NCBI GenBank assembly: GCA_009914755.4
Contig: CP068257.2
Coordinates: 11,232,001-11,296,000 of the forward strand
From: the human T2T-CHM13v2.0 reference genome, Homo sapiens
DNA length: 64,000 nt
Direction: 5' to 3'
Notes under the pieces: model-generated
What the model saw: the letters and a program-made list of their open reading frames with translations, nothing else
What the model was told of the DNA's origin: nothing
The model's database searches: none
In this document: one piece after another, positions 1 to 64,000 of the stretch
How positions within the stretch are numbered: position 1 is the first letter of the stretch
How the letters are laid out: each line of letters opens with the position of its first letter
Position numbers and translations under genes: made by a program

Positions 1-1270
1 GGAATGTTCAACTCTATGAGTTGAATGCAGACATCAGAAAGAAATTTCTGAGAATGCTGCTGTCTACCTTTTATTTGAATTCCCGCTTCCAACGAAATCC
101 TCCAAGCTATCCAAATATCCACTTGCAGATTCCACAAAAAGAGTGTTTCAAAACTGCTCTCTATCAATGGCAAAGTTCAACTCTGTTAGTTGAGGACACA
201 TATCACCAACAAGTTTCTGAGAATGCTTCTGTCTATTTTTTATGGGAAGATATTTCCTTTTTCACCGTAGGCGTCAAGGCGATCGAAATGTCCACTTCCA
301 CAAACTACAAAAAGAGTGTTTCAAACCTGCTCTATGAAAGGCCATGTTCATCTCTATGAGTTGAATGGAAATATCCGAAAGAAATTTCTGGGAATGCTGC
401 TGTCTAGTGTTTATACGAATTCCCGCTTCCAACGAAATCCTCAAAGCAATCCAAATATCCACTTGCAGAATCCACAAAAAGAGTGTTTCAAAACTGCTCT
501 ATCAATAGAAAGGTTCAACTCTTTTAGTTGAGTACACACATCACGAACAAGTTTCTGAGAATGCTTCTGTCTGGCTTTTATTGGAAGACGTTTCCTTTTC
601 ACCAAAGGCATCAAAGCGCTCCAAATGTCCACTTCCAGATTCTTCCAAAAGAGTGTTTCAAACGTGCTCAAAGTAAGGGAATGTTCAACTCTGTGACTTG
701 AATGCAGATATCACCAAGTAGTTTCTAATAGTGCTTCTGTCTACATTTTAGATGATGATATTCCCGTTTCCAACGAAATCGTTAGAGCTATCCAAATATC
801 CAGTTACAGTTTCTACCAAAAGGGTGTTTCCAAATTGCTGCATCAAAAGAAAGGTTCAACTCTGTTAGTTGAGGACACACATCACAAAGAAGTTTGTGAG
901 AATGCTTCTGTCTAGATTTTGTATGACGATATTCCCTTTTCCAACGATATCGTTAAAGCAATCTAAATATCAATTTGCAGAATCCACAAAAATAGAGTTT
1001 CAAAGCTGCTCTGTAAAAAGAAAGGTTCCACTCTGTTAGCTGAGTACACACATCACAAACTTGTTTCTGAGAATCCTTCTGTCTCGTTTTTATGGGAAGA
1101 TATTTACTTTTCCACCGTAGGCATCAAAGCGCTCCAAATGTCCACATCCAGATACTCCAGAAAGAGTGTTTCAAACCTGCTCTATGAAAGGGAATCTTCA
1201 ACTCTATGAGTTGAATGCAGACATCAGAAAGAAATTTCTGAGAATGCTGCTGTCTACCTTTTATTTGAAT

Positions 1271-1287
1271 TCCCGCTTCCAACGAAA
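1271..1287 (-). promoter_or_regulatory. CENP-B box (17-bp CENP-B binding motif), monomer M1; recurs at +1870n
   Basis: + strand 'tcccgcttccaacgaaa' is the reverse complement of TTTCGTTGGAAGCGGGA. All core positions nTTCGnnnnAnnCGGGn are satisfied. Confidence 0.9.
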
Positions 1288-1612
1288 TCCTCCAAGCTAT
1301 CCAAATATCCACTTGCATTTTCCACAAAAAGAGTGTTTCAAAACTGCTCTATCAATAGAAATGTTCAACTCCTTTGGCTGGGTACACACATCACAAACAA
1401 GTTTCTGAGAATGCTTCTGTCTAGTTTTTATGGGAAGACGTTCCCTTTTTCACCAAAGGCATCAAAGCGCTCCAAATGTCCACTTCCAGACACTACAAAA
1501 AGAGTGTTTCCAACGTGCTCTAAGAAAGCGAATGTTCAACTCTGTGACTTGAATGCAGATATCACAAAGTAGTTTCTGAGAGGGCTTCTGTCTAGATTTT
1601 AGATGATGATAT

Positions 1613-1629
1613 TCCCGTTTCCAACGAAA
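1613..1629 (-). promoter_or_regulatory. CENP-B box, monomer M3; recurs at +1870n
   Basis: + strand 'tcccgtttccaacgaaa' is the reverse complement of TTTCGTTGGAAACGGGA. The core is intact. Confidence 0.9.
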
Positions 1630-1950
1630 TCATTAGAGCTATCCAAATATCCACTTACAGTTTCTACAAAAAGAGTGTTTCCAAACTGCTGCATCAAAAG
1701 AGAGGTTCCACTCTGTTAGCTGAGTACACACATCACAAACTTGTTTCTCAGAATCCTTCTGTCTCGTTTTTATGGGAAGATATTTACTTTTCCACCGTAG
1801 GCATCAAAGCGCTCCAAATGTCCACATCCAGATACTCCAGAAAGAGTGTTTCAAACCTGCTCTATGAAAGGGAATGTTCAACTCTATGAGTTGAATGCAG
1901 ACATCAGAAAGAAATTTCTGAGAATGCTGCTGTCTACCTTTTATTTGAAT

Positions 1951-1967
1951 TCCCGCTTCCAACGAAA
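1951..1967 (-). promoter_or_regulatory. CENP-B box, monomer M5; recurs at +1870n
   Basis: 'tcccgcttccaacgaaa'. The core is intact. Confidence 0.9.
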
Positions 1968-2290
1968 TCCTCCAAGCTATCCAAATATCCACTTGCAGAT
2001 TCCACAAAAAGAGTGTTTCAAAACTGCTCTCTATCAATGGCAAAGTTCAACTCTGTTAGTTGAGGACACATATCACCAACAAGTTTCTGAGAATGCTTCT
2101 GTCTATTTTTTATGGGAAGATATTTCCTTTTTCACCGTAGGCGTCAAGGCGATCGAAATGTCCACTTCCACAAACTACAAAAAGAGTGTTTCAAACCTGC
2201 TCTATGAAAGGCCATGTTCATCTCTATGAGTTGAATGGAAATATCCGAAAGAAATTTCTGGGAATGCTGCTGTCTAGTGTTTATACGAAT

Positions 2291-2307
2291 TCCCGCTTCC
2301 AACGAAA
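2291..2307 (-). promoter_or_regulatory. CENP-B box, monomer M7; recurs at +1870n
   Basis: 'tcccgcttccaacgaaa'. The core is intact. Confidence 0.9.
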
Positions 2308-2631
2308 TCCTCAAAGCAATCCAAATATCCACTTGCAGAATCCACAAAAAGAGTGTTTCAAAACTGCTCTATCAATAGAAAGGTTCAACTCTTTTAGTTG
2401 AGTACACACATCACGAACAAGTTTCTGAGAATGCTTCTGTCTGGCTTTTATTGGAAGACGTTTCCTTTTCACCAAAGGCATCAAAGCGCTCCAAATGTCC
2501 ACTTCCAGATTCTTCCAAAAGAGTGTTTCAAACGTGCTCAAAGTAAGGGAATGTTCAACTCTGTGACTTGAATGCAGATATCACCAAGTAGTTTCTAATA
2601 GTGCTTCTGTCTACATTTTAGATGATGATAT

Positions 2632-2648
2632 TCCCGTTTCCAACGAAA
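2632..2648 (-). promoter_or_regulatory. CENP-B box, monomer M9; recurs at +1870n
   Basis: 'tcccgtttccaacgaaa'. The core is intact. Confidence 0.9.
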
Positions 2649-2802
2649 TCGTTAGAGCTATCCAAATATCCAGTTACAGTTTCTACCAAAAGGGTGTTTC
2701 CAAATTGCTGCATCAAAAGAAAGGTTCAACTCTGTTAGTTGAGGACACACATCACAAAGAAGTTTGTGAGAATGCTTCTGTCTAGATTTTGTATGACGAT
2801 AT

Positions 2803-2819
2803 TCCCTTTTCCAACGATA
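2803..2819 (-). promoter_or_regulatory. Degenerate, presumably non-binding CENP-B box remnant, monomer M10; recurs at +1870n
   Basis: 'tcccttttccaacgata'. The CCCG core and the CGAA core are both lost (CCCT, CGAT), so essential contacts are missing. Confidence 0.75.
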
Positions 2820-5800
2820 TCGTTAAAGCAATCTAAATATCAATTTGCAGAATCCACAAAAATAGAGTTTCAAAGCTGCTCTGTAAAAAGAAAGGTTCCA
2901 CTCTGTTAGCTGAGTACACACATCACAAACTTGTTTCTGAGAATCCTTCTGTCTCGTTTTTATGGGAAGATATTTACTTTTCCACCGTAGGCATCAAAGC
3001 GCTCCAAATGTCCACATCCAGATACTCCAGAAAGAGTGTTTCAAACCTGCTCTATGAAAGGGAATCTTCAACTCTATGAGTTGAATGCAGACATCAGAAA
3101 GAAATTTCTGAGAATGCTGCTGTCTACCTTTTATTTGAATTCCCGCTTCCAACGAAATCCTCCAAGCTATCCAAATATCCACTTGCATTTTCCACAAAAA
3201 GAGTGTTTCAAAACTGCTCTATCAATAGAAATGTTCAACTCCTTTGGCTGGGTACACACATCACAAACAAGTTTCTGAGAATGCTTCTGTCTAGTTTTTA
3301 TGGGAAGACGTTCCCTTTTTCACCAAAGGCATCAAAGCGCTCCAAATGTCCACTTCCAGACACTACAAAAAGAGTGTTTCCAACGTGCTCTAAGAAAGCG
3401 AATGTTCAACTCTGTGACTTGAATGCAGATATCACAAAGTAGTTTCTGAGAGGGCTTCTGTCTAGATTTTAGATGATGATATTCCCGTTTCCAACGAAAT
3501 CATTAGAGCTATCCAAATATCCACTTACAGTTTCTACAAAAAGAGTGTTTCCAAACTGCTGCATCAAAAGAGAGGTTCCACTCTGTTAGCTGAGTACACA
3601 CATCACAAACTTGTTTCTCAGAATCCTTCTGTCTCGTTTTTATGGGAAGATATTTACTTTTCCACCGTAGGCATCAAAGCGCTCCAAATGTCCACATCCA
3701 GATACTCCAGAAAGAGTGTTTCAAACCTGCTCTATGAAAGGGAATGTTCAACTCTATGAGTTGAATGCAGACATCAGAAAGAAATTTCTGAGAATGCTGC
3801 TGTCTACCTTTTATTTGAATTCCCGCTTCCAACGAAATCCTCCAAGCTATCCAAATATCCACTTGCAGATTCCACAAAAAGAGTGTTTCAAAACTGCTCT
3901 CTATCAATGGCAAAGTTCAACTCTGTTAGTTGAGGACACATATCACCAACAAGTTTCTGAGAATGCTTCTGTCTATTTTTTATGGGAAGATATTTCCTTT
4001 TTCACCGTAGGCGTCAAGGCGATCGAAATGTCCACTTCCACAAACTACAAAAAGAGTGTTTCAAACCTGCTCTATGAAAGGCCATGTTCATCTCTATGAG
4101 TTGAATGGAAATATCCGAAAGAAATTTCTGGGAATGCTGCTGTCTAGTGTTTATACGAATTCCCGCTTCCAACGAAATCCTCAAAGCAATCCAAATATCC
4201 ACTTGCAGAATCCACAAAAAGAGTGTTTCAAAACTGCTCTATCAATAGAAAGGTTCAACTCTTTTAGTTGAGTACACACATCACGAACAAGTTTCTGAGA
4301 ATGCTTCTGTCTGGCTTTTATTGGAAGACGTTTCCTTTTCACCAAAGGCATCAAAGCGCTCCAAATGTCCACTTCCAGATTCTTCCAAAAGAGTGTTTCA
4401 AACGTGCTCAAAGTAAGGGAATGTTCAACTCTGTGACTTGAATGCAGATATCACCAAGTAGTTTCTAATAGTGCTTCTGTCTACATTTTAGATGATGATA
4501 TTCCCGTTTCCAACGAAATCGTTAGAGCTATCCAAATATCCAGTTACAGTTTCTACCAAAAGGGTGTTTCCAAATTGCTGCATCAAAAGAAAGGTTCAAC
4601 TCTGTTAGTTGAGGACACACATCACAAAGAAGTTTGTGAGAATGCTTCTGTCTAGATTTTGTATGACGATATTCCCTTTTCCAACGATATCGTTAAAGCA
4701 ATCTAAATATCAATTTGCAGAATCCACAAAAATAGAGTTTCAAAGCTGCTCTGTAAAAAGAAAGGTTCCACTCTGTTAGCTGAGTACACACATCACAAAC
4801 TTGTTTCTGAGAATCCTTCTGTCTCGTTTTTATGGGAAGATATTTACTTTTCCACCGTAGGCATCAAAGCGCTCCAAATGTCCACATCCAGATACTCCAG
4901 AAAGAGTGTTTCAAACCTGCTCTATGAAAGGGAATCTTCAACTCTATGAGTTGAATGCAGACATCAGAAAGAAATTTCTGAGAATGCTGCTGTCTACCTT
5001 TTATTTGAATTCCCGCTTCCAACGAAATCCTCCAAGCTATCCAAATATCCACTTGCATTTTCCACAAAAAGAGTGTTTCAAAACTGCTCTATCAATAGAA
5101 ATGTTCAACTCCTTTGGCTGGGTACACACATCACAAACAAGTTTCTGAGAATGCTTCTGTCTAGTTTTTATGGGAAGACGTTCCCTTTTTCACCAAAGGC
5201 ATCAAAGCGCTCCAAATGTCCACTTCCAGACACTACAAAAAGAGTGTTTCCAACGTGCTCTAAGAAAGCGAATGTTCAACTCTGTGACTTGAATGCAGAT
5301 ATCACAAAGTAGTTTCTGAGAGGGCTTCTGTCTAGATTTTAGATGATGATATTCCCGTTTCCAACGAAATCATTAGAGCTATCCAAATATCCACTTACAG
5401 TTTCTACAAAAAGAGTGTTTCCAAACTGCTGCATCAAAAGAGAGGTTCCACTCTGTTAGCTGAGTACACACATCACAAACTTGTTTCTCAGAATCCTTCT
5501 GTCTCGTTTTTATGGGAAGATATTTACTTTTCCACCGTAGGCATCAAAGCGCTCCAAATGTCCACATCCAGATACTCCAGAAAGAGTGTTTCAAACCTGC
5601 TCTATGAAAGGGAATGTTCAACTCTATGAGTTGAATGCAGACATCAGAAAGAAATTTCTGAGAATGCTGCTGTCTACCTTTTATTTGAATTCCCGCTTCC
5701 AACGAAATCCTCCAAGCTATCCAAATATCCACTTGCAGATTCCACAAAAAGAGTGTTTCAAAACTGCTCTCTATCAATGGCAAAGTTCAACTCTGTTAGT

Positions 5801-8800
5801 TGAGGACACATATCACCAACAAGTTTCTGAGAATGCTTCTGTCTATTTTTTATGGGAAGATATTTCCTTTTTCACCGTAGGCGTCAAGGCGATCGAAATG
5901 TCCACTTCCACAAACTACAAAAAGAGTGTTTCAAACCTGCTCTATGAAAGGCCATGTTCATCTCTATGAGTTGAATGGAAATATCCGAAAGAAATTTCTG
6001 GGAATGCTGCTGTCTAGTGTTTATACGAATTCCCGCTTCCAACGAAATCCTCAAAGCAATCCAAATATCCACTTGCAGAATCCACAAAAAGAGTGTTTCA
6101 AAACTGCTCTATCAATAGAAAGGTTCAACTCTTTTAGTTGAGTACACACATCACGAACAAGTTTCTGAGAATGCTTCTGTCTGGCTTTTATTGGAAGACG
6201 TTTCCTTTTCACCAAAGGCATCAAAGCGCTCCAAATGTCCACTTCCAGATTCTTCCAAAAGAGTGTTTCAAACGTGCTCAAAGTAAGGGAATGTTCAACT
6301 CTGTGACTTGAATGCAGATATCACCAAGTAGTTTCTAATAGTGCTTCTGTCTACATTTTAGATGATGATATTCCCGTTTCCAACGAAATCGTTAGAGCTA
6401 TCCAAATATCCAGTTACAGTTTCTACCAAAAGGGTGTTTCCAAATTGCTGCATCAAAAGAAAGGTTCAACTCTGTTAGTTGAGGACACACATCACAAAGA
6501 AGTTTGTGAGAATGCTTCTGTCTAGATTTTGTATGACGATATTCCCTTTTCCAACGATATCGTTAAAGCAATCTAAATATCAATTTGCAGAATCCACAAA
6601 AATAGAGTTTCAAAGCTGCTCTGTAAAAAGAAAGGTTCCACTCTGTTAGCTGAGTACACACATCACAAACTTGTTTCTGAGAATCCTTCTGTCTCGTTTT
6701 TATGGGAAGATATTTACTTTTCCACCGTAGGCATCAAAGCGCTCCAAATGTCCACATCCAGATACTCCAGAAAGAGTGTTTCAAACCTGCTCTATGAAAG
6801 GGAATCTTCAACTCTATGAGTTGAATGCAGACATCAGAAAGAAATTTCTGAGAATGCTGCTGTCTACCTTTTATTTGAATTCCCGCTTCCAACGAAATCC
6901 TCCAAGCTATCCAAATATCCACTTGCATTTTCCACAAAAAGAGTGTTTCAAAACTGCTCTATCAATAGAAATGTTCAACTCCTTTGGCTGGGTACACACA
7001 TCACAAACAAGTTTCTGAGAATGCTTCTGTCTAGTTTTTATGGGAAGACGTTCCCTTTTTCACCAAAGGCATCAAAGCGCTCCAAATGTCCACTTCCAGA
7101 CACTACAAAAAGAGTGTTTCCAACGTGCTCTAAGAAAGCGAATGTTCAACTCTGTGACTTGAATGCAGATATCACAAAGTAGTTTCTGAGAGGGCTTCTG
7201 TCTAGATTTTAGATGATGATATTCCCGTTTCCAACGAAATCATTAGAGCTATCCAAATATCCACTTACAGTTTCTACAAAAAGAGTGTTTCCAAACTGCT
7301 GCATCAAAAGAGAGGTTCCACTCTGTTAGCTGAGTACACACATCACAAACTTGTTTCTCAGAATCCTTCTGTCTCGTTTTTATGGGAAGATATTTACTTT
7401 TCCACCGTAGGCATCAAAGCGCTCCAAATGTCCACATCCAGATACTCCAGAAAGAGTGTTTCAAACCTGCTCTATGAAAGGGAATGTTCAACTCTATGAG
7501 TTGAATGCAGACATCAGAAAGAAATTTCTGAGAATGCTGCTGTCTACCTTTTATTTGAATTCCCGCTTCCAACGAAATCCTCCAAGCTATCCAAATATCC
7601 ACTTGCAGATTCCACAAAAAGAGTGTTTCAAAACTGCTCTCTATCAATGGCAAAGTTCAACTCTGTTAGTTGAGGACACATATCACCAACAAGTTTCTGA
7701 GAATGCTTCTGTCTATTTTTTATGGGAAGATATTTCCTTTTTCACCGTAGGCGTCAAGGCGATCGAAATGTCCACTTCCACAAACTACAAAAAGAGTGTT
7801 TCAAACCTGCTCTATGAAAGGCCATGTTCATCTCTATGAGTTGAATGGAAATATCCGAAAGAAATTTCTGGGAATGCTGCTGTCTAGTGTTTATACGAAT
7901 TCCCGCTTCCAACGAAATCCTCAAAGCAATCCAAATATCCACTTGCAGAATCCACAAAAAGAGTGTTTCAAAACTGCTCTATCAATAGAAAGGTTCAACT
8001 CTTTTAGTTGAGTACACACATCACGAACAAGTTTCTGAGAATGCTTCTGTCTGGCTTTTATTGGAAGACGTTTCCTTTTCACCAAAGGCATCAAAGCGCT
8101 CCAAATGTCCACTTCCAGATTCTTCCAAAAGAGTGTTTCAAACGTGCTCAAAGTAAGGGAATGTTCAACTCTGTGACTTGAATGCAGATATCACCAAGTA
8201 GTTTCTAATAGTGCTTCTGTCTACATTTTAGATGATGATATTCCCGTTTCCAACGAAATCGTTAGAGCTATCCAAATATCCAGTTACAGTTTCTACCAAA
8301 AGGGTGTTTCCAAATTGCTGCATCAAAAGAAAGGTTCAACTCTGTTAGTTGAGGACACACATCACAAAGAAGTTTGTGAGAATGCTTCTGTCTAGATTTT
8401 GTATGACGATATTCCCTTTTCCAACGATATCGTTAAAGCAATCTAAATATCAATTTGCAGAATCCACAAAAATAGAGTTTCAAAGCTGCTCTGTAAAAAG
8501 AAAGGTTCCACTCTGTTAGCTGAGTACACACATCACAAACTTGTTTCTGAGAATCCTTCTGTCTCGTTTTTATGGGAAGATATTTACTTTTCCACCGTAG
8601 GCATCAAAGCGCTCCAAATGTCCACATCCAGATACTCCAGAAAGAGTGTTTCAAACCTGCTCTATGAAAGGGAATCTTCAACTCTATGAGTTGAATGCAG
8701 ACATCAGAAAGAAATTTCTGAGAATGCTGCTGTCTACCTTTTATTTGAATTCCCGCTTCCAACGAAATCCTCCAAGCTATCCAAATATCCACTTGCATTT

Positions 8801-11800
8801 TCCACAAAAAGAGTGTTTCAAAACTGCTCTATCAATAGAAATGTTCAACTCCTTTGGCTGGGTACACACATCACAAACAAGTTTCTGAGAATGCTTCTGT
8901 CTAGTTTTTATGGGAAGACGTTCCCTTTTTCACCAAAGGCATCAAAGCGCTCCAAATGTCCACTTCCAGACACTACAAAAAGAGTGTTTCCAACGTGCTC
9001 TAAGAAAGCGAATGTTCAACTCTGTGACTTGAATGCAGATATCACAAAGTAGTTTCTGAGAGGGCTTCTGTCTAGATTTTAGATGATGATATTCCCGTTT
9101 CCAACGAAATCATTAGAGCTATCCAAATATCCACTTACAGTTTCTACAAAAAGAGTGTTTCCAAACTGCTGCATCAAAAGAGAGGTTCCACTCTGTTAGC
9201 TGAGTACACACATCACAAACTTGTTTCTCAGAATCCTTCTGTCTCGTTTTTATGGGAAGATATTTACTTTTCCACCGTAGGCATCAAAGCGCTCCAAATG
9301 TCCACATCCAGATACTCCAGAAAGAGTGTTTCAAACCTGCTCTATGAAAGGGAATGTTCAACTCTATGAGTTGAATGCAGACATCAGAAAGAAATTTCTG
9401 AGAATGCTGCTGTCTACCTTTTATTTGAATTCCCGCTTCCAACGAAATCCTCCAAGCTATCCAAATATCCACTTGCAGATTCCACAAAAAGAGTGTTTCA
9501 AAACTGCTCTCTATCAATGGCAAAGTTCAACTCTGTTAGTTGAGGACACATATCACCAACAAGTTTCTGAGAATGCTTCTGTCTATTTTTTATGGGAAGA
9601 TATTTCCTTTTTCACCGTAGGCGTCAAGGCGATCGAAATGTCCACTTCCACAAACTACAAAAAGAGTGTTTCAAACCTGCTCTATGAAAGGCCATGTTCA
9701 TCTCTATGAGTTGAATGGAAATATCCGAAAGAAATTTCTGGGAATGCTGCTGTCTAGTGTTTATACGAATTCCCGCTTCCAACGAAATCCTCAAAGCAAT
9801 CCAAATATCCACTTGCAGAATCCACAAAAAGAGTGTTTCAAAACTGCTCTATCAATAGAAAGGTTCAACTCTTTTAGTTGAGTACACACATCACGAACAA
9901 GTTTCTGAGAATGCTTCTGTCTGGCTTTTATTGGAAGACGTTTCCTTTTCACCAAAGGCATCAAAGCGCTCCAAATGTCCACTTCCAGATTCTTCCAAAA
10001 GAGTGTTTCAAACGTGCTCAAAGTAAGGGAATGTTCAACTCTGTGACTTGAATGCAGATATCACCAAGTAGTTTCTAATAGTGCTTCTGTCTACATTTTA
10101 GATGATGATATTCCCGTTTCCAACGAAATCGTTAGAGCTATCCAAATATCCAGTTACAGTTTCTACCAAAAGGGTGTTTCCAAATTGCTGCATCAAAAGA
10201 AAGGTTCAACTCTGTTAGTTGAGGACACACATCACAAAGAAGTTTGTGAGAATGCTTCTGTCTAGATTTTGTATGACGATATTCCCTTTTCCAACGATAT
10301 CGTTAAAGCAATCTAAATATCAATTTGCAGAATCCACAAAAATAGAGTTTCAAAGCTGCTCTGTAAAAAGAAAGGTTCCACTCTGTTAGCTGAGTACACA
10401 CATCACAAACTTGTTTCTGAGAATCCTTCTGTCTCGTTTTTATGGGAAGATATTTACTTTTCCACCGTAGGCATCAAAGCGCTCCAAATGTCCACATCCA
10501 GATACTCCAGAAAGAGTGTTTCAAACCTGCTCTATGAAAGGGAATCTTCAACTCTATGAGTTGAATGCAGACATCAGAAAGAAATTTCTGAGAATGCTGC
10601 TGTCTACCTTTTATTTGAATTCCCGCTTCCAACGAAATCCTCCAAGCTATCCAAATATCCACTTGCATTTTCCACAAAAAGAGTGTTTCAAAACTGCTCT
10701 ATCAATAGAAATGTTCAACTCCTTTGGCTGGGTACACACATCACAAACAAGTTTCTGAGAATGCTTCTGTCTAGTTTTTATGGGAAGACGTTCCCTTTTT
10801 CACCAAAGGCATCAAAGCGCTCCAAATGTCCACTTCCAGACACTACAAAAAGAGTGTTTCCAACGTGCTCTAAGAAAGCGAATGTTCAACTCTGTGACTT
10901 GAATGCAGATATCACAAAGTAGTTTCTGAGAGGGCTTCTGTCTAGATTTTAGATGATGATATTCCCGTTTCCAACGAAATCATTAGAGCTATCCAAATAT
11001 CCACTTACAGTTTCTACAAAAAGAGTGTTTCCAAACTGCTGCATCAAAAGAGAGGTTCCACTCTGTTAGCTGAGTACACACATCACAAACTTGTTTCTCA
11101 GAATCCTTCTGTCTCGTTTTTATGGGAAGATATTTACTTTTCCACCGTAGGCATCAAAGCGCTCCAAATGTCCACATCCAGATACTCCAGAAAGAGTGTT
11201 TCAAACCTGCTCTATGAAAGGGAATGTTCAACTCTATGAGTTGAATGCAGACATCAGAAAGAAATTTCTGAGAATGCTGCTGTCTACCTTTTATTTGAAT
11301 TCCCGCTTCCAACGAAATCCTCCAAGCTATCCAAATATCCACTTGCAGATTCCACAAAAAGAGTGTTTCAAAACTGCTCTCTATCAATGGCAAAGTTCAA
11401 CTCTGTTAGTTGAGGACACATATCACCAACAAGTTTCTGAGAATGCTTCTGTCTATTTTTTATGGGAAGATATTTCCTTTTTCACCGTAGGCGTCAAGGC
11501 GATCGAAATGTCCACTTCCACAAACTACAAAAAGAGTGTTTCAAACCTGCTCTATGAAAGGCCATGTTCATCTCTATGAGTTGAATGGAAATATCCGAAA
11601 GAAATTTCTGGGAATGCTGCTGTCTAGTGTTTATACGAATTCCCGCTTCCAACGAAATCCTCAAAGCAATCCAAATATCCACTTGCAGAATCCACAAAAA
11701 GAGTGTTTCAAAACTGCTCTATCAATAGAAAGGTTCAACTCTTTTAGTTGAGTACACACATCACGAACAAGTTTCTGAGAATGCTTCTGTCTGGCTTTTA

Positions 11801-14800
11801 TTGGAAGACGTTTCCTTTTCACCAAAGGCATCAAAGCGCTCCAAATGTCCACTTCCAGATTCTTCCAAAAGAGTGTTTCAAACGTGCTCAAAGTAAGGGA
11901 ATGTTCAACTCTGTGACTTGAATGCAGATATCACCAAGTAGTTTCTAATAGTGCTTCTGTCTACATTTTAGATGATGATATTCCCGTTTCCAACGAAATC
12001 GTTAGAGCTATCCAAATATCCAGTTACAGTTTCTACCAAAAGGGTGTTTCCAAATTGCTGCATCAAAAGAAAGGTTCAACTCTGTTAGTTGAGGACACAC
12101 ATCACAAAGAAGTTTGTGAGAATGCTTCTGTCTAGATTTTGTATGACGATATTCCCTTTTCCAACGATATCGTTAAAGCAATCTAAATATCAATTTGCAG
12201 AATCCACAAAAATAGAGTTTCAAAGCTGCTCTGTAAAAAGAAAGGTTCCACTCTGTTAGCTGAGTACACACATCACAAACTTGTTTCTGAGAATCCTTCT
12301 GTCTCGTTTTTATGGGAAGATATTTACTTTTCCACCGTAGGCATCAAAGCGCTCCAAATGTCCACATCCAGATACTCCAGAAAGAGTGTTTCAAACCTGC
12401 TCTATGAAAGGGAATCTTCAACTCTATGAGTTGAATGCAGACATCAGAAAGAAATTTCTGAGAATGCTGCTGTCTACCTTTTATTTGAATTCCCGCTTCC
12501 AACGAAATCCTCCAAGCTATCCAAATATCCACTTGCATTTTCCACAAAAAGAGTGTTTCAAAACTGCTCTATCAATAGAAATGTTCAACTCCTTTGGCTG
12601 GGTACACACATCACAAACAAGTTTCTGAGAATGCTTCTGTCTAGTTTTTATGGGAAGACGTTCCCTTTTTCACCAAAGGCATCAAAGCGCTCCAAATGTC
12701 CACTTCCAGACACTACAAAAAGAGTGTTTCCAACGTGCTCTAAGAAAGCGAATGTTCAACTCTGTGACTTGAATGCAGATATCACAAAGTAGTTTCTGAG
12801 AGGGCTTCTGTCTAGATTTTAGATGATGATATTCCCGTTTCCAACGAAATCATTAGAGCTATCCAAATATCCACTTACAGTTTCTACAAAAAGAGTGTTT
12901 CCAAACTGCTGCATCAAAAGAGAGGTTCCACTCTGTTAGCTGAGTACACACATCACAAACTTGTTTCTCAGAATCCTTCTGTCTCGTTTTTATGGGAAGA
13001 TATTTACTTTTCCACCGTAGGCATCAAAGCGCTCCAAATGTCCACATCCAGATACTCCAGAAAGAGTGTTTCAAACCTGCTCTATGAAAGGGAATGTTCA
13101 ACTCTATGAGTTGAATGCAGACATCAGAAAGAAATTTCTGAGAATGCTGCTGTCTACCTTTTATTTGAATTCCCGCTTCCAACGAAATCCTCCAAGCTAT
13201 CCAAATATCCACTTGCAGATTCCACAAAAAGAGTGTTTCAAAACTGCTCTCTATCAATGGCAAAGTTCAACTCTGTTAGTTGAGGACACATATCACCAAC
13301 AAGTTTCTGAGAATGCTTCTGTCTATTTTTTATGGGAAGATATTTCCTTTTTCACCGTAGGCGTCAAGGCGATCGAAATGTCCACTTCCACAAACTACAA
13401 AAAGAGTGTTTCAAACCTGCTCTATGAAAGGCCATGTTCATCTCTATGAGTTGAATGGAAATATCCGAAAGAAATTTCTGGGAATGCTGCTGTCTAGTGT
13501 TTATACGAATTCCCGCTTCCAACGAAATCCTCAAAGCAATCCAAATATCCACTTGCAGAATCCACAAAAAGAGTGTTTCAAAACTGCTCTATCAATAGAA
13601 AGGTTCAACTCTTTTAGTTGAGTACACACATCACGAACAAGTTTCTGAGAATGCTTCTGTCTGGCTTTTATTGGAAGACGTTTCCTTTTCACCAAAGGCA
13701 TCAAAGCGCTCCAAATGTCCACTTCCAGATTCTTCCAAAAGAGTGTTTCAAACGTGCTCAAAGTAAGGGAATGTTCAACTCTGTGACTTGAATGCAGATA
13801 TCACCAAGTAGTTTCTAATAGTGCTTCTGTCTACATTTTAGATGATGATATTCCCGTTTCCAACGAAATCGTTAGAGCTATCCAAATATCCAGTTACAGT
13901 TTCTACCAAAAGGGTGTTTCCAAATTGCTGCATCAAAAGAAAGGTTCAACTCTGTTAGTTGAGGACACACATCACAAAGAAGTTTGTGAGAATGCTTCTG
14001 TCTAGATTTTGTATGACGATATTCCCTTTTCCAACGATATCGTTAAAGCAATCTAAATATCAATTTGCAGAATCCACAAAAATAGAGTTTCAAAGCTGCT
14101 CTGTAAAAAGAAAGGTTCCACTCTTTTAGCTGAGTACACACATCACAAACTTGTTTCTGAGAATCCTTCTGTCTCGTTTTTATGGGAAGATATTTACTTT
14201 TCCACCGTAGGCACCAAAGCGCTCCAAATGTCCACATCCAGATACTCCAGAAAGAGTGTTTCAAACCTGCTCTATGAAAGGGAATCTTCAACTCTATGAG
14301 TTGAATGCAGACATCAGAAAGAAATTTCTGAGAATGCTGCTGTCTACCTTTTATTTGAATTCCCGCTTCCAACGAAATCCTCCAAGGTATCCAAATATCC
14401 ACTTGCATTTTCCACAACAAGAGTGTTTCAAAACTGCTCTATCAATAGAAATGTTCAACTCCTTTGGCTGGGTACACACATCACAAACAAGTTTCTGAGA
14501 ATGCTTCTGTCTAGTTTTTATGGGAAGACATTCCCTTTTTCACCAAAGGCATCAAAGCGCTCCAAATGTCCACTTCCAGACACTACAAAAAGAGTGTTTC
14601 CAACGTGCTCTAAGAAAGCGAATGTTCAACTCTGTGACTTGAATGCAGATATCACAAAGTAGTTTCTGAAAGTGCTTCTGTCTAGATTTTAGATGATGAT
14701 ATTCCCGTTTCCAACGAAATCATTAGAGCTATCCAAATATCCACTTACAGTTTCTACAAAAAGAGTGTTTCCAAACTGCTGCATCAAAAGAGAGGTTCCA

Positions 14801-15649
14801 CTCTGTTAGCTGAGTACACACATCACAAACTTGTTTCTCAGAATCCTTCTGTCTCGTTTTTATGGGAAGATATTTACTTTTTCACCGTAGGCATCAAAGC
14901 GCTCCAAATGTCCACATCCAGATACTCCAGAAAGAGTGTTTCAAACCTGCTCTATGAAAGGGAATCTTCAACTCTATGAGTTGAATGCAGACATCAGAAA
15001 GAAATTTCTGAGAATGCTGCTGTCTACCTTTTATTTGAATTCCCGCTTCCAACGAAATCCTCCAAGCTATCCAAATATCCACTTGCAGATTCCACAAAAA
15101 GAGTGTTTCAAAACTGCTCTCTATCAATGGCAAAGTTCAACTCTGTTAGTTGAGGACACATATCACCAACAAGTTTCTGAGAATGCTTCTGTCTATTTTT
15201 TATGGGAAGATATTTCCTTTTTCACCGTAGGCGTCAAGGCGATCGAAATGTCCACTTCCACAAACTACAAAAAGAGTGTTTCAAACCTGCTCTATGAAAG
15301 GCCATGTTCATCTCTATGAGTTGAATGGAAATATCCGAAAGAAATTTCTGGGAATGCTGCTGTCTAGTGTTTATACGAATTCCCGCTTCCAACGAAATCC
15401 TCAAAGCAATCCAAATATCCACTTGCAGAATCCACAAAAAGAGTGTTTCAAAACTGCTCTATCAATAGAAAGGTTCAACTCTTTTAGTTGAGTACACACA
15501 TCACGAACAAGTTTCTGAGAATGCTTCTGTCTGGCTTTTATTGGAAGACGTTTCCTTTTCACCAAAGGCATCAAAGCGCTCCAAATGTCCACTTCCAGAT
15601 TCTTCCAAAAGAGTGTTTCAAACGTGCTCAAAGTAAGGGAATGTTCAAC

Positions 15650-18600
15650 TCTGTGACTTGAATGCAGATATCACCAAGTAGTTTCTAATAGTGCTTCTGT
15701 CTAGATTTTAGATGATGATATTCCCGTTTCCAACGAAATCGCTAGAGCTATCCAAATATCCAGTTACAGTTTCTACCAAAAGGGTGTTTCCAAATTGCTG
15801 CATCAAAAGAAAGGTTCAACTCTGTTAGTTGAGGACACACATCACAAAGAAGTTTGTGAGAATGCTTCTGTCTAGATTTTGTATGACGATATTCCCTTTT
15901 CCAACGATATCGTTAAAGCAATCTAAATATCAATTTGCAGAATCCACAAAAATAGAGTTTCAAAGCTGCTCTGTAAAAAGAAAGGTTCCACTCTGTTAGC
16001 TGAGTACACACATCACAAACTTGTTTCTGAGAATCCTTCTGTCTCGTTTTTATGGGAAGATATTTACTTTTCCACCGTAGGCATCAAAGCGCTCCAAATG
16101 TCCACATCCAGATACTCCAGAAAGAGTGTTTCAAACCTGCTCTATGAAAGGGAATCTTCAACTCTATGAGTTGAATGCAGACATCAGAAAGAAATTTCTG
16201 AGAATGCTGCTGTCTACCTTTCATTTGAATTCCCGCTTCCAACGAAATCCTCCAAGCTATCCAAATATCCACCTGCATTTTCCACAACAAGAGTGTTTCA
16301 AAACTGCTCTATCAATAGAAATGTTCAACTCCTTTGGCTGGGTACACACATCACAAACAAGTTTCTGAGAATGCTTCTGTCTAGTTTTTATGGGAAGACG
16401 TTCCCTTTTTCACCAAAGGCATCAAAGCGCTCCAAATGTCCACTTCCAGACACTACAAAAAGAGTGTTTCCAACGTGCTCTAAGAAAGCGAATGTTCAAC
16501 TCTGTGACTTGAATGCAGATATCACAAAGTAGTTTCTGAGAGGGCTTCTGTCTAGATTTTAGATGATGATATTCCCGTTTCCAACGAAATCATTAGAGCT
16601 ATCCAAATATCCACTTACAGTTTCTACAAAAAGAGTGTTTCCAAACTGCTGCATCAAAAGAGAGGTTCCACTCTGTTAGCTGAGTACACACATCACAAAC
16701 TTGTTTCTCAGAATCCTTCTGTCTCGTTTTTATGGGAAGATATTTACTTTTTCACCGTAGGCATCAAAGCGCTCCAAATGTCCACATCCAGATACTCCAG
16801 AAAGAGTGTTTCAAACCTGCTCTATGAAAGGGAATGTTCAACTCTATGAGTTGAATGCAGACATCAGAAAGAAATTTCTGAGAATGCTGCTGTCTACCTT
16901 TTATTTGAATTCCCGCTTCCAACGAAATCCTCCAAGCTATCCAAATATCCACTTGCAGATTCCACAAAAAGAGTGTTTCAAAACTGCTCTCTATCAATGG
17001 CAAAGTTCAACTCTGTTAGTTGAGGACACATATCACCAACAAGTTTCTGAGAATGCTTCTGTCTATTTTTTAAGGGAAGATATTCCCTTTTTCACCGTAG
17101 GCGTCAAGGCGATCGAAATGTCCACTTTCACAAACTACAAAAAGAGTGTTTCAAACCTGCTCTATGAAAGGCCATGTTCATCTCTATGAGTTGAATGGAT
17201 ATATCCGAAAGAAATTTCTGGGAATGCTGCTGTCTAGTGTTTATACGAATTCCCGATTCCAACGAAATCCTCAAAGCAATCCAAATATCCACTTGCAGAA
17301 TCCACAAAAAGAGTGTTTCAAAACTGCTCTATCAATAGAAATGTTCAACTCTTTTAGTTGAGTACACACATCACGAACAAGTTTCTGAGAATGCTTCTGT
17401 CTGGCTTTTATTGGAAGACGTTTCCTTTTCACCAAAGGCATCAAAGCGCTCCATATGTCCACTTCCAGATTCTTCCAAAAGACTGTTTCAAACGTGCTCA
17501 AAGTAAGGGAATGTTCAACTCTGTGACTTGAATGCAGATATCACCAAGTAGTTTCTAATAGTGCTTCTGTCTAGATTTTAGATGATGATATTCCCGTTTC
17601 CAACGAAATCGTTAGAGCTATCCAAATATCCAGTTACAGTTTCTACCAAAAGGGTGTTTCCAAATTGCTGCATCAAAAGAAAGGTTCAACTCTGTTAGTT
17701 GAGGACACACATCACAAAGAAGTTTGTGAGAATGCTTCTGTCTAGATTTTGTATGACGATATTCCCTTTTCCAACGATATCGTTAAAGCAATCTAAATAT
17801 CAATTTGCAGAATCCACAAAAATAGAGTTTCAAAGCTGCTCTGTAAAAAGAAAGGTTCCACTCTGTTAGCTGAGTACACACATCACAAACTTGTTTCTGA
17901 GAATCCTTCTGTCTCGTTTTTATGGGAAGATATTTACTTTTCCACCGTAGGCATCAAAGCGCTCCAAATGTCCACATCCAGATACTCCAGAAAGAGTGTT
18001 TCAAACCTGCTCTATGAAAGGGAATCTTCAACTCTATGAGTTGAATGCAGACATCAGAAAGAAATTTCTGAGAATGCTGCTGTCTACCTTTTATTTGAAT
18101 TCCCGCTTCCAACGAAATCCTCCAAGCTATCCAAATATCCACCTGCATTTTCCACAAAAAGAGTGTTTCAAAACTGCTCTATCAATAGAAATGTTCAACT
18201 CCTTTGGCTGGGTACACACATCACAAACAAGTTTCTGAGAATGCTTCTGTCTAGTTTTTATGGGAAGACGTTCCCTTTTTCACCAAAGGCATCAAAGCGC
18301 TCCAAATGTCCACTTCCAGACACTACAAAAAGAGTGTTTCAAACGTGCTCTAAGAAAGCGAATGTTCAACTCTGTGACTTGAATGCAGATATCACAAAGT
18401 AGTTTCTGAGAGGGCTTCTGTCTAGATTTTAGATGATGATATTCCCGTTTCCAACGAAATCATTAGAGCTATCCAAATATCCACTTACAGTTTCTACAAA
18501 AAGAGTGTTTCCAAACTGCTGCATCAAAAGAGAGGTTCCACTCTGTTAGCTGAGTACACACATCACAAACTTGTTTCTCAGAATCCGTCTGTCTCGTTTT

Positions 18601-21256
18601 TATGGGAAGATATTTACTTTTTCACCGTAGGCATCAAAGCGCTCCAAATGTCCACATCCAGATACTCCAGAAAGAGTGTTTCAAACCTGCTCTATGAAAG
18701 GGAATGTTCAACTCTATGAGTTGAATGCAGACATCAGAAAGAAATTTCTGAGAATGCTGCTGTCTACCTTTTATTTGAATTCCCGCTTCCAACGAAATCC
18801 TCCAAGCTATCCAAATATCCACTTGCAGATTCCACAAAAAGAGTGTTTCAAAACTGCTCTCTATCAATGGCAAAGTTCAACTCTGTTAGTTGAGGACACA
18901 TATCACCAACAAGTTTCTGAGAATGCTTCTGTCTATTTTTTATGGGAAGATATTTCCTTTTTCACCGTAGGCGTCAAGGCGATCGAAATGTCCACTTCCA
19001 CAAACTACAAAAAGAGTGTTTCAAACCTGCTCTATGAAAGGCCATGTTCATCTCTATGAGTTGAATGGAAATATCCGAAAGAAATTTCTGGGAATGCTGC
19101 TGTCTAGTTTTTATATGAATTCCCGCTTCCAACGAAATCCTCAAAGCAATCCAAATATCCACTTGCAGAATCCACAAAAAGAGTGTTTCAAAACTGCTCT
19201 ATCAATAGAAAGGTTCAACTCTTTTAGTTGAGTACACACATCACAAACAAGTTTCTGAGAATGCTTCTGTCTGGCTTTTATTGGAAGACGTTTCCTTTTC
19301 ACCAAAGGCATCAAAGCGCTCCAAATGTCCACTTCCAGATTCTTCCAAAAGAGTGTTTCAAACGTGCTCAAAGTAAGGGAATGTTCAACTCTGTGACTTG
19401 AATGCAGATATCACCAAGTAGCTTCTAATAGTGCTTCTGTCTAGATTTTAGATGATGATATTCCCGTTTCCAACGAAATCGTTAGAGCTATCCAAATATC
19501 CAGTTACAGTTTCTACCAAAAGGGTGTTTCCAAATTGCTGCATCAAAAGAAAGGTTCAACTCTGTTAGTTGAGGACACACATCACAAAGAAGTTTGTGAG
19601 AATGCTTCTGTCTAGATTTTGTATGACGATATTCCCTTTTCCAACGATATCGTTAAAGCAATCTAAATATCAATTTGCAGAATCCACAAAAATAGAGTTT
19701 CAAAGCTGCTCTGTAAAAAGAAAGGTTCCACTCTGTTAGCTGAGTACACACATCACAAACTTGTTTCTGAGAATCCTTCTGTCTCGTTTTTATGGGAAGA
19801 TATTTACTTTTCCACCGTAGGCATCAAAGCGCTCCAAATGTCCACATCCAGATACTCCAGAACGAGTGTTTCAAACCTGCTCTATGAAAGGGAATCTTCA
19901 ACTCTATGAGTTGAATGCAGACATCAGAAAGAAATTTCTGAGAATGCTGCTGTCTACCTTTTATTTGAATTCCCGCTTCCAACGAAATCCTCCAAGCTAT
20001 CCAAATATCCACCTGCATTTTCCACAAAAAGAGTGTTTCAAAACTGCTCTATCAATAGAAATGTTCAACTCCTTTGGCTGGGTACACACATCACAAACAA
20101 GTTTCTGAGAATGCTTCTGTCTAGTTTTTATGGGAAGACGTTCCCTTTTTCACCAAAGGCATCAAAGCGCTCCAAATGTCCACTTCCAGACACTACAAAA
20201 AGAGTGTTTCAAACGTGCTCTAAGAAAGCGAATGTTCAACTCGGTGACTTGAATGCAGATATCACAAAGTAGTTTCTGAGAGGGCTTCTGTCTAGATTTT
20301 AGATGATGATATTCCCGTTTCCAACGAAATCAGAGCTATCCAAATATCCACTTACAGTTTCTACAAAAAGAGTGTTTCCAAACTGCTGCATCAAAAGAGA
20401 GGTTCCACTCTGTTAGCTGAGTACACACATCACAAACTTGTTTCTCAGATTCCTTCTGTCTCGTTTTTATGGGAAGATATTTACTTTTTCACCGTAGGCA
20501 TCAAAGCGCTCCAAATGTCCACATCCAGAAACTCCAGAAAGAGTGTTTCAAACCTGCTCTATGAAAGGGAATGTTCAACTCTATGAGTTGAATGCAGACA
20601 TCAGAAAGAAATTTCTGAGAATGCTGCTGTCTACCTTTTATTTGAATTCCCACTTCCAACGAAATCCTCCAAGCTATCCAAATATCCACTTGCAGATTCC
20701 ACAAAAAGAGTGTTTCAAAACTGCTCTCTATCAATGGCAAAGTTCAACTCTGTTAGTTGAGGACACATATCACCAACAAGTTTCTGAGAATGCTTCTGTC
20801 TATTTTTTATGGGAAGATATTTCCTTTTTCAGCGTAGGCGTCAAGGCGATCAAAATGTCCACTTCCACAAACTACCAAAAGAGTGTTTCAAACCTGCTCT
20901 ATGAAAGGCCATGTTCATCTCTATGAGTTGAATGGAAATATCCGAAAGAAATTTCTGGGAATGCTGCTGTCTAGTTTTTATATGAATTCCCGCTTCCACC
21001 GAAATCCTCAAAGCAATCCAAATATCCACTTGCAGAATCCACAAAAAGAGTGTTTCAAAACTGCGCTATCAATAGAAAGGTTCAACTCTTTTAGTTGAGT
21101 ACACACATCACAAACAAGTTTCTGAGAATGCTTCTGTCTGGCTTTTATTGGAAGACGTTTCCTTTTCACCAAAGGCATCAAAGCGCTCCAAATGTCCACT
21201 TCCAGATTCTTCCAAAAGAGTGTTTCAAACGTGCTCAAAGTAAGGGAATGTTCAAC
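15650..21256 (-). repeat. 5,607-bp super-repeat block (3 HOR units), copy 1 of 2
   Basis: Block-private variants recur exactly 5607 bp downstream. Examples are cgctagagc at 15740, ttttttaaggg at 17070, ggatatatccg at 17210, gctccatatg at 17450, aaagactg at 17480, ccacctgca at 18140, aatccgtctg at 18590, tttttatatg at 19100, gtagcttcta at 19420, cagaacgag at 19862, ctcggtgac at 20240, and the 3-bp deletion cgaaatcagagc at 20330. Confidence 0.85.
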
Positions 21257-24200
21257 TCTGTGACTTGAATGCAGATATCACCAAGTAGTTTCTAATAGTG
21301 CTTCTGTCTAGATTTTAGATGATGATATTCCCGTTTCCAACGAAATCGCTAGAGCTATCCAAATATCCAGTTACAGTTTCTACCAAAAGGGTGTTTCCAA
21401 ATTGCTGCATCAAAAGAAAGGTTCAACTCTGTTAGTTGAGGACACACATCACAAAGAAGTTTGTGAGAATGCTTCTGTCTAGATTTTGTATGACGATATT
21501 CCCTTTTCCAACGATATCGTTAAAGCAATCTAAATATCAATTTGCAGAATCCACAAAAATAGAGTTTCAAAGCTGCTCTGTAAAAAGAAAGGTTCCACTC
21601 TGTTAGCTGAGTACACACATCACAAACTTGTTTCTGAGAATCCTTCTGTCTCGTTTTTATGGGAAGATATTTACTTTTCCACCGTAGGCATCAAAGCGCT
21701 CCAAATGTCCACATCCAGATACTCCAGAAAGAGTGTTTCAAACCTGCTCTATGAAAGGGAATCTTCAACTCTATGAGTTGAATGCAGACATCAGAAAGAA
21801 ATTTCTGAGAATGCTGCTGTCTACCTTTCATTTGAATTCCCGCTTCCAACGAAATCCTCCAAGCTATCCAAATATCCACCTGCATTTTCCACAACAAGAG
21901 TGTTTCAAAACTGCTCTATCAATAGAAATGTTCAACTCCTTTGGCTGGGTACACACATCACAAACAAGTTTCTGAGAATGCTTCTGTCTAGTTTTTATGG
22001 GAAGACGTTCCCTTTTTCACCAAAGGCATCAAAGCGCTCCAAATGTCCACTTCCAGACACTACAAAAAGAGTGTTTCCAACGTGCTCTAAGAAAGCGAAT
22101 GTTCAACTCTGTGACTTGAATGCAGATATCACAAAGTAGTTTCTGAGAGGGCTTCTGTCTAGATTTTAGATGATGATATTCCCGTTTCCAACGAAATCAT
22201 TAGAGCTATCCAAATATCCACTTACAGTTTCTACAAAAAGAGTGTTTCCAAACTGCTGCATCAAAAGAGAGGTTCCACTCTGTTAGCTGAGTACACACAT
22301 CACAAACTTGTTTCTCAGAATCCTTCTGTCTCGTTTTTATGGGAAGATATTTACTTTTTCACCGTAGGCATCAAAGCGCTCCAAATGTCCACATCCAGAT
22401 ACTCCAGAAAGAGTGTTTCAAACCTGCTCTATGAAAGGGAATGTTCAACTCTATGAGTTGAATGCAGACATCAGAAAGAAATTTCTGAGAATGCTGCTGT
22501 CTACCTTTTATTTGAATTCCCGCTTCCAACGAAATCCTCCAAGCTATCCAAATATCCACTTGCAGATTCCACAAAAAGAGTGTTTCAAAACTGCTCTCTA
22601 TCAATGGCAAAGTTCAACTCTGTTAGTTGAGGACACATATCACCAACAAGTTTCTGAGAATGCTTCTGTCTATTTTTTAAGGGAAGATATTCCCTTTTTC
22701 ACCGTAGGCGTCAAGGCGATCGAAATGTCCACTTTCACAAACTACAAAAAGAGTGTTTCAAACCTGCTCTATGAAAGGCCATGTTCATCTCTATGAGTTG
22801 AATGGATATATCCGAAAGAAATTTCTGGGAATGCTGCTGTCTAGTGTTTATACGAATTCCCGATTCCAACGAAATCCTCAAAGCAATCCAAATATCCACT
22901 TGCAGAATCCACAAAAAGAGTGTTTCAAAACTGCTCTATCAATAGAAATGTTCAACTCTTTTAGTTGAGTACACACATCACGAACAAGTTTCTGAGAATG
23001 CTTCTGTCTGGCTTTTATTGGAAGACGTTTCCTTTTCACCAAAGGCATCAAAGCGCTCCATATGTCCACTTCCAGATTCTTCCAAAAGACTGTTTCAAAC
23101 GTGCTCAAAGTAAGGGAATGTTCAACTCTGTGACTTGAATGCAGATATCACCAAGTAGTTTCTAATAGTGCTTCTGTCTAGATTTTAGATGATGATATTC
23201 CCGTTTCCAACGAAATCGTTAGAGCTATCCAAATATCCAGTTACAGTTTCTACCAAAAGGGTGTTTCCAAATTGCTGCATCAAAAGAAAGGTTCAACTCT
23301 GTTAGTTGAGGACACACATCACAAAGAAGTTTGTGAGAATGCTTCTGTCTAGATTTTGTATGACGATATTCCCTTTTCCAACGATATCGTTAAAGCAATC
23401 TAAATATCAATTTGCAGAATCCACAAAAATAGAGTTTCAAAGCTGCTCTGTAAAAAGAAAGGTTCCACTCTGTTAGCTGAGTACACACATCACAAACTTG
23501 TTTCTGAGAATCCTTCTGTCTCGTTTTTATGGGAAGATATTTACTTTTCCACCGTAGGCATCAAAGCGCTCCAAATGTCCACATCCAGATACTCCAGAAA
23601 GAGTGTTTCAAACCTGCTCTATGAAAGGGAATCTTCAACTCTATGAGTTGAATGCAGACATCAGAAAGAAATTTCTGAGAATGCTGCTGTCTACCTTTTA
23701 TTTGAATTCCCGCTTCCAACGAAATCCTCCAAGCTATCCAAATATCCACCTGCATTTTCCACAAAAAGAGTGTTTCAAAACTGCTCTATCAATAGAAATG
23801 TTCAACTCCTTTGGCTGGGTACACACATCACAAACAAGTTTCTGAGAATGCTTCTGTCTAGTTTTTATGGGAAGACGTTCCCTTTTTCACCAAAGGCATC
23901 AAAGCGCTCCAAATGTCCACTTCCAGACACTACAAAAAGAGTGTTTCAAACGTGCTCTAAGAAAGCGAATGTTCAACTCTGTGACTTGAATGCAGATATC
24001 ACAAAGTAGTTTCTGAGAGGGCTTCTGTCTAGATTTTAGATGATGATATTCCCGTTTCCAACGAAATCATTAGAGCTATCCAAATATCCACTTACAGTTT
24101 CTACAAAAAGAGTGTTTCCAAACTGCTGCATCAAAAGAGAGGTTCCACTCTGTTAGCTGAGTACACACATCACAAACTTGTTTCTCAGAATCCGTCTGTC

Positions 24201-26863
24201 TCGTTTTTATGGGAAGATATTTACTTTTTCACCGTAGGCATCAAAGCGCTCCAAATGTCCACATCCAGATACTCCAGAAAGAGTGTTTCAAACCTGCTCT
24301 ATGAAAGGGAATGTTCAACTCTATGAGTTGAATGCAGACATCAGAAAGAAATTTCTGAGAATGCTGCTGTCTACCTTTTATTTGAATTCCCGCTTCCAAC
24401 GAAATCCTCCAAGCTATCCAAATATCCACTTGCAGATTCCACAAAAAGAGTGTTTCAAAACTGCTCTCTATCAATGGCAAAGTTCAACTCTGTTAGTTGA
24501 GGACACATATCACCAACAAGTTTCTGAGAATGCTTCTGTCTATTTTTTATGGGAAGATATTTCCTTTTTCACCGTAGGCGTCAAGGCGATCGAAATGTCC
24601 ACTTCCACAAACTACAAAAAGAGTGTTTCAAACCTGCTCTATGAAAGGCCATGTTCATCTCTATGAGTTGAATGGAAATATCCGAAAGAAATTTCTGGGA
24701 ATGCTGCTGTCTAGTTTTTATATGAATTCCCGCTTCCAACGAAATCCTCAAAGCAATCCAAATATCCACTTGCAGAATCCACAAAAAGAGTGTTTCAAAA
24801 CTGCTCTATCAATAGAAAGGTTCAACTCTTTTAGTTGAGTACACACATCACAAACAAGTTTCTGAGAATGCTTCTGTCTGGCTTTTATTGGAAGACGTTT
24901 CCTTTTCACCAAAGGCATCAAAGCGCTCCAAATGTCCACTTCCAGATTCTTCCAAAAGAGTGTTTCAAACGTGCTCAAAGTAAGGGAATGTTCAACTCTG
25001 TGACTTGAATGCAGATATCACCAAGTAGCTTCTAATAGTGCTTCTGTCTAGATTTTAGATGATGATATTCCCGTTTCCAACGAAATCGTTAGAGCTATCC
25101 AAATATCCAGTTACAGTTTCTACCAAAAGGGTGTTTCCAAATTGCTGCATCAAAAGAAAGGTTCAACTCTGTTAGTTGAGGACACACATCACAAAGAAGT
25201 TTGTGAGAATGCTTCTGTCTAGATTTTGTATGACGATATTCCCTTTTCCAACGATATCGTTAAAGCAATCTAAATATCAATTTGCAGAATCCACAAAAAT
25301 AGAGTTTCAAAGCTGCTCTGTAAAAAGAAAGGTTCCACTCTGTTAGCTGAGTACACACATCACAAACTTGTTTCTGAGAATCCTTCTGTCTCGTTTTTAT
25401 GGGAAGATATTTACTTTTCCACCGTAGGCATCAAAGCGCTCCAAATGTCCACATCCAGATACTCCAGAACGAGTGTTTCAAACCTGCTCTATGAAAGGGA
25501 ATCTTCAACTCTATGAGTTGAATGCAGACATCAGAAAGAAATTTCTGAGAATGCTGCTGTCTACCTTTTATTTGAATTCCCGCTTCCAACGAAATCCTCC
25601 AAGCTATCCAAATATCCACCTGCATTTTCCACAAAAAGAGTGTTTCAAAACTGCTCTATCAATAGAAATGTTCAACTCCTTTGGCTGGGTACACACATCA
25701 CAAACAAGTTTCTGAGAATGCTTCTGTCTAGTTTTTATGGGAAGACGTTCCCTTTTTCACCAAAGGCATCAAAGCGCTCCAAATGTCCACTTCCAGACAC
25801 TACAAAAAGAGTGTTTCAAACGTGCTCTAAGAAAGCGAATGTTCAACTCGGTGACTTGAATGCAGATATCACAAAGTAGTTTCTGAGAGGGCTTCTGTCT
25901 AGATTTTAGATGATGATATTCCCGTTTCCAACGAAATCAGAGCTATCCAAATATCCACTTACAGTTTCTACAAAAAGAGTGTTTCCAAACTGCTGCATCA
26001 AAAGAGAGGTTCCACTCTGTTAGCTGAGTACACACATCACAAACTTGTTTCTCAGATTCCTTCTGTCTCGTTTTTATGGGAAGATATTTACTTTTTCACC
26101 GTAGGCATCAAAGCGCTCCAAATGTCCACATCCAGAAACTCCAGAAAGAGTGTTTCAAACCTGCTCTATGAAAGGGAATGTTCAACTCTATGAGTTGAAT
26201 GCAGACATCAGAAAGAAATTTCTGAGAATGCTGCTGTCTACCTTTTATTTGAATTCCCACTTCCAACGAAATCCTCCAAGCTATCCAAATATCCACTTGC
26301 AGATTCCACAAAAAGAGTGTTTCAAAACTGCTCTCTATCAATGGCAAAGTTCAACTCTGTTAGTTGAGGACACATATCACCAACAAGTTTCTGAGAATGC
26401 TTCTGTCTATTTTTTATGGGAAGATATTTCCTTTTTCAGCGTAGGCGTCAAGGCGATCAAAATGTCCACTTCCACAAACTACCAAAAGAGTGTTTCAAAC
26501 CTGCTCTATGAAAGGCCATGTTCATCTCTATGAGTTGAATGGAAATATCCGAAAGAAATTTCTGGGAATGCTGCTGTCTAGTTTTTATATGAATTCCCGC
26601 TTCCACCGAAATCCTCAAAGCAATCCAAATATCCACTTGCAGAATCCACAAAAAGAGTGTTTCAAAACTGCGCTATCAATAGAAAGGTTCAACTCTTTTA
26701 GTTGAGTACACACATCACAAACAAGTTTCTGAGAATGCTTCTGTCTGGCTTTTATTGGAAGACGTTTCCTTTTCACCAAAGGCATCAAAGCGCTCCAAAT
26801 GTCCACTTCCAGATTCTTCCAAAAGAGTGTTTCAAACGTGCTCAAAGTACGGGAATGTTCAAC
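21257..26863 (-). repeat. 5,607-bp super-repeat block (3 HOR units), copy 2 of 2, essentially identical to copy 1
   Basis: Same variant set at +5607 (21350, 22680, 22810, 23060, 23090, 23750, 24195, 24715, 25027, 25470, 25850, 25935). I found one difference, near 26845 (gtacggg versus gtaaggg). Confidence 0.85.
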
Positions 26864-27499
26864 TCTGTGACTTGAATGCAGATATCACCAAGTAGTTTCT
26901 AATAGTGCTTCTGTCTAGATTTTAGATGATGATATTCCCGTTTCCAACGAAATCGTTAGAGCTATCCAAATATCCAGTTACAGTTTCTACCAAAAGGGTG
27001 TTTCCAAATTGCTGCATCAAAAGAAAGGTTCAACTCTGTTAGTTGAGGACACACATCACAAAGAAGTTTGTGAGAATGCTTCTGTCTAGATTTTGTATGA
27101 CGATATTCCCTTTTCCAACGATATCGTTAAAGCAATCTAAATATCAATTTGCAGAATCCACAAAAATAGAGTTTCAAAGCTGCTCTGTAAAAAGAAAGGT
27201 TCCACTCTGTTAGCTGAGTACACACATCACAAACTTGTTTCTGAGAATCCTTCTGTCTCGTTTTTATGGGAAGATATTTACTTTTCCACCGTAGGCATCA
27301 AAGCGCTCCAAATGTCCACATCCAGATACTCCAGAAGGAGTGTTTCAAACCTGCTCTATGAAAGGGAATCTTCAACTCTATGAGTTGAATGCAGACATCA
27401 GAAAGAAATTTCTGAGAATGCTGCTGTCTACCTTTTATTTGAATTCCCGCTTCCAACGAAATCCTCCAAGCTATCCAAATATCCACTTGCATTTTCCAC

Positions 27500-30400
27500 A
27501 ACAAGAGTGTTTCAAAACTGCTCTATCAATAGAAATGTTCAACTCCTTTGGCTGGGTACACACATCACAAACAAGTTTCTGAGAATGCTTCTGTCTAGTT
27601 TTTATGGGAAGACATTCCCTTTTTCACCAAAGGCATCAAAGCGCTCCAAATGTCCACTTCCAGACACTACAAAAAGAGTGTTTCAAACGTGCTCTAAGAA
27701 AGCGAATGTTCAACTCTGTGACTTGAATGCAGATATCACAAAGTAGTTTCTGAGAGTGCTTCTGTCTAGATTTTAGATGATGATATTCCCGTTTCCAACG
27801 AAATCATTAGAGCTATCCAAATATCCACTTACAGTTTCTACAAAAAGAGTGTTTCCAAACTGCTGCATCAAAAGAGAGGTTCCACTCTGTTAGCTGAGTA
27901 CACACATCACAAACTTGTTTCTCAGAATCCTTCTGTCTCGTTTTTATGGGAAGATATTTACTTTTTCACCGTAGGCATCAAAGCGCTCCAAATGTCCACA
28001 TCCAGATACTCCAGAAAGAGTGTTTCAAACCTGCTCTATGAAAGGGAATCTTCAACTCTATGAGTTGAATGCAGACATCAGAAAGAAATTTCTGAGAATG
28101 CTGCTGTCTACCTTTTATTTGAATTCCCGCTTCCAACGAAATCCTCCAAGCTATCCAAATATCCACTTGCAGATTCCACAAAAAGAGTGTTTCAAAACTG
28201 CTCTCTATCAATGGCAAAGTTCAACTCTGTTAGTTGAGGACACATATCACCAACAAGTTTCTGAGAATGCTTCTGTCTATTTTTTATGGGAAGATATTTC
28301 CTTTTTCACCGTAGGCGTCAAGGCGATCGAAATGTCCACTTCCACAAACTACAAAAAGCGTGTTTCAAACCTGCTCTATGAAAGGCCATGTTCATCTCTA
28401 TGAGTTGAATGGAAATATCCGAAAGAAATTTCTGGGAATGCTGCTGTCTAGTGTTTATACGAATTCCCGCTTCCAACGAAATCCTCAAAGCAATCCAAAT
28501 ATCCACTTGCAGAATCCACAAAAAGAGTGTTTCAAAACTGCTCTATCAATAGAAAGGTTCAACTCTTTTAGTTGAGTACACACATCACGAACAAGTTTCT
28601 GAGAATGCTTCTGTCTGGCTTTTATTGGAAGACGTTTCCTTTTCACCAAAGGCATCAAAGCGCTCCAAATGTCCACTTCCAGATTCTTCCAAAAGAGTGT
28701 TTCAAACGTGGTCGAAGTAAGGGAATGTTCAACTCTGTGACTTGAATGCAGATATCACCAAGTAGTTTCTAATAGTGCTTCTGTCTACATTTTGATGATG
28801 ATATTCCCGTTTCCAACGAAATCGTTAGAGCTATCCAAATATCCAGTTAGTTTCTACCAAAAGGGTGTTTCCAAATTGCTGCATCAAAAGAAAGGTTCAA
28901 CTCTGTTAGTTGAGGACACACATCACAAAGAAGTTTGTGAGAATGCTTCTGTCTAGATTTTGTATGACGATATTCCCTTTTCCAATGATATCGTTAAAGC
29001 AATCTAAATATCAATTTGCAGAATCCACAAAAATAGAGTTTCAAAGCTGCTCTGTAAAAAGAAAGGTTCCACTCTGTTAGCTGAGTACACACATCACAAA
29101 CTTGTTTCTGAGAATCCTTCTGTCTCGTTTTTATGGGAAGATATTTACTTTTTCACCGTAGGCATCAAAGCGCTCCAAATGTCCACATCCAGATACTCCA
29201 GAACGAGTGTTTCAAACCTACTCTATGAAAGGGAATCTTCAACTCTATGAGTTGAATGCAGACATCAGAAAGAAATTTCTGAGAATGCTGCTGTCTACCT
29301 TTTATTTGAATTCCCGCTTCCAACGAAATCCTCCAAGCTATCCAAATATCCACTTGCATTTTCCACAACAAGAGTGTTTCAAAACTGCTCTATCAATAGA
29401 AATGTTCAACTCCTTTGGCTGGGTACACACATCACAAACAAGTTTCTGAGAATGCTTCTGTCTAGTTTTTATGGGAAGACATTCCCTTTTTCACCAAAGG
29501 CATCAAAGCGCTCCAAATGTCCACTTCCAGACACTACAAAAAGAGTGTTTCAAACGTGCTCTAAGAAAGCGAATGTTCAACTCTGTGACTTGAATGCAGA
29601 TATCACAAAGTAGTTTCTGAGAGTGCTTCTGTCTAGACTTTAGATGATGATATTCCCGTTTCCAACGAAATCATTAGAGCTATCCAAATATCCACTTACA
29701 GTTTCTACAAAAAGAGTGTTTCCAAACTGCTGCATGAAAAGAGAGGTTCCACTCTGTTAGCTGAGTACACACATCACAAACTTGTTTCTCAGAATCCGTC
29801 TGTCTCGTTTTTATGGGAAGATATTTACTTTTTCACCGTAGGCATCAAAGCGCTCCAAATGTCCACATCCAGATACTCCAGAAAGAGTGTTTCAAACCTG
29901 CTCTATGAAAGGGAATCTTCAACTCTATGAGTTGAATGCAGACATCAGAAAGAAATTTCTGAGAATGCTGCTGTCTACCTTTTATTTGAATTCCCGCTTC
30001 CAACGAAATCCTCCAAGCTATCCAAATATCCACTTGCAGATTCCACAAAAAGAGTGTTTCAAAACTGCTCTCTATCAATGGCAAAGTTCAACTCTGTTAG
30101 TTGAGGACACATATCACCAACAAGTTTCTGAGAATGCTTCTGTCTATTTTTTATGGGAAGATATTTCCTTTTTCACCGTAGGCGTCAAGGCGATCGAAAT
30201 GTCCACTTCCACAAACTACAAAAAGCGTGTTTCAAACCTGCTCTATGAAAGGCCATGTTCATCTCTATGAGTTGAATGGAAATATCCGAAAGAAATTTCT
30301 GGGAATGCTGCTGTCTAGTGTTTATACGAATTCCCGCTTCCAACGAAATCCTCAAAGCAATCCAAATATCCACTTGCAGAATCCACAAAAAGAGTGTTTC

Positions 30401-33400
30401 AAAACTGCTCTATCAATAGAAAGGTTCAACTCTTTTAGTTGAGTACACACATCACGAACAAGTTTCTGAGAATGCTTCTGTCTGGCTTTTATTGGAAGAC
30501 GTTTCCTTTTCACCAAAGGCATCAAAGCGCTCCAAATGTCCACTTCCAGATTCTTCCAAAAGAGTGTTTCAAACGTGGTCGAAGTAAGGGAATGTTCAAC
30601 TCTGTGACTTGAATGCAGATATCACCAAGTAGTTTCTAATAGTGCTTCTGTCTACATTTTGATGATGATATTCCCGTTTCCAACGAAATCGTTAGAGCTA
30701 TCCAAATATCCAGTTAGTTTCTACCAAAAGGGTGTTTCCAAATTGCTGCATCAAAAGAAAGGTTCAACTCTGTTAGTTGAGGACACACATCACAAAGAAG
30801 TTTGTGAGAATGCTTCTGTCTAGATTTTGTATGACGATATTCCCTTTTCCAATGATATCGTTAAAGCAATCTAAATATCAATTTGCAGAATCCACAAAAA
30901 TAGAGTTTCAAAGCTGCTCTGTAAAAAGAAAGGTTCCACTCTGTTAGCTGAGTACACACATCACAAACTTGTTTCTGAGAATCCTTCTGTCTCGTTTTTA
31001 TGGGAAGATATTTACTTTTTCACCGTAGGCATCAAAGCGCTCCAAATGTCCACATCCAGATACTCCAGAACGAGTGTTTCAAACCTACTCTATGAAAGGG
31101 AATCTTCAACTCTATGAGTTGAATGCAGACATCAGAAAGAAATTTCTGAGAATGCTGCTGTCTACCTTTTATTTGAATTCCCGCTTCCAACGAAATCCTC
31201 CAAGCTATCCAAATATCCACTTGCATTTTCCACAACAAGAGTGTTTCAAAACTGCTCTATCAATAGAAATGTTCAACTCCTTTGGCTGGGTACACACATC
31301 ACAAACAAGTTTCTGAGAATGCTTCTGTCTAGTTTTTATGGGAAGACATTCCCTTTTTCACCAAAGGCATCAAAGCGCTCCAAATGTCCACTTCCAGACA
31401 CTACAAAAAGAGTGTTTCAAACGTGCTCTAAGAAAGCGAATGTTCAACTCTGTGACTTGAATGCAGATATCACAAAGTAGTTTCTGAGAGTGCTTCTGTC
31501 TAGACTTTAGATGATGATATTCCCGTTTCCAACGAAATCATTAGAGCTATCCAAATATCCACTTACAGTTTCTACAAAAAGAGTGTTTCCAAACTGCTGC
31601 ATGAAAAGAGAGGTTCCACTCTGTTAGCTGAGTACACACATCACAAACTTGTTTCTCAGAATCCGTCTGTCTCGTTTTTATGGGAAGATATTTACTTTTT
31701 CACCGTAGGCATCAAAGCGCTCCAAATGTCCACATCCAGATACTCCAGAAAGAGTGTTTCAAACCTGCTCTATGAAAGGGAATCTTCAACTCTATGAGTT
31801 GAATGCAGACATCAGAAAGAAATTTCTGAGAATGCTGCTGTCTACCTTTTATTTGAATTCCCGCTTCCAACGAAATCCTCCAAGCTATCCAAATATCCAC
31901 TTGCAGATTCCACAAAAAGAGTGTTTCAAAACTGCTCTCTATCAATGGCAAAGTTCAACTCTGTTAGTTGAGGACACATATCACCAACAAGTTTCTGAGA
32001 ATGCTTCTGTCTATTTTTTATGGGAAGATATTTCCTTTTTCACCGTAGGCGTCAAGGCGATCGAAATGTCCACTTCCACAAACTACAAAAAGCGTGTTTC
32101 AAACCTGCTCTATGAAAGGCCATGTTCATCTCTATGAGTTGAATGGAAATATCCGAAAGAAATTTCTGGGAATGCTGCTGTCTAGTGTTTATACGAATTC
32201 CCGCTTCCAACGAAATCCTCAAAGCAATCCAAATATCCACTTGCAGAATCCACAAAAAGAGTGTTTCAAAACTGCTCTATCAATAGAAAGGTTCAACTCT
32301 TTTAGTTGAGTACACACATCACGAACAAGTTTCTGAGAATGCTTCTGTCTGGCTTTTATTGGAAGACGTTTCCTTTTCACCAAAGGCATCAAAGCGCTCC
32401 AAATGTCCACTTCCAGATTCTTCCAAAAGAGTGTTTCAAACGTGGTCGAAGTAAGGGAATGTTCAACTCTGTGACTTGAATGCAGATATCACCAAGTAGT
32501 TTCTAATAGTGCTTCTGTCTACATTTTGATGATGATATTCCCGTTTCCAACGAAATCGTTAGAGCTATCCAAATATCCAGTTAGTTTCTACCAAAAGGGT
32601 GTTTCCAAATTGCTGCATCAAAAGAAAGGTTCAACTCTGTTAGTTGAGGACACACATCACAAAGAAGTTTGTGAGAATGCTTCTGTCTAGATTTTGTATG
32701 ACGATATTCCCTTTTCCAATGATATCGTTAAAGCAATCTAAATATCAATTTGCAGAATCCACAAAAATAGAGTTTCAAAGCTGCTCTGTAAAAAGAAAGG
32801 TTCCACTCTGTTAGCTGAGTACACACATCACAAACTTGTTTCTGAGAATCCTTCTGTCTCGTTTTTATGGGAAGATATTTACTTTTTCACCGTAGGCATC
32901 AAAGCGCTCCAAATGTCCACATCCAGATACTCCAGAACGAGTGTTTCAAACCTACTCTATGAAAGGGAATCTTCAACTCTATGAGTTGAATGCAGACATC
33001 AGAAAGAAATTTCTGAGAATGCTGCTGTCTACCTTTTATTTGAATTCCCGCTTCCAACGAAATCCTCCAAGCTATCCAAATATCCACTTGCATTTTCCAC
33101 AACAAGAGTGTTTCAAAACTGCTCTATCAATAGAAATGTTCAACTCCTTTGGCTGGGTACACACATCACAAACAAGTTTCTGAGAATGCTTCTGTCTAGT
33201 TTTTATGGGAAGACATTCCCTTTTTCACCAAAGGCATCAAAGCGCTCCAAATGTCCACTTCCAGACACTACAAAAAGAGTGTTTCAAACGTGCTCTAAGA
33301 AAGCGAATGTTCAACTCTGTGACTTGAATGCAGATATCACAAAGTAGTTTCTGAGAGTGCTTCTGTCTAGACTTTAGATGATGATATTCCCGTTTCCAAC
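27500..33400 (-). repeat. Three consecutive near-identical 1,867-bp variant HOR units (locally homogenised subtype)
   Basis: Shared private variants at +1867: aaaagcgtg (28358, 30225, 32092); ccgtaggcatcaaagcgctc with the HRVGL variant (29165, 31032, 32899); acctactc (29218, ...); 1-bp deletion ctacattttgatg (28790, ...); 2-bp deletion atccagttagtttc (28845, ...). Confidence 0.8.
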
Positions 33401-35349
33401 GAAATCATTAGAGCTATCCAAATATCCACTTACAGTTTCTACAAAAAGAGTGTTTCCAAACTGCTGCATGAAAAGAGAGGTTCCACTCTGTTAGCTGAGT
33501 ACACACATCACAAACTTGTTTCTCAGAATCCGTCTGTCTCGTTTTTATGGGAAGATATTTACTTTTTCACCGTAGGCATCAAAGCGCTCCAAATGTCCAC
33601 ATCCAGATACTCCAGAAAGAGTGTTTCAAACCTGCTCTATGAAAGGGAATGTTCAACTCTATGAGTTGAATGCAGACATCAGAAAGAAATTTCTGAGAAT
33701 GCTGCTGTCTACCTTTTATTTGAATTCCCGCTTCCAACGAAATCCTCCAAGCTATCCAAATATCCACTTGCAGATTCCACAAAAAGAGTGTTTCAAAACT
33801 GCTCTCTATCAATGGCAAAGTTCAACTCTGTTAGTTGAGGACACATATCACCAACAAGTTTCTGAGAATGCTTCTGTCTATTTTTTATGGGAAGATATTT
33901 CCTTTTTCACCGTAGGCGTCAAGGCGATCGAAATGTCCACTTCCACAAACTACAAAAAGAGTGTTTCAAACCTGCTCTATGAAAGGCCATGTTCATCTCT
34001 ATGAGTTGAATGGAAATATCCGAAAAAAATTTCTGGGAATGCTGCTGTCTAGTTTTTATATGAATTCCCGCTTCCAACGAAATCCTCAAAGCAATCCAAA
34101 TATCCACTTGCAGAATCCACAAAAAGAGTGTTTCAAAACTGCTCTATCAATAGAAAGGTTCAACTCTTTTAGTTGAGTACACACATCACAAACAAGTTTC
34201 TGAGAATGCTTCTGTCTGGCTTTTATTGGAAGACGTTTCCTTTTCACCAAAGGCATCAAAGCGCTCCAAATGTCCACTTCCAGATTCTTCCAAAAGAGTG
34301 TTTCAAACGTGGTCGAAGTAAGGGAATGTTCTACTCTGTGACTTGAATGCAGATATCACCAAGTAGTTTCTAATAGTGCTTCTGTCTAGATTTTAGATGA
34401 TGATATTCCCGTTTCCAACGAAATCGTTAGAGCTATCCAAATATCCAGTTACAGTTTCTACCAAAAGGGTGTTTCCAAATTGCTGCATCAAAAGAAAGGT
34501 TCAACTCTGTTAGTTGAGGACACACATCACAAAGAAGTTTGTGAGAATGCTTCTGTCTAGATTTTGTATGACGATATTCCCTTTTCCAACGATATCGTTA
34601 AAGCAATCTAAATATCAATTTGCAGAATCCACAAAAATAGAGTTTCAAAGCTGCTCTGTAAAAAGAAAGGTTCCACTCTGTTAGCTGAGTACACACATCA
34701 CAAACTTGTTTCTGAGAATCCTTCTGTCTCGTTTTTATGGGAAGATATTTACTTTTCCACCGTAGGCATCAAAGCGCTCCAAATGTCCACATCCAGATAC
34801 TCCAGAAAGAGTGTTTCAAACCTGCTCTATGAAAGGGAATCTTCAACTCTATGAGTTGAATGCAGACATCAGAAAGAAATTTCTGAGAATGCTGCTGTCT
34901 ACCTTTTATTTGAATTCCCGCTTCCAACGAAATCCTCCAAGCTATCCAAATATCCACTTGCATTTTCCACAAAAAGAGTGTTTCAAAACTGCTCTATCAA
35001 TAGAAATGTTCAACTCCTTTGGCTGGGTACACACATCACAAACAAGTTTCTGAGAATGCTTCTGTCTAGTTTTTATGGGAAGACATTCCCTTTTTCACCA
35101 AAGGCATCAAAGCGCTCCAAATGTCCACTTCCAGACACTACAAAAAGAGTGTTTCAAACGTGCTCTAAGAAAGCGAATGTTCAACTCTGTGACTTGAATG
35201 CAGATATCACAAAGTAGTTTCTGAGAGGGCTTCTGTCTAGATTTTAGATGATGATATTCCCGTTTCCAACGAAATCATTAGAGCTATACAAATATCCACT
35301 TACTGTTTCTACAAAAAGAGTGTTTCCAAACTGCTGCATCAAAAGAGAG

Positions 35350-38300
35350 GTTCCACTCTGTTAGCTGAGTACACACATCACAAACTTGTTTCTCAGAATC
35401 CTTCTGTCTCGTTTTTATGGGAAGATATTTACTTTTTCACCGTAGGCATCAAAGCGCTCCAAATGTCCACATCCAGATACTCCAGAAAGAGTGTTTCAAA
35501 CCTGCTCTATGAAAGGGAATCTTCAACTCTATGAGTTGAATGCAGACATCAGAAAGAAATTTCTGAGAATGCTGCTGTCTACCTTTTATTTGAATTCCCG
35601 CTTCCAACGAAATCCTCCAAGCTATCCAAATATCCACTTGCAGATTCCACAAAAAGAGTGTTTCAAAACTGCTCTCTATCAATGGCAAAGTTCAACTCTG
35701 TTAGTTGAGGACACATATCACCAACAAGTTTCTGAGAATGCTTCTGTCTATTTTTTATGGGAAGATATTTCCTTTTTCACCGTAGGCGTCAAGGCGATCG
35801 AAATGTCCACTTCCACAAACTACAAAAAGAGTGTTTCAAACCTGCTCTATGAAAGGCCATGTTCATCTCTATGAGTTGAATGGAAATATCCGAAAAAAAT
35901 TTCTGGGAATGCTGCTGTCTAGTTTTTATATGAATTCCCGCTTCCAACGAAATCCTCAAAGCAATCCAAATATCCACTTGCAGAATCCACAAAAAGAGTG
36001 TTTCAAAACTGCTCTATCAATAGAAAGGTTCAACTCTTTTAGTTGAGTACACACATCACGAACAAGTTTCTGAGAATGCTTCTGTCTGGCTTTTATTGGA
36101 AGACGTTTCCTTTTCACCAAAGGCATCAAAGCGCTCCAAATGTCCACTTCCAGATTCTTCCAAAAGAGTGTTTCAAACGTGCTCGAAGTAAGGGAATGTT
36201 CTACTCTGTGACTTGAATGCAGATATCACCAAGTAGTTTCTAATAGTGCTTCTGTCTAGATTTTAGATGATGATATTCCCGTTTCCAACGAAATCGTTAG
36301 AGCTATCCAAATATCCAGTTACAGTTTCTACCAAAAGGGTGTTTCCAAATTGCTGCATCAAAAGAAAGGTTCAACTCTGTTAGTTGAGGACACACATCAC
36401 AAAGAAGTTTGTGAGAATGCTTCTGTCTAGATTTTGTATGACGATATTCCCTTTTCCAACGATATCGTTAAAGCAATCTAAATATCAATTTGCAGAATCC
36501 ACAAAAATAGAGTTTCAAAGCTGCTCTGTAAAAAGAAAGGTTCCACTCTGTTAGCTGAGTACACACATCACAAACTTGTTTCTGAGAATCCTTCTGTCTC
36601 GTTTTTATGGGAAGATATTTACTTTTCCACCGTAGGCATCAAAGCGCTCCAAATGTCCACATCCAGATACTCCAGAACGAGTGTTTCAAACCTGCTCTAT
36701 GAAAGGGAATCTTCAACTCTATGAGTTGAATGCAGACATCAGAAAGAAATTTCTGAGAATGCTGCTGTCTACCTTTTATTTGAATTCCCGCTTCCAACGA
36801 AATCCTCCAAGCTATCCAAATATCCACTTGCATTTTCCACAAAAAGAGTGTTTCAAAACTGCTCTATCAATAGAAATGTTCAACTCCTTTGGCTGGGTAC
36901 ACACATCACAAACAAGTTTCTGAGAATGCTTCTGTCTAGTTTTTATGGGAAGACGTTCCCTTTTTCACCAAAGGCATCAAAGCGCTCCAAATGTCCACTT
37001 CCAGACACTACAAAAAGAGTGTTTCCAACGTGCTCTAAGAAAGCGAATGTTCAACTCTGTGACTTGAATGCAGATATCACAAAGTAGTTTCTGAGAGGGC
37101 TTCTGTCTAGATTTTAGATGATGATATTCCCGTTTCCAACGAAATCATTAGAGCTATCCAAATATCCACTTACAGTTTCTACAAAAAGAGTGTTTCCAAA
37201 CTGCTGCATCAAAAGAGAGGTTCCACTCTGTTAGCTGAGTACACACATCACAAACTTGTTTCTCAGAATCCTTCTGTCTCGTTTTTATGGGAAGATATTT
37301 ACTTTTTCACCGTAGGCATCAAAGCGCTCCAAATGTCCACATCCAGATACTCCAGAAAGAGTGTTTCAAACCTGCTCTATGAAAGGGAATCTTCAACTCT
37401 ATGAGTTGAATGCAGACATCAGAAAGAAATTTCTGAGAATGCTGCTGTCTACCTTTTATTTGAATTCCCGCTTCCAACGAAATCCTCCAAGCTATCCAAA
37501 TATCCACTTGCAGATTCCACAAAAAGAGTGTTTCAAAACTGCTCTCTATCAATGGCAAAGTTCAACTCTGTTAGTTGAGGACACATATCACCAACAAGTT
37601 TCTGAGAATGCTTCTGTCTATTTTTTATGGGAAGATATTTCCTTTATCACCGTAGGCGTCAAGGCGATCGAAATGTCCACTTCCACAAACTACAAAAAGA
37701 GTGTTTCAAACCTGCTCTATGAAAGGCCATGTTCATCTCTATGAGTTGAATGGAAATATCCGAAAGAAATTTCTGGGAATGCTGCTGTCTAGTGTTTATA
37801 CGAATTCCCGCTTCCAACGAAATCCTCAAAGCAATCCAAATATCCACTTGCAGAATCCACAAAAAGAGTGTTTCAAAACCGCTCTATCAATAGAAAGGTT
37901 CAACTCTTTTAGTTGAGTACACACATCACGAACAAGTTTCTGAGAATGCTTCTGTCTGGCTTTTATTGGAAGACGTTTCCTTTTCACCAAAGGCATCAAA
38001 GCGCTCCAAATGTCCACTTCCAGATTCTTCCAAAAGAGTGTTTCAAACGTGCTCGAAGTAAGGGAATGTTCATCTCTGTGACTTGAATGCAGATATCACC
38101 AAGTAGTTTCTAATAGTGCTTCTGTCTAGATTTTAGATGATGATATTCCCGTTTCCAACGAAATCGTTAGATCTATCCAAATATCCAGTTACAGTTTCTA
38201 CCAAAAGGGTGTTTCCAAATTGCTGCATCAAAAGAAAGGTTCAACTCTGTTAGTTGAGGACACACATCACAAAGAAGTTTGTGAGAATGCTTCTGTCTAG

Positions 38301-41300
38301 ATTTTGTATGATGATATTCCCTTTTCCAACGATATCGTTAAAGCAATCTAAATATCAATTTGCAGAATCCACAAAAATAGAGTTTCAAAGCTGCTCTGTA
38401 AAAAGAAAGGTTCCACTCTGTTAGCTGAGTACACACATCACAAACTTGTTTCTGAGAATCCTTCTGTCTCGTTTTTATGGGAAGATATTTACTTTTCCAC
38501 CGTAGGCATCAAAGCGCTCCAAATGTCCACATCCAGATACTCCAGAACGAGTGTTTCAAACCTGCTCTATGAAAGGGAATCTTCAACTCTATGAGTTGAA
38601 TGCAGACATCAGAAAGAAATTTCTGAGAATGCTGCTGTCTACCTTTTATTTGAATTCCCGCTTCCAACGAAATCCTCCAAGCTATCCAAATATCCACTTG
38701 CATTTTCCACAAAAAGAGTGTTTCAAAACTGCTCTATCAATAGAAATGTTCAACTCCTTTGGCTGGGTACACACATCACAAACAAGTTTCTGAGAATGCT
38801 TCTGTCTAGTTTTTATGGGAAGACGTTCCCTTTTTCACCAAAGGCATCAAAGCGCTCCAAATGTCCACTTCCAGACACTACAAAAAGAGTGTTTCCAACG
38901 TGCTCTAAGAAAGCGAATGTTCAACTCTGTGACTTGAATGCAGATATCACAAAGTAGTTTCTGAGAGGGCTTCTGTCTAGATTTTAGATGATGATATTCC
39001 CGTTTCCAACGAAATCATTAGAGCTATCCAAATATCCACTTACAGTTTCTACAAAAAGAGTGTTTCCAAACTGCTGCATCAAAAGAGAGGTTCCACTCTG
39101 TTAGCTGAGTACACACATCACAAACTTGTTTCTCAGAATCCTTCTGTCTCGTTTTTATGGGAAGATATTTACTTTTTCACCGTAGGCATCAAAGCGCTCC
39201 AAATGTCCACATCCAGATACTCCAGAAAGAGTGTTTCAAACCTGCTCTATGAAAGGGAATCTTCAACTCTATGAGTTGAATGCAGACATCAGAAAGAAAT
39301 TTCTGAGAATGCTGCTGTCTACCTTTTATTTGAATTCCCGCTTCCAACGAAATCCTCCAAGCTATCCAAATATCCACTTGCAGATTCCACAAAAAGAGTG
39401 TTTCAAAACTGCTCTCTATCAATGGCAAAGTTCAACTCTGTTAGTTGAGGACACATATCACCAACAAGTTTCTGAGAATGCTTCTGTCTATTTTTTATGG
39501 GAAGATATTTCCTTTTTCACCGTAGGCGTCAAGGCGATCGAAATGTCCACTTCCACAAACTACAAAAAGAGTGTTTCAAACCTGCTCTATGAAAGGCCAT
39601 GTTCATCTCTATGAGTTGAATGGAAATATCCGAAAGAAATTTCTGGGAATGCTGCTGTCTAGTGTTTATACGAATTTCCGCTTCCAACGAAATCCTCAAA
39701 GCAATCCAAATATCCACTTGCAGAATCCACAAAAAGAGTGTTTCAAAACTGCTCTATCAATAGAAAGGTTCAACTCTTTTAGTTGAGTACACACATCACG
39801 AACAAGTTTCTGAGAATGCTTCTGTCTGGCTTTTATTGGAAGACGTTTCCTTTTCACCAAAGGCATCAAAGCGCTCCAAATGTCCACTTCCAGATTCTTC
39901 CAAAAGAGTGTTTCAAACGTGCTCAAAGTAAGGGAATGTTCAACTCTGTGACTTGAATGCAGATATCACCAAGTAGTTTCTAATAGTGCTTCTGTCTACA
40001 TTTTAGATGATGATATTCCCGTTTCAAACGAAATCGTTAGAGCTATCCAAATATCCAGTTACAGTTTCTACCAAAAGGGTGTTTCCAAATTGCTGCATCA
40101 AAAGAAAGGTTCAACTCTGTTAGTTGAGGACACACATCACAAAGAAGTTTGTGAGAATGCTTCTGTCTAGATTTTGTATGACGATATTCCCTTTTCCAAC
40201 GATATCGTTAAAGCAATCTAAATATCAATTTGCAGAATCCACAAAAATAGAGTTTCAAAGCTGCTCTGTAAAAAGAAAGGTTCCACTCTGTTAGCTGAGT
40301 ACACACATCACAAACTTGTTTCTCAGAATCCTTCTGTCTCGTTTTTATGGGAAGATATTTACTTTTCCACCGTAGGCATCAAAGCGCTCCAAATGTCCAC
40401 ATCCAGATACTCCAGAAAGAGTGTTTCAAACCTGCTCTATGAAAGGGAATGTTCAACTCTATGAGTTGAATGCAGACATCAGAAAGAAATTTCTGAGAAT
40501 GCTGCTGTCTACCTTTTATTTGAATTCCCGCTTCCAACGAAATCCTCCAAGCTATCCAAATATCCACTTGCATTTTCCACAAAAAGAGTGTTTCAAAACT
40601 GCTCTATCAATAGAAATGTTCAACTCCTTTAGCTGGGTACACACATCACAAACAAGTTTCTGAGAATGCTTCTGTCTAGTTTTTATGGGAAGACGTTCCC
40701 TTTTTCACCAAAGGCATCAAAGCGCTCCAAATGTCCACTTCAAGACACTACAAAAAGAGTGTTTCCAACGTGCTCTAAGAAAGCGAATGTTCAACTCTGT
40801 GACTTGAATGCAGATATCACAAAGTAGTTTCTGAGAGGGCTTCTGTCTAGATTTTAGATGATGATATTCCCGTTTCCAACGAAATCATTAGAGCTATCCA
40901 AATATCCACTTACAGTTTCTACAAAAAGAGTGTTTCCAAACTGCTGCATCAAAAGAGAGGTTCCACTCTGTTAGCTGAGTACACACATCACAAACTTGTT
41001 TCTCAGAATCCTTCTGTCTCGTTTTTATGGGAAGATATTTACTTTTTCACCGTAGGCATCAAAGCGCTCCAAATGTCCACATCCAGATACTCCAGAAAGA
41101 GTGTTTCAAACCTGCTCTATGAAAGGGAATCTTCAACTCTATGAGTTGAATGCAGACATCAGAAAGAAATTTCTGAGAATGCTGCTGTCTACCTTTTATT
41201 TGAATTCCCGCTTCCAACGAAATCCTCCAAGCTATCCAAATATCCACTTGCAGATTCCACAAAAAGAGTGTTTCAAAACTGCTCTCTATCAATGGCAAAG

Positions 41301-42830
41301 TTCAACTCTGTTAGTTGAGGACACATATCACCAACAAGTTTCTGAGAATGCTTCTGTCTATTTTTTATGGGAAGATATTTCCTTTTTCACCGTAGGCGTC
41401 AAGGCGATCGAAATGTCCACTTCCACAAACTACAAAAAGAGTGTTTCAAACCTGCTCTATGAAAGGCCATGTTCATCTCTATGAGTTGAATGGAAATATC
41501 CGAAAGAAATTTCTGGGAATGCTGCTGTCTAGTGTTTATACGAATTCCCACTTCCAACGAAATCCTCAAAGCAATCCAAATATCCACTTGCAGAATCCAC
41601 AAAAAGAGTGTTTCAAAACTGCTCTATCAATAGAAAGGTTCAACTCTTTTAGTTGAGTACACACATCACGAACAAGTTTCTGAGAATGCTTCTGTCTGGC
41701 TTTTATTGGAAGACGTTTCCTTTTCACCAAAGGCATCAAAGCGCTCCAAATGTCCACTTCCAGATTCTTCCAAAAGAGTGTTTCAAACGTGCTCAAAGTA
41801 AGGGAATGTTCAACTCTGTGACTTGAATGCAGATATCACCAAGTAGTTTCTAATAGTGCTTCTGTCTAGATTTTAGATGATGATATTCCCGTTTCCAACG
41901 AAATCGTTAGAGCTATCCAAATATCCACTTACAGTTTCTACAAAAAGAGTGTTTCCAAACTGCTGCATCAAAAGAAAGGTTCAACTCTGTTAGTTGAGGA
42001 CACACATCACAAAGAAGTTTGTGAGAATGCTTCTGTCTAGATTTTGTATGACGATATTCCCTTTTCCAACGATATCGTTAAAGCAATCTAAATATCAATT
42101 TGCAGAATCCACAAAAATAGAGTTTCAAAGCTGCTCTGTAAAAAGAAAGGTTCCACTCTGTTAGCTGAGTACACACATCACAAACTTGTTTCTCAGAATC
42201 CTTCTGTCTCGTTTTTATGGGAAGATATTTACTTTTCCACCGTAGGCATCAAAGCGCTCCAAATGTCCACATCCAGATACTCCAGAACGAGTGTTTCAAA
42301 CCTGCTCTATGAAAGGGAATCTTCAACTCTATGAGTTGAATGCAGACATCAGAAAGAAATTTCTGAGAATGCTGCTGTCTACCTTTTATTTGAATTCCCG
42401 CTTCCAACGAAATCCTCCAAGCTATCCAAATATCCACTTGCATTTTCCACAAAAAGAGTGTTTCAAAACTGCTCTATCAATAGAAATGTTCAACTCCTTT
42501 GGCTGGGTACACACATCACAAACAAGTTTCTGAGAATGCTTCTGTCTAGTTTTTATGGGAAGACGTTCCCTTTTTCACCAAAGGCATCAAAGCGCTCCAA
42601 ATGTCCACTTCCAGACACTACAAAAAGAGTGTTTCCAACGTGCTCTAAGAAAGCGAATGTTCAACTCTGTGACTTGAATGCAGATATCACAAAGTAGTTT
42701 CTGAGAGGGCTTCTGTCTAGATTTTAGATGATGATATTCCCGTTTCCAACGAAATCATTAGAGCTATCCAAATATCCACTTACAGTTTCTACAAAAAGAG
42801 TGTTTCCAAACTGCTGCATCAAAAGAGAGG
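35350..42830 (-). repeat. 7,480-bp super-repeat block (4 HOR units), copy 1 of 2 (imperfect)
   Basis: Private variants recur at +7480: ttcctttatcacc (37640 and 45120), aaaaccgctc (37870 and 45350), gttcatctctg (38060 and 45540), gaatttccgc (39675 and 47155), ttcaagacac (40741 and 48221), gaattcccac (41545 and 49025). There are a few copy-specific differences, for example 40628 and 45280. Confidence 0.75.
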
Positions 42831-45800
42831 TTCCACTCTGTTAGCTGAGTACACACATCACAAACTTGTTTCTCAGAATCCTTCTGTCTCGTTTTTATGG
42901 GAAGATATTTACTTTTTCACCGTAGGCATCAAAGCGCTCCAAATGTCCACATCCAGATACTCCAGAAAGAGTGTTTCAAACCTGCTCTATGAAAGGGAAT
43001 CTTCAACTCTATGAGTTGAATGCAGACATCAGAAAGAAATTTCTGAGAATGCTGCTGTCTACCTTTTATTTGAATTCCCGCTTCCAACGAAATCCTCCAA
43101 GCTATCCAAATATCCACTTGCAGATTCCACAAAAAGAGTGTTTCAAAACTGCTCTCTATCAATGGCAAAGTTCAACTCTGTTAGTTGAGGACACATATCA
43201 CCAACAAGTTTCTGAGAATGCTTCTGTCTATTTTTTATGGGAAGATATTTCCTTTTTCACCGTAGGCGTCAAGGCGATCGAAATGTCCACTTCCACAAAC
43301 TACAAAAAGAGTGTTTCAAACCTGCTCTATGAAAGGCCATGTTCATCTCTATGAGTTGAATGGAAATATCCGAAAAAAATTTCTGGGAATGCTGCTGTCT
43401 AGTTTTTATATGAATTCCCGCTTCCAACGAAATCCTCAAAGCAATCCAAATATCCACTTGCAGAATCCACAAAAAGAGTGTTTCAAAACTGCTCTATCAA
43501 TAGAAAGGTTCAACTCTTTTAGTTGAGTACACACATCACGAACAAGTTTCTGAGAATGCTTCTGTCTGGCTTTTATTGGAAGACGTTTCCTTTTCACCAA
43601 AGGCATCAAAGCGCTCCAAATGTCCACTTCCAGATTCTTCCAAAAGAGTGTTTCAAACGTGCTCGAAGTAAGGGAATGTTCTACTCTGTGACTTGAATGC
43701 AGATATCACCAAGTAGTTTCTAATAGTGCTTCTGTCTAGATTTTAGATGATGATATTCCCGTTTCCAACGAAATCGTTAGAGCTATCCAAATATCCAGTT
43801 ACAGTTTCTACCAAAAGGGTGTTTCCAAATTGCTGCATCAAAAGAAAGGTTCAACTCTGTTAGTTGAGGACACACATCACAAAGAAGTTTGTGAGAATGC
43901 TTCTGTCTAGATTTTGTATGACGATATTCCCTTTTCCAACGATATCGTTAAAGCAATCTAAATATCAATTTGCAGAATCCACAAAAATAGAGTTTCAAAG
44001 CTGCTCTGTAAAAAGAAAGGTTCCACTCTGTTAGCTGAGTACACACATCACAAACTTGTTTCTGAGAATCCTTCTGTCTCGTTTTTATGGGAAGATATTT
44101 ACTTTTCCACCGTAGGCATCAAAGCGCTCCAAATGTCCACATCCAGATACTCCAGAACGAGTGTTTCAAACCTGCTCTATGAAAGGGAATCTTCAACTCT
44201 ATGAGTTGAATGCAGACATCAGAAAGAAATTTCTGAGAATGCTGCTGTCTACCTTTTATTTGAATTCCCGCTTCCAACGAAATCCTCCAAGCTATCCAAA
44301 TATCCACTTGCATTTTCCACAAAAAGAGTGTTTCAAAACTGCTCTATCAATAGAAATGTTCAACTCCTTTGGCTGGGTACACACATCACAAACAAGTTTC
44401 TGAGAATGCTTCTGTCTAGTTTTTATGGGAAGACGTTCCCTTTTTCACCAAAGGCATCAAAGCGCTCCAAATGTCCACTTCCAGACACTACAAAAAGAGT
44501 GTTTCCAACGTGCTCTAAGAAAGCGAATGTTCAACTCTGTGACTTGAATGCAGATATCACAAAGTAGTTTCTGAGAGGGCTTCTGTCTAGATTTTAGATG
44601 ATGATATTCCCGTTTCCAACGAAATCATTAGAGCTATCCAAATATCCACTTACAGTTTCTACAAAAAGAGTGTTTCCAAACTGCTGCATCAAAAGAGAGG
44701 TTCCACTCTGTTAGCTGAGTACACACATCACAAACTTGTTTCTCAGAATCCTTCTGTCTCGTTTTTATGGGAAGATATTTACTTTTTCACCGTAGGCATC
44801 AAAGCGCTCCAAATGTCCACATCCAGATACTCCAGAAAGAGTGTTTCAAACCTGCTCTATGAAAGGGAATCTTCAACTCTATGAGTTGAATGCAGACATC
44901 AGAAAGAAATTTCTGAGAATGCTGCTGTCTACCTTTTATTTGAATTCCCGCTTCCAACGAAATCCTCCAAGCTATCCAAATATCCACTTGCAGATTCCAC
45001 AAAAAGAGTGTTTCAAAACTGCTCTCTATCAATGGCAAAGTTCAACTCTGTTAGTTGAGGACACATATCACCAACAAGTTTCTGAGAATGCTTCTGTCTA
45101 TTTTTTATGGGAAGATATTTCCTTTATCACCGTAGGCGTCAAGGCGATCGAAATGTCCACTTCCACAAACTACAAAAAGAGTGTTTCAAACCTGCTCTAT
45201 GAAAGGCCATGTTCATCTCTATGAGTTGAATGGAAATATCCGAAAGAAATTTCTGGGAATGCTGCTGTCTAGTGTTTATATGAATTCCCGCTTCCAACGA
45301 AATCCTCAAAGCAATCCAAATATCCACTTGCAGAATCCACAAAAAGAGTGTTTCAAAACCGCTCTATCAATAGAAAGGTTCAACTCTTTTAGTTGAGTAC
45401 ACACATCACGAACAAGTTTCTGAGAATGCTTCTGTCTGGCTTTTATTGGAAGACGTTTCCTTTTCACCAAAGGCATCAAAGCGCTCCAAATGTCCACTTC
45501 CAGATTCTTCCAAAAGAGTGTTTCAAACGTGCTCGAAGTAAGGGAATGTTCATCTCTGTGACTTGAATGCAGATATCACCAAGTAGTTTCTAATAGTGCT
45601 TCTGTCTAGATTTTAGATGATGATATTCCCGTTTCCAACGAAATCGTTAGATCTATCCAAATATCCAGTTACAGTTTCTACCAAAAGGGTGTTTCCAAAT
45701 TGCTGCATCAAAAGAAAGGTTCAACTCTGTTAGTTGAGGACACACATCACAAAGAAGTTTGTGAGAATGCTTCTGTCTAGATTTTGTATGATGATATTCC

Positions 45801-48800
45801 CTTTTCCAACGATATCGTTAAAGCAATCTAAATATCAATTTGCAGAATCCACAAAAATAGAGTTTCAAAGCTGCTCTGTAAAAAGAAAGGTTCCACTCTG
45901 TTAGCTGAGTACACACATCACAAACTTGTTTCTGAGAATCCTTCTGTCTCGTTTTTATGGGAAGATATTTACTTTTCCACCGTAGGCATCAAAGCGCTCC
46001 AAATGTCCACATCCAGATACTCCAGAAAGAGTGTTTCAAACCTGCTCTATGAAAGGGAATCTTCAACTCTATGAGTTGAATGCAGACATCAGAAAGAAAT
46101 TTCTGAGAATGCTGCTGTCTACCTTTTATTTGAATTCCCGCTTCCAACGAAATCCTCCAAGCTATCCAAATATCCACTTGCATTTTCCACAAAAAGAGTG
46201 TTTCAAAACTGCTCTATCAATAGAAATGTTCAACTCCTTTGGCTGGGTACACACATCACAAACAAGTTTCTGAGAATGCTTCTGTCTAGTTTTTATGGGA
46301 AGACGTTCCCTTTTTCACCAAAGGCATCAAAGCGCTCCAAATGTCCACTTCCAGACACTACAAAAAGAGTGTTTCCAACGTGCTCTAAGAAAGCGAATGT
46401 TCAACTCTGTGACTTGAATGCAGATATCACAAAGTAGTTTCTGAGAGGGCTTCTGTCTAGATTTTAGATGATGATATTCCCGTTTCCAACGAAATCATTA
46501 GAGCTATCCAAATATCCACTTACAGTTTCTACAAAAAGAGTGTTTCCAAACTGCTGCATCAAAAGAGAGGTTCCACTCTGTTAGCTGAGTACACACATCA
46601 CAAACTTGTTTCTCAGAATCCTTCTGTCTCGTTTTTATGGGAAGATATTTACTTTTTCACCGTAGGCATCAAAGCGCTCCAAATGTCCACATCCAGATAC
46701 TCCAGAAAGAGTGTTTCAAACCTGCTCTATGAAAGGGAATCTTCAACTCTATGAGTTGAATGCAGACATCAGAAAGAAATTTCTGAGAATGCTGCTGTCT
46801 ACCTTTTATTTGAATTCCCGCTTCCAACGAAATCCTCCAAGCTATCCAAATATCCACTTGCAGATTCCACAAAAAGAGTGTTTCAAAACTGCTCTCTATC
46901 AATGGCAAAGTTCAACTCTGTTAGTTGAGGACACATATCACCAACAAGTTTCTGAGAATGCTTCTGTCTATTTTTTATGGGAAGATATTTCCTTTTTCAC
47001 CGTAGGCGTCAAGGCGATCGAAATGTCCACTTCCACAAACTACAAAAAGAGTGTTTCAAACCTGCTCTATGAAAGGCCATGTTCATCTCTATGAGTTGAA
47101 TGGAAATATCCGAAAGAAATTTCTGGGAATGCTGCTGTCTAGTGTTTATACGAATTTCCGCTTCCAACGAAATCCTCAAAGCAATCCAAATATCCACTTG
47201 CAGAATCCACAAAAAGAGTGTTTCAAAACTGCTCTATCAATAGAAAGGTTCAACTCTTTTAGTTGAGTACACACATCACGAACAAGTTTCTGAGAATGCT
47301 TCTGTCTGGCTTTTATTGGAAGACGTTTCCTTTTCACCAAAGGCATCAAAGCGCTCCAAATGTCCACTTCCAGATTCTTCCAAAAGAGTGTTTCAAACGT
47401 GCTCAAAGTAAGGGAATGTTCAACTCTGTGACTTGAATGCAGATATCACCAAGTAGTTTCTAATAGTGCTTCTGTCTACATTTTAGATGATGATATTCCC
47501 GTTTCAAACGAAATCGTTAGAGCTATCCAAATATCCAGTTACAGTTTCTACCAAAAGGGTGTTTCCAAATTGCTGCATCAAAAGAAAGGTTCAACTCTGT
47601 TAGTTGAGGACACACATCACAAAGAAGTTTGTGAGAATGCTTCTGTCTAGATTTTGTATGACGATATTCCCTTTTCCAACGATATCGTTAAAGCAATCTA
47701 AATATCAATTTGCAGAATCCACAAAAATAGAGTTTCAAAGCTGCTCTGTAAAAAGAAAGGTTCCACTCTGTTAGCTGAGTACACACATCACAAACTTGTT
47801 TCTCAGAATCCTTCTGTCTCGTTTTTATGGGAAGATATTTACTTTTCCACCGTAGGCATCAAAGCGCTCCAAATGTCCACATCCAGATACTCCAGAAAGA
47901 GTGTTTCAAACCTGCTCTATGAAAGGGAATGTTCAACTCTATGAGTTGAATGCAGACATCAGAAAGAAATTTCTGAGAATGCTGCTGTCTACCTTTTATT
48001 TGAATTCCCGCTTCCAACGAAATCCTCCAAGCTATCCAAATATCCACTTGCATTTTCCACAAAAAGAGTGTTTCAAAACTGCTCTATCAATAGAAATGTT
48101 CAACTCCTTTGGCTGGGTACACACATCACAAACAAGTTTCTGAGAATGCTTCTGTCTAGTTTTTATGGGAAGACGTTCCCTTTTTCACCAAAGGCATCAA
48201 AGCGCTCCAAATGTCCACTTCAAGACACTACAAAAAGAGTGTTTCCAACGTGCTCTAAGAAAGCGAATGTTCAACTCTGTGACTTGAATGCAGATATCAC
48301 AAAGTAGTTTCTGAGAGGGCTTCTGTCTAGATTTTAGATGATGATATTCCCGTTTCCAACGAAATCATTAGAGCTATCCAAATATCCACTTACAGTTTCT
48401 ACAAAAAGAGTGTTTCCAAACTGCTGCATCAAAAGAGAGGTTCCACTCTGTTAGCTGAGTACACACATCACAAACTTGTTTCTCAGAATCCTTCTGTCTC
48501 GTTTTTATGGGAAGATATTTACTTTTTCACCGTAGGCATCAAAGCGCTCCAAATGTCCACATCCAGATACTCCAGAAAGAGTGTTTCAAACCTGCTCTAT
48601 GAAAGGGAATCTTCAACTCTATGAGTTGAATGCAGACATCAGAAAGAAATTTCTGAGAATGCTGCTGTCTACCTTTTATTTGAATTCCCGCTTCCAACGA
48701 AATCCTCCAAGCTATCCAAATATCCACTTGCAGATTCCACAAAAAGAGTGTTTCAAAACTGCTCTCTATCAATGGCAAAGTTCAACTCTGTTAGTTGAGG

Positions 48801-50310
48801 ACACATATCACCAACAAGTTTCTGAGAATGCTTCTGTCTATTTTTTATGGGAAGATATTTCCTTTTTCACCGTAGGCGTCAAGGCGATCGAAATGTCCAC
48901 TTCCACAAACTACAAAAAGAGTGTTTCAAACCTGCTCTATGAAAGGCCATGTTCATCTCTATGAGTTGAATGGAAATATCCGAAAGAAATTTCTGGGAAT
49001 GCTGCTGTCTAGTGTTTATACGAATTCCCACTTCCAACGAAATCCTCAAAGCAATCCAAATATCCACTTGCAGAATCCACAAAAAGAGTGTTTCAAAACT
49101 GCTCTATCAATAGAAAGGTTCAACTCTTTTAGTTGAGTACACACATCACGAACAAGTTTCTGAGAATGCTTCTGTCTGGCTTTTATTGGAAGACGTTTCC
49201 TTTTCACCAAAGGCATCAAAGCGCTCCAAATGTCCACTTCCAGATTCTTCCAAAAGAGTGTTTCAAACGTGCTCAAAGTAAGGGAATGTTCAACTCTGTG
49301 ACTTGAATGCAGATATCACCAAGTAGTTTCTAATAGTGCTTCTGTCTAGATTTTAGATGATGATATTCCCGTTTCCAACGAAATCGTTAGAGCTATCCAA
49401 ATATCCACTTACAGTTTCTACAAAAAGAGTGTTTCCAAACTGCTGCATCAAAAGAAAGGTTCAACTCTGTTAGTTGAGGACACACATCACAAAGAAGTTT
49501 GTGAGAATGCTTCTGTCTAGATTTTGTATGACGATATTCCCTTTTCCAACGATATCGTTAAAGCAATCTAAATATCAATTTGCAGAATCCACAAAAATAG
49601 TTTCAAAGCTGCTCTGTAAAAAGAAAGGTTCCACTCTGTTAGCTGAGTACACACATCACAAACTTGTTTCTCAGAATCCTTCTGTCTCGTTTTTATGGGA
49701 AGATATTTACTTTTCCACCGTAGGCATCAAAGCGCTCCAAATGTCCACATCCAGATACTCCAGAACGAGTGTTTCAAACCTGCTCTATGAAAGGGAATCT
49801 TCAACTCTATGAGTTGAATGCAGACATCAGAAAGAAATTTCTGAGAATGCTGCTGTCTACCTTTTATTTGAATTCCCGCTTCCAACGAAATCCTCCAAGC
49901 TATCCAAATATCCACTTGCATTTTCCACAAAAAGAGTGTTTCAAAACTGCTCTATCAATAGAAATGTTCAACTCCTTTGGCTGGGTACACACATCACAAA
50001 CAAGTTTCTGAGAATGCTTCTGTCTAGTTTTTATGGGAAGACGTTCCCTTTTTCACCAAAGGCATCAAAGCGCTCCAAATGTCCACTTCCAGACACTACA
50101 AAAAGAGTGTTTCCAACGTGCTCTAAGAAAGCGAATGTTCAACTCTGTGACTTGAATGCAGATATCACAAAGTAGTTTCTGAGAGGGCTTCTGTCTAGAT
50201 TTTAGATGATGATATTCCCGTTTCCAACGAAATCATTAGAGCTATCCAAATATCCACTTACAGTTTCTACAAAAAGAGTGTTTCCAAACTGCTGCATCAA
50301 AAGAGAGGTT
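42831..50310 (-). repeat. 7,480-bp super-repeat block (4 HOR units), copy 2 of 2
   Basis: See copy 1. It also carries a private 2-bp deletion at about 49600 (acaaaaatagtttcaaagc). Confidence 0.75.
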
Positions 50311-53300
50311 CCACTCTGTTAGCTGAGTACACACATCACAAACTTGTTTCTCAGAATCCTTCTGTCTCGTTTTTATGGGAAGATATTTACTTTTTCACCG
50401 TAGGCATCAAAGCGCTCCAAATGTCCACATCCAGATACTCCAGAAAGAGTGTTTCAAACCTGCTCTATGAAAGGGAATCTTCAACTCTATGAGTTGAATG
50501 CAGACATCAGAAAGAAATTTCTGAGAATGCTGCTGTCTACCTTTTATTTGAATTCCCGCTTCCAACGAAATCCTCCAAGCTATCCAAATATCCACTTGCA
50601 GATTCCACAAAAAGAGTGTTTCAAAACTGCTCTCTATCAATGGCAAAGTTCAACTCTGTTAGTTGAGGACACATATCACCAACAAGTTTCTGAGAATGCT
50701 TCTGTCTATTTTTTATGGGAAGATATTTCCTTTTTCACCGTAGGCGTCAAGGCGATCGAAATGTCCACTTCCACAAACTACAAAAAGAGTGTTTCAAACC
50801 TGCTCTATGAAAGGCCATGTTCATCTCTATGAGTTGAATGGAAATATCCGAAAGAAATTTCTGGGAATGCTGCTGTCTAGTGTTTATACGAATTTCCGCT
50901 TCCAACGAAATCCTCAAAGCAATCCAAATATCCACTTGCAGAATCCACAAAAAGAGTGTTTCAAAACTGCTCTATCAATAGAAAGGTTCAACTCTTTTAG
51001 TTGAGTACACACATCACGAACAAGTTTCTGAGAATGCTTCTGTCTGGCTTTTATTGGAAGACGTTTCCTTTTCACCAAAGGCATCAAAGCGCTCCAAATG
51101 TCCACTTCCAGATTCTTCCAAAAGAGTGTTTCAAACGTGCTCAAAGTAAGGGAATGTTCAACTCTGTGACTTGAATGCAGATATCACCAAGTAGTTTCTA
51201 ATAGTGCTTCTGTCTACATTTTAGATGATGATATTCCCGTTTCAAACGAAATCGTTAGAGCTATCCAAATATCCAGTTACAGTTTCTACCAAAAGGGTGT
51301 TTCCAAATTGCTGCATCAAAAGAAAGGTTCAACTCTGTTAGTTGAGGACACACATCACAAAGAAGTTTGTGAGAATGCTTCTGTCTAGATTTTGTATGAC
51401 GATATTCCCTTTTCCAACGATATCGTTAAAGCAATCTAAATATCAATTTGCAGAATCCACAAAAATAGAGTTTCAAAGCTGCTCTGTAAAAAGAAAGGTT
51501 CCACTCTGTTAGCTGAGTACACACATCACAAACTTGTTTCTCAGAATCCTTCTGTCTCGTTTTTATGGGAAGATATTTACTTTTCCACCGTAGGCATCAA
51601 AGCGCTCCAAATGTCCACATCCAGATACTCCAGAAAGAGTGTTTCAAACCTGCTCTATGAAAGGGAATCTTCAACTCTATGAGTTGAATGCAGACATCAG
51701 AAAGAAATTTCTGAGAATGCTGCTGTCTACCTTTTATTTGAATTCCCGCTTCCAACGAAATCCTCCAAGCTATCCAAATATCCACTTGCATTTTCCACAA
51801 AAAGAGTGTTTCAAAACTGCTCTATCAATAGAAATGTTCAACCCCTTTGGCTGGGTACACACATCACAAACAAGTTTCTGAGAATGCTTCTGTCTAGTTT
51901 TTATGGGAAGACGTTCCCTTTTTCACCAAAGGCATCAAAGCGCTCCAAATGTCCACTTCAAGACACTACAAAAAGAGTGTTTCCAACGTGCTCTAAGAAA
52001 GCGAATGTTCAACTCTGTGACTTGAATGCAGATATCACAAAGTAGTTTCTGAGAGGGCTTCTGTCTAGATTTTAGATGATGATATTCCCGTTTCCAACGA
52101 AATCATTAGAGCTATCCAAATATCCACTTACAGTTTCTACAAAAAGAGTGTTTCCAAACTGCTGCATCAAAAGAGAGGTTCCACTCTGTTAGCTGAGTAC
52201 ACACATCACAAACTTGTTTCTCAGAATCCTTCTGTCTCGTTTTTATGGGAAGATATTTACTTTTTCACCGTAGGCATCAAAGCGCTCCAAATGTCCACAT
52301 CCAGATACTCCAGAAAGAGTGTTTCAAACCTGCTCTATGAAAGGGAATCTTCAACTCTATGAGTTGAATGCAGACATCAGAAAGAAATTTCTGAGAATGC
52401 TGCTGTCTACCTTTTATTTGAATTCCCGCTTCCAACGAAATCCTCCAAGCTATCCAAATATCCACTTGCAGATTCCACAAAAAGAGTGTTTCAAAACTGC
52501 TCTCTATCAATGGCAAAGTTCAACTCTGTTAGTTGAGGACACATATCACCAACAAGTTTCTGAGAATGCTTCTGTCTATTTTTTATGGGAAGATATTTCC
52601 TTTTTCACCGTAGGCGTCAAGGCGATCGAAATGTCCACTTCCACAAACTACAAAAAGAGTGTTTCAAACCTGCTCTATGAAAGGCCATGTTCATCTCTAT
52701 GAGTTGAATGGAAATATCCGAAAGAAATTTCTGGGAATGCTGCTGTCTAGTGTTTATACGAATTCCCACTTCCAACGAAATCCTCAAAGCAATCCAAATA
52801 TCCACTTGCAGAATCCACAAAAAGAGTGTTTCAAAACTGCTCTATCAATAGAAAGGTTCAACTCTTTTAGTTGAGTACACACATCACGAACAAGTTTCTG
52901 AGAATGCTTCTGTCTGGCTTTTATTGGAAGACGTTTCCTTTTCACCAAAGGCATCAAAGCGCTCCAAATGTCCACTTCCAGATTCTTCCAAAAGAGTGTT
53001 TCAAACGTGCTCAAAGTAAGGGAATGTTCAACTCTGTGACTTGAATGCAGATATCACCAAGTAGTTTCTAATAGTGCTTCTGTCTAGATTTTAGATGATG
53101 ATATTCCCGTTTCCAACGAAATCGTTAGAGCTATCCAAATATCCACTTACAGTTTCTACAAAAAGAGTGTTTCCAAACTGCTGCATCAAAAGAAAGGTTC
53201 AACTCTGTTAGTTGAGGACACACATCACAAAGAAGTTTGTGAGAATGCTTCTGTCTAGATTTTGTATGACGATATTCCCTTTTCCAACGATATCGTTAAA

Positions 53301-56300
53301 GCAATCTAAATATCAATTTGCAGAATCCACAAAAATAGAGTTTCAAAGCTGCTCTGTAAAAAGAAAGGTTCCACTCTGTTAGCTGAGTACACACATCACA
53401 AACTTGTTTCTGAGAATCCTTCTGTCTCGTTTTTATGGGAAGATATTTACTTTTCCACCGTAGGCATCAAAGCGCTCCAAATGTCCACATCCAGATACTC
53501 CAGAACGAGTGTTTCAAACCTGCTCTATGAAAGGGAATCTTCAACTCTATGAGTTGAATGCAGACATCAGAAAGAAATTTCTGAGAATGCTGCTGTCTAC
53601 CTTTTATTTGAATTCCCGCTTCCAACGAAATCCTCCAAGCTATCCAAATATCCACTTGCATTTTCCACAAAAAGAGTGTTTCAAAACTGCTCTATCAATA
53701 GAAATGTTCAACTCCTTTGGCTGGGTACACACATCACAAACAAGTTTCTGAGAATGCTTCTGTCTAGTTTTTATGGGAAGACGTTCGCTTTTTCACCAAA
53801 GGCATCAAAGCGCTCCAAATGTCCACTTCCAGACACTACAAAAAGAGTGTTTCCAACGTGCTCTAAGAAAGCGAATGTTCAACTCTGTGACTTGAATGCA
53901 GATATCACAAAGTAGTTTCTGAGAGGGCTTCTGTCTAGATTTTAGATGATGATATTCCCGTTTCCAACGAAATCATTAGAGCTATCCAAATATCCACTTA
54001 CAGTTTCTACAAAAAGAGTGTTTCCAAACTGCTGCATCAAAAGAGAGGTTCCACTCTGTTAGCTGAGTACACACATCACAAACTTGTTTCTCAGAATCCT
54101 TCTGTCTCGTTTTTATGGGAAGATATTTACTTTTTCACCGTAGGCATCAAAGCGCTCCAAATGTCCACATCCAGATACTCCAGAAAGAGTGTTTCAAACC
54201 TGCTCTATGAAAGGGAATCTTCAACTCTATGAGTTGAATGCAGACATCAGAAAGAAATTTCTGAGAATGCTGCTGTCTACCTTTTATTTGAATTCCCGCT
54301 TCCAACGAAATCCTCCAAGCTATCCAAATATCCACTTGCAGATTCCACAAAAAGAGTGTTTCAAAACTGCTCTCTATCAATGGCAAAGTTCAACTCTGTT
54401 ACTTGAGGACACATATCACCAACAGGTTTCTGAGAATGCTTCTGTCTATTTTTTATGGGAAGATATTTCCTTTTTCACCGTAGGCGTCAAGGCGATCGAA
54501 ATGTCCACTTCCACAAACTACAAAAAGAGTGTTTCAAACCTGCTCTATGAAAGGCCATGTTCATCTCTATGAGTTGAATGGAAATATCCGAAAGAAATTT
54601 CTGGGAATGCTGCTGTCTAGTTTTTATACGAATTCCCGCTTCCAACGAAATCCTCAAAGCAATCCAAATATCCACTTGCAGAATCCACAAAAAGAGTGTT
54701 TCAAAACTGCTCTATCAATAGAAAGGTTCAACTCTTTTAGTTGAGTACACACATCACGAACAAGTTTCTCAGAATGCTTCCGTCTGGCTTTTATTGGAAG
54801 ACGTTTCCTTTTCACCAAAGGCATCAAAGCGCTCCAAATGTCCACTTCCAGATTCTTCCAAAAGAGTGTTTCAAACGTGCTCAAAGTAAGGGAATGTTCA
54901 ACTCTGTGACTTGAATGCAGATATCACCAAGTAGTTTCTAATAGTGTTTCTGTCTAGATTTTAGATGATGATATTCCCGTTTCCAACGAAATCGTTAGAG
55001 CTATCCAAATATCCACTTACAGTTTCTACAAAAAGGGTGTTTCCAAACTGCTGCATCAAAAGAAAGGTTCAACTCTGTTAGTTGAGGACACACATCACAA
55101 AGAAGTTTGTGAGAATGCTTCTGTCTAGATTTTGTATGACGATATTCCCTTTTCCAACGATATCGTTAAAGCAATCTAAATATCAATTTGCAGAATCCAC
55201 AAAAATAGAGTTTCAAAGCTGCTCTGTAAAAAGAAAGGTTCCACTCTGTTAGCTGAGTACACACATCACAAACTTGTTTCTGAGAATCCTTCTGTCTTGT
55301 TTTTATGGGAAGATATTTACTTTTTCACCGTAGGCATCAAAGGGCTCCAAATGTCCACATCCAGATACTCCAGAAAGAGTGTTTCAAACCTGCTCTATGA
55401 AAGGGAATCTTCAACTCTATGAGTTGAATGCAGACATCAGAAAGAAATTTCTGAGAATGCTGCTGTCTACCTTTTATGTGAATTCCCGCTTCCAATGAAA
55501 TCCTCCAAGCTATCCAAATATCCACCTGCATTTTCCACAAAAAGAGTGTTTCAAAACTGCTCTATCAATAGAAATGTTCAACTCCTTTGGCTGGGTACAC
55601 ACATCACAAACAAGTTTCTGAGAATGCTTCTGTCTAGTTTTTATGGGAAGACATTCCCTTTTTCACCAAAGGCATCAAAGCGCTCCAAATGTCCACTTCC
55701 AGACACTACAAAAAGAGTGTTTCCAACGTGCTCTAAGAAAGCGAATGATCAACTCTGTGACTTGAATGCAGATATCACAAAGTAGTTTCTGAGAGGGCTT
55801 CTGTCTAGATTTTAGACGATGATATTCCCGTTTCCAACGAAATCATTAGAGCTATCCAAATATCCACTTACAGTTTCTACAAAAAGAGTGTTTCCAAACT
55901 GCTGCATCAGAAGAGAGGTTCCACTCTGTTAGCTGAGTACACACATCACAAACTTGTTTCTCAGAATCCTTCTGTCTCGTTTTTATGGGAAGATATTTAC
56001 TTTTTCACCGTAGGCATCAAAGCGCTGCAAATGTCCACATCCAGATACTCCAGAAAGAGTGTTTCAAACCTGCTCTATGAAAGGGAATCTTCAACTCTAT
56101 GAGTTGAATGCAGACATCAGAAAGAAATTTCTGAGAATGCTGCTGTCTACCTTTTATTTGAATTCCCGCTTCCAACGAAATCCTCCAAGCTATCCAAATA
56201 TCCACTTGCTGATTCCACAGAAAGAGTGTTTCAAAACTGCTCTCTATCAATGGCAAAGTTCAACTCTGTTAGTTGAGGACACATATCACCAACAAGTTTC

Positions 56301-57649
56301 TGAGAATGCTTCTGTCTATTTTTTATGGGAAGATATTTCCTTTTTCACCGTAGGCGTCAAGGCGATCGAAATGTCCACTTCCACAAACTACAAAAAGAGT
56401 GTTTCAAACCTGCTCTATGAAAGGCCATGTTCATCTCTATGAGTTGAATGGAAATATCCGAAAGAAATTTCTGGGAATGCTGCTGTCTAGTTTTTATACG
56501 AATTCCCGCTTCCAACGAAATCCTCAAAACAATCCAAATATCCACTTGCAGAATCCACAAAAAGAGTGTTTCAAAACTGCTCTATCAATAGAAAGGTTCA
56601 ACACTTTTAGTTGAGTACACACATCACGAACAAGTTTCTGAGAATGCTTCTGTCTGGCTTTTATTGGAAGACGTTTCCTTTTCACCAAAGGCATCAAAGC
56701 GCTCCAAATGTCCACTTCCAGATTCTTCCAAAAGAGTGTTTCAAACGTGCTCAAAGTAAGGGAATGTTCAACTCTGTGACTTGAATGCAGATATCACCAA
56801 GTAGTTTCTAATAGTGCTTCTGTCTAGATTTTAGATGATGATATTCCCGTTTCCAACGAAATCGTTAGAGCTATCCAAATATCCACTTACAGTTTCTACC
56901 AAAAGGGTGTTTCCAAACTGCTGCATCAAAAGAAAGGTTCAACTCTGTTAGTTGAGGACACACATCACAAAGAAGTTTGTGAGAATGCTTCTGTCTAGAT
57001 TTTGTATGACGATATTCCCTTTTCCAACGATATCGTTAAAGCAATCTAAATATCAATTTGCAGAATCCACAAAAATAGAGTTTCAAACCTGCTCTGTAAA
57101 AAGAAAGGTTCCACTCTGTTAGCTGAGTACACACATCACAAACTTGTTTCTGAGAATCCTTCTGTCTCGTTTTTATGGGAAGATATTTACTTTTTCACCG
57201 TAGGCATCAAAGCGCTCCAAATGTCCACATCCAGATACCCCAGAAAGAGTGTTTCAAACCTGCTCTATGAAAGGGAATCTTCAACTCAATGAGTTGAATG
57301 CAGACATCAGAAAGAACTTTCTGAGAATGCTGCTGTCTACCTTTTATTTGAATTCCCGCTTCCAACGAAATCCTCCAAGCTATCCAAATATCCACTTGCA
57401 TTTTCCACAAAAAGAGTGTTTCAAAACTGCTCTATCAATAGAAATGTTCAACTCCTTTGGCTGGGTACACACATCACAAACAAGTTTCTGAGAATGCTTC
57501 TGTCTAGTTTTTATGGGAAGACATTCCCTTTTTCACCAAAGGCATCAAAGCGCTCCAAATGTCCACTTCCAGACACTACAAAAAGAGGGTTTCCAACGTG
57601 CTCTAAGAAAGCGAATGTTCAACTCTGTGACTTGAATGCAGATATCACA

Positions 57650-60600
57650 AAGTAGTTTCTGAGAGGGCTTCTGTCTGGATTTTAGATGATGATATTCCCG
57701 TTTCCAACGAAATCATTAGAGCTATCCAAATATCCACTTACAGTTTCTACAAAAAGAGTGTTTCCAAACTGCTGCATCAAAAGAGAGGTTCCACTCTGTT
57801 AGCTGAGTACACACATCACAAACTTGTTTCTGAGAATCCTTCTGTCTCGTTTTTATGGGAAGATATTTCCTTTTTCACCGTAGGCATCAAAGCGCTCAAA
57901 ATGTCCACTTCCAGATTCTTCCAAAAGAGTGTTTCAAACGTGCTCAAAGTAAGGGAATGTTCAACTCTGTGACTTGAATGCAGATATCACCAAGTAGTTT
58001 CTAATAGTGCTTCTGTCTACATTTTAGATGATGATATTCCCGTTTCCAATGAAATCGTTAAATCTATCCAAATATCCACTTACAGTTTCTACAAAAAGAG
58101 TGTTTCCAAACTGCTGCATCAAAAGGAAGGTTCAACTCTGTTAGTTGAGGACACACATCACAAAGATGTTTGTGAGAATGCTTCTGTCTAGATTTTGTAT
58201 GACCATATTCCCTTTTCCAACGATATCGTTAAAGAAATCTAAATATCAATTTGCAGAATCCACAAAAATAGAGTTTCAAAGCTGCTCTGTAAAAAGAAAG
58301 GTTCCACTCTGTTAGCTGAGTACACACATCACAAACTTGTTTCTGAGAATCCTTCTGTCTCGTTTTTATGGGAAGATATTTACTTTTTCACCGTAGGCAT
58401 CAAAGCGCTCCAAATGTCCACATCCAGATACTCCAGAAAGAGTGTTTCAAACCTGCTCTATGAAAGGGAATCTTCAACTCTATGAGTTGAATGCAGACAT
58501 CAGAAAGAAATTTCTGAGAATGCTGCTGTCTACCTTTTATTTGAATTCCCGCTTCCAACGAAATCCTCCAAGCTATCCAAATATCCACCTGCATTTTCCA
58601 CAAAAAGAGTGTTTCAAAACTGCTCTATCAATAGAAATGTTCAACTCCTTTGGCTGGGTACACACATCACAAACAAGTTTCTGAGAATGCTTCTGTCTAG
58701 TTTTTATGGGAAGACATTCCCTTTTTCACCAAAGGCATCAAAGCGCTCCAAATGTCCACTTCCAGACACTACAAAAAGAGTGTTTCAAACGTGCTCTAAG
58801 AAAGCGAATGTTCAACTCTGTGACTTGAATGCAGATATCACAAAGTAGTTTCTGAGAGGGCTTCTGTCTAGATTTTAGATGATGATATTCCCGATTACAA
58901 AGAAATCGTTAGAGCTATCCAAATATCCACTTACAGTTTCTACAAAAAGAGTGTTTCCAAACTGCTGCATCAAAAGAAAGATTCAACTCTGTTAGTTGAG
59001 GACACACATCACAAAGAAGTTTGTGAGAATGCTTCTGTCTAGATTTTGTATGACGATATTCCCTTTTCCAACGATATCGTTAAAGCAATCTAAATATCAA
59101 TTTGCAGAATCCACAAAAATAGAGTTTCAAAGCTGCTCTGTAAAAAGAAAGGTTCCGCTCTGTTAGCTGAGTACACACATCACAAACTTGTTTCTGAGAA
59201 TCCTTCTGTCTCGTTTTTATGGGAAGATATTTACTTTTTCACCGTAGGCATCAAAGCGCTCCAAATGTCCACATCCAGATACTACAGAAAGAGTATTTCA
59301 AACCTGCTCTATGAAAGGGAATCTTCAACTCTATGAGTTGAATGCAGACATCAGAAAGAAATTTCTGAGAATGCTGCTGTCTATCTTTTATTTGAATTCC
59401 CGTTTCCAACGAAATCCTCCAAGCTATCCAAATATCCACTTGCAGATTCCACAGAAAGAGTGTTTCAAAACTGCTCTCTATCAATGGCAAAGTTCAACTC
59501 TGTCAGTTGAGGACACATATCTCCAACAAGTTTCTGAGAATGCTTCTGTCTATTTTTTATGGGAAGATATTTCCTTTTTCACCGTAGGCGTCAAGGCGAT
59601 CGAAATGTCCACTTCCACAAACTACAAAAAGAGTGTTTCAAACCTGCTCTATGAAAGGCCATGTTCATCTCTATGAGTTGAATGGAAATATCCGAAAGAA
59701 ATTTCTGGGAATGCTGCTGTCTAGTTTTTATACGAATTCCCGCTTCCAACGAAATCCTCAAAGCAATCCAAATATCCACTTGCAGAATCCACAAAAAGAG
59801 TGTTTCAAAACTGCTCTATCAATAGAAAGGTTCAACTCTTTTAGTTGAGTACACACATCACGAACAAGTTTCTCAGAATGCTTCTGTCTGGCTTTTATTG
59901 GAAGACGTTTCCTTTTCACCAAAGGCATCAAAGCGCTCCAAATGTCCACTTCCAGATTCTTCCAAAAGAGTGTTTCAAACGTGCTCAAAGTAAGGGAATG
60001 TTCAACTCTGTGACTTGAATGCAGATATCACCAAGTAGTTTCTAATAGTGCTTCTGTCTAGATTTTAGATGATGATATTCCCGTTTCCAACGAAATCGTT
60101 AGAGCTATCCAAATATCCACTTACAGTTTCTACAAAAAGAGTGTTTCCAAACTGCTGCATCAAAAGAAAGGTTCAACTCTGTTAGTTGAGGACACACATC
60201 ACAAAGAAGTTTGTGAGAATGCTTTTGTCTAGATTTTGTGTGACCATATTCCCTTTTCCAACGATATCGTTAAAGCAATCTAAATATCAATTTGCAGAAT
60301 CCACAAAAATAGAGTTTCAAAGCTGCTCTTTAAAAAGAAGGGTTCCACTCTGTTAGCTGAGTACACACATCACAAACTTGTTTCTGAGAAACCTTCTGTC
60401 TCGTTTTTATGGGAAGATATTTACTTTTTCACCGTAGGCATCAAAGCGCTCCAAATGTCCACATCCAGATACTCCAGAAAGAGTGTTTCAAACCTGCTCT
60501 ATGAAAGGGAATCTTCAACTCTATGAGTTGAATGCAGACATCAGAAAGAAATTTCTGAGAATGCTGCTGTCTACCTTTTATTTGAATTCCCGCTTCCAAC

Positions 60601-61900
60601 GAAATCCTCCAAGCTATCCAAATATCCACCTGCATTTTCCACAAAAAAAGTGTTTCAAAACTGCTCTATCAATAGAAATGTTCAACTCCTTTGTCTGGGT
60701 ACACACATCACAAACAAGTTTCTGAGAATGCTTCTGTCTAGTTTTTATGGGAAGACATTCCCTTTTTCACCAAAGGCATCAAAGCGCTCCAAATGTCCAC
60801 TTCCAGACACTACAAAAAGAGTGTTTCAAACGTGCTCTAAGAAAGCGAATGTTCAACTCTGTGACTTGAATGCAGATATCACCAAGTAGTTTCTGAGAGG
60901 GCTTCTGTCTAGATTTTAGATGATGATATTCCCGCTTCCAACGAAATCATTAGAGCTATCCAAATATCCACTTACAGTTTCTACAAAAAGAGTGTTTCCA
61001 AACTGCTGCATCAAAAGAATGGTTCAACTCTGTTAGTTGAGGACACACATCACAAAGAAGTTTGTGAGAATGCTTCTGTCTAGATTTTGTATGACGATAT
61101 TCCCTTTTCCAACGATATCGTTAAAGCAATCTAAATATCAATTTGCAGAATCCACAAAAATAGAGTTTCAAAGCTGCTCGGTAAAAAGAAAGGTTCCACT
61201 CTGTTAGCTGAGTACACACATCACAAACTTGTTTCTGAGAATCCTTCTGTCTCGTTTTTATGGGAAGATATTTCCTTTTTCACCGTAGGCATCAAAGCGC
61301 TCAAAATGTCCACTTCCAGATTCTTCCAAAAGAGTGTTTCAAACGTGCTCAAAGTAAGGGAATGTTCAACTCTGTGACTTGAATGCAGATATCACCAAGT
61401 AGTTTCTAATAGTGCTTCTGTCTAGATTTTAGATGATGATATTCCCGTTTCCAACGAAATCGTTACAGCTATCCAAATATCCACTTACAGTTTCTACAAA
61501 AAGAGTGTTTGCAAACTGCTGCATCAAAAGAAAGGTTCAACTCTGTTAGTTGAGGACACACATCACAAAGAAGTTTGTGAGAATGCTTCTGTCTAGATTT
61601 TGTATGACCATATTCCCTTTTCCAACGATATCATTAAAGCAATCTAAATATCCATTTGCAGAATCCACAAAAATAGAGTTTCAAAGCTGCTCTGTAAAAA
61701 GAAAAGTTCCACTCTGTTAGCTGAGTACACACATCACAAACTTGTTTCTGAGAATCCTTCTGTCTCGTTTTTATGGGAAGATATTTACTTTTTCACCGTA
61801 GGCATCAAAGCGCTCCAAATGTCCACATCCAGATACTCCAGAAAGAGTGTTTCAAACCTGCTCTATGAAAGGGAATCTTCAACTCTATGAGTTGAATGCA
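57650..61900 (-). repeat. Zone of structurally variant HORs (7-mer and other truncated or shuffled units, hybrid monomers) replacing the canonical 11-mer
   Basis: The 1870-bp period is lost. The spacing of the M11/M1 landmark (MWKMQ ORF) becomes 1193 bp (57207 to 58400), then about 2041 and 1364 bp. A hybrid monomer with an M4/M6-like start and M8 tail ('caccgtaggcatcaaagcgctcaaaatgtccacttccagattcttcc') occurs at 57876 and again at 61281. M3/M9 hybrid monomers lie at about 58860 and 60890. Confidence 0.8.
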
Positions 61901-64000
61901 GACATCAGAAAGAAATTTCTGAGAATGCTGCTGTCTACCTTTCATTTGAATTCCCGCTTCCAACGAAATCCTCCAGTCTATCCAAATATCCACTTGCAGA
62001 TTCCACAAAAAGAGTGTTTCTAAACTGCTCTATCAATGGCAAGGTTCAACTCTGTCAGTTGAGGATACACATCACAAACAAGTTTCTGAGAATTCTTCAA
62101 TTTTTTTACGGGAAGACATTTCCTTTTTCACCGTAGGCGTCAAAGCGATCGAAATGTCTTCATCCATACAATACAAAAAGTGTGTTTCAAACCTGCTCTA
62201 TGAAAGGGAATGTTCATCTCTATGTGTTGAATGGAAATATCAGAAAGAAATTTCTGAGAATGCTGCTACTTTTTTATGAATTCCCGCTTCCAACGAAATC
62301 CTCAAAGCAATCCAAATATCCACTTGCAGATTCCACAAAAAGAGTGTTTCAAAACTGCTCTATCAAGAGAAAGGTTCAACTCTTTTAGTTGAGTACACAC
62401 ATCACATACAAGTTTCTGAGAAAGCTTCTGTCTACTTTTTAAGGGAAGACATTTCCTTTTTCACCAAATGCATCAAAGCGCTCCAAATGTCCACTTCCAG
62501 ATTCTACAAAAAGAGTGTTTCAAACCTGCTCTAAGTAAGGGAGTTTTCAACTCTGTGACTGGAATGCAGATATCACAAAGTAGTTTCTGAGACTGATTCT
62601 GTGTATACTTTAGATGAAGGTATTCCCGTTTCCAATGATATCGTTAGACCTACCCAAATATCCACTTACAGTTTCTACAAAAAGAGTGTTTCCAAACTGC
62701 TGCATCTAAAGAAAGGTTCAACTCTGTGAGTTGAGGACACACATCACAAAGAAGTTTCTGAGAAAGCTTCTGTCTAGATTTTGTATGAAGATATTCCCTT
62801 TTCCAACGATATCGTTAAATCAACCCAAATATCAATTTGCAGAATCCACAGAAATAGAGTTTCAAAGCTGCTCTGTAAAAAGAAAGGATCCACTCTGTTA
62901 GCTGAGTACACACATCACAAACTTGTTTCTGAGAATACTTCTGTCTAGTTTTTATGGGAAGATATTTACTTTTTCACCGTAGGTATCAAAGCGCTCCAAA
63001 TGTCCACATCCAGATACTACAGAAAGAGTGTTTCAAACCTGCTCTATGAAAGGGAATCTTCAACTCTATGAGTTGAATGCAGACATCAGAAAGTAATTTC
63101 TGAGAATGCTGCTGTCTACCTTTCATTTGAATTCCCGCTTCCAACGAAATCCTCCAAGCTATCCAAATATTCACTTGCAGATTCCACAAAAAGAGTGTTT
63201 CAAAACTACTCTATCAATAGAAAGGTACAACTGTGTCAGTTGAGGACACACATCACAAACAAGTTTCTGAGAATTCTTCAATTTTTTATGGGAAGACATT
63301 TCCTTTTTCACCGTAGGCGTCAAAGCACTCCAAATGTCCACATCCAGATAGTACAGAAAGAGTGTTTCAAACCTGCTCTATTAAAGGGAATGTTCAACTC
63401 TATGAGTTGAATGCAAACATCAGAAAGAAATTTCTGAGAATGCTGCTGTCTACCTTTTATTTGAATTCCCGCTTCCAACGAAAACCTCCAAGCTATCCAA
63501 ATATCCACTTGCAGATTCCACAAAAAGAGTGTTTCAAAACTGCTCTATCAATAGAAATGTTCAACTCCTTTCGCTGGGTACACACATCACAAACAAGTTT
63601 CTGAGAAAGCTTCTGTCTAGTTTTTATGGGAAGACATTTCCTTTTTCACCAAAGGCATCAAAGAGCTCCAAATGTCCACTTCCAGATACTACAAAAAGAG
63701 TGTTTCAAAAGTGCTCTAAGAAAGCGAATGTTCAACTCTGTGACTTGAATGCAGATATCACAAAGTAGTTTCTGAGAGTGCTTCTGTCTAGTTTTTACAT
63801 GATGATATTCCCGTTTCCAACGAAATCATCAGAGCTATCCAAATATCCACTTACAGTTTCTACAAAAAGAGTGTTTCCAAACTGCTGCATCAAAAGAGAG
63901 GTTCCACTCTGTTAGCTGAGTACACACATCACAAACTTGTTTCTGAGAATCCTTCTGTCTAGCTTTTATGGGAAGATATTTTCTTTTTCACCGTAGGCAT
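61900..64000 (-). repeat. Diverged alpha-satellite HOR copies (same monomer order but roughly 8–12% substitutions and small indels)
   Basis: For example, 61961–62300 shows many substitutions relative to the canonical M5–M8. There is a 5-bp deletion at about 62265 (gctgctacttttttatgaattcc). Boxes are destroyed, for example 'tcccgtttccaatgata' at about 62625. Confidence 0.8.

What the first reader, a model, noticed from the sequence alone, without database searches (positions are those of the whole stretch)
1..57650. Active-core-like alpha-satellite HOR array: 11-mer, 1,870 bp, five CENP-B boxes per unit
About 31 nearly identical 11-monomer HOR copies fill the window. CENP-B boxes sit on every other monomer. 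This is the architecture of a live human centromere core. An 11-mer carrying five alternating CENP-B boxes matches what has been described for the alpha21-I (D13Z1/D21Z1) HOR. An 11-mer canonical unit is also reported for chromosome 8 (D8Z2). I cannot assign the chromosome from sequence alone.
Basis: partly seen in the sequence, partly recalled or inferred. Interest (0 to 1): 0.5.

Follow-up and report, generated by a model that had tools for sequence, protein, structure and literature searches.

The report
Human chromosome 13/21 centromere satellite array
The window is an ordinary, already well-described piece of human centromere DNA: the 11-monomer alpha-satellite repeat (alpha21-I, D13Z1/D21Z1) that forms the centromeres of chromosomes 13 and 21, caught where the uniform array starts to break up towards one edge.

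Summary
All 64 kb is 171-bp alpha satellite. Positions 1-56083 hold 30 canonical 11-monomer units of 1867-1870 bp. A 31st unit (56084-57953) ends in a hybrid monomer. The 31 units average 99.1% pairwise identity, and the first 14.1 kb is perfectly periodic. Each canonical unit has five CENP-B boxes, all on the minus strand, plus one inactive box variant.

The unit is alpha21-I (D13Z1/D21Z1, S2C13/21H1L). EcoRI cuts it into 4-, 2- and 5-monomer pieces. The inactive box falls in published monomer 10 with the exact published two-base change. Nine of ten published alpha21-I oligonucleotides match in full or at every native base, and one is a base off. D8Z2 is rejected, because its published monomers match at only 82-87%.

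Three points need qualifying.
- Box alternation breaks once per unit (a 509-bp gap).
- Beyond 57783 the array continues as rearranged and then diverged (87-98%) units, so the window sits at or near an array edge or a boundary between layers.
- "Active core" cannot be read from sequence.

Chromosome 13 versus 21 is unresolved. This is already known and of low interest.

The parts
1..56083 (-). 30 canonical 11-monomer alpha-satellite HOR units (1870 bp; some 1867 or 1868), read in the orientation that puts the CENP-B boxes on the minus strand
1..14124 (-). Perfectly periodic run: 7 identical units plus part of the 8th, with no mismatch at lag 1870
81..97 (-). CENP-B box of my monomer M1 (published monomer 5), TCCCGCTTCCAACGAAA on the + strand; it recurs every 1870 bp
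421..437 (-). CENP-B box of M3 (published monomer 7). This is the box most often lost: it fails the core motif in 6 of 31 units
762..778 (-). CENP-B box of M5 (published monomer 9)
933..949 (-). Inactive box variant TCCCTTTTCCAACGATA in M6 (published monomer 10). It differs from an active box by the two substitutions described for alpha21-I
1271..1287 (-). CENP-B box of M8 (published monomer 1)
1613..1629 (-). CENP-B box of M10 (published monomer 3)
16831..28044 (-). Three-unit block present twice (unit types d-e-f then d-e-g; f and g differ at 8 positions)
28045..33645 (-). Three identical 1867-bp units (type h)
35516..50473 (-). Four-unit block present twice (types j-k-l-m then j-n-o-p; partner units differ at 0-2 positions)
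56084..57953 (-). 31st unit: monomers 1-10 are canonical (98-100%) and the last monomer is a hybrid
57783..57953 (-). Hybrid monomer: the first ~85 bp match M7/M11 and the last ~55 bp match M4; M5 follows. This marks an in-register exchange that removed monomers 1-3
57954..61871 (-). Rearranged HOR variants at 96-99% identity to canonical monomers, in the order 5-6-7-8-9-10, 6-7, 1-10, 6-hybrid, 5-6-7
61188..61358 (-). Second copy of the same M7/M4 hybrid monomer, 3405 bp (20 monomers) after the first
61872..64000 (-). Diverged HOR-derived monomers, 87-98% identical to canonical ones, in irregular order. Five CENP-B core boxes lie at or beyond 61872

Best explanation
The window is part of the human alpha-satellite higher-order repeat array known as alpha21-I, D13Z1/D21Z1 or S2C13/21H1L. 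This is the suprachromosomal-family-2 array that carries the functional centromeres of chromosomes 13 and 21.

Shown here: a 1870-bp unit of 11 monomers of two alternating types. It has five CENP-B boxes, one inactive box variant, and the restriction map and oligonucleotide sites published for alpha21-I.

Inferred from established knowledge: CENP-B binds the 17-bp boxes at roughly 340-bp intervals. Together with the homogeneous repeat, this supports the assembly and maintenance of CENP-A chromatin and the kinetochore. Ohzeki 2002 showed that this very 11mer needs its CENP-B boxes to form centromeres de novo.

Inferred from the pattern of variants: the array is kept uniform and reshaped by unequal exchange or conversion between repeats. 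The evidence is a perfect 7-unit run, 3- and 4-unit block duplications, and hybrid monomers formed in register between paralogous monomers. Divergence rises towards the right end of the window, as expected at the older periphery of a layered array.
For: - Period and decomposition.
- Monomer types alternate, with 84-89% identity within a type and 69-82% between types. M7 and M11 are 99% identical, M1 and M8 96%, M5 and M10 94%.
- 158 minus-strand CENP-B cores against 0.08 expected, five per unit.
- Published alpha21-I 11mer (PMC2173396): five boxes, EcoRI 4-/2-/5-mer pieces, an inactive two-substitution motif in monomer 10, and an XbaI site used inside the 4mer.
- Window unit: EcoRI sites at 77, 417 and 1267 give 340, 850 and 680 bp, that is 2, 5 and 4 monomers. 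XbaI cuts at 1591 inside the 4mer. Counting monomers from the EcoRI site at 1267 puts TCCCTTTTCCAACGATA in monomer 10.
- Oligonucleotides: Cen21 fw and rv, T1, T2, T3, SA1 and SA4 match exactly in 3 to 62 copies. H1 and H2 differ only at their two engineered bases. SA3 has one mismatch.
- The family is listed as SF2 and live (PMC4496801), and the canonical S2C13/21H1L unit is an 11-mer (PMC10542383).
- About 20 independent metagenome contigs, one labelled human gut, carry the same HOR at 98.6-99.7% identity, some with 1870-bp spacing of the marker.
- Variant anatomy.
Against: - No full-length alpha21-I or S2C13/21H1L reference, and no human assembly, could be aligned with these tools. Identity rests on about ten oligonucleotides, the restriction map and the box pattern, not on an end-to-end percentage.
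- Several primers match exactly in only some copies: T2 in 3 and Cen21 rv in 10. The remaining copies were not scored individually; unit 1 differs from each of these primers by a single base on direct reading.
- Chromosome 13 versus 21 is unresolved.
- Centromere activity of this stretch is untested. CDRs cover only about 8% of active arrays on average (PMC12822586).
- If the window came from a computed reference model such as the hg38 centromere models, the long-range order would not be biological. Nothing here excludes that outright.
Confidence: 0.93

Rival explanations
1. It is the chromosome 8 centromere array D8Z2, whose canonical unit is also an 11-mer.
For: - D8Z2 has an 11-monomer predominant unit (PMC8099727).
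- The published D8Z2 monomers also contain five CENP-B core motifs, in monomers B, D, F, H and I. Architecture alone therefore does not separate the two arrays.
Against: - Each of the 11 published D8Z2 monomers matches the window unit at only 82-87%, which is the level of unrelated SF2 monomers.
- The alpha21-I oligonucleotides and restriction map fit.
Confidence: 0.01
2. It is an engineered alpha21-I array, such as the 32-copy BAC insert pWTR11.32 or a human artificial chromosome derived from it, and not native chromosomal DNA.
For: - Seven perfectly identical units in a row.
- About 31 units in roughly 58 kb resembles the 32-copy, 60-kb construct described in PMC2173396.
Against: - The NheI/SpeI ligation junction of that construct (primer SA2, GGGAATTCGCTAGTGAATTC) is absent even with 3 mismatches allowed. 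There is no GCTAGT, NheI or SpeI site anywhere in the window.
- The 31 units fall into 20 sequence types with 111 variable columns.
- Hybrid monomers and a diverged tail follow the array, and no vector sequence is present.
Confidence: 0.02
3. It belongs to the alpha21-I family but is an inactive, heterochromatic flank of the array (or a minor copy of the array elsewhere), so it does not carry the kinetochore.
For: - The right 6 kb is rearranged and diverged, which places the window at or near an array edge or an internal boundary between layers.
- Units that have lost a box cluster in the right half: units 22, 23 and 26-30.
- CDRs occupy only about 8% of an active array on average.
Against: - The left 14 kb is perfectly homogeneous, and CDRs tend to lie on the most identical sequence (99.55% against 99.36%).
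- The chromosome 21 array in CHM13 is only about 331 kb, so no part of it is far from an edge.
- Kinetochore position shows p- or q-proximal biases on some chromosomes.
Confidence: 0.55

Closest known systems
alpha21-I 11mer (clone p11-4; D21Z1/D13Z1; S2C13/21H1L)
   Same: - 11 monomers and a period of about 1.87 kb.
- Five active CENP-B boxes in published monomers 1, 3, 5, 7 and 9.
- An inactive two-substitution box in published monomer 10.
- EcoRI 4-/2-/5-mer pieces and an XbaI site in the 4mer.
- Matches to the published oligonucleotides.
   Different: - Single-base differences from the cloned unit in some copies. For example, primer T2 is exact in only 3 copies, and SA3 has one mismatch in every copy.
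- The window also shows structural variants and a diverged tail that a single cloned unit does not have.
D8Z2 (chromosome 8 live HOR, 11-mer)
   Same: - SF2 dimeric alpha satellite with an 11-monomer canonical unit.
- Five CENP-B core motifs.
- Variant HORs formed through hybrid monomers.
   Different: - Monomer sequences are only 82-87% identical.
- The reported unit length is 1881 bp (the listed monomers sum to 1867 bp), against 1870 bp here.
Synthetic alpha21-I arrays used to seed human artificial chromosomes (pWTR11.32)
   Same: The same repeat unit and a similar copy number and length; CENP-B-box-dependent centromere seeding has been shown for this unit.
   Different: The window has no cloning junctions, has natural sequence variation, and has a degenerate edge.

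Membership tests
Alpha satellite | Tandem head-to-tail monomers of about 171 bp, AT-rich | tested here: met
   TRF finds period 171 with 376.5 copies over 3-63987. GC content is 0.375-0.391 throughout.
Higher-order repeat (HOR) array | Neighbouring monomers diverge by 10-30%, while multi-monomer units are near-identical to one another | tested here: met
   Monomers within a unit are 69-99% identical. Units are 99.12% identical on average.
Suprachromosomal family 2 | Two alternating monomer types (a dimeric base), with a CENP-B box in one type | tested here: met
   Types alternate: M1, 3, 5, 8, 10 against M2, 4, 7, 9, 11, with M6 odd. The boxes occur only in the first type. The D1/D2 consensus sequences themselves were not available to align against. 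The literature lists D13Z1/D21Z1 as SF2.
alpha21-I / D13Z1/D21Z1 / S2C13/21H1L | 11-monomer unit with five active CENP-B boxes | tested here: met
   compared with PMC2173396.
alpha21-I / D13Z1/D21Z1 / S2C13/21H1L | EcoRI divides the unit into 4-, 2- and 5-monomer fragments, and XbaI cuts inside the 4mer | tested here: met
   EcoRI sites at 77, 417 and 1267 give 340, 850 and 680 bp. XbaI cuts at 911 and 1591.
alpha21-I / D13Z1/D21Z1 / S2C13/21H1L | Monomer 10 carries a box variant with two substitutions that abolishes CENP-B binding | tested here: met
   TCCCTTTTCCAACGATA at 933-949 falls in monomer 10 when counting starts at the EcoRI site at 1267. The sequence equals the mutant motif of primers H2 and H3. 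Binding itself was not tested.
alpha21-I / D13Z1/D21Z1 / S2C13/21H1L | Published alpha21-I-specific oligonucleotides are present | tested here: met
   Seven of ten are exact, two differ only at their engineered bases, and one has a single mismatch.
alpha21-I / D13Z1/D21Z1 / S2C13/21H1L | At least 97% full-length identity to the reference HOR consensus or the T2T annotation | not testable with these tools
   No human assembly or HOR library is available here, and no paper text holds the full unit.
alpha21-I / D13Z1/D21Z1 / S2C13/21H1L | Location at the primary constriction of chromosome 13 or 21 | not testable with these tools
   The window contains no unique flanking sequence. The chromosome-discriminating LNA primers are not held in the accessible text.
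D8Z2 | Monomers matching the published chromosome 8 A-K set | tested here: not met
   Best identity is 82.0-86.7%.
Active centromere core (CENP-A domain / CDR) | CENP-A enrichment and a local CpG methylation dip | not testable with these tools
   These are epigenetic properties. Only sequence homogeneity, a weak correlate, can be seen here.

The most novel reading that the evidence does not exclude
The window captures a boundary of the D13Z1/D21Z1 array with two features of possible note. One is a pair of structural-variant HORs built on an M7/M4 hybrid monomer and a 10-to-6 junction, which may not be catalogued. The other is a perfectly identical 14-kb run, about 7.5 units long, which could mark a very recent expansion lying under or next to the kinetochore site.
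Probability: 0.12. Interest if true: 0.2.

Novelty: already known. Interest (0 to 1): 0.08.

Why it matters
It matters little as a discovery. This HOR has been cloned, sequenced and used to build human artificial chromosomes since the 1990s, and it is fully assembled in T2T genomes.

The check does show three things. Sequence alone can assign such a window to its HOR family. Architecture (an 11-mer with five boxes) does not separate alpha21-I from D8Z2, whereas monomer sequence does. And the window illustrates how an array changes towards one end, passing from perfect copies to block duplications, hybrid-monomer variants and finally diverged units.

Tried and rejected
- D8Z2: tested against the 11 published monomers and rejected at 82-87% identity.
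- Synthetic BAC or HAC array: the junction primer and NheI/SpeI scars are absent.
- Chromosome 13 versus 21: I looked for the LNA discriminating primers of Contreras-Galindo 2017 and of papers that reuse them. No sequences are held. My recollection of a single-base 13/21 primer difference at the TGATGTGTGTACCCAGC(C/T) site could not be confirmed in the library, so it is not used. The window has the ...GCC form in 31 copies and the other form in 1.
- Full-length alpha21-I sequence in paper text: none was found with six diagnostic strings.
- Extending the diverged right edge with metagenome contigs: no contig matches it in register above about 90%.
- Rfam: no family reaches its threshold.
- Coding potential: the longest stop-free stretch is 142 codons, and nothing suggests a gene.
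Full report
**What is there.** The whole 64-kb window is alpha satellite. Tandem Repeats Finder reports one 171-bp array over 3-63987, and base composition is flat at 37.5-39.1% GC. Self-comparison shows a dominant higher-order period of 1870 bp. Local 500-bp windows are 98-100% identical at lag 1867-1870 up to about 56 kb. After that the best lags become 850, 1193, 2041, 3234 and 3405 bp, which correspond to 5, 7, 12, 19 and 20 monomers.

I cut unit 1-1870 into 11 monomers and assigned every monomer in the window to its best class. Positions 1-56083 hold 30 complete units in the order 1 to 11. A 31st unit (56084-57953) has a hybrid last monomer. Region 57954-61871 holds rearranged but still 96-99% identical partial units, in the order 5-10, 6-7, 1-10, 6-hybrid, 5-7. 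Region 61872-64000 holds monomers only 87-98% identical to the canonical ones, in irregular order.

**Homogeneity and dynamics.** The 31 units average 99.12% pairwise identity, with 111 variable columns and 20 distinct sequence types.
- Units 1-7 are identical, and the period is perfect over 1-14124.
- Three identical 1867-bp units lie at 28045-33645.
- The order of types is aaaaaaabcdefdeghhhijklmjnopqrst. It shows a three-unit block present twice (16831-28044) and a four-unit block present twice (35516-50473).
- Differences from the left-hand type rise to 23 and 30 in units 30 and 31.
- The two hybrid monomers (57783-57953 and 61188-61358) have the same pattern. The first ~85 bp match M7/M11 and the last ~55 bp match M4, and M5 follows. 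This is what in-register unequal exchange between paralogous monomers would produce.

These are the usual signs of local amplification and unequal exchange in a satellite array, with an older, more diverged periphery. That last reading is an inference.

**CENP-B boxes.** The core motif NTTCGNNNNANNCGGGN occurs 158 times, all on the minus strand, against 0.08 expected from shuffles. Each canonical unit has five boxes, starting at offsets 81, 421, 762, 1271 and 1613 (monomers M1, M3, M5, M8 and M10). Spacings are 340, 341, 509, 342 and 338 bp. Alternation therefore breaks once per unit, at M6, which carries TCCCTTTTCCAACGATA. Twenty-two units keep all five boxes and nine have four. The M3 box is lost most often (six of the nine losses), through single-base changes in the CCCG part of the box, three of them at its CpG. 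The units that have lost a box lie mostly in the right half.

**Which HOR.** Ohzeki et al. 2002 (PMC2173396) describe the alpha21-I 11mer as follows:
- five CENP-B boxes;
- cut by EcoRI into 4-, 2- and 5-monomer fragments;
- an XbaI site used inside the 4mer;
- a motif in monomer 10 with two nucleotide changes that abolish CENP-B binding.

Their mutagenic primers give that motif as TCCCTTTTCCAACGATA.

In the window unit, EcoRI sites at 77, 417 and 1267 give fragments of 340, 850 and 680 bp. XbaI cuts at 1591, inside the 680-bp piece. Counting monomers from the EcoRI site at 1267 puts the inactive motif in monomer 10 and the active boxes in monomers 1, 3, 5, 7 and 9.

Ten published alpha21-I oligonucleotides were tested.
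- Cen21 forward and reverse, T1, T2, T3, SA1 and SA4 match exactly in 3 to 62 places.
- H1 and H2 differ only at their two engineered bases.
- SA3 has one mismatch.

The literature classes D13Z1/D21Z1 as the live SF2 HOR of chromosomes 13 and 21 (PMC4496801) and gives the canonical S2C13/21H1L unit as an 11-mer (PMC10542383). The alternation of two monomer types seen here fits SF2.

**The rival D8Z2.** Logsdon et al. 2021 print the 11 D8Z2 monomers. Each matches the window unit at only 82.0-86.7%. The sequence does.

**Other rivals.**
- A synthetic 32-copy alpha21-I BAC array would carry NheI/SpeI junctions. Neither the junction primer (with up to 3 mismatches) nor any GCTAGT, NheI or SpeI site is present, and the units vary naturally.
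- A computed centromere model cannot be strictly excluded. The rise in divergence towards the right end and the shared hybrid monomers look like real sequence.

**Related sequences elsewhere.** A 49-base marker spanning the inactive box found 49 stretches of metagenome contigs. About 20 of them are 98.6-99.7% identical to the window consensus over their whole length, several with the marker 1870 bp apart, and one is labelled human gut metagenome. These are best read as host DNA in metagenome assemblies. They show the same HOR in independent samples. None extends the window's right edge.

**Function.** By established knowledge, this array family is where CENP-A chromatin and the kinetochore of chromosomes 13 and 21 assemble. 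CENP-B binds the boxes, and this particular 11mer seeds centromeres de novo only when its boxes are intact.

Whether this particular stretch is under the kinetochore cannot be told from sequence. CDRs cover about 8% of active arrays and tend to lie on the most identical sequence, but the difference is small, 99.55% against 99.36% (PMC12822586). The window combines a perfectly homogeneous left part with a degenerating right end. My estimate is that it is slightly more likely to be flank than kinetochore site.

**Limits.**
- No human assembly or HOR library was available, so there is no end-to-end identity to a reference.
- Chromosome 13 versus 21 is unresolved.

**Verdict.** The finding is real, is correctly interpreted as alpha21-I (D13Z1/D21Z1), and is already known. 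Interest is low.

Noticed in passing
window 1-14124: A 14.1-kb stretch is perfectly periodic at 1870 bp, with 7 identical units plus part of an 8th. It is either a very recent amplification or, less likely, an assembly or model artefact. The run may continue to the left of the window.
   Followed up: partly
window 57783-57953 and 61188-61358: Two copies of the same hybrid monomer (M7/M11 in the first half, M4 in the second half) lie 3405 bp apart. The rearranged 20-monomer block was therefore itself duplicated.
   Followed up: yes
window 1-57953 (31-unit alignment): Among 104 minor alleles, transversions (62) outnumber transitions (42). 46 minor alleles equal the base at the same position of a paralogous monomer, against about 32 expected at random. 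This is a weak hint of conversion between monomers and remains unexplained.
   Followed up: partly
window units 12, 15, 22, 23, 26-30 (e.g. 39677-39693, 41547-41563): Nine of 31 units have lost one CENP-B core box. Six losses are in the M3 box, two in M1 and one in M8, through single-base changes such as TCCCG to TCCCA or TTCCG. The losses cluster towards the diverging end.
   Followed up: partly
published D8Z2 monomers (PMC8099727): The chromosome 8 11-mer also carries five CENP-B core motifs, in monomers B, D, F, H and I. '11-mer with five boxes' is therefore not diagnostic of alpha21-I.
   Followed up: yes
L017, L021, L046 (contig BNJS01001333.1, 47 kb) and other metagenome loci L001-L049: Human alpha21-I-type satellite turns up in many metagenome assemblies. 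One is a 47-kb contig made of relatives only 83-97% identical, with marker spacings of 3426 and 1724 bp. It is probably host DNA from a diverged or pericentromeric relative of this HOR, or a chimeric assembly.
   Followed up: partly
window unit, M7 vs M11, M1 vs M8, M5 vs M10, M4 vs M9: The last four monomers of the unit (M8-M11) pair with M1, M4, M5 and M7 at 96, 89, 94 and 99% identity. This suggests that the 11-mer arose from a shorter unit by internal duplication.
   Followed up: no

What the first reader, a model, noticed from the sequence alone, without database searches (positions are those of the whole stretch)
15650..26863. Perfect tandem duplication of a 5.6-kb three-HOR super-unit
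More than twelve block-private variants, including a 3-bp deletion, recur at exactly +5607 bp. This indicates a very recent unequal-exchange duplication of a 3-HOR cassette. It adds a fourth hierarchical level (monomer, HOR, super-HOR) and can serve as a marker of the most recently expanding part of the array.
Basis: seen in the sequence. Interest (0 to 1): 0.6.

Follow-up and report, generated by a model that had tools for sequence, protein, structure and literature searches.

The report
Recent 3-HOR duplication in centromeric satellite
A 5.6-kb block of three neighbouring repeat units in the human chromosome 13/21-type centromeric alpha-satellite array really is present twice in a row without a single change, but this is the ordinary, well-documented way such arrays grow, and it is neither a new level of organisation nor the youngest part of this window.

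Summary
**Observation confirmed.** The window is one alpha-satellite array with a 1870-bp 11-monomer HOR. It matches the published T2T-CHM13 chr21 11-mer (D21Z1/D13Z1 family) in all 10 monomer types and in their order.

- Shifted 144 bp left, 15506-21112 and 21113-26719 are identical. Exact period-5607 identity spans 15506-26849 (2.02 copies).
- 22 private variant events, including the 3-bp deletion, recur at +5607. Unrelated HOR pairs in the window differ at a median of 15 sites.

**Interpretation partly supported.**

- It is most likely a recent, in-register, homology-mediated gain of three HORs (B|CDE|CDE'|F). The junction lies in a 130-236-bp identity tract in the last monomer. With published centromere SNV rates it is younger than about 1,000-4,000 generations.
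- It is not a new hierarchical level. With only two copies it fails both published superHOR definitions. Multi-HOR gains of 0.3-19 kb have been seen de novo in pedigrees.
- It does not mark the most recently expanding part. Positions 1-14124 hold at least 7.55 perfectly identical HORs, and 21 of 30 HORs have a near-identical neighbour.

Ordinary; low interest.

The parts
15506..21112 (.). Copy 1 of the exact 5607-bp duplication, in the frame where the two copies are identical. It holds the tail of HOR H8 (144 bp), H9 (type C), H10 (type D) and most of H11 (type E).
   Evidence: String identity with 21113-26719; exact lag-5607 run 15506-21242.
21113..26719 (.). Copy 2 of the exact 5607-bp duplication.
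   Evidence: Identical to 15506-21112.
26720..26849 (.). A 130-bp continuation of the exact periodicity, homologous to 15506-15635 and 21113-21242. This is the identity tract in monomer m11 within which the exchange junction must lie if the C at 26850 pre-dated the event. If that C is a later mutation, the permitted interval extends to column 92 of the next HOR (236 bp).
   Evidence: Run limits. Flanking informative sites: column 1726 (15505 G vs 21112/26719 A) and column 1857 (15636/21243 A vs 26850 C).
15650..17519 (-). H9, HOR type C (1870 bp), with 10 private SNVs. Identical to H12 (21257-23126). The canonical alpha-satellite / CENP-B box orientation is the minus strand.
17520..19389 (-). 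H10, HOR type D (1870 bp). Identical to H13 (23127-24996). It has no private variants of its own and is 8 differences from the A-type HOR.
19390..21256 (-). H11, HOR type E (1867 bp), with 11 private SNVs plus a 3-bp deletion after 20331. It lost the CENP-B box core in monomer m8 (20652 G>A, CGGG to TGGG on the box strand). It is one base different from H14 (24997-26863).
21257..26863 (-). The 3-bp deletion recurs after 25938 and the CENP-B box loss recurs at 26259.
26850..26850 (.). It is C here and A in all 29 other HOR copies, including H8 (15636) and H11 (21243). The change creates a CpG (GTAAGGG to GTACGGG).
   Evidence: The allele is absent from the 67 external contigs.
13780..15649 (-). 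H8 (type B), the left flank. Its last 144 bp are identical to the tail of H11, which provides the homology for the out-of-register exchange.
26864..28733 (-). H15 (type F), the right flank. Periodicity ends here: H15 differs from H12 at 19 alignment columns, the first at column 93.

Best explanation
The window is a homogeneous stretch of the human alpha-satellite 11-monomer HOR array of the chromosome 13/21 family, probably chr21. An ancestral arrangement B-C-D-E'-F underwent one out-of-register, homology-directed event offset by exactly three HOR units. This could have been unequal sister-chromatid exchange, or an equivalent break-repair or replication-restart template switch.

The left chromatid was read up to a point in the last monomer (m11) of E'. 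Synthesis or exchange then continued from the homologous point in the tail of B, giving B-C-D-E-C-D-E'-F.

The junction leaves no scar because the B and E' tails are identical over at least 130 bp there. The middle unit 'E' is then a hybrid (E' head plus B tail). That accounts for the single A/C difference at 21243/26850 without any mutation after the event; alternatively, that C is one later mutation.

Nothing has changed in the 2 x 5.6 kb since, so the event is young. It is one of several such local gains in this window (periods of 1, 2, 3 and 4 HORs). It has no function of its own beyond adding 5.6 kb, 33 monomers and 14 CENP-B boxes to the array.

**Shown:** the identity, the period, the private variants, the junction interval and the family membership.
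**Inferred:** the direction (a gain rather than a conversion), the molecular pathway and the age.
For: **Family.**
- 171-bp array and 1870-bp 11-mer HOR.
- All 10 monomer types of the published T2T-CHM13 chr21 11-mer consensus match with 0-2 mismatches each, in the same cyclic order.
- The 'Cen21' ChIP primers hit every HOR and give a 195-bp amplicon.

**Duplication.**
- The exact lag-5607 run is 5737 bp and the two copies are identical.
- 22 private events recur.
- The period is an integer number of HORs (1870+1870+1867) and in register.

**Junction.** The informative sites at columns 1726 and 1857 bracket a 130-bp tract where B, E and E' are identical.

**Duplication rather than conversion.** A duplication forces a run of at least 5607 bp. 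A conversion tract with length uniform on 0-5607 bp reaches this in only 5.2% of simulations that use the window's own variant spacing.

**Such events are directly observed.**
- De novo centromeric SVs occur in 12% of transmissions, always as integer HOR multiples, from 680 bp to 12,228 bp (PMC12240836).
- 43 de novo SVs of 340 bp to 19.4 kb were found in HOR arrays (PMC12822586).
- Duplications of 4, 3 or 2 HOR copies are described in the chr21 11-mer array (PMC12385485).

**Age.** With 0-1 differences and published HOR SNV rates of 1.0e-7 to 4.0e-7 per bp per generation, the 95% upper bounds are about 660-4,200 generations.
Against: - A single haplotype cannot show that the array gained length. 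The ancestral single-copy state is inferred, not observed.
- The pathway (sister-chromatid exchange, BIR or template switching, or intrachromatid events) leaves the same product and cannot be resolved.
- The age bound depends on the SNV rate. With the low read-based rate of 3.3e-8 it relaxes to about 8,000-13,000 generations.
- Read-level support for the assembly could not be examined.
Confidence: 0.8

Rival explanations
1. Long-tract gene conversion, or BIR-like copying without a net length change. Three pre-existing HORs next to C-D-E were overwritten by a copy of C-D-E about 5.6 kb long, so the array did not expand.
For: - It produces the same local sequence.
- Conversion-like homogenisation is invoked for satellite arrays in PMC7732198 and for Yq12 satellites in PMC12240836.
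- The window shows mosaic HORs, such as H18 with a G-type head and a D/I-like tail.
Against: - The tract would have to equal the 5607-bp offset almost exactly. Simulation gives P = 0.052 for a run of at least 5607 bp and 0.021 for a run of 5607-5737 bp.
- From general knowledge, typical conversion tracts are far shorter than 5.6 kb.
- De novo events observed in pedigrees are length changes of integer HOR number.
Confidence: 0.08
2. Assembly artefact. The assembler falsely duplicated a 5.6-kb satellite segment, or mis-set the copy number, so the genome really contains one C-D-E triplet.
For: - Perfect identity is what a false duplication would give.
- Satellite arrays are the hardest regions to assemble.
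- No read data are available here.
Against: - The whole structure with both unique flanks (B...F, about 13 kb) is short enough to be spanned by single HiFi or ONT reads (inference).
- The flanks and the three units carry many distinguishing variants, so the region is not ambiguous in the way the 14-kb run of identical A units is.
- The structural arithmetic of the window matches coordinates published for T2T-CHM13 chr21, a heavily validated assembly: a 3234-bp spacing and a -17-bp cumulative indel deficit.
Confidence: 0.07
3. A nascent true super-HOR. The 33-monomer C-D-E cassette is a new repeat unit being amplified, a new periodicity replacing the 11-mer locally, and this haplotype has caught it at copy number two.
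For: - Multi-HOR units do become established in this very HOR family: the CCCV pattern has variant copies spaced 7136 bp apart in CHM13 chr21.
- They also occupy large fractions of the chr8, chr9 and chr15 arrays in HG002.
Against: - There are only 2.02 copies.
- The cassette-specific 57-mer and 69-mer occur exactly twice each in the window.
- The E-specific 57-mer is absent from the metagenome and genome contig collections, which do contain this satellite.
- Neighbouring blocks with other periods are equally young.
Confidence: 0.05

Closest known systems
De novo and recent integer-HOR insertions and deletions in human alpha-satellite arrays (CEPH 1463 pedigree, PMC12240836; global centromere survey, PMC12822586)
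   Same: - A gain of an integer number of HOR units.
- Kilobase scale: 5.6 kb sits inside the observed ranges of 0.68-12.2 kb and 0.34-19.4 kb.
- In register, with no junction scar, inside a highly identical array.
   Different: - Here the event is inferred from one haplotype; it was not seen across a transmission.
- The parental single-copy state is not available.
Zones of recent or nested duplication and HOR-haplotype structure in T2T-CHM13 centromeres (Altemose et al., bioRxiv 10.1101/2021.07.12.452052)
   Same: Runs of HOR copies sharing private variants, and exact-match dot-plot blocks that reveal recent local duplications inside active arrays.
   Different: - Those analyses concern whole arrays and relate the duplication zones to CENP-A and the CDR.
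- This is one small event, and its relation to the kinetochore site is unknown.
The CCCV multi-HOR pattern in the T2T-CHM13 chr21 11-mer array (PMC12385485)
   Same: - The same HOR family.
- A unit made of several HOR copies repeated in tandem, attributed by the authors to duplications of 4, 3 or 2 HOR copies.
   Different: - That pattern is marked by a structural variant (a 9-mer) and recurs about 10 times, with spacings of 7136, 5266 and 3398 bp.
- The cassette here is marked only by SNVs and a 3-bp deletion, and it has two copies.
superHORs (CentromereArchitect, PMC8336445; HG002 superHOR annotation, PMC13477032)
   Same: The idea of a repeat unit composed of several HORs, at least one of which is distinguishable from the others.
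   Different: It fails both operational definitions. It has fewer than 3 consecutive repeats, and in the monomer alphabet there is no difference between the units.

Membership tests
Alpha satellite DNA | Tandem monomers of about 171 bp, AT-rich, with 60-85% identity between monomer types | tested here: met
   TRF finds period 171 with 376.5 copies over 3-63987. GC is 0.38-0.39. The monomer identity matrix runs from 67% to 99%.
Alpha satellite DNA | CENP-B box (nTTCGnnnnAnnCGGGn) in a subset of monomers | tested here: met
   There are five boxes per HOR (m1, m4, m6, m8, m10). All 158 boxes in the window lie on the minus strand.
Chromosome 13/21 11-mer HOR (D13Z1/D21Z1, alpha21-I) | HOR of 11 monomers made of 10 monomer types, one type used twice four positions apart, giving sub-periods of 4 and 7 monomers | tested here: met
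   The period is 1870 bp, i.e. 11 monomers. m3 and m7 are 99% identical. Lags 680 and 1190 are prominent. This matches the description in PMC12385485.
Chromosome 13/21 11-mer HOR (D13Z1/D21Z1, alpha21-I) | Sequence match to the published consensus monomers, in the published order | tested here: met
   Types t1-t10 from Supplementary Table S1 of PMC12385485 align to the reverse complement of the window HOR with 0-2 mismatches each. The other differences are gap columns, probably PDF character loss. The cyclic order is t1..t8, t5, t9, t10. The Cen21 primer pair matches every HOR.
Chromosome 13/21 11-mer HOR (D13Z1/D21Z1, alpha21-I) | Assignment to chr21 rather than chr13 | tested here: inconclusive
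   No human reference was available. Indirect support for CHM13 chr21 at about 11.232-11.296 Mb comes from two numbers: the 3234-bp spacing of the first structural variants, and a cumulative -17-bp indel deficit, both matching coordinates in the Fig. 3d legend of PMC12385485. No chr13 data were compared.
superHOR (HG002 annotation, PMC13477032) | An n-mer of HORs (n = 2-9) in which at least one HOR has a HOR-haplotype different from the others | tested here: met
   n = 3. C, D and E differ from each other by 13-27 events.
superHOR (HG002 annotation, PMC13477032) | [quoted passage not shown] | tested here: not met
   There are 2.02 copies. The definition is quoted.
superHOR (CentromereArchitect, PMC8336445) | A recurrent string of different HORs as defined in the monomer alphabet | tested here: not met
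   All six units decompose to the same canonical string 1-2-...-11. In that scheme they form a run a^6, not a superHOR.
Recent tandem duplication by out-of-register homologous exchange in a HOR array | Period equal to an integer number of HORs, in register, with a scar-free junction inside shared identity | tested here: met
   5607 = 1870+1870+1867 bp. The junction is confined to a 130-236-bp identity tract in m11.
Recent tandem duplication by out-of-register homologous exchange in a HOR array | Copies far more alike than unrelated HORs of the same array | tested here: met
   0-1 differences in 5607 bp, compared with a mean of 0.86% (median 15 per 1870 bp) for unrelated pairs.
Recent tandem duplication by out-of-register homologous exchange in a HOR array | Length gain relative to an ancestral or sister haplotype | not testable with these tools
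   No human assemblies could be searched. The contaminant contigs span at most about 2 clean HOR copies.

The most novel reading that the evidence does not exclude
The C-D-E triplet is the seed of a new 33-monomer super-repeat that is actively amplifying in some chr21 (or chr13) centromere haplotypes. It may lie at or next to the kinetochore-forming (CDR) zone. If so, its copy number would vary between closely related haplotypes and would track the currently expanding core of the array.
Probability: 0.05. Interest if true: 0.3.

Novelty: already known. Interest (0 to 1): 0.1.

Why it matters
It matters little beyond bookkeeping. It is a clean, base-resolved example of how alpha-satellite arrays change length: an in-register gain of several HOR units with the junction mapped to a 130-236-bp identity tract. 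The E-to-C junction, a pair of diagnostic k-mers 263 bp apart, could serve as a haplotype-specific marker for this chr21/13 centromere lineage in pangenome comparisons. It opens no new question. The phenomenon, its size range, its per-generation rate and the superHOR concept are all already published.

Tried and rejected
1. **Lag-29905 peak.** It looked like a 30-kb duplication. It is only phase: 16 x 1870 minus the 15 bp of intervening deletions. The HOR distance matrix shows no lag-16 similarity.

2. **First guesses at the HOR family.** The +851-bp anchor matches suggested a pentameric SF3 11-mer such as chr1 D1Z5. The 4/7-mer sub-periods suggested chr8 D8Z2. Both were dropped once the monomer matrix showed alternating two-type structure and the published chr21 consensus matched.

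3. **Searches for the E-specific 57-mer.** Metagenome contigs and GTDB genome contigs gave 0 hits. The consensus control found 60 + 7 contaminant contigs. These are collapsed short-read contigs or array-edge pieces with at most about 2 clean HOR copies, and L021 is noisy at 94-98% identity. They cannot test cassette copy number. They were useful only to show that 20 of 22 private alleles are absent elsewhere.

4. **Does the cassette differ functionally through CENP-B boxes?** The E type lacks one box, but 10 of 30 HORs lack one for other reasons. This is not distinctive.

5. **Is the single A/C difference a post-duplication mutation or a junction footprint?** The C is private to H14 and A is the consensus, so the window alone cannot decide.

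6. **Not run.** Protein, RNA-family and structure tools were not used, because the region is non-coding satellite DNA.
Full report
**What the window is.**
- Tandem Repeats Finder reports a single 171-bp array over 3-63987 (376.5 copies), with flat composition at about 39% GC.
- Ungapped self-identity peaks at lag 1870 and its multiples.
Their lengths are 1870 bp, except H11 and H14 (1867), H16-H18 (1867) and H27 (1868).
- The 11 monomers alternate between two sequence types. Five CENP-B boxes sit in m1, m4, m6, m8 and m10, all on the minus strand. m3 and m7 are 99% identical, which explains the 680- and 1190-bp sub-periods.

**Which satellite it is.**
- A motif I recalled as a published ChIP primer was checked against the literature. 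The pair GTCTACCTTTTATTTGAATTCCCG / AGGGAATGTCTTCCCATAAAAACT is listed as 'Cen21' or 'chromosome 21 alpha-satellite' in PMC4694756 and PMC7679138. It matches every HOR copy here and gives a 195-bp amplicon.
- More decisively, the ten monomer-type consensus sequences of the T2T-CHM13 chr21 '11mer HOR' (Supplementary Table S1 of PMC12385485) each align to the reverse complement of the window's HOR with 0-2 mismatches. The cyclic order is the published one: t1-t2-...-t8-t5-t9-t10.
- That paper also describes 10 monomer types in 11 positions and sub-periods of 4 and 7. It reports pairwise HOR divergence with mean 0.90% and minimum 0.00%. The window gives a mean of 0.86%.
- Membership in the chr13/21 11-mer HOR family is therefore tested and met.
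- Chr13 versus chr21 cannot be decided directly. However, two numbers from the Fig. 3d legend of that paper fit the window exactly:
  - The last two listed variant copies in CHM13 chr21 are 3,234 bp apart. So are the window's first and third structural variants (56773 and 60007).
  - The preceding variant-free stretch equals 1190 + 38 x 1870 - 17 bp, and -17 bp is exactly the summed indel deficit of the window's 30 canonical copies.
- This suggests the window is about chr21:11,232,167-11,296,166 of T2T-CHM13, or a structurally identical haplotype. I treat that as probable, not proven.

**Checking the observation.**
- The exact lag-5607 run extends from 15506 to 21242, which is 5737 bp and longer than one period. 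In the frame 15506-21112 / 21113-26719 the two copies are therefore identical. The exactly periodic span is 15506-26849, or 2.02 copies.
- The alignment of all 30 HORs has 93 variable columns. Ten SNVs are private to H9/H12. Eleven SNVs plus a 3-bp deletion are private to H11/H14. One further variant (column 624) is shared by all six cassette units and otherwise occurs only in H30.
- The three cassette members are mutually distinct (13-27 events apart). Unrelated HOR pairs differ at a median of 15 sites.
- A shuffle of HOR order reproduces such a pattern in 181 of 200,000 trials.
- Of the 22 private alleles, 20 are absent from 67 independent human-contaminant contigs that carry the consensus allele at those sites. 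The other two are each seen once.

**Anatomy of the junction.**
- Write the HOR types as A x7, B, [C D E], [C D E'], F, G, G, H, I, [J K L M], [J' K' L' N], L'', O, P.
- The periodic run is bounded on the left by column 1726 (15505 G in B; 21112 and 26719 A in E/E'). It is bounded on the right by column 1857 (15636 and 21243 A; 26850 C).
- Under an out-of-register exchange offset by three HORs, the product is B-C-D-[E' head + B tail]-C-D-E'-F.
- B and E' are identical between columns 1727 and 1856. A switch anywhere in that 130-bp tract of monomer m11 reproduces the sequence exactly, with zero later mutations, and the C at 26850 is then an older private variant of E'.
- If the C instead arose afterwards, the junction may lie anywhere from column 1727 to column 92 of the next unit (236 bp).
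- The C is private to H14 and A is the consensus, so the window cannot decide between these two readings.

**Duplication or conversion.**
- A tandem duplication forces the exact lag run to be at least one period long.
- A conversion tract of arbitrary length does not. Using the window's own variant spacing (median 86 bp, mean 146 bp of exact identity from a random point between unrelated HORs) and a tract length uniform on 0-5607 bp, only 5.2% of simulated conversions give a run of at least 5607 bp.
- Conversion tracts longer than 5 kb are rare (general knowledge), and observed de novo centromeric events are length changes. Together with the simulation, this favours a true gain.

**Age.**
- There are 0 or 1 differences across 2 x 5607 bp. 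Published SNV rates for centromeric and HOR sequence are:
  - 3.27e-8 (read-based) and 1.01e-7 (assembly-based) per bp per generation (PMC12240836);
  - 2.6e-7 (pedigree, active HORs) and 4.03e-7 (pan-centromere) (PMC12822586).
- The 95% upper bounds range from about 660 to about 13,000 generations. With the three HOR-specific rates they are about 660-4,200 generations.
- 'Very recent' is fair on an evolutionary scale, but the event need not be de novo.

**Is it special within the window?** No.
- Positions 1-14124 form an exact period-1870 run of at least 7.55 copies, truncated by the window edge.
- 27932-33650 is an exact period-1867 run of 3.06 copies.
- H20-H22 recur as H24-H26 with one difference each, forming a 4-HOR cassette of period 7480 bp. 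H28 repeats H26 at lag 2.
- In all, 21 of 30 HORs have a partner with at most 1 difference within four units.
- Within the resolution of zero observed mutations, the A-run and the G-G pair are as young as the C-D-E duplication, and the A-run involves more copies.
- C and E are long-branch HOR types (10 and 12 private events). The cassette is therefore a recent copy of old variants. It does not mark 'the most recently expanding part'.

**Comparison with what is known.**
- Multi-HOR gains and losses are directly documented. Eighteen de novo SVs were found in 150 centromere transmissions. All the HOR-array events were integer HOR multiples, from 680 bp to 12,228 bp (PMC12240836). A further 43 de novo SVs of 340 bp to 19.4 kb were found in HOR arrays (PMC12822586).
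- Zones of recent, nested duplication and HOR-haplotypes are described genome-wide by Altemose et al..
[quoted passage not shown] The listed coordinates show a variant recurring every 7136 bp (3 x 1870 + 1526), which is a real multi-copy 4-HOR super-repeat.
- The term superHOR has two operational definitions:
  - CentromereArchitect defines it in the monomer alphabet. There the six units are indistinguishable.
[quoted passage not shown] This cassette has two copies.
- So it behaves like the first step of a superHOR, but it is not a member by either definition. The 'fourth hierarchical level' is neither new nor established here.

**Verdict.**
- The two broader claims do not hold.
- The feature is an ordinary instance of a well-characterised process. 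Interest is low (0.1) and novelty is 'already known'.
- The main residual uncertainties cannot be resolved with the tools available: assembly correctness, gain versus conversion, and chr21 versus chr13. Long reads and pangenome assemblies would settle them directly.

Noticed in passing
window 1-14124: An exact period-1870 run of at least 7.55 perfectly identical 11-mer HOR copies (type A), truncated by the window start. If the CHM13 chr21 placement is right, up to about 8 more canonical copies lie to the left. This is the largest perfectly homogeneous block in the window. Its copy number is harder for an assembler to get right than that of the 3-HOR cassette.
   Followed up: partly
window 27932-33650: An exact period-1867 run (3.06 copies) covering H16=H17 and the head of H18. 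These units are 3 bp shorter through small deletions in m1. H18 is a mosaic, G-type up to about column 1068 and D/I-like afterwards, which suggests an earlier exchange or conversion.
   Followed up: partly
window 36205-53032: An older 4-HOR cassette. H20-H21-H22-H23 recurs as H24-H25-H26-H27 with 1, 1, 1 and 7-8 differences (period 7480 bp). H28 repeats H26 at lag 2 with 2 differences. Together with the other blocks, this shows duplication periods of 1, 2, 3 and 4 HORs within 57 kb.
   Followed up: partly
window 56773-64000: The canonical 11-mer register breaks down here. The units are a 7-mer (m1-m7, 56773-57961), a 12-mer with an extra m2-like monomer (57962-60006, 2045 bp), an 8-mer (60007-61366) and a 7-mer 1-2-3-8-9-10-11 (61367-62551). 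After that the monomers are only 86-95% identical to the canonical ones. It looks like the transition to an older or flanking layer of the array.
   Followed up: partly
window 56773 and 60007; whole window: The spacing of 3234 bp and the cumulative indel deficit of -17 bp over the canonical copies exactly fit the variant-copy coordinates listed for T2T-CHM13 chr21 (11,216,408; 11,288,641; 11,291,875) in PMC12385485. The window is probably about chr21:11.232-11.296 Mb of CHM13 or a structurally identical haplotype.
   Followed up: partly
window 20652 and 26259 (H11, H14); also H21, H22, H25-H28 (m10) and H30 (m4): Ten of the 30 HOR copies have lost one of their five CENP-B box cores, through three independent lineages of point changes. 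An example is column 1266 G>A, which turns CGGG into TGGG on the box strand in the E-type HOR. The duplicated cassette therefore carries 14 boxes per triplet, not 15.
   Followed up: yes
HOR alignment columns 114/128/134/146, 423, 751, 1726 (for example window 803-835 in H1): At several shared variant sites, the allele that is the majority in this window is the minority among 67 independent human-contaminant contigs. This suggests the window's HOR-haplotype is not the most abundant 13/21 version in human genomes. It could reflect chr13 versus chr21, or differences between layers of the array.
   Followed up: no
HOR alignment column 380 (m3) in H22, H23, H26-H28: A single G>C change makes monomer m3 identical to m7 at the one site that distinguishes them, so m3 classifies as m7. 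The same allele is present in 36 of 67 external contigs. It is possibly intra-HOR conversion between the two copies of the repeated monomer type.
   Followed up: no
loci L061-L067 (genome contigs) and L001-L060 (metagenome contigs): Human chr13/21 alpha satellite is present as contamination in records labelled as bacterial genomes: Streptomyces kurssanovii JCM 4388, Streptosporangium violaceochromogenes JCM 3281, Actinomadura cremea JCM 3308, Campylobacter concisus, a Solemya gill symbiont and two MAGs. It is also present in 60 metagenome contigs, including marine and soil samples.
   Followed up: partly

What the first reader, a model, noticed from the sequence alone, without database searches (positions are those of the whole stretch)
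35350..54200. Nested super-repeats: a 7.48-kb (4-HOR) block twice, and a 3.74-kb 'E–V' HOR doublet three times
Private variants recur at +7480 (for example gaatttccgc, gaattcccac, ttcctttatcacc). Within and beyond that block, two HOR subtypes alternate: LEAEIRIN-type at 39529, 47009 and 50747, and LEVGIRIN-type at 41399, 48879 and 52617. This shows layered, imperfect expansions that are older than the 5.6-kb duplicate, since a few copy-private changes have accumulated.
Basis: seen in the sequence. Interest (0 to 1): 0.5.

Follow-up and report, generated by a model that had tools for sequence, protein, structure and literature searches.

The report
Nested duplications in centromeric alpha satellite
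The window is human centromeric alpha-satellite DNA of the chromosome 13/21 type, and the reported nested repeats are real local duplications of four and of two 1.87-kb repeat units, a well-documented way for such arrays to grow.

Summary
The window is one alpha-satellite array of 171-bp monomers arranged in a 1,870-bp, 11-monomer higher-order repeat (HOR). The C-D doublet occurs three times, and only the last two copies are adjacent. Two junction units are chimeras: D-head with H19-type tail, and D-head with B-type tail. That is the expected footprint of in-register but out-of-phase homologous exchange. Shared derived variants suggest the 2-HOR duplication came first and the 4-HOR duplication later copied one of its products. 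The claim "older than the 5.6-kb duplicate" has the right direction but is not significant (p≈0.12). The HOR matches alpha21-I (D21Z1/D13Z1): five CENP-B boxes, EcoRI pieces of 5, 4 and 2 monomers, and both published Cen21 primers. Nested recent duplications in HOR arrays are already described. The finding is real but ordinary.

The parts
35305..42784 (.). Copy 1 of the 7,480-bp (4-HOR, types A-B-C-D) block. The left breakpoint lies anywhere in 35305-35895.
   Evidence: The +7480 match starts just after the H19-private variant at 35304. There are 3 substitutions (37801, 38548, 40631) against copy 2.
42785..50262 (.). Copy 2 of the 4-HOR block, 7,478 bp because of a 2-bp deletion at 49598. Identity to copy 1 continues to 50853, where only consensus sequence is compared.
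39529..43268 (.). First C-D ('E-V') HOR doublet (R22+R23), inside block copy 1.
   Evidence: C markers are 297C, 324A, 622C, 749G, 1040A and 1856A. D markers are 356C, 370A, 376A, 388C, 622C and 716C.
47009..50746 (.). Second C-D doublet (R26+R27), inside block copy 2.
   Evidence: It carries the same markers as the first doublet. d(R22,R26)=1 and d(R23,R27)=2.
50747..54486 (.). Third C-D doublet (R28+R29), directly after the second. It is the most diverged of the three. The right breakpoint lies in 53506-54622.
   Evidence: It lacks 749G and 622C(D) and has 4 private substitutions (51843, 53787, 54402, 54425). The NJ tree gives ((R22,R26),R28) and ((R23,R27),R29).
42785..43375 (.). Exchange interval of the 4-HOR duplication. 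It lies inside the chimeric unit H23, which has a D-type head and an H19-type tail.
   Evidence: H23 carries the D-type markers up to 716C (42288). It then carries the tail markers 1808A, 1836T and 1843T (43376, 43404, 43411); 1808A is otherwise seen only in H18 and H19, and the full triplet only in those two units. The H19-private site 35304 gives the left limit.
49767..50894 (.). Exchange interval of the 2-HOR duplication. It lies inside the chimeric unit H27, which has a D-type head and a B-type tail.
   Evidence: H27 has D markers up to 716C (49766). It then has the B-tail marker 1853T (50895), which precedes every C unit (39677, 47157, 50895).
39676..39690 (-). CENP-B box core hit by the 'E' SNV (C>T at 39677). 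The same change occurs at 47157 and 50895. It also destroys an EcoRI site.
   Evidence: The + strand changes from CCCGCTTCCAACGAA to TCCGCTTCCAACGAA. R22, R26 and R28 have 4 instead of 5 intact boxes. EcoRI spacing becomes 1190.
41546..41560 (-). The same CENP-B box position in the next HOR unit, hit by the 'V' SNV (G>A at a CpG, 41550). The same change occurs at 49030 and 52768.
   Evidence: CCCG becomes CCCA on the + strand. R23, R27 and R29 have 4 intact boxes.

Best explanation
The region is part of a human alpha21-I-type (D21Z1/D13Z1) alpha-satellite array. It was enlarged by two successive tandem segmental duplications. In each, homologous HOR units paired in register at the base level but out of phase by a whole number of units.

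The most likely history starts from H19-A-B-C-D. An exchange between unit B and unit D, two units apart, gave A-B-C-D*-C-D, where D* has a D head and a B tail. After a few substitutions, a second exchange occurred between H19 and D*, four units apart. It gave A-B-C-D^-A-B-C-D*-C-D, where D^ has a D head and an H19 tail.

Shown here: the copy structure, the chimeric junction units and the clustering of copies. Inferred: the order of the two events, and the enzymology. The enzymology could be unequal sister-chromatid exchange or crossing-over, or out-of-register re-initiation during break-induced replication. These cannot be told apart from one haplotype. No function beyond array growth and turnover is implied.
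For: The array has a 171-bp period throughout and a 1870-bp, 11-monomer HOR with 31 regular copies.

Identity as alpha21-I rests on these points:
- There are five CENP-B boxes per HOR on the minus strand.
- EcoRI pieces are 5, 4 and 2 monomers, as published for the alpha21-I 11mer (PMC2173396).
- Both published Cen21 primers match in convergent orientation with a 195-bp product, the reverse primer once and the forward primer twice per HOR (primers from PMC4694756 and PMC7679138).
- Published D8Z2 monomers are only 81-87% identical.
- Contaminant contigs from metagenomes, three of them named as human gut metagenome assemblies, carry the HOR; eight are 99.1-99.8% identical to its consensus.

Evidence for the duplications:
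- The 8,071-bp match at +7480 has 3 substitutions and one indel.
- About 25 non-consensus markers are collinear between the copies.
- The NJ tree pairs R20/R24 and R21/R25 and gives (R22,R26),R28 and (R23,R27),R29.
- The permutation test gives 10 of 200,000.
- The chimeric junction units H23 and H27 sit exactly where single exchanges predict.

Evidence for the order: the derived variants 749G and 622C are shared by copies 1 and 2 only. Branch lengths are clock-like under this order, 4, 3 and 3 changes. Divergence is 7/4853 for the doublet against 4/8071 for the block.

The same kind of local, nested recent duplication is described for CHM13 HOR arrays (Altemose et al. preprint 10.1101/2021.07.12.452052).
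Against: The order of events rests on two sites plus small counts (p≈0.07). Reversion to consensus by gene conversion in the third doublet would allow the opposite order. The junction structure is identical under both orders. One of the three block differences, 45281 C>T, is a transition at a CpG site that varies in other units, and another, 38548/46028, falls at a site that is polymorphic across the array. These two may be recurrent mutation or conversion rather than clock-like change. I could not check read support, so an assembly or modelling artefact is not formally excluded. Chromosome 13 and chromosome 21 cannot be told apart here.
Confidence: 0.85

Rival explanations
1. The two duplications are the same but occurred in the opposite order. 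The 4-HOR block duplicated first, giving A-B-C-D^-A-B-C-D. The C-D doublet of the second copy then duplicated.
For: It gives exactly the same chimeric junction units, H23 and H27. d(R26,R28)=2 is nearly as small as d(R22,R26)=1.
Against: It needs 749G and 622C to arise and then both revert in the third doublet, 4 steps against 2. It also leaves very unequal sister branches since the last event, 6 changes against 1 (binomial p≈0.125 by hand calculation).
Confidence: 0.25
2. The pattern is an artefact of the sequence source. It could be a mis-assembly that falsely expands the array, or a generated centromere model in which a short-memory chain re-walks the same path of variants.
For: The window holds long perfectly identical stretches: 1-14124 is exactly 1870-periodic, and the 5.6-kb duplicate has 0 differences. 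In the finding, each unit's tail predicts the next unit's head, which a low-order chain would also produce. This could not be tested with the tools available.
Against: The copies are not identical. They carry private substitutions and an indel, and their tree is hierarchical and clock-like, which a re-walked path or a copy-paste error would not produce. Marker haplotypes extend over more than 1.4 kb within units. Comparable identical runs and nested duplications are reported in validated complete assemblies.
Confidence: 0.07
3. There was no change in copy number. Long-tract gene conversion overwrote pre-existing units with the sequence of units 4 and 2 positions away.
For: Conversion is a recognised homogenising force in satellites. 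A few single-site differences (716, 1843) look like conversion or recurrent mutation.
Against: Tracts of about 7.5 kb and 3.7 kb would be needed. They would have to be exactly in phase and to end in the same intervals expected for single exchanges. Duplication explains the chimeric junction units more simply.
Confidence: 0.05
4. The C-D ('E-V') pair is an emerging 22-monomer higher-order unit. It would be favoured, for example, because each member has lost the same CENP-B box.
For: All six C and D units lack the same CENP-B box, through two independent mutations. The pair has been copied twice.
Against: There are only three copies, two of them adjacent. None of 22 instances of this monomer in 20 independent contaminant contigs carries E or V. 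Other local duplications in the window involve units with all five boxes. One of the two changes is an ordinary CpG transition.
Confidence: 0.03

Closest known systems
alpha21-I 11mer (D21Z1/D13Z1; S2C13/21H1L in T2T naming, the name given from my own knowledge)
   Same: It has 11 monomers, five CENP-B boxes on alternate monomers, and EcoRI fragments of 4, 2 and 5 monomers. Both Cen21 qPCR primers match.
   Different: Nothing in the unit itself differs. The window's unit is 1870 bp, with local 1867-bp and 1868-bp variants. Assignment to chromosome 13 or 21 could not be made.
Zones of recent, local and nested HOR duplication in complete human centromeres (Altemose et al., 10.1101/2021.07.12.452052; DXZ1 kinetochore region, cen12)
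   Same: These are tandem duplications of one to several HOR units lying next to each other. Younger ones contain products of older ones. They are detected through shared private variants or exact-match dot plots.
   Different: This example is small, 2 and 4 units or 19 kb in all. Its position relative to the CENP-A or hypomethylated region is unknown.
Saltatory amplification and unequal crossing-over models of alpha-satellite evolution (Logsdon et al. 2024, PMC11062924; Rice, bioRxiv 10.1101/731430, BIR-based model)
   Same: In-register, out-of-phase homologous events change copy number and spread variant units locally.
   Different: The window shows only the products. It cannot discriminate exchange from break-induced replication.
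D8Z2 11-monomer HOR of chromosome 8
   Same: It also has 11 monomers, a dimeric (SF2-like) A/B alternation, and structural variants that differ by 4 monomers.
   Different: Its unit is 1,881 bp rather than 1,870 bp. Published monomers A, B, C and K are only 81-87% identical to the best-matching monomers here. This is not the same array.

Membership tests
Primate alpha satellite | Head-to-tail tandem monomers of about 171 bp across the region | tested here: met
   TRF gives period 171 and 376.5 copies over 3-63987.
Primate alpha satellite | Monomers resemble the alpha-satellite consensus and carry the 17-bp CENP-B box motif in B-type monomers | tested here: met
The motif TTCGNNNNANNCGGG occurs 158 times on the minus strand and 0 times on the plus strand.
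alpha21-I 11mer (D21Z1/D13Z1) | Higher-order unit of 11 monomers, highly homogeneous between copies | tested here: met
   The period is 1870 bp, equal to 11 monomers. There are 31 regular copies, and the median difference over all pairs of the 30 aligned copies is 16 per 1870 bp.
alpha21-I 11mer (D21Z1/D13Z1) | Five CENP-B boxes per unit (Ohzeki et al. 2002, PMC2173396) | tested here: met
   The consensus unit has five boxes, spaced 2, 2, 3, 2 and 2 monomers apart.
alpha21-I 11mer (D21Z1/D13Z1) | EcoRI cuts the unit into 4-, 2- and 5-monomer pieces (PMC2173396) | tested here: met
   GAATTC lies at 144, 994 and 1674 of the consensus, giving spacings of 850, 680 and 340 bp.
alpha21-I 11mer (D21Z1/D13Z1) | Published chromosome-21 alphoid primers anneal (PMC4694756, PMC7679138) | tested here: met
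   The forward primer matches exactly at two sites in most units. The reverse primer matches once per unit with 0-2 mismatches. They are convergent and give a 195-bp product.
alpha21-I 11mer (D21Z1/D13Z1) | Location at the centromere of chromosome 13 or 21 | not testable with these tools
   No human reference was available. The only support for a human origin is the set of eight 99.1-99.8% identical contaminant contigs among 20 metagenome contigs carrying the HOR.
D8Z2 (chromosome 8 11-mer) | Near-identity to the published D8Z2 monomers | tested here: not met
   Identity is 81-87%.
Tandem segmental duplication by out-of-phase homologous exchange | Period is an exact multiple of the HOR, and copies are more alike than other units | tested here: met
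   Periods are 7480 (4 x 1870) and 3738/3740 (2 x 1870). Copies differ by 0-6 sites, against a median of 16 for all pairs.
Tandem segmental duplication by out-of-phase homologous exchange | The junction unit is a chimera of the two parental unit types | tested here: met
   H23 has a D head and an H19 tail. H27 has a D head and a B tail.
Tandem segmental duplication by out-of-phase homologous exchange | Mechanism (sister-chromatid exchange, meiotic crossover or break-induced replication) and the reciprocal product | not testable with these tools
   Only one haplotype is available.
New higher-order unit (22-mer or 44-mer 'super-HOR') | Many tandem iterations, so that the larger period dominates a stretch of the array | tested here: not met
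   There are only 2.08 copies of the 44-monomer period and two adjacent copies of the 22-monomer period, plus one dispersed copy. E and V are absent from 22 independent instances of this monomer.

The most novel reading that the evidence does not exclude
Two neighbouring HOR units independently lost the same CENP-B box, one by CCCG>TCCG and one by CCCG>CCCA. This box-poor pair is the unit that was then amplified twice. This could mean that local loss of CENP-B binding favours, or marks, sites of recurrent out-of-phase recombination, or that a 22-monomer unit is being born.
Probability: 0.04. Interest if true: 0.4.

Novelty: already known. Interest (0 to 1): 0.12.

Why it matters
It matters little beyond bookkeeping. 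It is a clean small-scale example of how alpha-satellite arrays grow by successive local duplications of whole HOR units. The junction chimeras are resolved to intervals of 0.6 to 1.1 kb, and the order of events can be inferred. Such variant-tagged blocks are useful as unique markers for assembling and validating centromeres and for tracing centromere haplotypes. The phenomenon itself is established for human centromeres.

Tried and rejected
- D8Z2 (chromosome 8 11-mer) was my first guess from the 11-monomer unit and the 15- and 19-monomer spacings. I rejected it: the published monomers are only 81-87% identical and the published unit is 1,881 bp.
- The strong ungapped self-identity at offset 29,905 looked like a 30-kb macro-repeat. 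It is a register effect: 16 units minus five 3-bp deletions. Lag-16 unit distances are ordinary (about 19).
- A lag-2 permutation statistic over four consecutive positions was uninformative, because the three doublets are not all adjacent.
- A metagenome scan for the E-type box variant found nothing. The degenerate scan found 20 contaminant contigs, all with the consensus box, so no independent copy of the E or V units was obtained.
- The repeat finder could not be run at the needed seed and length limits. I used my own scripts instead.
- The 33mer HOR reported for hg38 chromosome 21 (PMC6718397) is a different array: 5,639 bp, with 19% divergence between its monomers. It is unrelated to the 5,607-bp (3 x 11-mer) duplicate here.
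- A coding interpretation of the peptide-like labels was rejected. The region holds only short, HOR-periodic ORFs of at most 127 aa with GTG or TTG starts.
Full report
**What the window is**

Tandem Repeats Finder reports one array of 171-bp units over 3-63987. Base composition is flat, at 38-39% GC, dropping slightly after 58 kb. Self-comparison peaks at 1870 bp and its multiples. HOR-specific 20-mers recur every 1870 bp, with a few 1867-bp and 1868-bp steps, from 447 to 56530. After that the spacings are 3234 and 2544 bp. The window therefore holds 31 regular copies of an 11-monomer higher-order repeat (HOR), followed by irregular units.

The conventional alpha-satellite orientation is on the minus strand. 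The CENP-B box core TTCGNNNNANNCGGG occurs 158 times on the minus strand and never on the plus strand. There are five boxes per HOR, on alternate monomers. Two monomers four positions apart are 99% identical. That explains the internal 680-bp and 1190-bp peaks.

**Which array**

I first suspected D8Z2. The published D8Z2 unit is 1,881 bp, and its monomers A, B, C and K are only 81-87% identical to the best-matching monomers here, so it is not D8Z2.

The unit matches the alpha21-I 11mer (D21Z1/D13Z1) on these points:
- It has five CENP-B boxes.
- EcoRI cuts it into 5-, 4- and 2-monomer pieces, as described for alpha21-I (PMC2173396).
- Both published Cen21 primers (PMC4694756 and PMC7679138) anneal in convergent orientation and give a 195-bp product. 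The forward primer matches at two sites per unit and the reverse primer at one.

Twenty metagenome contigs contain this HOR, and three of them are named as human gut metagenome assemblies. Eight are 99.1-99.8% identical to the window's consensus. That fits human contamination and a human origin. Chromosome 13 and chromosome 21 cannot be told apart with the tools available.

**Checking the observation**

I cut the array into HOR copies, aligned them and tabulated every non-consensus site. From 35.8 to 54.5 kb the unit types run A B C D A B C D C D.
- R20-R23 against R24-R27 differ by 0, 2, 1 and 2 sites per 1870 bp.
- R22, R26 and R28 differ from each other by 1-3 sites. R23, R27 and R29 differ by 2-6 sites.
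- The median for all pairs is 16.

At the base level the +7480 match runs 35305-43375 against 42785-50853. That is 8,071 bp with substitutions at 37801, 38548 and 40631 and a 2-bp deletion at 49598.

LEAEIRIN and LEVGIRIN are minus-strand translations at 39687/47167/50905 and 41557/49037/52775. They correspond to single-base variants at HOR columns 1853 (C>T) and 1856 (G>A).

A neighbour-joining tree gives (R20,R24), (R21,R25), ((R22,R26),R28) and ((R23,R27),R29). The copies therefore cluster by exactly the proposed offsets. Only 10 of 200,000 shuffles of unit order reproduced as good a lag-4 run. The one correction is that the three doublets are not three in tandem.

**How it arose**

The junction units are informative. 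H23, the last unit of block copy 1, has D-type markers up to column 716 (42288). It then has the tail markers 1808A, 1836T and 1843T. 1808A is otherwise seen only in H18 and H19, the units just left of the block, and those two are the only other units with the full triplet. H27, the last unit of block copy 2, has the same D-type head but the tail marker 1853T, which precedes every C unit.

These chimeras are what single exchanges between homologous units produce when the units pair in register but four or two units out of phase. The exchange intervals are 42785-43375 and 49767-50894.

Both possible orders of the two events predict the same junctions. The order must therefore come from the variants. 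749G is shared by H22 and H26 but not H28. 622C in the D units is shared by H23 and H27 but not H29. Both are derived relative to all other units. The third doublet has four private substitutions, against one change each in the other two.

With the doublet duplication first, the three lineages have 4, 3 and 3 changes. With the block first, two reversions and a 6-to-1 imbalance are needed. Divergence is 7 changes in 4,853 bp for the doublet against 4 in 8,071 bp for the block (p≈0.07). I therefore favour the order 2-HOR duplication first, then a 4-HOR duplication that copied one of its products, with moderate confidence (about 0.65-0.7).

The molecular route could be unequal sister-chromatid exchange or crossover, or out-of-register break-induced replication. 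It cannot be resolved from one haplotype.

**The relative-age claim**

The 5.6-kb duplicate is 15506-21242 against 21113-26849. It has a period of 5607 bp and no differences over 5,737 bp. One of the block's three substitutions, 45281 C>T, is a transition at a CpG site that also varies in other units. Another, 38548/46028, falls at a site that is polymorphic across the array. Recurrent mutation or conversion may therefore contribute.

**Context in the window**

Local duplication is the rule here.
- Positions 1-14124 are perfectly 1870-periodic, about 7.5 identical units.
- A 3-unit block is duplicated perfectly.
- An 1867-bp variant unit occurs three times, at 27932-33650.
- Then comes the nested structure of this finding.

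By my count from the distance tables, about 25 of the 30 aligned units belong to such a family. To the right of about 57.8 kb the units become irregular and more diverged. That fits older layers lying toward an edge of the array.

**Comparison with what is known**

Local zones of recent duplication, 'patterns of recent nested duplication' and layered expansion have been described for complete human centromeres (Altemose et al.). Saltatory amplification and unequal exchange are the standard explanations (Logsdon et al. 2024; Rice). This finding is a small and clear instance of that known behaviour.

**One detail worth recording**

On the plus strand the changes are CCCG>TCCG and CCCG>CCCA. All six C and D units therefore have four intact boxes instead of five. 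The E change also removes an EcoRI site. None of 22 independent instances of this monomer in the contaminant contigs carries either change. I regard this as most likely coincidental.

**Caveats**

I could not verify read support or the provenance of the sequence. If the window came from a statistically generated centromere model, the long-range order would not be biological. The hierarchical, clock-like pattern of private changes argues against a simple artefact.

**Verdict**

The age comparison is only suggestive, and I add an inferred order of events. The kind of feature is already known, so interest is low.

Noticed in passing
window 1-14124: This stretch is perfectly 1870-bp periodic. About 7.5 consecutive HOR copies show no difference at all at lag 1870 (first mismatch at 12255+1870). 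It is the youngest expansion in the window, or a place where assembly support should be checked.
   Followed up: partly
window 15506-26849: A 3-HOR (5,607-bp) tandem duplication, 15506-21242 against 21113-26849, has 0 differences over 5,737 bp. The apparent 2 differences in the first phase were a boundary effect.
   Followed up: yes
window 27932-33650 (units H16-H18): A variant HOR of 1867 bp has three deleted bases (one single-base and one 2-bp deletion) and about 15 private substitutions. It is present three times in tandem: two copies are identical and the third differs near its end.
   Followed up: partly
window 57800-64000: The regular 11-monomer order breaks down. Monomer strings such as abcdifgh-bcdifg-cdijk and abcdifg-cd-bcdijk appear, with anchor spacings of 3234 and 2544 bp (19 and 15 monomers). 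Monomer identity to the consensus falls to about 80-90% and GC drops slightly. This is probably an older layer or an edge of the array.
   Followed up: partly
window 39677, 47157, 50895 (E) and 41550, 49030, 52768 (V); also 20644 and 26251; unit R30: Both marker SNVs destroy the CGGG core of the same CENP-B box in adjacent units, and E also removes an EcoRI site. Units R11 and R14 lose a different box through the same CCCG>CCCA change. R30 lacks yet another box; the change responsible was not identified. Box loss tags several of the locally duplicated units.
   Followed up: partly
HOR consensus, monomers 2 and 6 (minus-strand order): Two monomers four positions apart are 99% identical, and their neighbours are about 91% identical. 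This is an internal 4-monomer duplication within the 11-mer. It explains the 680-bp and 1190-bp self-similarity peaks and offers sites for exchanges that create variants 4 monomers longer or shorter.
   Followed up: partly
whole window, offset 29905: Ungapped self-identity of 0.63 at offset 29,905 is a register artefact (16 units minus five 3-bp deletions). It is not a 30-kb macro-repeat.
   Followed up: yes
loci L001-L020 (metagenome contigs): Twenty metagenome contigs, three of them named as human gut metagenome assemblies, contain this HOR. Eight are 99.1-99.8% identical to the window consensus. Others are 83-95% identical and are presumably related arrays or chimeric assemblies. This is human contamination in public metagenome assemblies.
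   Followed up: partly

What the first reader, a model, noticed from the sequence alone, without database searches (positions are those of the whole stretch)
57650..61900. Breakdown of the canonical HOR into variant units with a recurrent hybrid monomer
At about 57.65 kb the 1870-bp periodicity stops. One unit is a 7-mer (M1 M2 M3 hybrid M9 M10 M11; 1193 bp). The monomer joining M3 to M9 is a mosaic: an M4/M6-type 5' half ('gatatttcctttttcaccgtaggcatcaaagcgctc') fused, within the shared 'aaatgtccac' stretch, to the M8 3' half ('ttccagattcttccaaaag...gtgacttgaatgcag'). The identical hybrid, including a private 'gctcaaaatg' SNV, recurs 3405 bp later (57876–57915 and 61281–61320), so the rearranged unit has itself been duplicated. 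Additional M3/M9 chimeric monomers lie at about 58860–59030 and about 60890–61050, and an M11 to M5 junction at about 59340. These are unequal-crossover products between internally homologous monomers and mark the boundary of the homogeneous domain.
Basis: seen in the sequence. Interest (0 to 1): 0.6.

Follow-up and report, generated by a model that had tools for sequence, protein, structure and literature searches.

The report
Variant repeat units at chr21 centromere edge
The last few kilobases of a very uniform human chromosome-21-type centromeric satellite array contain shortened and rearranged repeat units joined through hybrid monomers, a real but ordinary feature whose unit types are already listed in the published complete-genome centromere annotation.

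Summary
The window is alpha satellite throughout. It holds a canonical 11-monomer, 1870-bp higher-order repeat (HOR) as far as 57316.

Four variant units follow:
- 57317-58509: M1 M2 M3 H M9 M10 M11 (1193 bp)
- 58510-59360: M1 M2 X M10 M11 (851 bp)
- 59361-60550: M5-M11 (1190 bp)
- 60551-61914: M1 M2 X M10 H M9 M10 M11 (1364 bp)

H is an M4/M11-to-M8 hybrid. Its two copies (57826-57996 and 61231-61401) are 171/171 identical and carry the only two GCTCAAAATG sites in the window. X is an M3-to-M9 hybrid (58848-59018 and 60889-61059). From 61915 divergence from the consensus jumps to about 7%.

The array is not D8Z2. It matches the published chromosome 21 consensus of S2C13/21H1L (D21Z1) and the Cen21 PCR primers. 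In the published T2T numbering the units read 1-3_8-11, 1-2_9-11, 1-7/1-6_11, 1-2_9-11 and 1-3. These types and their counts appear in the CHM13 chr21 structural-variant table. The published annotation also places a sister HOR and older satellite layers at that flank.

The most likely origin is out-of-register homologous exchange between paralogous monomers, followed by local duplication. Sequence alone cannot say which recombination pathway acted. Novelty: already known. Interest: low.

The parts
1..57316 (+). Homogeneous array of canonical 11-monomer HOR units (1870 bp; a few 1867/1868-bp haplotype variants). It is the chr21-type S2C13/21H1L (D21Z1).
   Evidence: TRF period 171 across 3-63987. 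Lag-1870 identity 0.98-1.0. First 7 units identical. Decomposition. Match to the published cen21 consensus. Cen21 primers.
57317..58509 (+). 7-monomer variant unit M1 M2 M3 H M9 M10 M11, 1193 bp (T2T-style name 1-3_8-11). It is the canonical unit minus 677 bp.
57826..57996 (+). Hybrid monomer H, copy 1. The 5' part is M4/M11 and the 3' part is M8. The crossover interval is 57882-57908. Private bases are 57869 C and 57898 A.
   Evidence: 3 differences as a hybrid versus 10 to the best single monomer. Alignment.
58510..59360 (+). 5-monomer variant unit M1 M2 X M10 M11, 851 bp (T2T-style 1-2_9-11). It is the canonical unit minus 1019 bp.
58848..59018 (+). Hybrid monomer X, copy 1 (M3 5' part, M9 3' part). 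The breakpoint interval is 58860-58907 against local parents. Its CENP-B box is destroyed by clustered substitutions at 58894, 58897 and 58901.
59361..60550 (+). 7-monomer unit M5-M11, 1190 bp (T2T-style 1-7 / 1-6_11), entered through an M11->M5 junction. The exchange interval between M11|M1 and M4|M5 is about 59197-59439. It has the same architecture as the 7-mer that dominates cen13.
60551..61914 (+). 8-monomer unit M1 M2 X M10 H M9 M10 M11, 1364 bp (T2T-style 1-2_9-11 followed by 1-3). The left half matches the 5-mer and the right half matches the 7-mer. The M10->H junction interval is about 61191-61273.
60889..61059 (+). Hybrid monomer X, copy 2. The breakpoint interval is 60950-61018 against local parents. 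It has 6 differences from copy 1.
61231..61401 (+). Hybrid monomer H, copy 2, identical to copy 1. The perfect identity extends over 234 bp (61191-61424, matching 57786-58019).
61915..63429 (+). Diverged units (6-20 differences per monomer, with further mosaics). The order is compatible with the sister HOR S2C13/21H1-B that flanks the live array in the published annotation.
   Evidence: Annotation. The assignment is inferred, not tested against an H1-B sequence.

Best explanation
This is the distal edge of a human chromosome-21-type D21Z1 (S2C13/21H1L, alpha21-I) alpha-satellite array. The canonical 11-mer contains internal paralogy:
- M4 and M11 differ by 2 nt.
- M2 and M8 are 92% identical.
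- M3 and M9 are 91% identical.
- M1, M5 and M7 are 89-91% identical to each other.
- The 3' end of M3 equals the 3' end of M10.

Out-of-register but in-phase homologous exchange between these paralogues, offset by 4, 6 or 7 monomers, removed whole numbers of monomers. It left hybrid monomers (H, X) or seamless junctions (M11->M5, M10->H). At least one later local duplication or recombination placed H, and probably X, at a second site. It also produced the 8-mer, which is the left half of the 5-mer joined to the right half of the 7-mer.

Shown: the identity of the array, the unit strings, the junctions and their homology tracts, the duplication of H, and the divergence step at 61.9 kb.

Inferred: that the exchanges were unequal sister-chromatid or homologue crossovers, the order of events, and that the window is the right (q-side) flank annotated in T2T-CHM13.
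For: Structure:
- Decomposition and hybrid test, with no hybrids among the 336 upstream monomers.
- H copies identical, with a private SNV found only at those two sites.
- Unit lengths of 1193, 851, 1190 and 1364 bp are whole numbers of monomers.
- Junctions fall inside identity tracts.
- Monomers flanking the junctions differ by only 0-9 nt from the canonical monomers, so the variants derive from the modern HOR.

Identity:
- The Cen21 primers match in convergent orientation. The forward primer matches exactly 60 times and the reverse primer 10 times exactly, or 33 times within one mismatch.
- At the sites that separate the published cen21 and cen13 consensuses, the window takes the cen21 state at almost all substitution and indel sites.
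- The two near-identical monomers differ by 3 nt in T2T phase, the same figure HORmon gives for cen13.

Prior knowledge:
- The CHM13 chr21 StV table lists 1-3_8-11 x1, 1-2_9-11 x2, 1-3 x2, 1-6_11 x2 and 1-7 x2. The window holds 1-3_8-11 x1, 1-2_9-11 x2, 1-3 x1 and 1-7/1-6_11 x2.
- The published annotation has the live array followed by S2C13/21H1-B, more H1L, dHOR and monomeric layers.
- The published text calls this right flank a remnant of the ancestral array shared by cen13 and cen21.
- Out-of-register deletions creating hybrid monomers are described as the general origin of StV HORs.
Against: - No assembly was available to align against. The chromosome and locus assignment therefore rests on an OCR-degraded published consensus, a primer pair, and matching variant names and counts.
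- The window could come from a genome other than CHM13.
- The two X copies differ at a diagnostic site (position 61), which gives them non-overlapping breakpoint intervals. They may be two events rather than one duplicated event.
- The H copies are perfectly identical over 234 bp, while the rest of the duplicated block differs at 11 of 490 bp (p about 0.014). A simple single duplication does not predict this.
- Reciprocal products of crossovers are not visible.
Confidence: 0.88

Rival explanations
1. The structures are the same, but they were produced by non-crossover pathways. Candidates are intrachromatid single-strand annealing after a break, replication slippage or fork template switching, or break-induced replication. 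These would replace reciprocal unequal crossing-over. The spread of H and X would then be by gene conversion or saltatory amplification.
For: - All junctions are deletions relative to the canonical unit, and no reciprocal insertion products are seen in the window.
- The perfect 234-bp identity around H against about 2.2% divergence next to it suggests a recent conversion-like homogenisation.
- Position 57869 inside the M11-type half of H carries the M8/M6/M2 state, as patchy heteroduplex repair would give.
- Logsdon et al. [quoted passage not shown]
Against: - Sequence cannot discriminate between these pathways.
- The 8-mer is exactly what a crossover between a 5-mer and a 7-mer would give.
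- The p-value for the identity tract is only about 0.014, from one comparison.
Confidence: 0.35
2. The variant units are assembly artefacts, meaning mis-joins or collapses within a near-identical array.
For: The array is extremely homogeneous. The first seven units are identical, which is the setting in which assemblers err. No reads were available to check.
Against: - The junctions are clean, in-phase hybrids with private SNVs shared between copies.
- The surrounding units carry many private SNVs that would anchor reads.
- The same rare variant types and counts are listed for the validated CHM13 chr21 array.
- The published text says the flank's features are shared with cen13.
Confidence: 0.03
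3. The short units are relics of ancestral shorter HORs (4-, 5- or 7-mers) from which the 11-mer was built, rather than derivatives of the 11-mer.
For: - The canonical 11-mer is visibly a 7+4 construction. M3 is itself an old M9/M10 hybrid and M4 is nearly identical to M11.
- The flank is described as a remnant of the ancestral array.
- The diverged unit at 61915-63095 has a similar M2-X'-M10 arrangement.
Against: - Monomers inside the variant units differ from modern canonical monomers by only 0-9 nt. True paralogues differ by 14-30 nt.
- The apparent X' hybrid disappears when flank-type M9 alleles are considered.
Confidence: 0.05
4. The window is the homologous flank of chromosome 13 (D13Z1) rather than chromosome 21.
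For: - cen13 and cen21 share the HOR, and their right flanks share 'identical features'.
- The chr13 StV list also has 1-2_9-11 x2 and 1-6_11 x6.
- Flank units carry several cen13-type alleles.
Against: - The 30 canonical units carry the cen21 state at almost all discriminating sites.
- There is no run of the 7-mer that makes up half of cen13.
- 1-3_8-11 and 1-3 are listed for chr21 only.
Confidence: 0.05

Closest known systems
Structural-variant HORs (StVs) of S2C13/21H1L on T2T-CHM13 chr21, from Altemose et al., 'Complete genomic and epigenetic maps of human centromeres', Table S11 and the cenSat annotation
   Same: - Same HOR family and chr21 haplotype consensus.
- Same variant unit types: 1-3_8-11, 1-2_9-11, 1-3 and 1-6_11/1-7.
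- Compatible copy numbers.
- Same position next to the sister HOR at the array flank.
   Different: Coordinates could not be matched directly, so the window may be from another individual. The published names use a monomer phase shifted by about 90 nt. In that phase the H and X junctions fall close enough to monomer boundaries that no hybrid monomer is named.
cen13 7-mer StV (S2C13/21H1L.1-7), 691 copies in CHM13
   Same: Unit 59361-60550 (M5-M11 preceded by M11) has the same architecture and the same M11/M4-type junction.
   Different: Here it is a single unit, plus one diverged copy, on a chr21-type background with mixed cen13/cen21 alleles. It is not an expanded block.
D8Z2 (chromosome 8) 11-mer array with 4-, 7- and 8-mer derivatives and an A/E hybrid monomer (Logsdon et al. 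2021)
   Same: The phenomenon is the same: an 11-mer HOR, shorter derivatives created by deletion through a hybrid monomer, and layered array organisation.
   Different: The sequence family is different. The window monomers are at most 79% identical to D8Z2 monomers A-K. In D8Z2 the variants make up most of the array, whereas here they are a few flank units.
Hybrid monomers in the HORmon / CentromereArchitect framework
   Same: H and X fit the definition of a hybrid monomer, a concatenate of two canonical monomers that yields auxiliary or partial HORs. The cen13 junction monomer pair differing by 3 nt corresponds to M4/M11.
   Different: HORmon's published text, as held in the library, gives no list of chr21 hybrids to compare with. 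Its supplements were not available.

Membership tests
Alpha satellite, S2C13/21H1L (D21Z1/D13Z1, alpha21-I) higher-order repeat | Tandem monomers of about 171 bp organised in an 11-monomer unit of about 1.87 kb | tested here: met
   TRF period 171 over the whole window. Best self-identity lag 1870. Eleven monomers of 167-171 bp.
Alpha satellite, S2C13/21H1L (D21Z1/D13Z1, alpha21-I) higher-order repeat | Sequence match to the published HOR consensus, chr21 haplotype | tested here: met
   There are 26 differences over 1870 bp to the OCR-derived cen21 consensus, many of them homopolymer OCR losses, against 44 to cen13. The window takes the cen21 state at almost all substitution and indel sites that separate the two.
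Alpha satellite, S2C13/21H1L (D21Z1/D13Z1, alpha21-I) higher-order repeat | Amplifiable by the standard chromosome 21 alphoid primer pair | tested here: met
   The forward primer matches exactly 60 times. The reverse primer matches exactly 10 times, and 33 times within one mismatch. The primers are convergent across M1-M2.
Alpha satellite, S2C13/21H1L (D21Z1/D13Z1, alpha21-I) higher-order repeat | Two nearly identical monomers four positions apart (HORmon G.0/G.1, 3 nt apart) | tested here: met
HORmon text.
Alpha satellite, S2C13/21H1L (D21Z1/D13Z1, alpha21-I) higher-order repeat | CENP-B boxes in alternate monomers (dimeric SF2 organisation) | tested here: met
   There are 158 core-motif boxes, all in M1, M3, M5, M7 and M9. 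The formal SF2 assignment is taken from the literature and was not tested against D1/D2 consensus monomers.
Structural-variant HOR generated by out-of-register homologous exchange | Non-canonical monomer adjacency with unit length changed by a whole number of monomers | tested here: met
Structural-variant HOR generated by out-of-register homologous exchange | Junction in phase and inside a tract identical in both parental monomers | tested here: met
   H interval is 27 bp. X intervals are 48 and 69 bp. M11->M5 is about 243 bp. M10->H is about 80 bp.
Structural-variant HOR generated by out-of-register homologous exchange | Reciprocal crossover products, or direct observation of the exchange | not testable with these tools
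   This needs pedigrees, population haplotypes or sister-chromatid resolved data.
Physical location at the right flank of the T2T-CHM13 chr21 live array | Direct alignment to the assembly | not testable with these tools
   No human assembly is among the searchable collections. The location is inferred from variant names and counts and from the annotated order of layers.
D8Z2 (chromosome 8 alpha satellite) | Near-identity to D8Z2 monomers A-K | tested here: not met
   Maximum identity is 79%.
S2C13/21H1-B sister HOR (for 61915-64000) | 13-mer order 1-2-3-4-5-6-7-8-9-10-11-8-7 and match to the H1-B sequence | tested here: inconclusive
   The order read in T2T phase (...9 10 7 6/4' 7 | 1-7) is compatible with it. 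No H1-B reference sequence was available, and only about 2 kb is in the window.

The most novel reading that the evidence does not exclude
The flank variants may not be a static fossil. The perfect 234-bp identity around the two H copies sits next to about 2% divergence. The two X copies have non-overlapping breakpoint intervals. Together these could mean that specific paralogous monomer pairs at the array edge (M4/11-M8, M3-M9) are recurrent exchange or conversion hotspots that are still active. If so, the same hybrid junctions would arise or homogenise repeatedly in different human haplotypes and on chr13.
Probability: 0.1. Interest if true: 0.35.

Novelty: already known. Interest (0 to 1): 0.15.

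Why it matters
It matters little beyond documentation. Such variant units are useful as unique markers for anchoring reads and for tracing centromere haplotypes. They also help reconstruct how the chr13 and chr21 arrays diverged from a shared ancestral array. However, the phenomenon, the HOR family and these particular variant types are already catalogued for the complete human genome.

Tried and rejected
1. Chromosome 8 D8Z2 was my first guess, because it is an 11-mer with 4-, 7- and 8-mer derivatives and a hybrid monomer. I rejected it because the published monomers A-K are at most 79% identical to the window monomers.

2. I tried k-mer typing of cen13 versus cen21 alleles per unit. It is confounded by paralogous monomers that share contexts, so I used it only qualitatively.

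3. The breakpoint of X at monomer position 115-130 was an artefact of using the window consensus as the parent. Flank-type M9 copies already carry the M3-like alleles at positions 83-115. Re-analysis with local parents widened and split the intervals. For the same reason the apparent third X-like hybrid at 62583-62753 is not reliable.

4. An 'M6 contribution' to H reduces to one base once the local M11 variant is used as the parent.

5. Several papers or supplements were not held: the Science version of Altemose et al., Warburton et al. 1993 on recombination sites in HOR variants, and the HORmon supplements. I recall that Warburton et al. found recombination sites in HOR variants to be in register and clustered within the monomer. 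That recollection was not checked.

6. The protein, RNA, phage, plasmid and metagenome tools were not used, because the window is pure satellite.
Full report
**What the window is**

Tandem Repeats Finder reports a single 171-bp array from 3 to 63987. The best self-identity lag is 1870 bp. The first seven 1870-bp units are base-for-base identical.

The unit has strong internal paralogy:
- M4 and M11 differ by 2 nt.
- M2 and M8 are 92% identical.
- M3 and M9 are 91% identical.
- M1, M5 and M7 are 89-91% identical to each other.
- M3 carries the 3' end of M10.

The canonical 11-mer is therefore itself an old 7+4 construction. CENP-B box core motifs occur 158 times, all in M1, M3, M5, M7 and M9.

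**Check of the observation**

I assigned all 376 monomers to their nearest canonical monomer and tested each one as a two-parent hybrid. Up to 57825 the order is canonical. The only exceptions are five M11 slots that score as M4, and M4 and M11 differ by 2 nt. None of the 336 monomers before 57.8 kb is flagged as a hybrid.

From 57317 the string reads:
- 57317-58509: M1 M2 M3 H M9 M10 M11 (1193 bp)
- 58510-59360: M1 M2 X M10 M11 (851 bp)
- 59361-60550: M5 M6 M7 M8 M9 M10 M11 (1190 bp)
- 60551-61914: M1 M2 X M10 H M9 M10 M11 (1364 bp)

The next 1.5 kb has monomers that differ from canonical ones at 6-20 positions and include further mosaics. After that come M1 M2 M3 with 4-7 differences each.

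H (57826-57996 and 61231-61401):
- It has an M4/M11-type 5' part and an M8 3' part.
- As a hybrid it has 3 differences. To the best single monomer it has 10.
- Its two copies are identical at 171/171 positions.
- GCTCAAAATG occurs in the window only at 57894 and 61299.

X (58848-59018 and 60889-61059):
- It has an M3 5' part and an M9 3' part.
- Its two copies differ at 6 positions.

The M11->M5 junction lies at 59360/59361.

Every statement in the finding is therefore correct. Three refinements apply:
- Canonical order ends inside H, in the 27-bp identity tract 57882-57908, not at 57650.
- The 'M6-like' look of the H 5' half shrinks to one base (57869). The other base is the normal local variant of M11.

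**Breakpoints with local parents**

The M9 copies near the flank already carry M3-like alleles at positions 83-115. The first breakpoint estimate for X was therefore too narrow. Using neighbouring M3 and M9 copies as parents changes the picture:
- X1 is M3-type at positions 7, 9 and 12 and M9-type from position 61. Its interval is 58860-58907.
- X2 is still M3-type at position 61. Its interval is 60950-61018.

The two X copies may be two separate events. Alternatively they are one event followed by a short change in X1. Supporting the second reading, position 61 sits next to three private substitutions (58894, 58897, 58901) that destroy the X1 CENP-B box.

The other junctions have these intervals:
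- M11->M5 can lie anywhere in about 59197-59439, because M11|M1 and M4|M5 are identical there.
- M10->H can lie in about 61191-61273, because M10 and M3 share their 3' ends and H begins like M11.

**Relationship between the duplicated blocks**

At lag 3405 the sequence is perfectly identical from 57786 to 58019, a run of 234 bp. It then differs at 11 positions in the next 490 bp. If the differences were spread evenly, the chance that none falls in the first 234 bp is about 0.014.

Most differences between flank copies are singletons within the window. The 8-mer is exactly the left half of the 5-mer joined to the right half of the 7-mer.

**Identity of the array**

I first suspected chromosome 8. 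The D8Z2 monomers printed by Logsdon et al. 2021 are at most 79% identical to the window monomers, so I rejected this.

Three lines of evidence point to chromosome 21:
- The standard Cen21 primer pair (PMC4694756, PMC7679138) matches in convergent orientation across M1-M2. The forward primer matches exactly 60 times. The reverse primer matches exactly 10 times, and 33 times within one mismatch.
- The supplement of Altemose et al. (bioRxiv 10.1101/2021.07.12.452052) prints consensus sequences of the cen21 and cen13 haplotypes of S2C13/21H1L. The window consensus differs from the cen21 consensus at 26 positions, many of them OCR losses in A-runs. It differs from the cen13 consensus at 44 positions. 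It takes the cen21 state at almost all substitution and indel sites that separate the two.
- HORmon reports that the cen13 11-mer contains two monomers differing by 3 nt, four positions apart. In the published monomer phase, M4 and M11 give exactly a 3-nt difference.

**Translation into published nomenclature**

The published 7-mer '1-7' aligns to the M4(3')...M11(5') part of the consensus. It follows that T2T numbering runs opposite to the window and is shifted by about 90 nt. So .11 = [M11|M1].10 = [M1|M2], and so on down to .1 = [M10|M11].

I re-decomposed the window in that phase. Read in T2T order, the flank is:
- a diverged 1-7
- 1-3
- 1-2_9-11
- 1-7/1-6_11
- 1-2_9-11
- 1-3_8-11
- then 1-11 repeated

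No hybrid monomer is needed in this phase, because the junctions fall near monomer boundaries.

Table S11 of the same paper lists these types for CHM13 chr21: 1-3_8-11 x1, 1-2_9-11 x2, 1-3 x2, 1-6_11 x2 and 1-7 x2. The chr13 list lacks 1-3_8-11 and 1-3.

The cenSat table has the chr21 live array ending at 12,031,015. It is followed by 3.9 kb of the sister HOR S2C13/21H1-B, then more H1L, divergent HORs and monomeric satellite. The supplement states that the right flanks of cen13 and cen21 share identical features and probably represent the remnant of the ancestral array.

The divergence profile of the window fits this description:
- 0% for 0-14 kb
- 0.2-1.2% up to 56 kb
- 1.6-3% at 56-62 kb
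- 6.7% at 62-64 kb

Flank units also carry a mixture of cen21-type and cen13-type alleles. I could not align to any assembly, so the exact locus is an inference.

**Mechanism**

All junctions are in phase and lie inside tracts identical in both parental monomers. All length changes are whole numbers of monomers. The monomers on either side of each junction are nearly identical to the modern canonical monomers. These facts point to homologous exchange between paralogous monomers in misaligned register, with offsets of 4, 6 and 7 monomers. One or more later exchanges then copied H and produced the 8-mer.

Altemose et al. give the same account for structural-variant HORs in general. The D8Z2 array shows the same thing.

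Sequence cannot say whether the exchanges were reciprocal unequal crossovers, single-strand annealing, template switching, or conversion-like events. Two details hint that conversion or patchy repair took part: the perfect identity tract around H, and the isolated M8-type base at 57869. Logsdon et al. 2024 also argue that simple unequal crossover does not explain how new HOR variants spread.

**Rivals considered**

- An assembly artefact is unlikely, given the private SNVs and the agreement with a validated assembly's variant list.
- Relics of ancestral short HORs are unlikely, because the monomers are of the modern type.
- Chromosome 13 is unlikely, given the consensus typing and the absence of the cen13 7-mer block.

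**CENP-A**

The published coarse values place CENP-A on CHM13 chr21 at about 11.7-11.9 Mb. That is about 0.1 Mb from the right edge of the array. If the window is that flank, it does not mark the end of the CENP-A domain.

**Verdict**

The feature is an ordinary, already catalogued set of structural-variant HOR units at the edge of the chr21-type alpha-satellite array.

Noticed in passing
window 1-13090: Seven consecutive 1870-bp HOR units are identical at every base. Divergence from this consensus then rises stepwise along the window: 0%, then 0.2-1.2%, then 1.6-3%, then 6.7%.
   Followed up: partly
window 57786-58019 vs 61191-61424: A perfect 234-bp identity surrounds the two H copies, while the rest of the duplicated block differs at 11 of 490 bp. 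The chance of this under even spread is about 0.014. It may reflect recent conversion between the two H sites.
   Followed up: partly
window 58894-58908: Four changes within 15 bp in X copy 1, relative to X copy 2, turn the CENP-B box CCCGTTTCCAACGAA into CCCGATTACAAAGAA. One of the changed sites (58908) is the M3/M9 diagnostic position. This looks like a multi-nucleotide event or a short conversion patch.
   Followed up: partly
window 40318-40488, 42188-42358, 47798-47968, 49666-49836, 51536-51706: In five otherwise canonical units, the M11 slot is occupied by a monomer that scores as M4 or ties with it. The 2-nt distinction between M4 and M11 is therefore blurred in some HOR haplotypes.
   Followed up: no
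window 20272-20439, 25879-26046 (M3) and 28765-28932, 30632-30799, 32499-32666 (M9); 49497-49665 (M10): These monomers are shortened by 3 bp or 2 bp, which gives 1867- and 1868-bp HOR units. They define local HOR haplotypes inside the 'homogeneous' domain.
   Followed up: no
window consensus monomers M3, M9, M10, M4, M11: The canonical 11-mer carries an old hybrid of its own: M3 is an M9-like 5' part joined to an M10 3' end. It also carries a near-duplicate pair (M4 and M11). It is therefore a 7+4 construction, and this paralogy is what the later flank rearrangements exploit.
   Followed up: yes
window 61915-63429: This is a diverged stretch with a 162-bp monomer (62250-62411, 5-bp deletion) and further mosaics (63096-63262 M5/M9-like, 63263-63429 M6/M4-like). 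The order is compatible with the sister HOR S2C13/21H1-B, but no reference sequence was available to test that.
   Followed up: partly
window 57997-58167: The M9 copy in the 7-mer has lost its CENP-B box (CGAA changed to TGAA at position 54, a CpG transition) and carries several private SNVs. Box density in 57317-61914 is 10 per 27 monomers, against 5 per 11 in canonical units.
   Followed up: no
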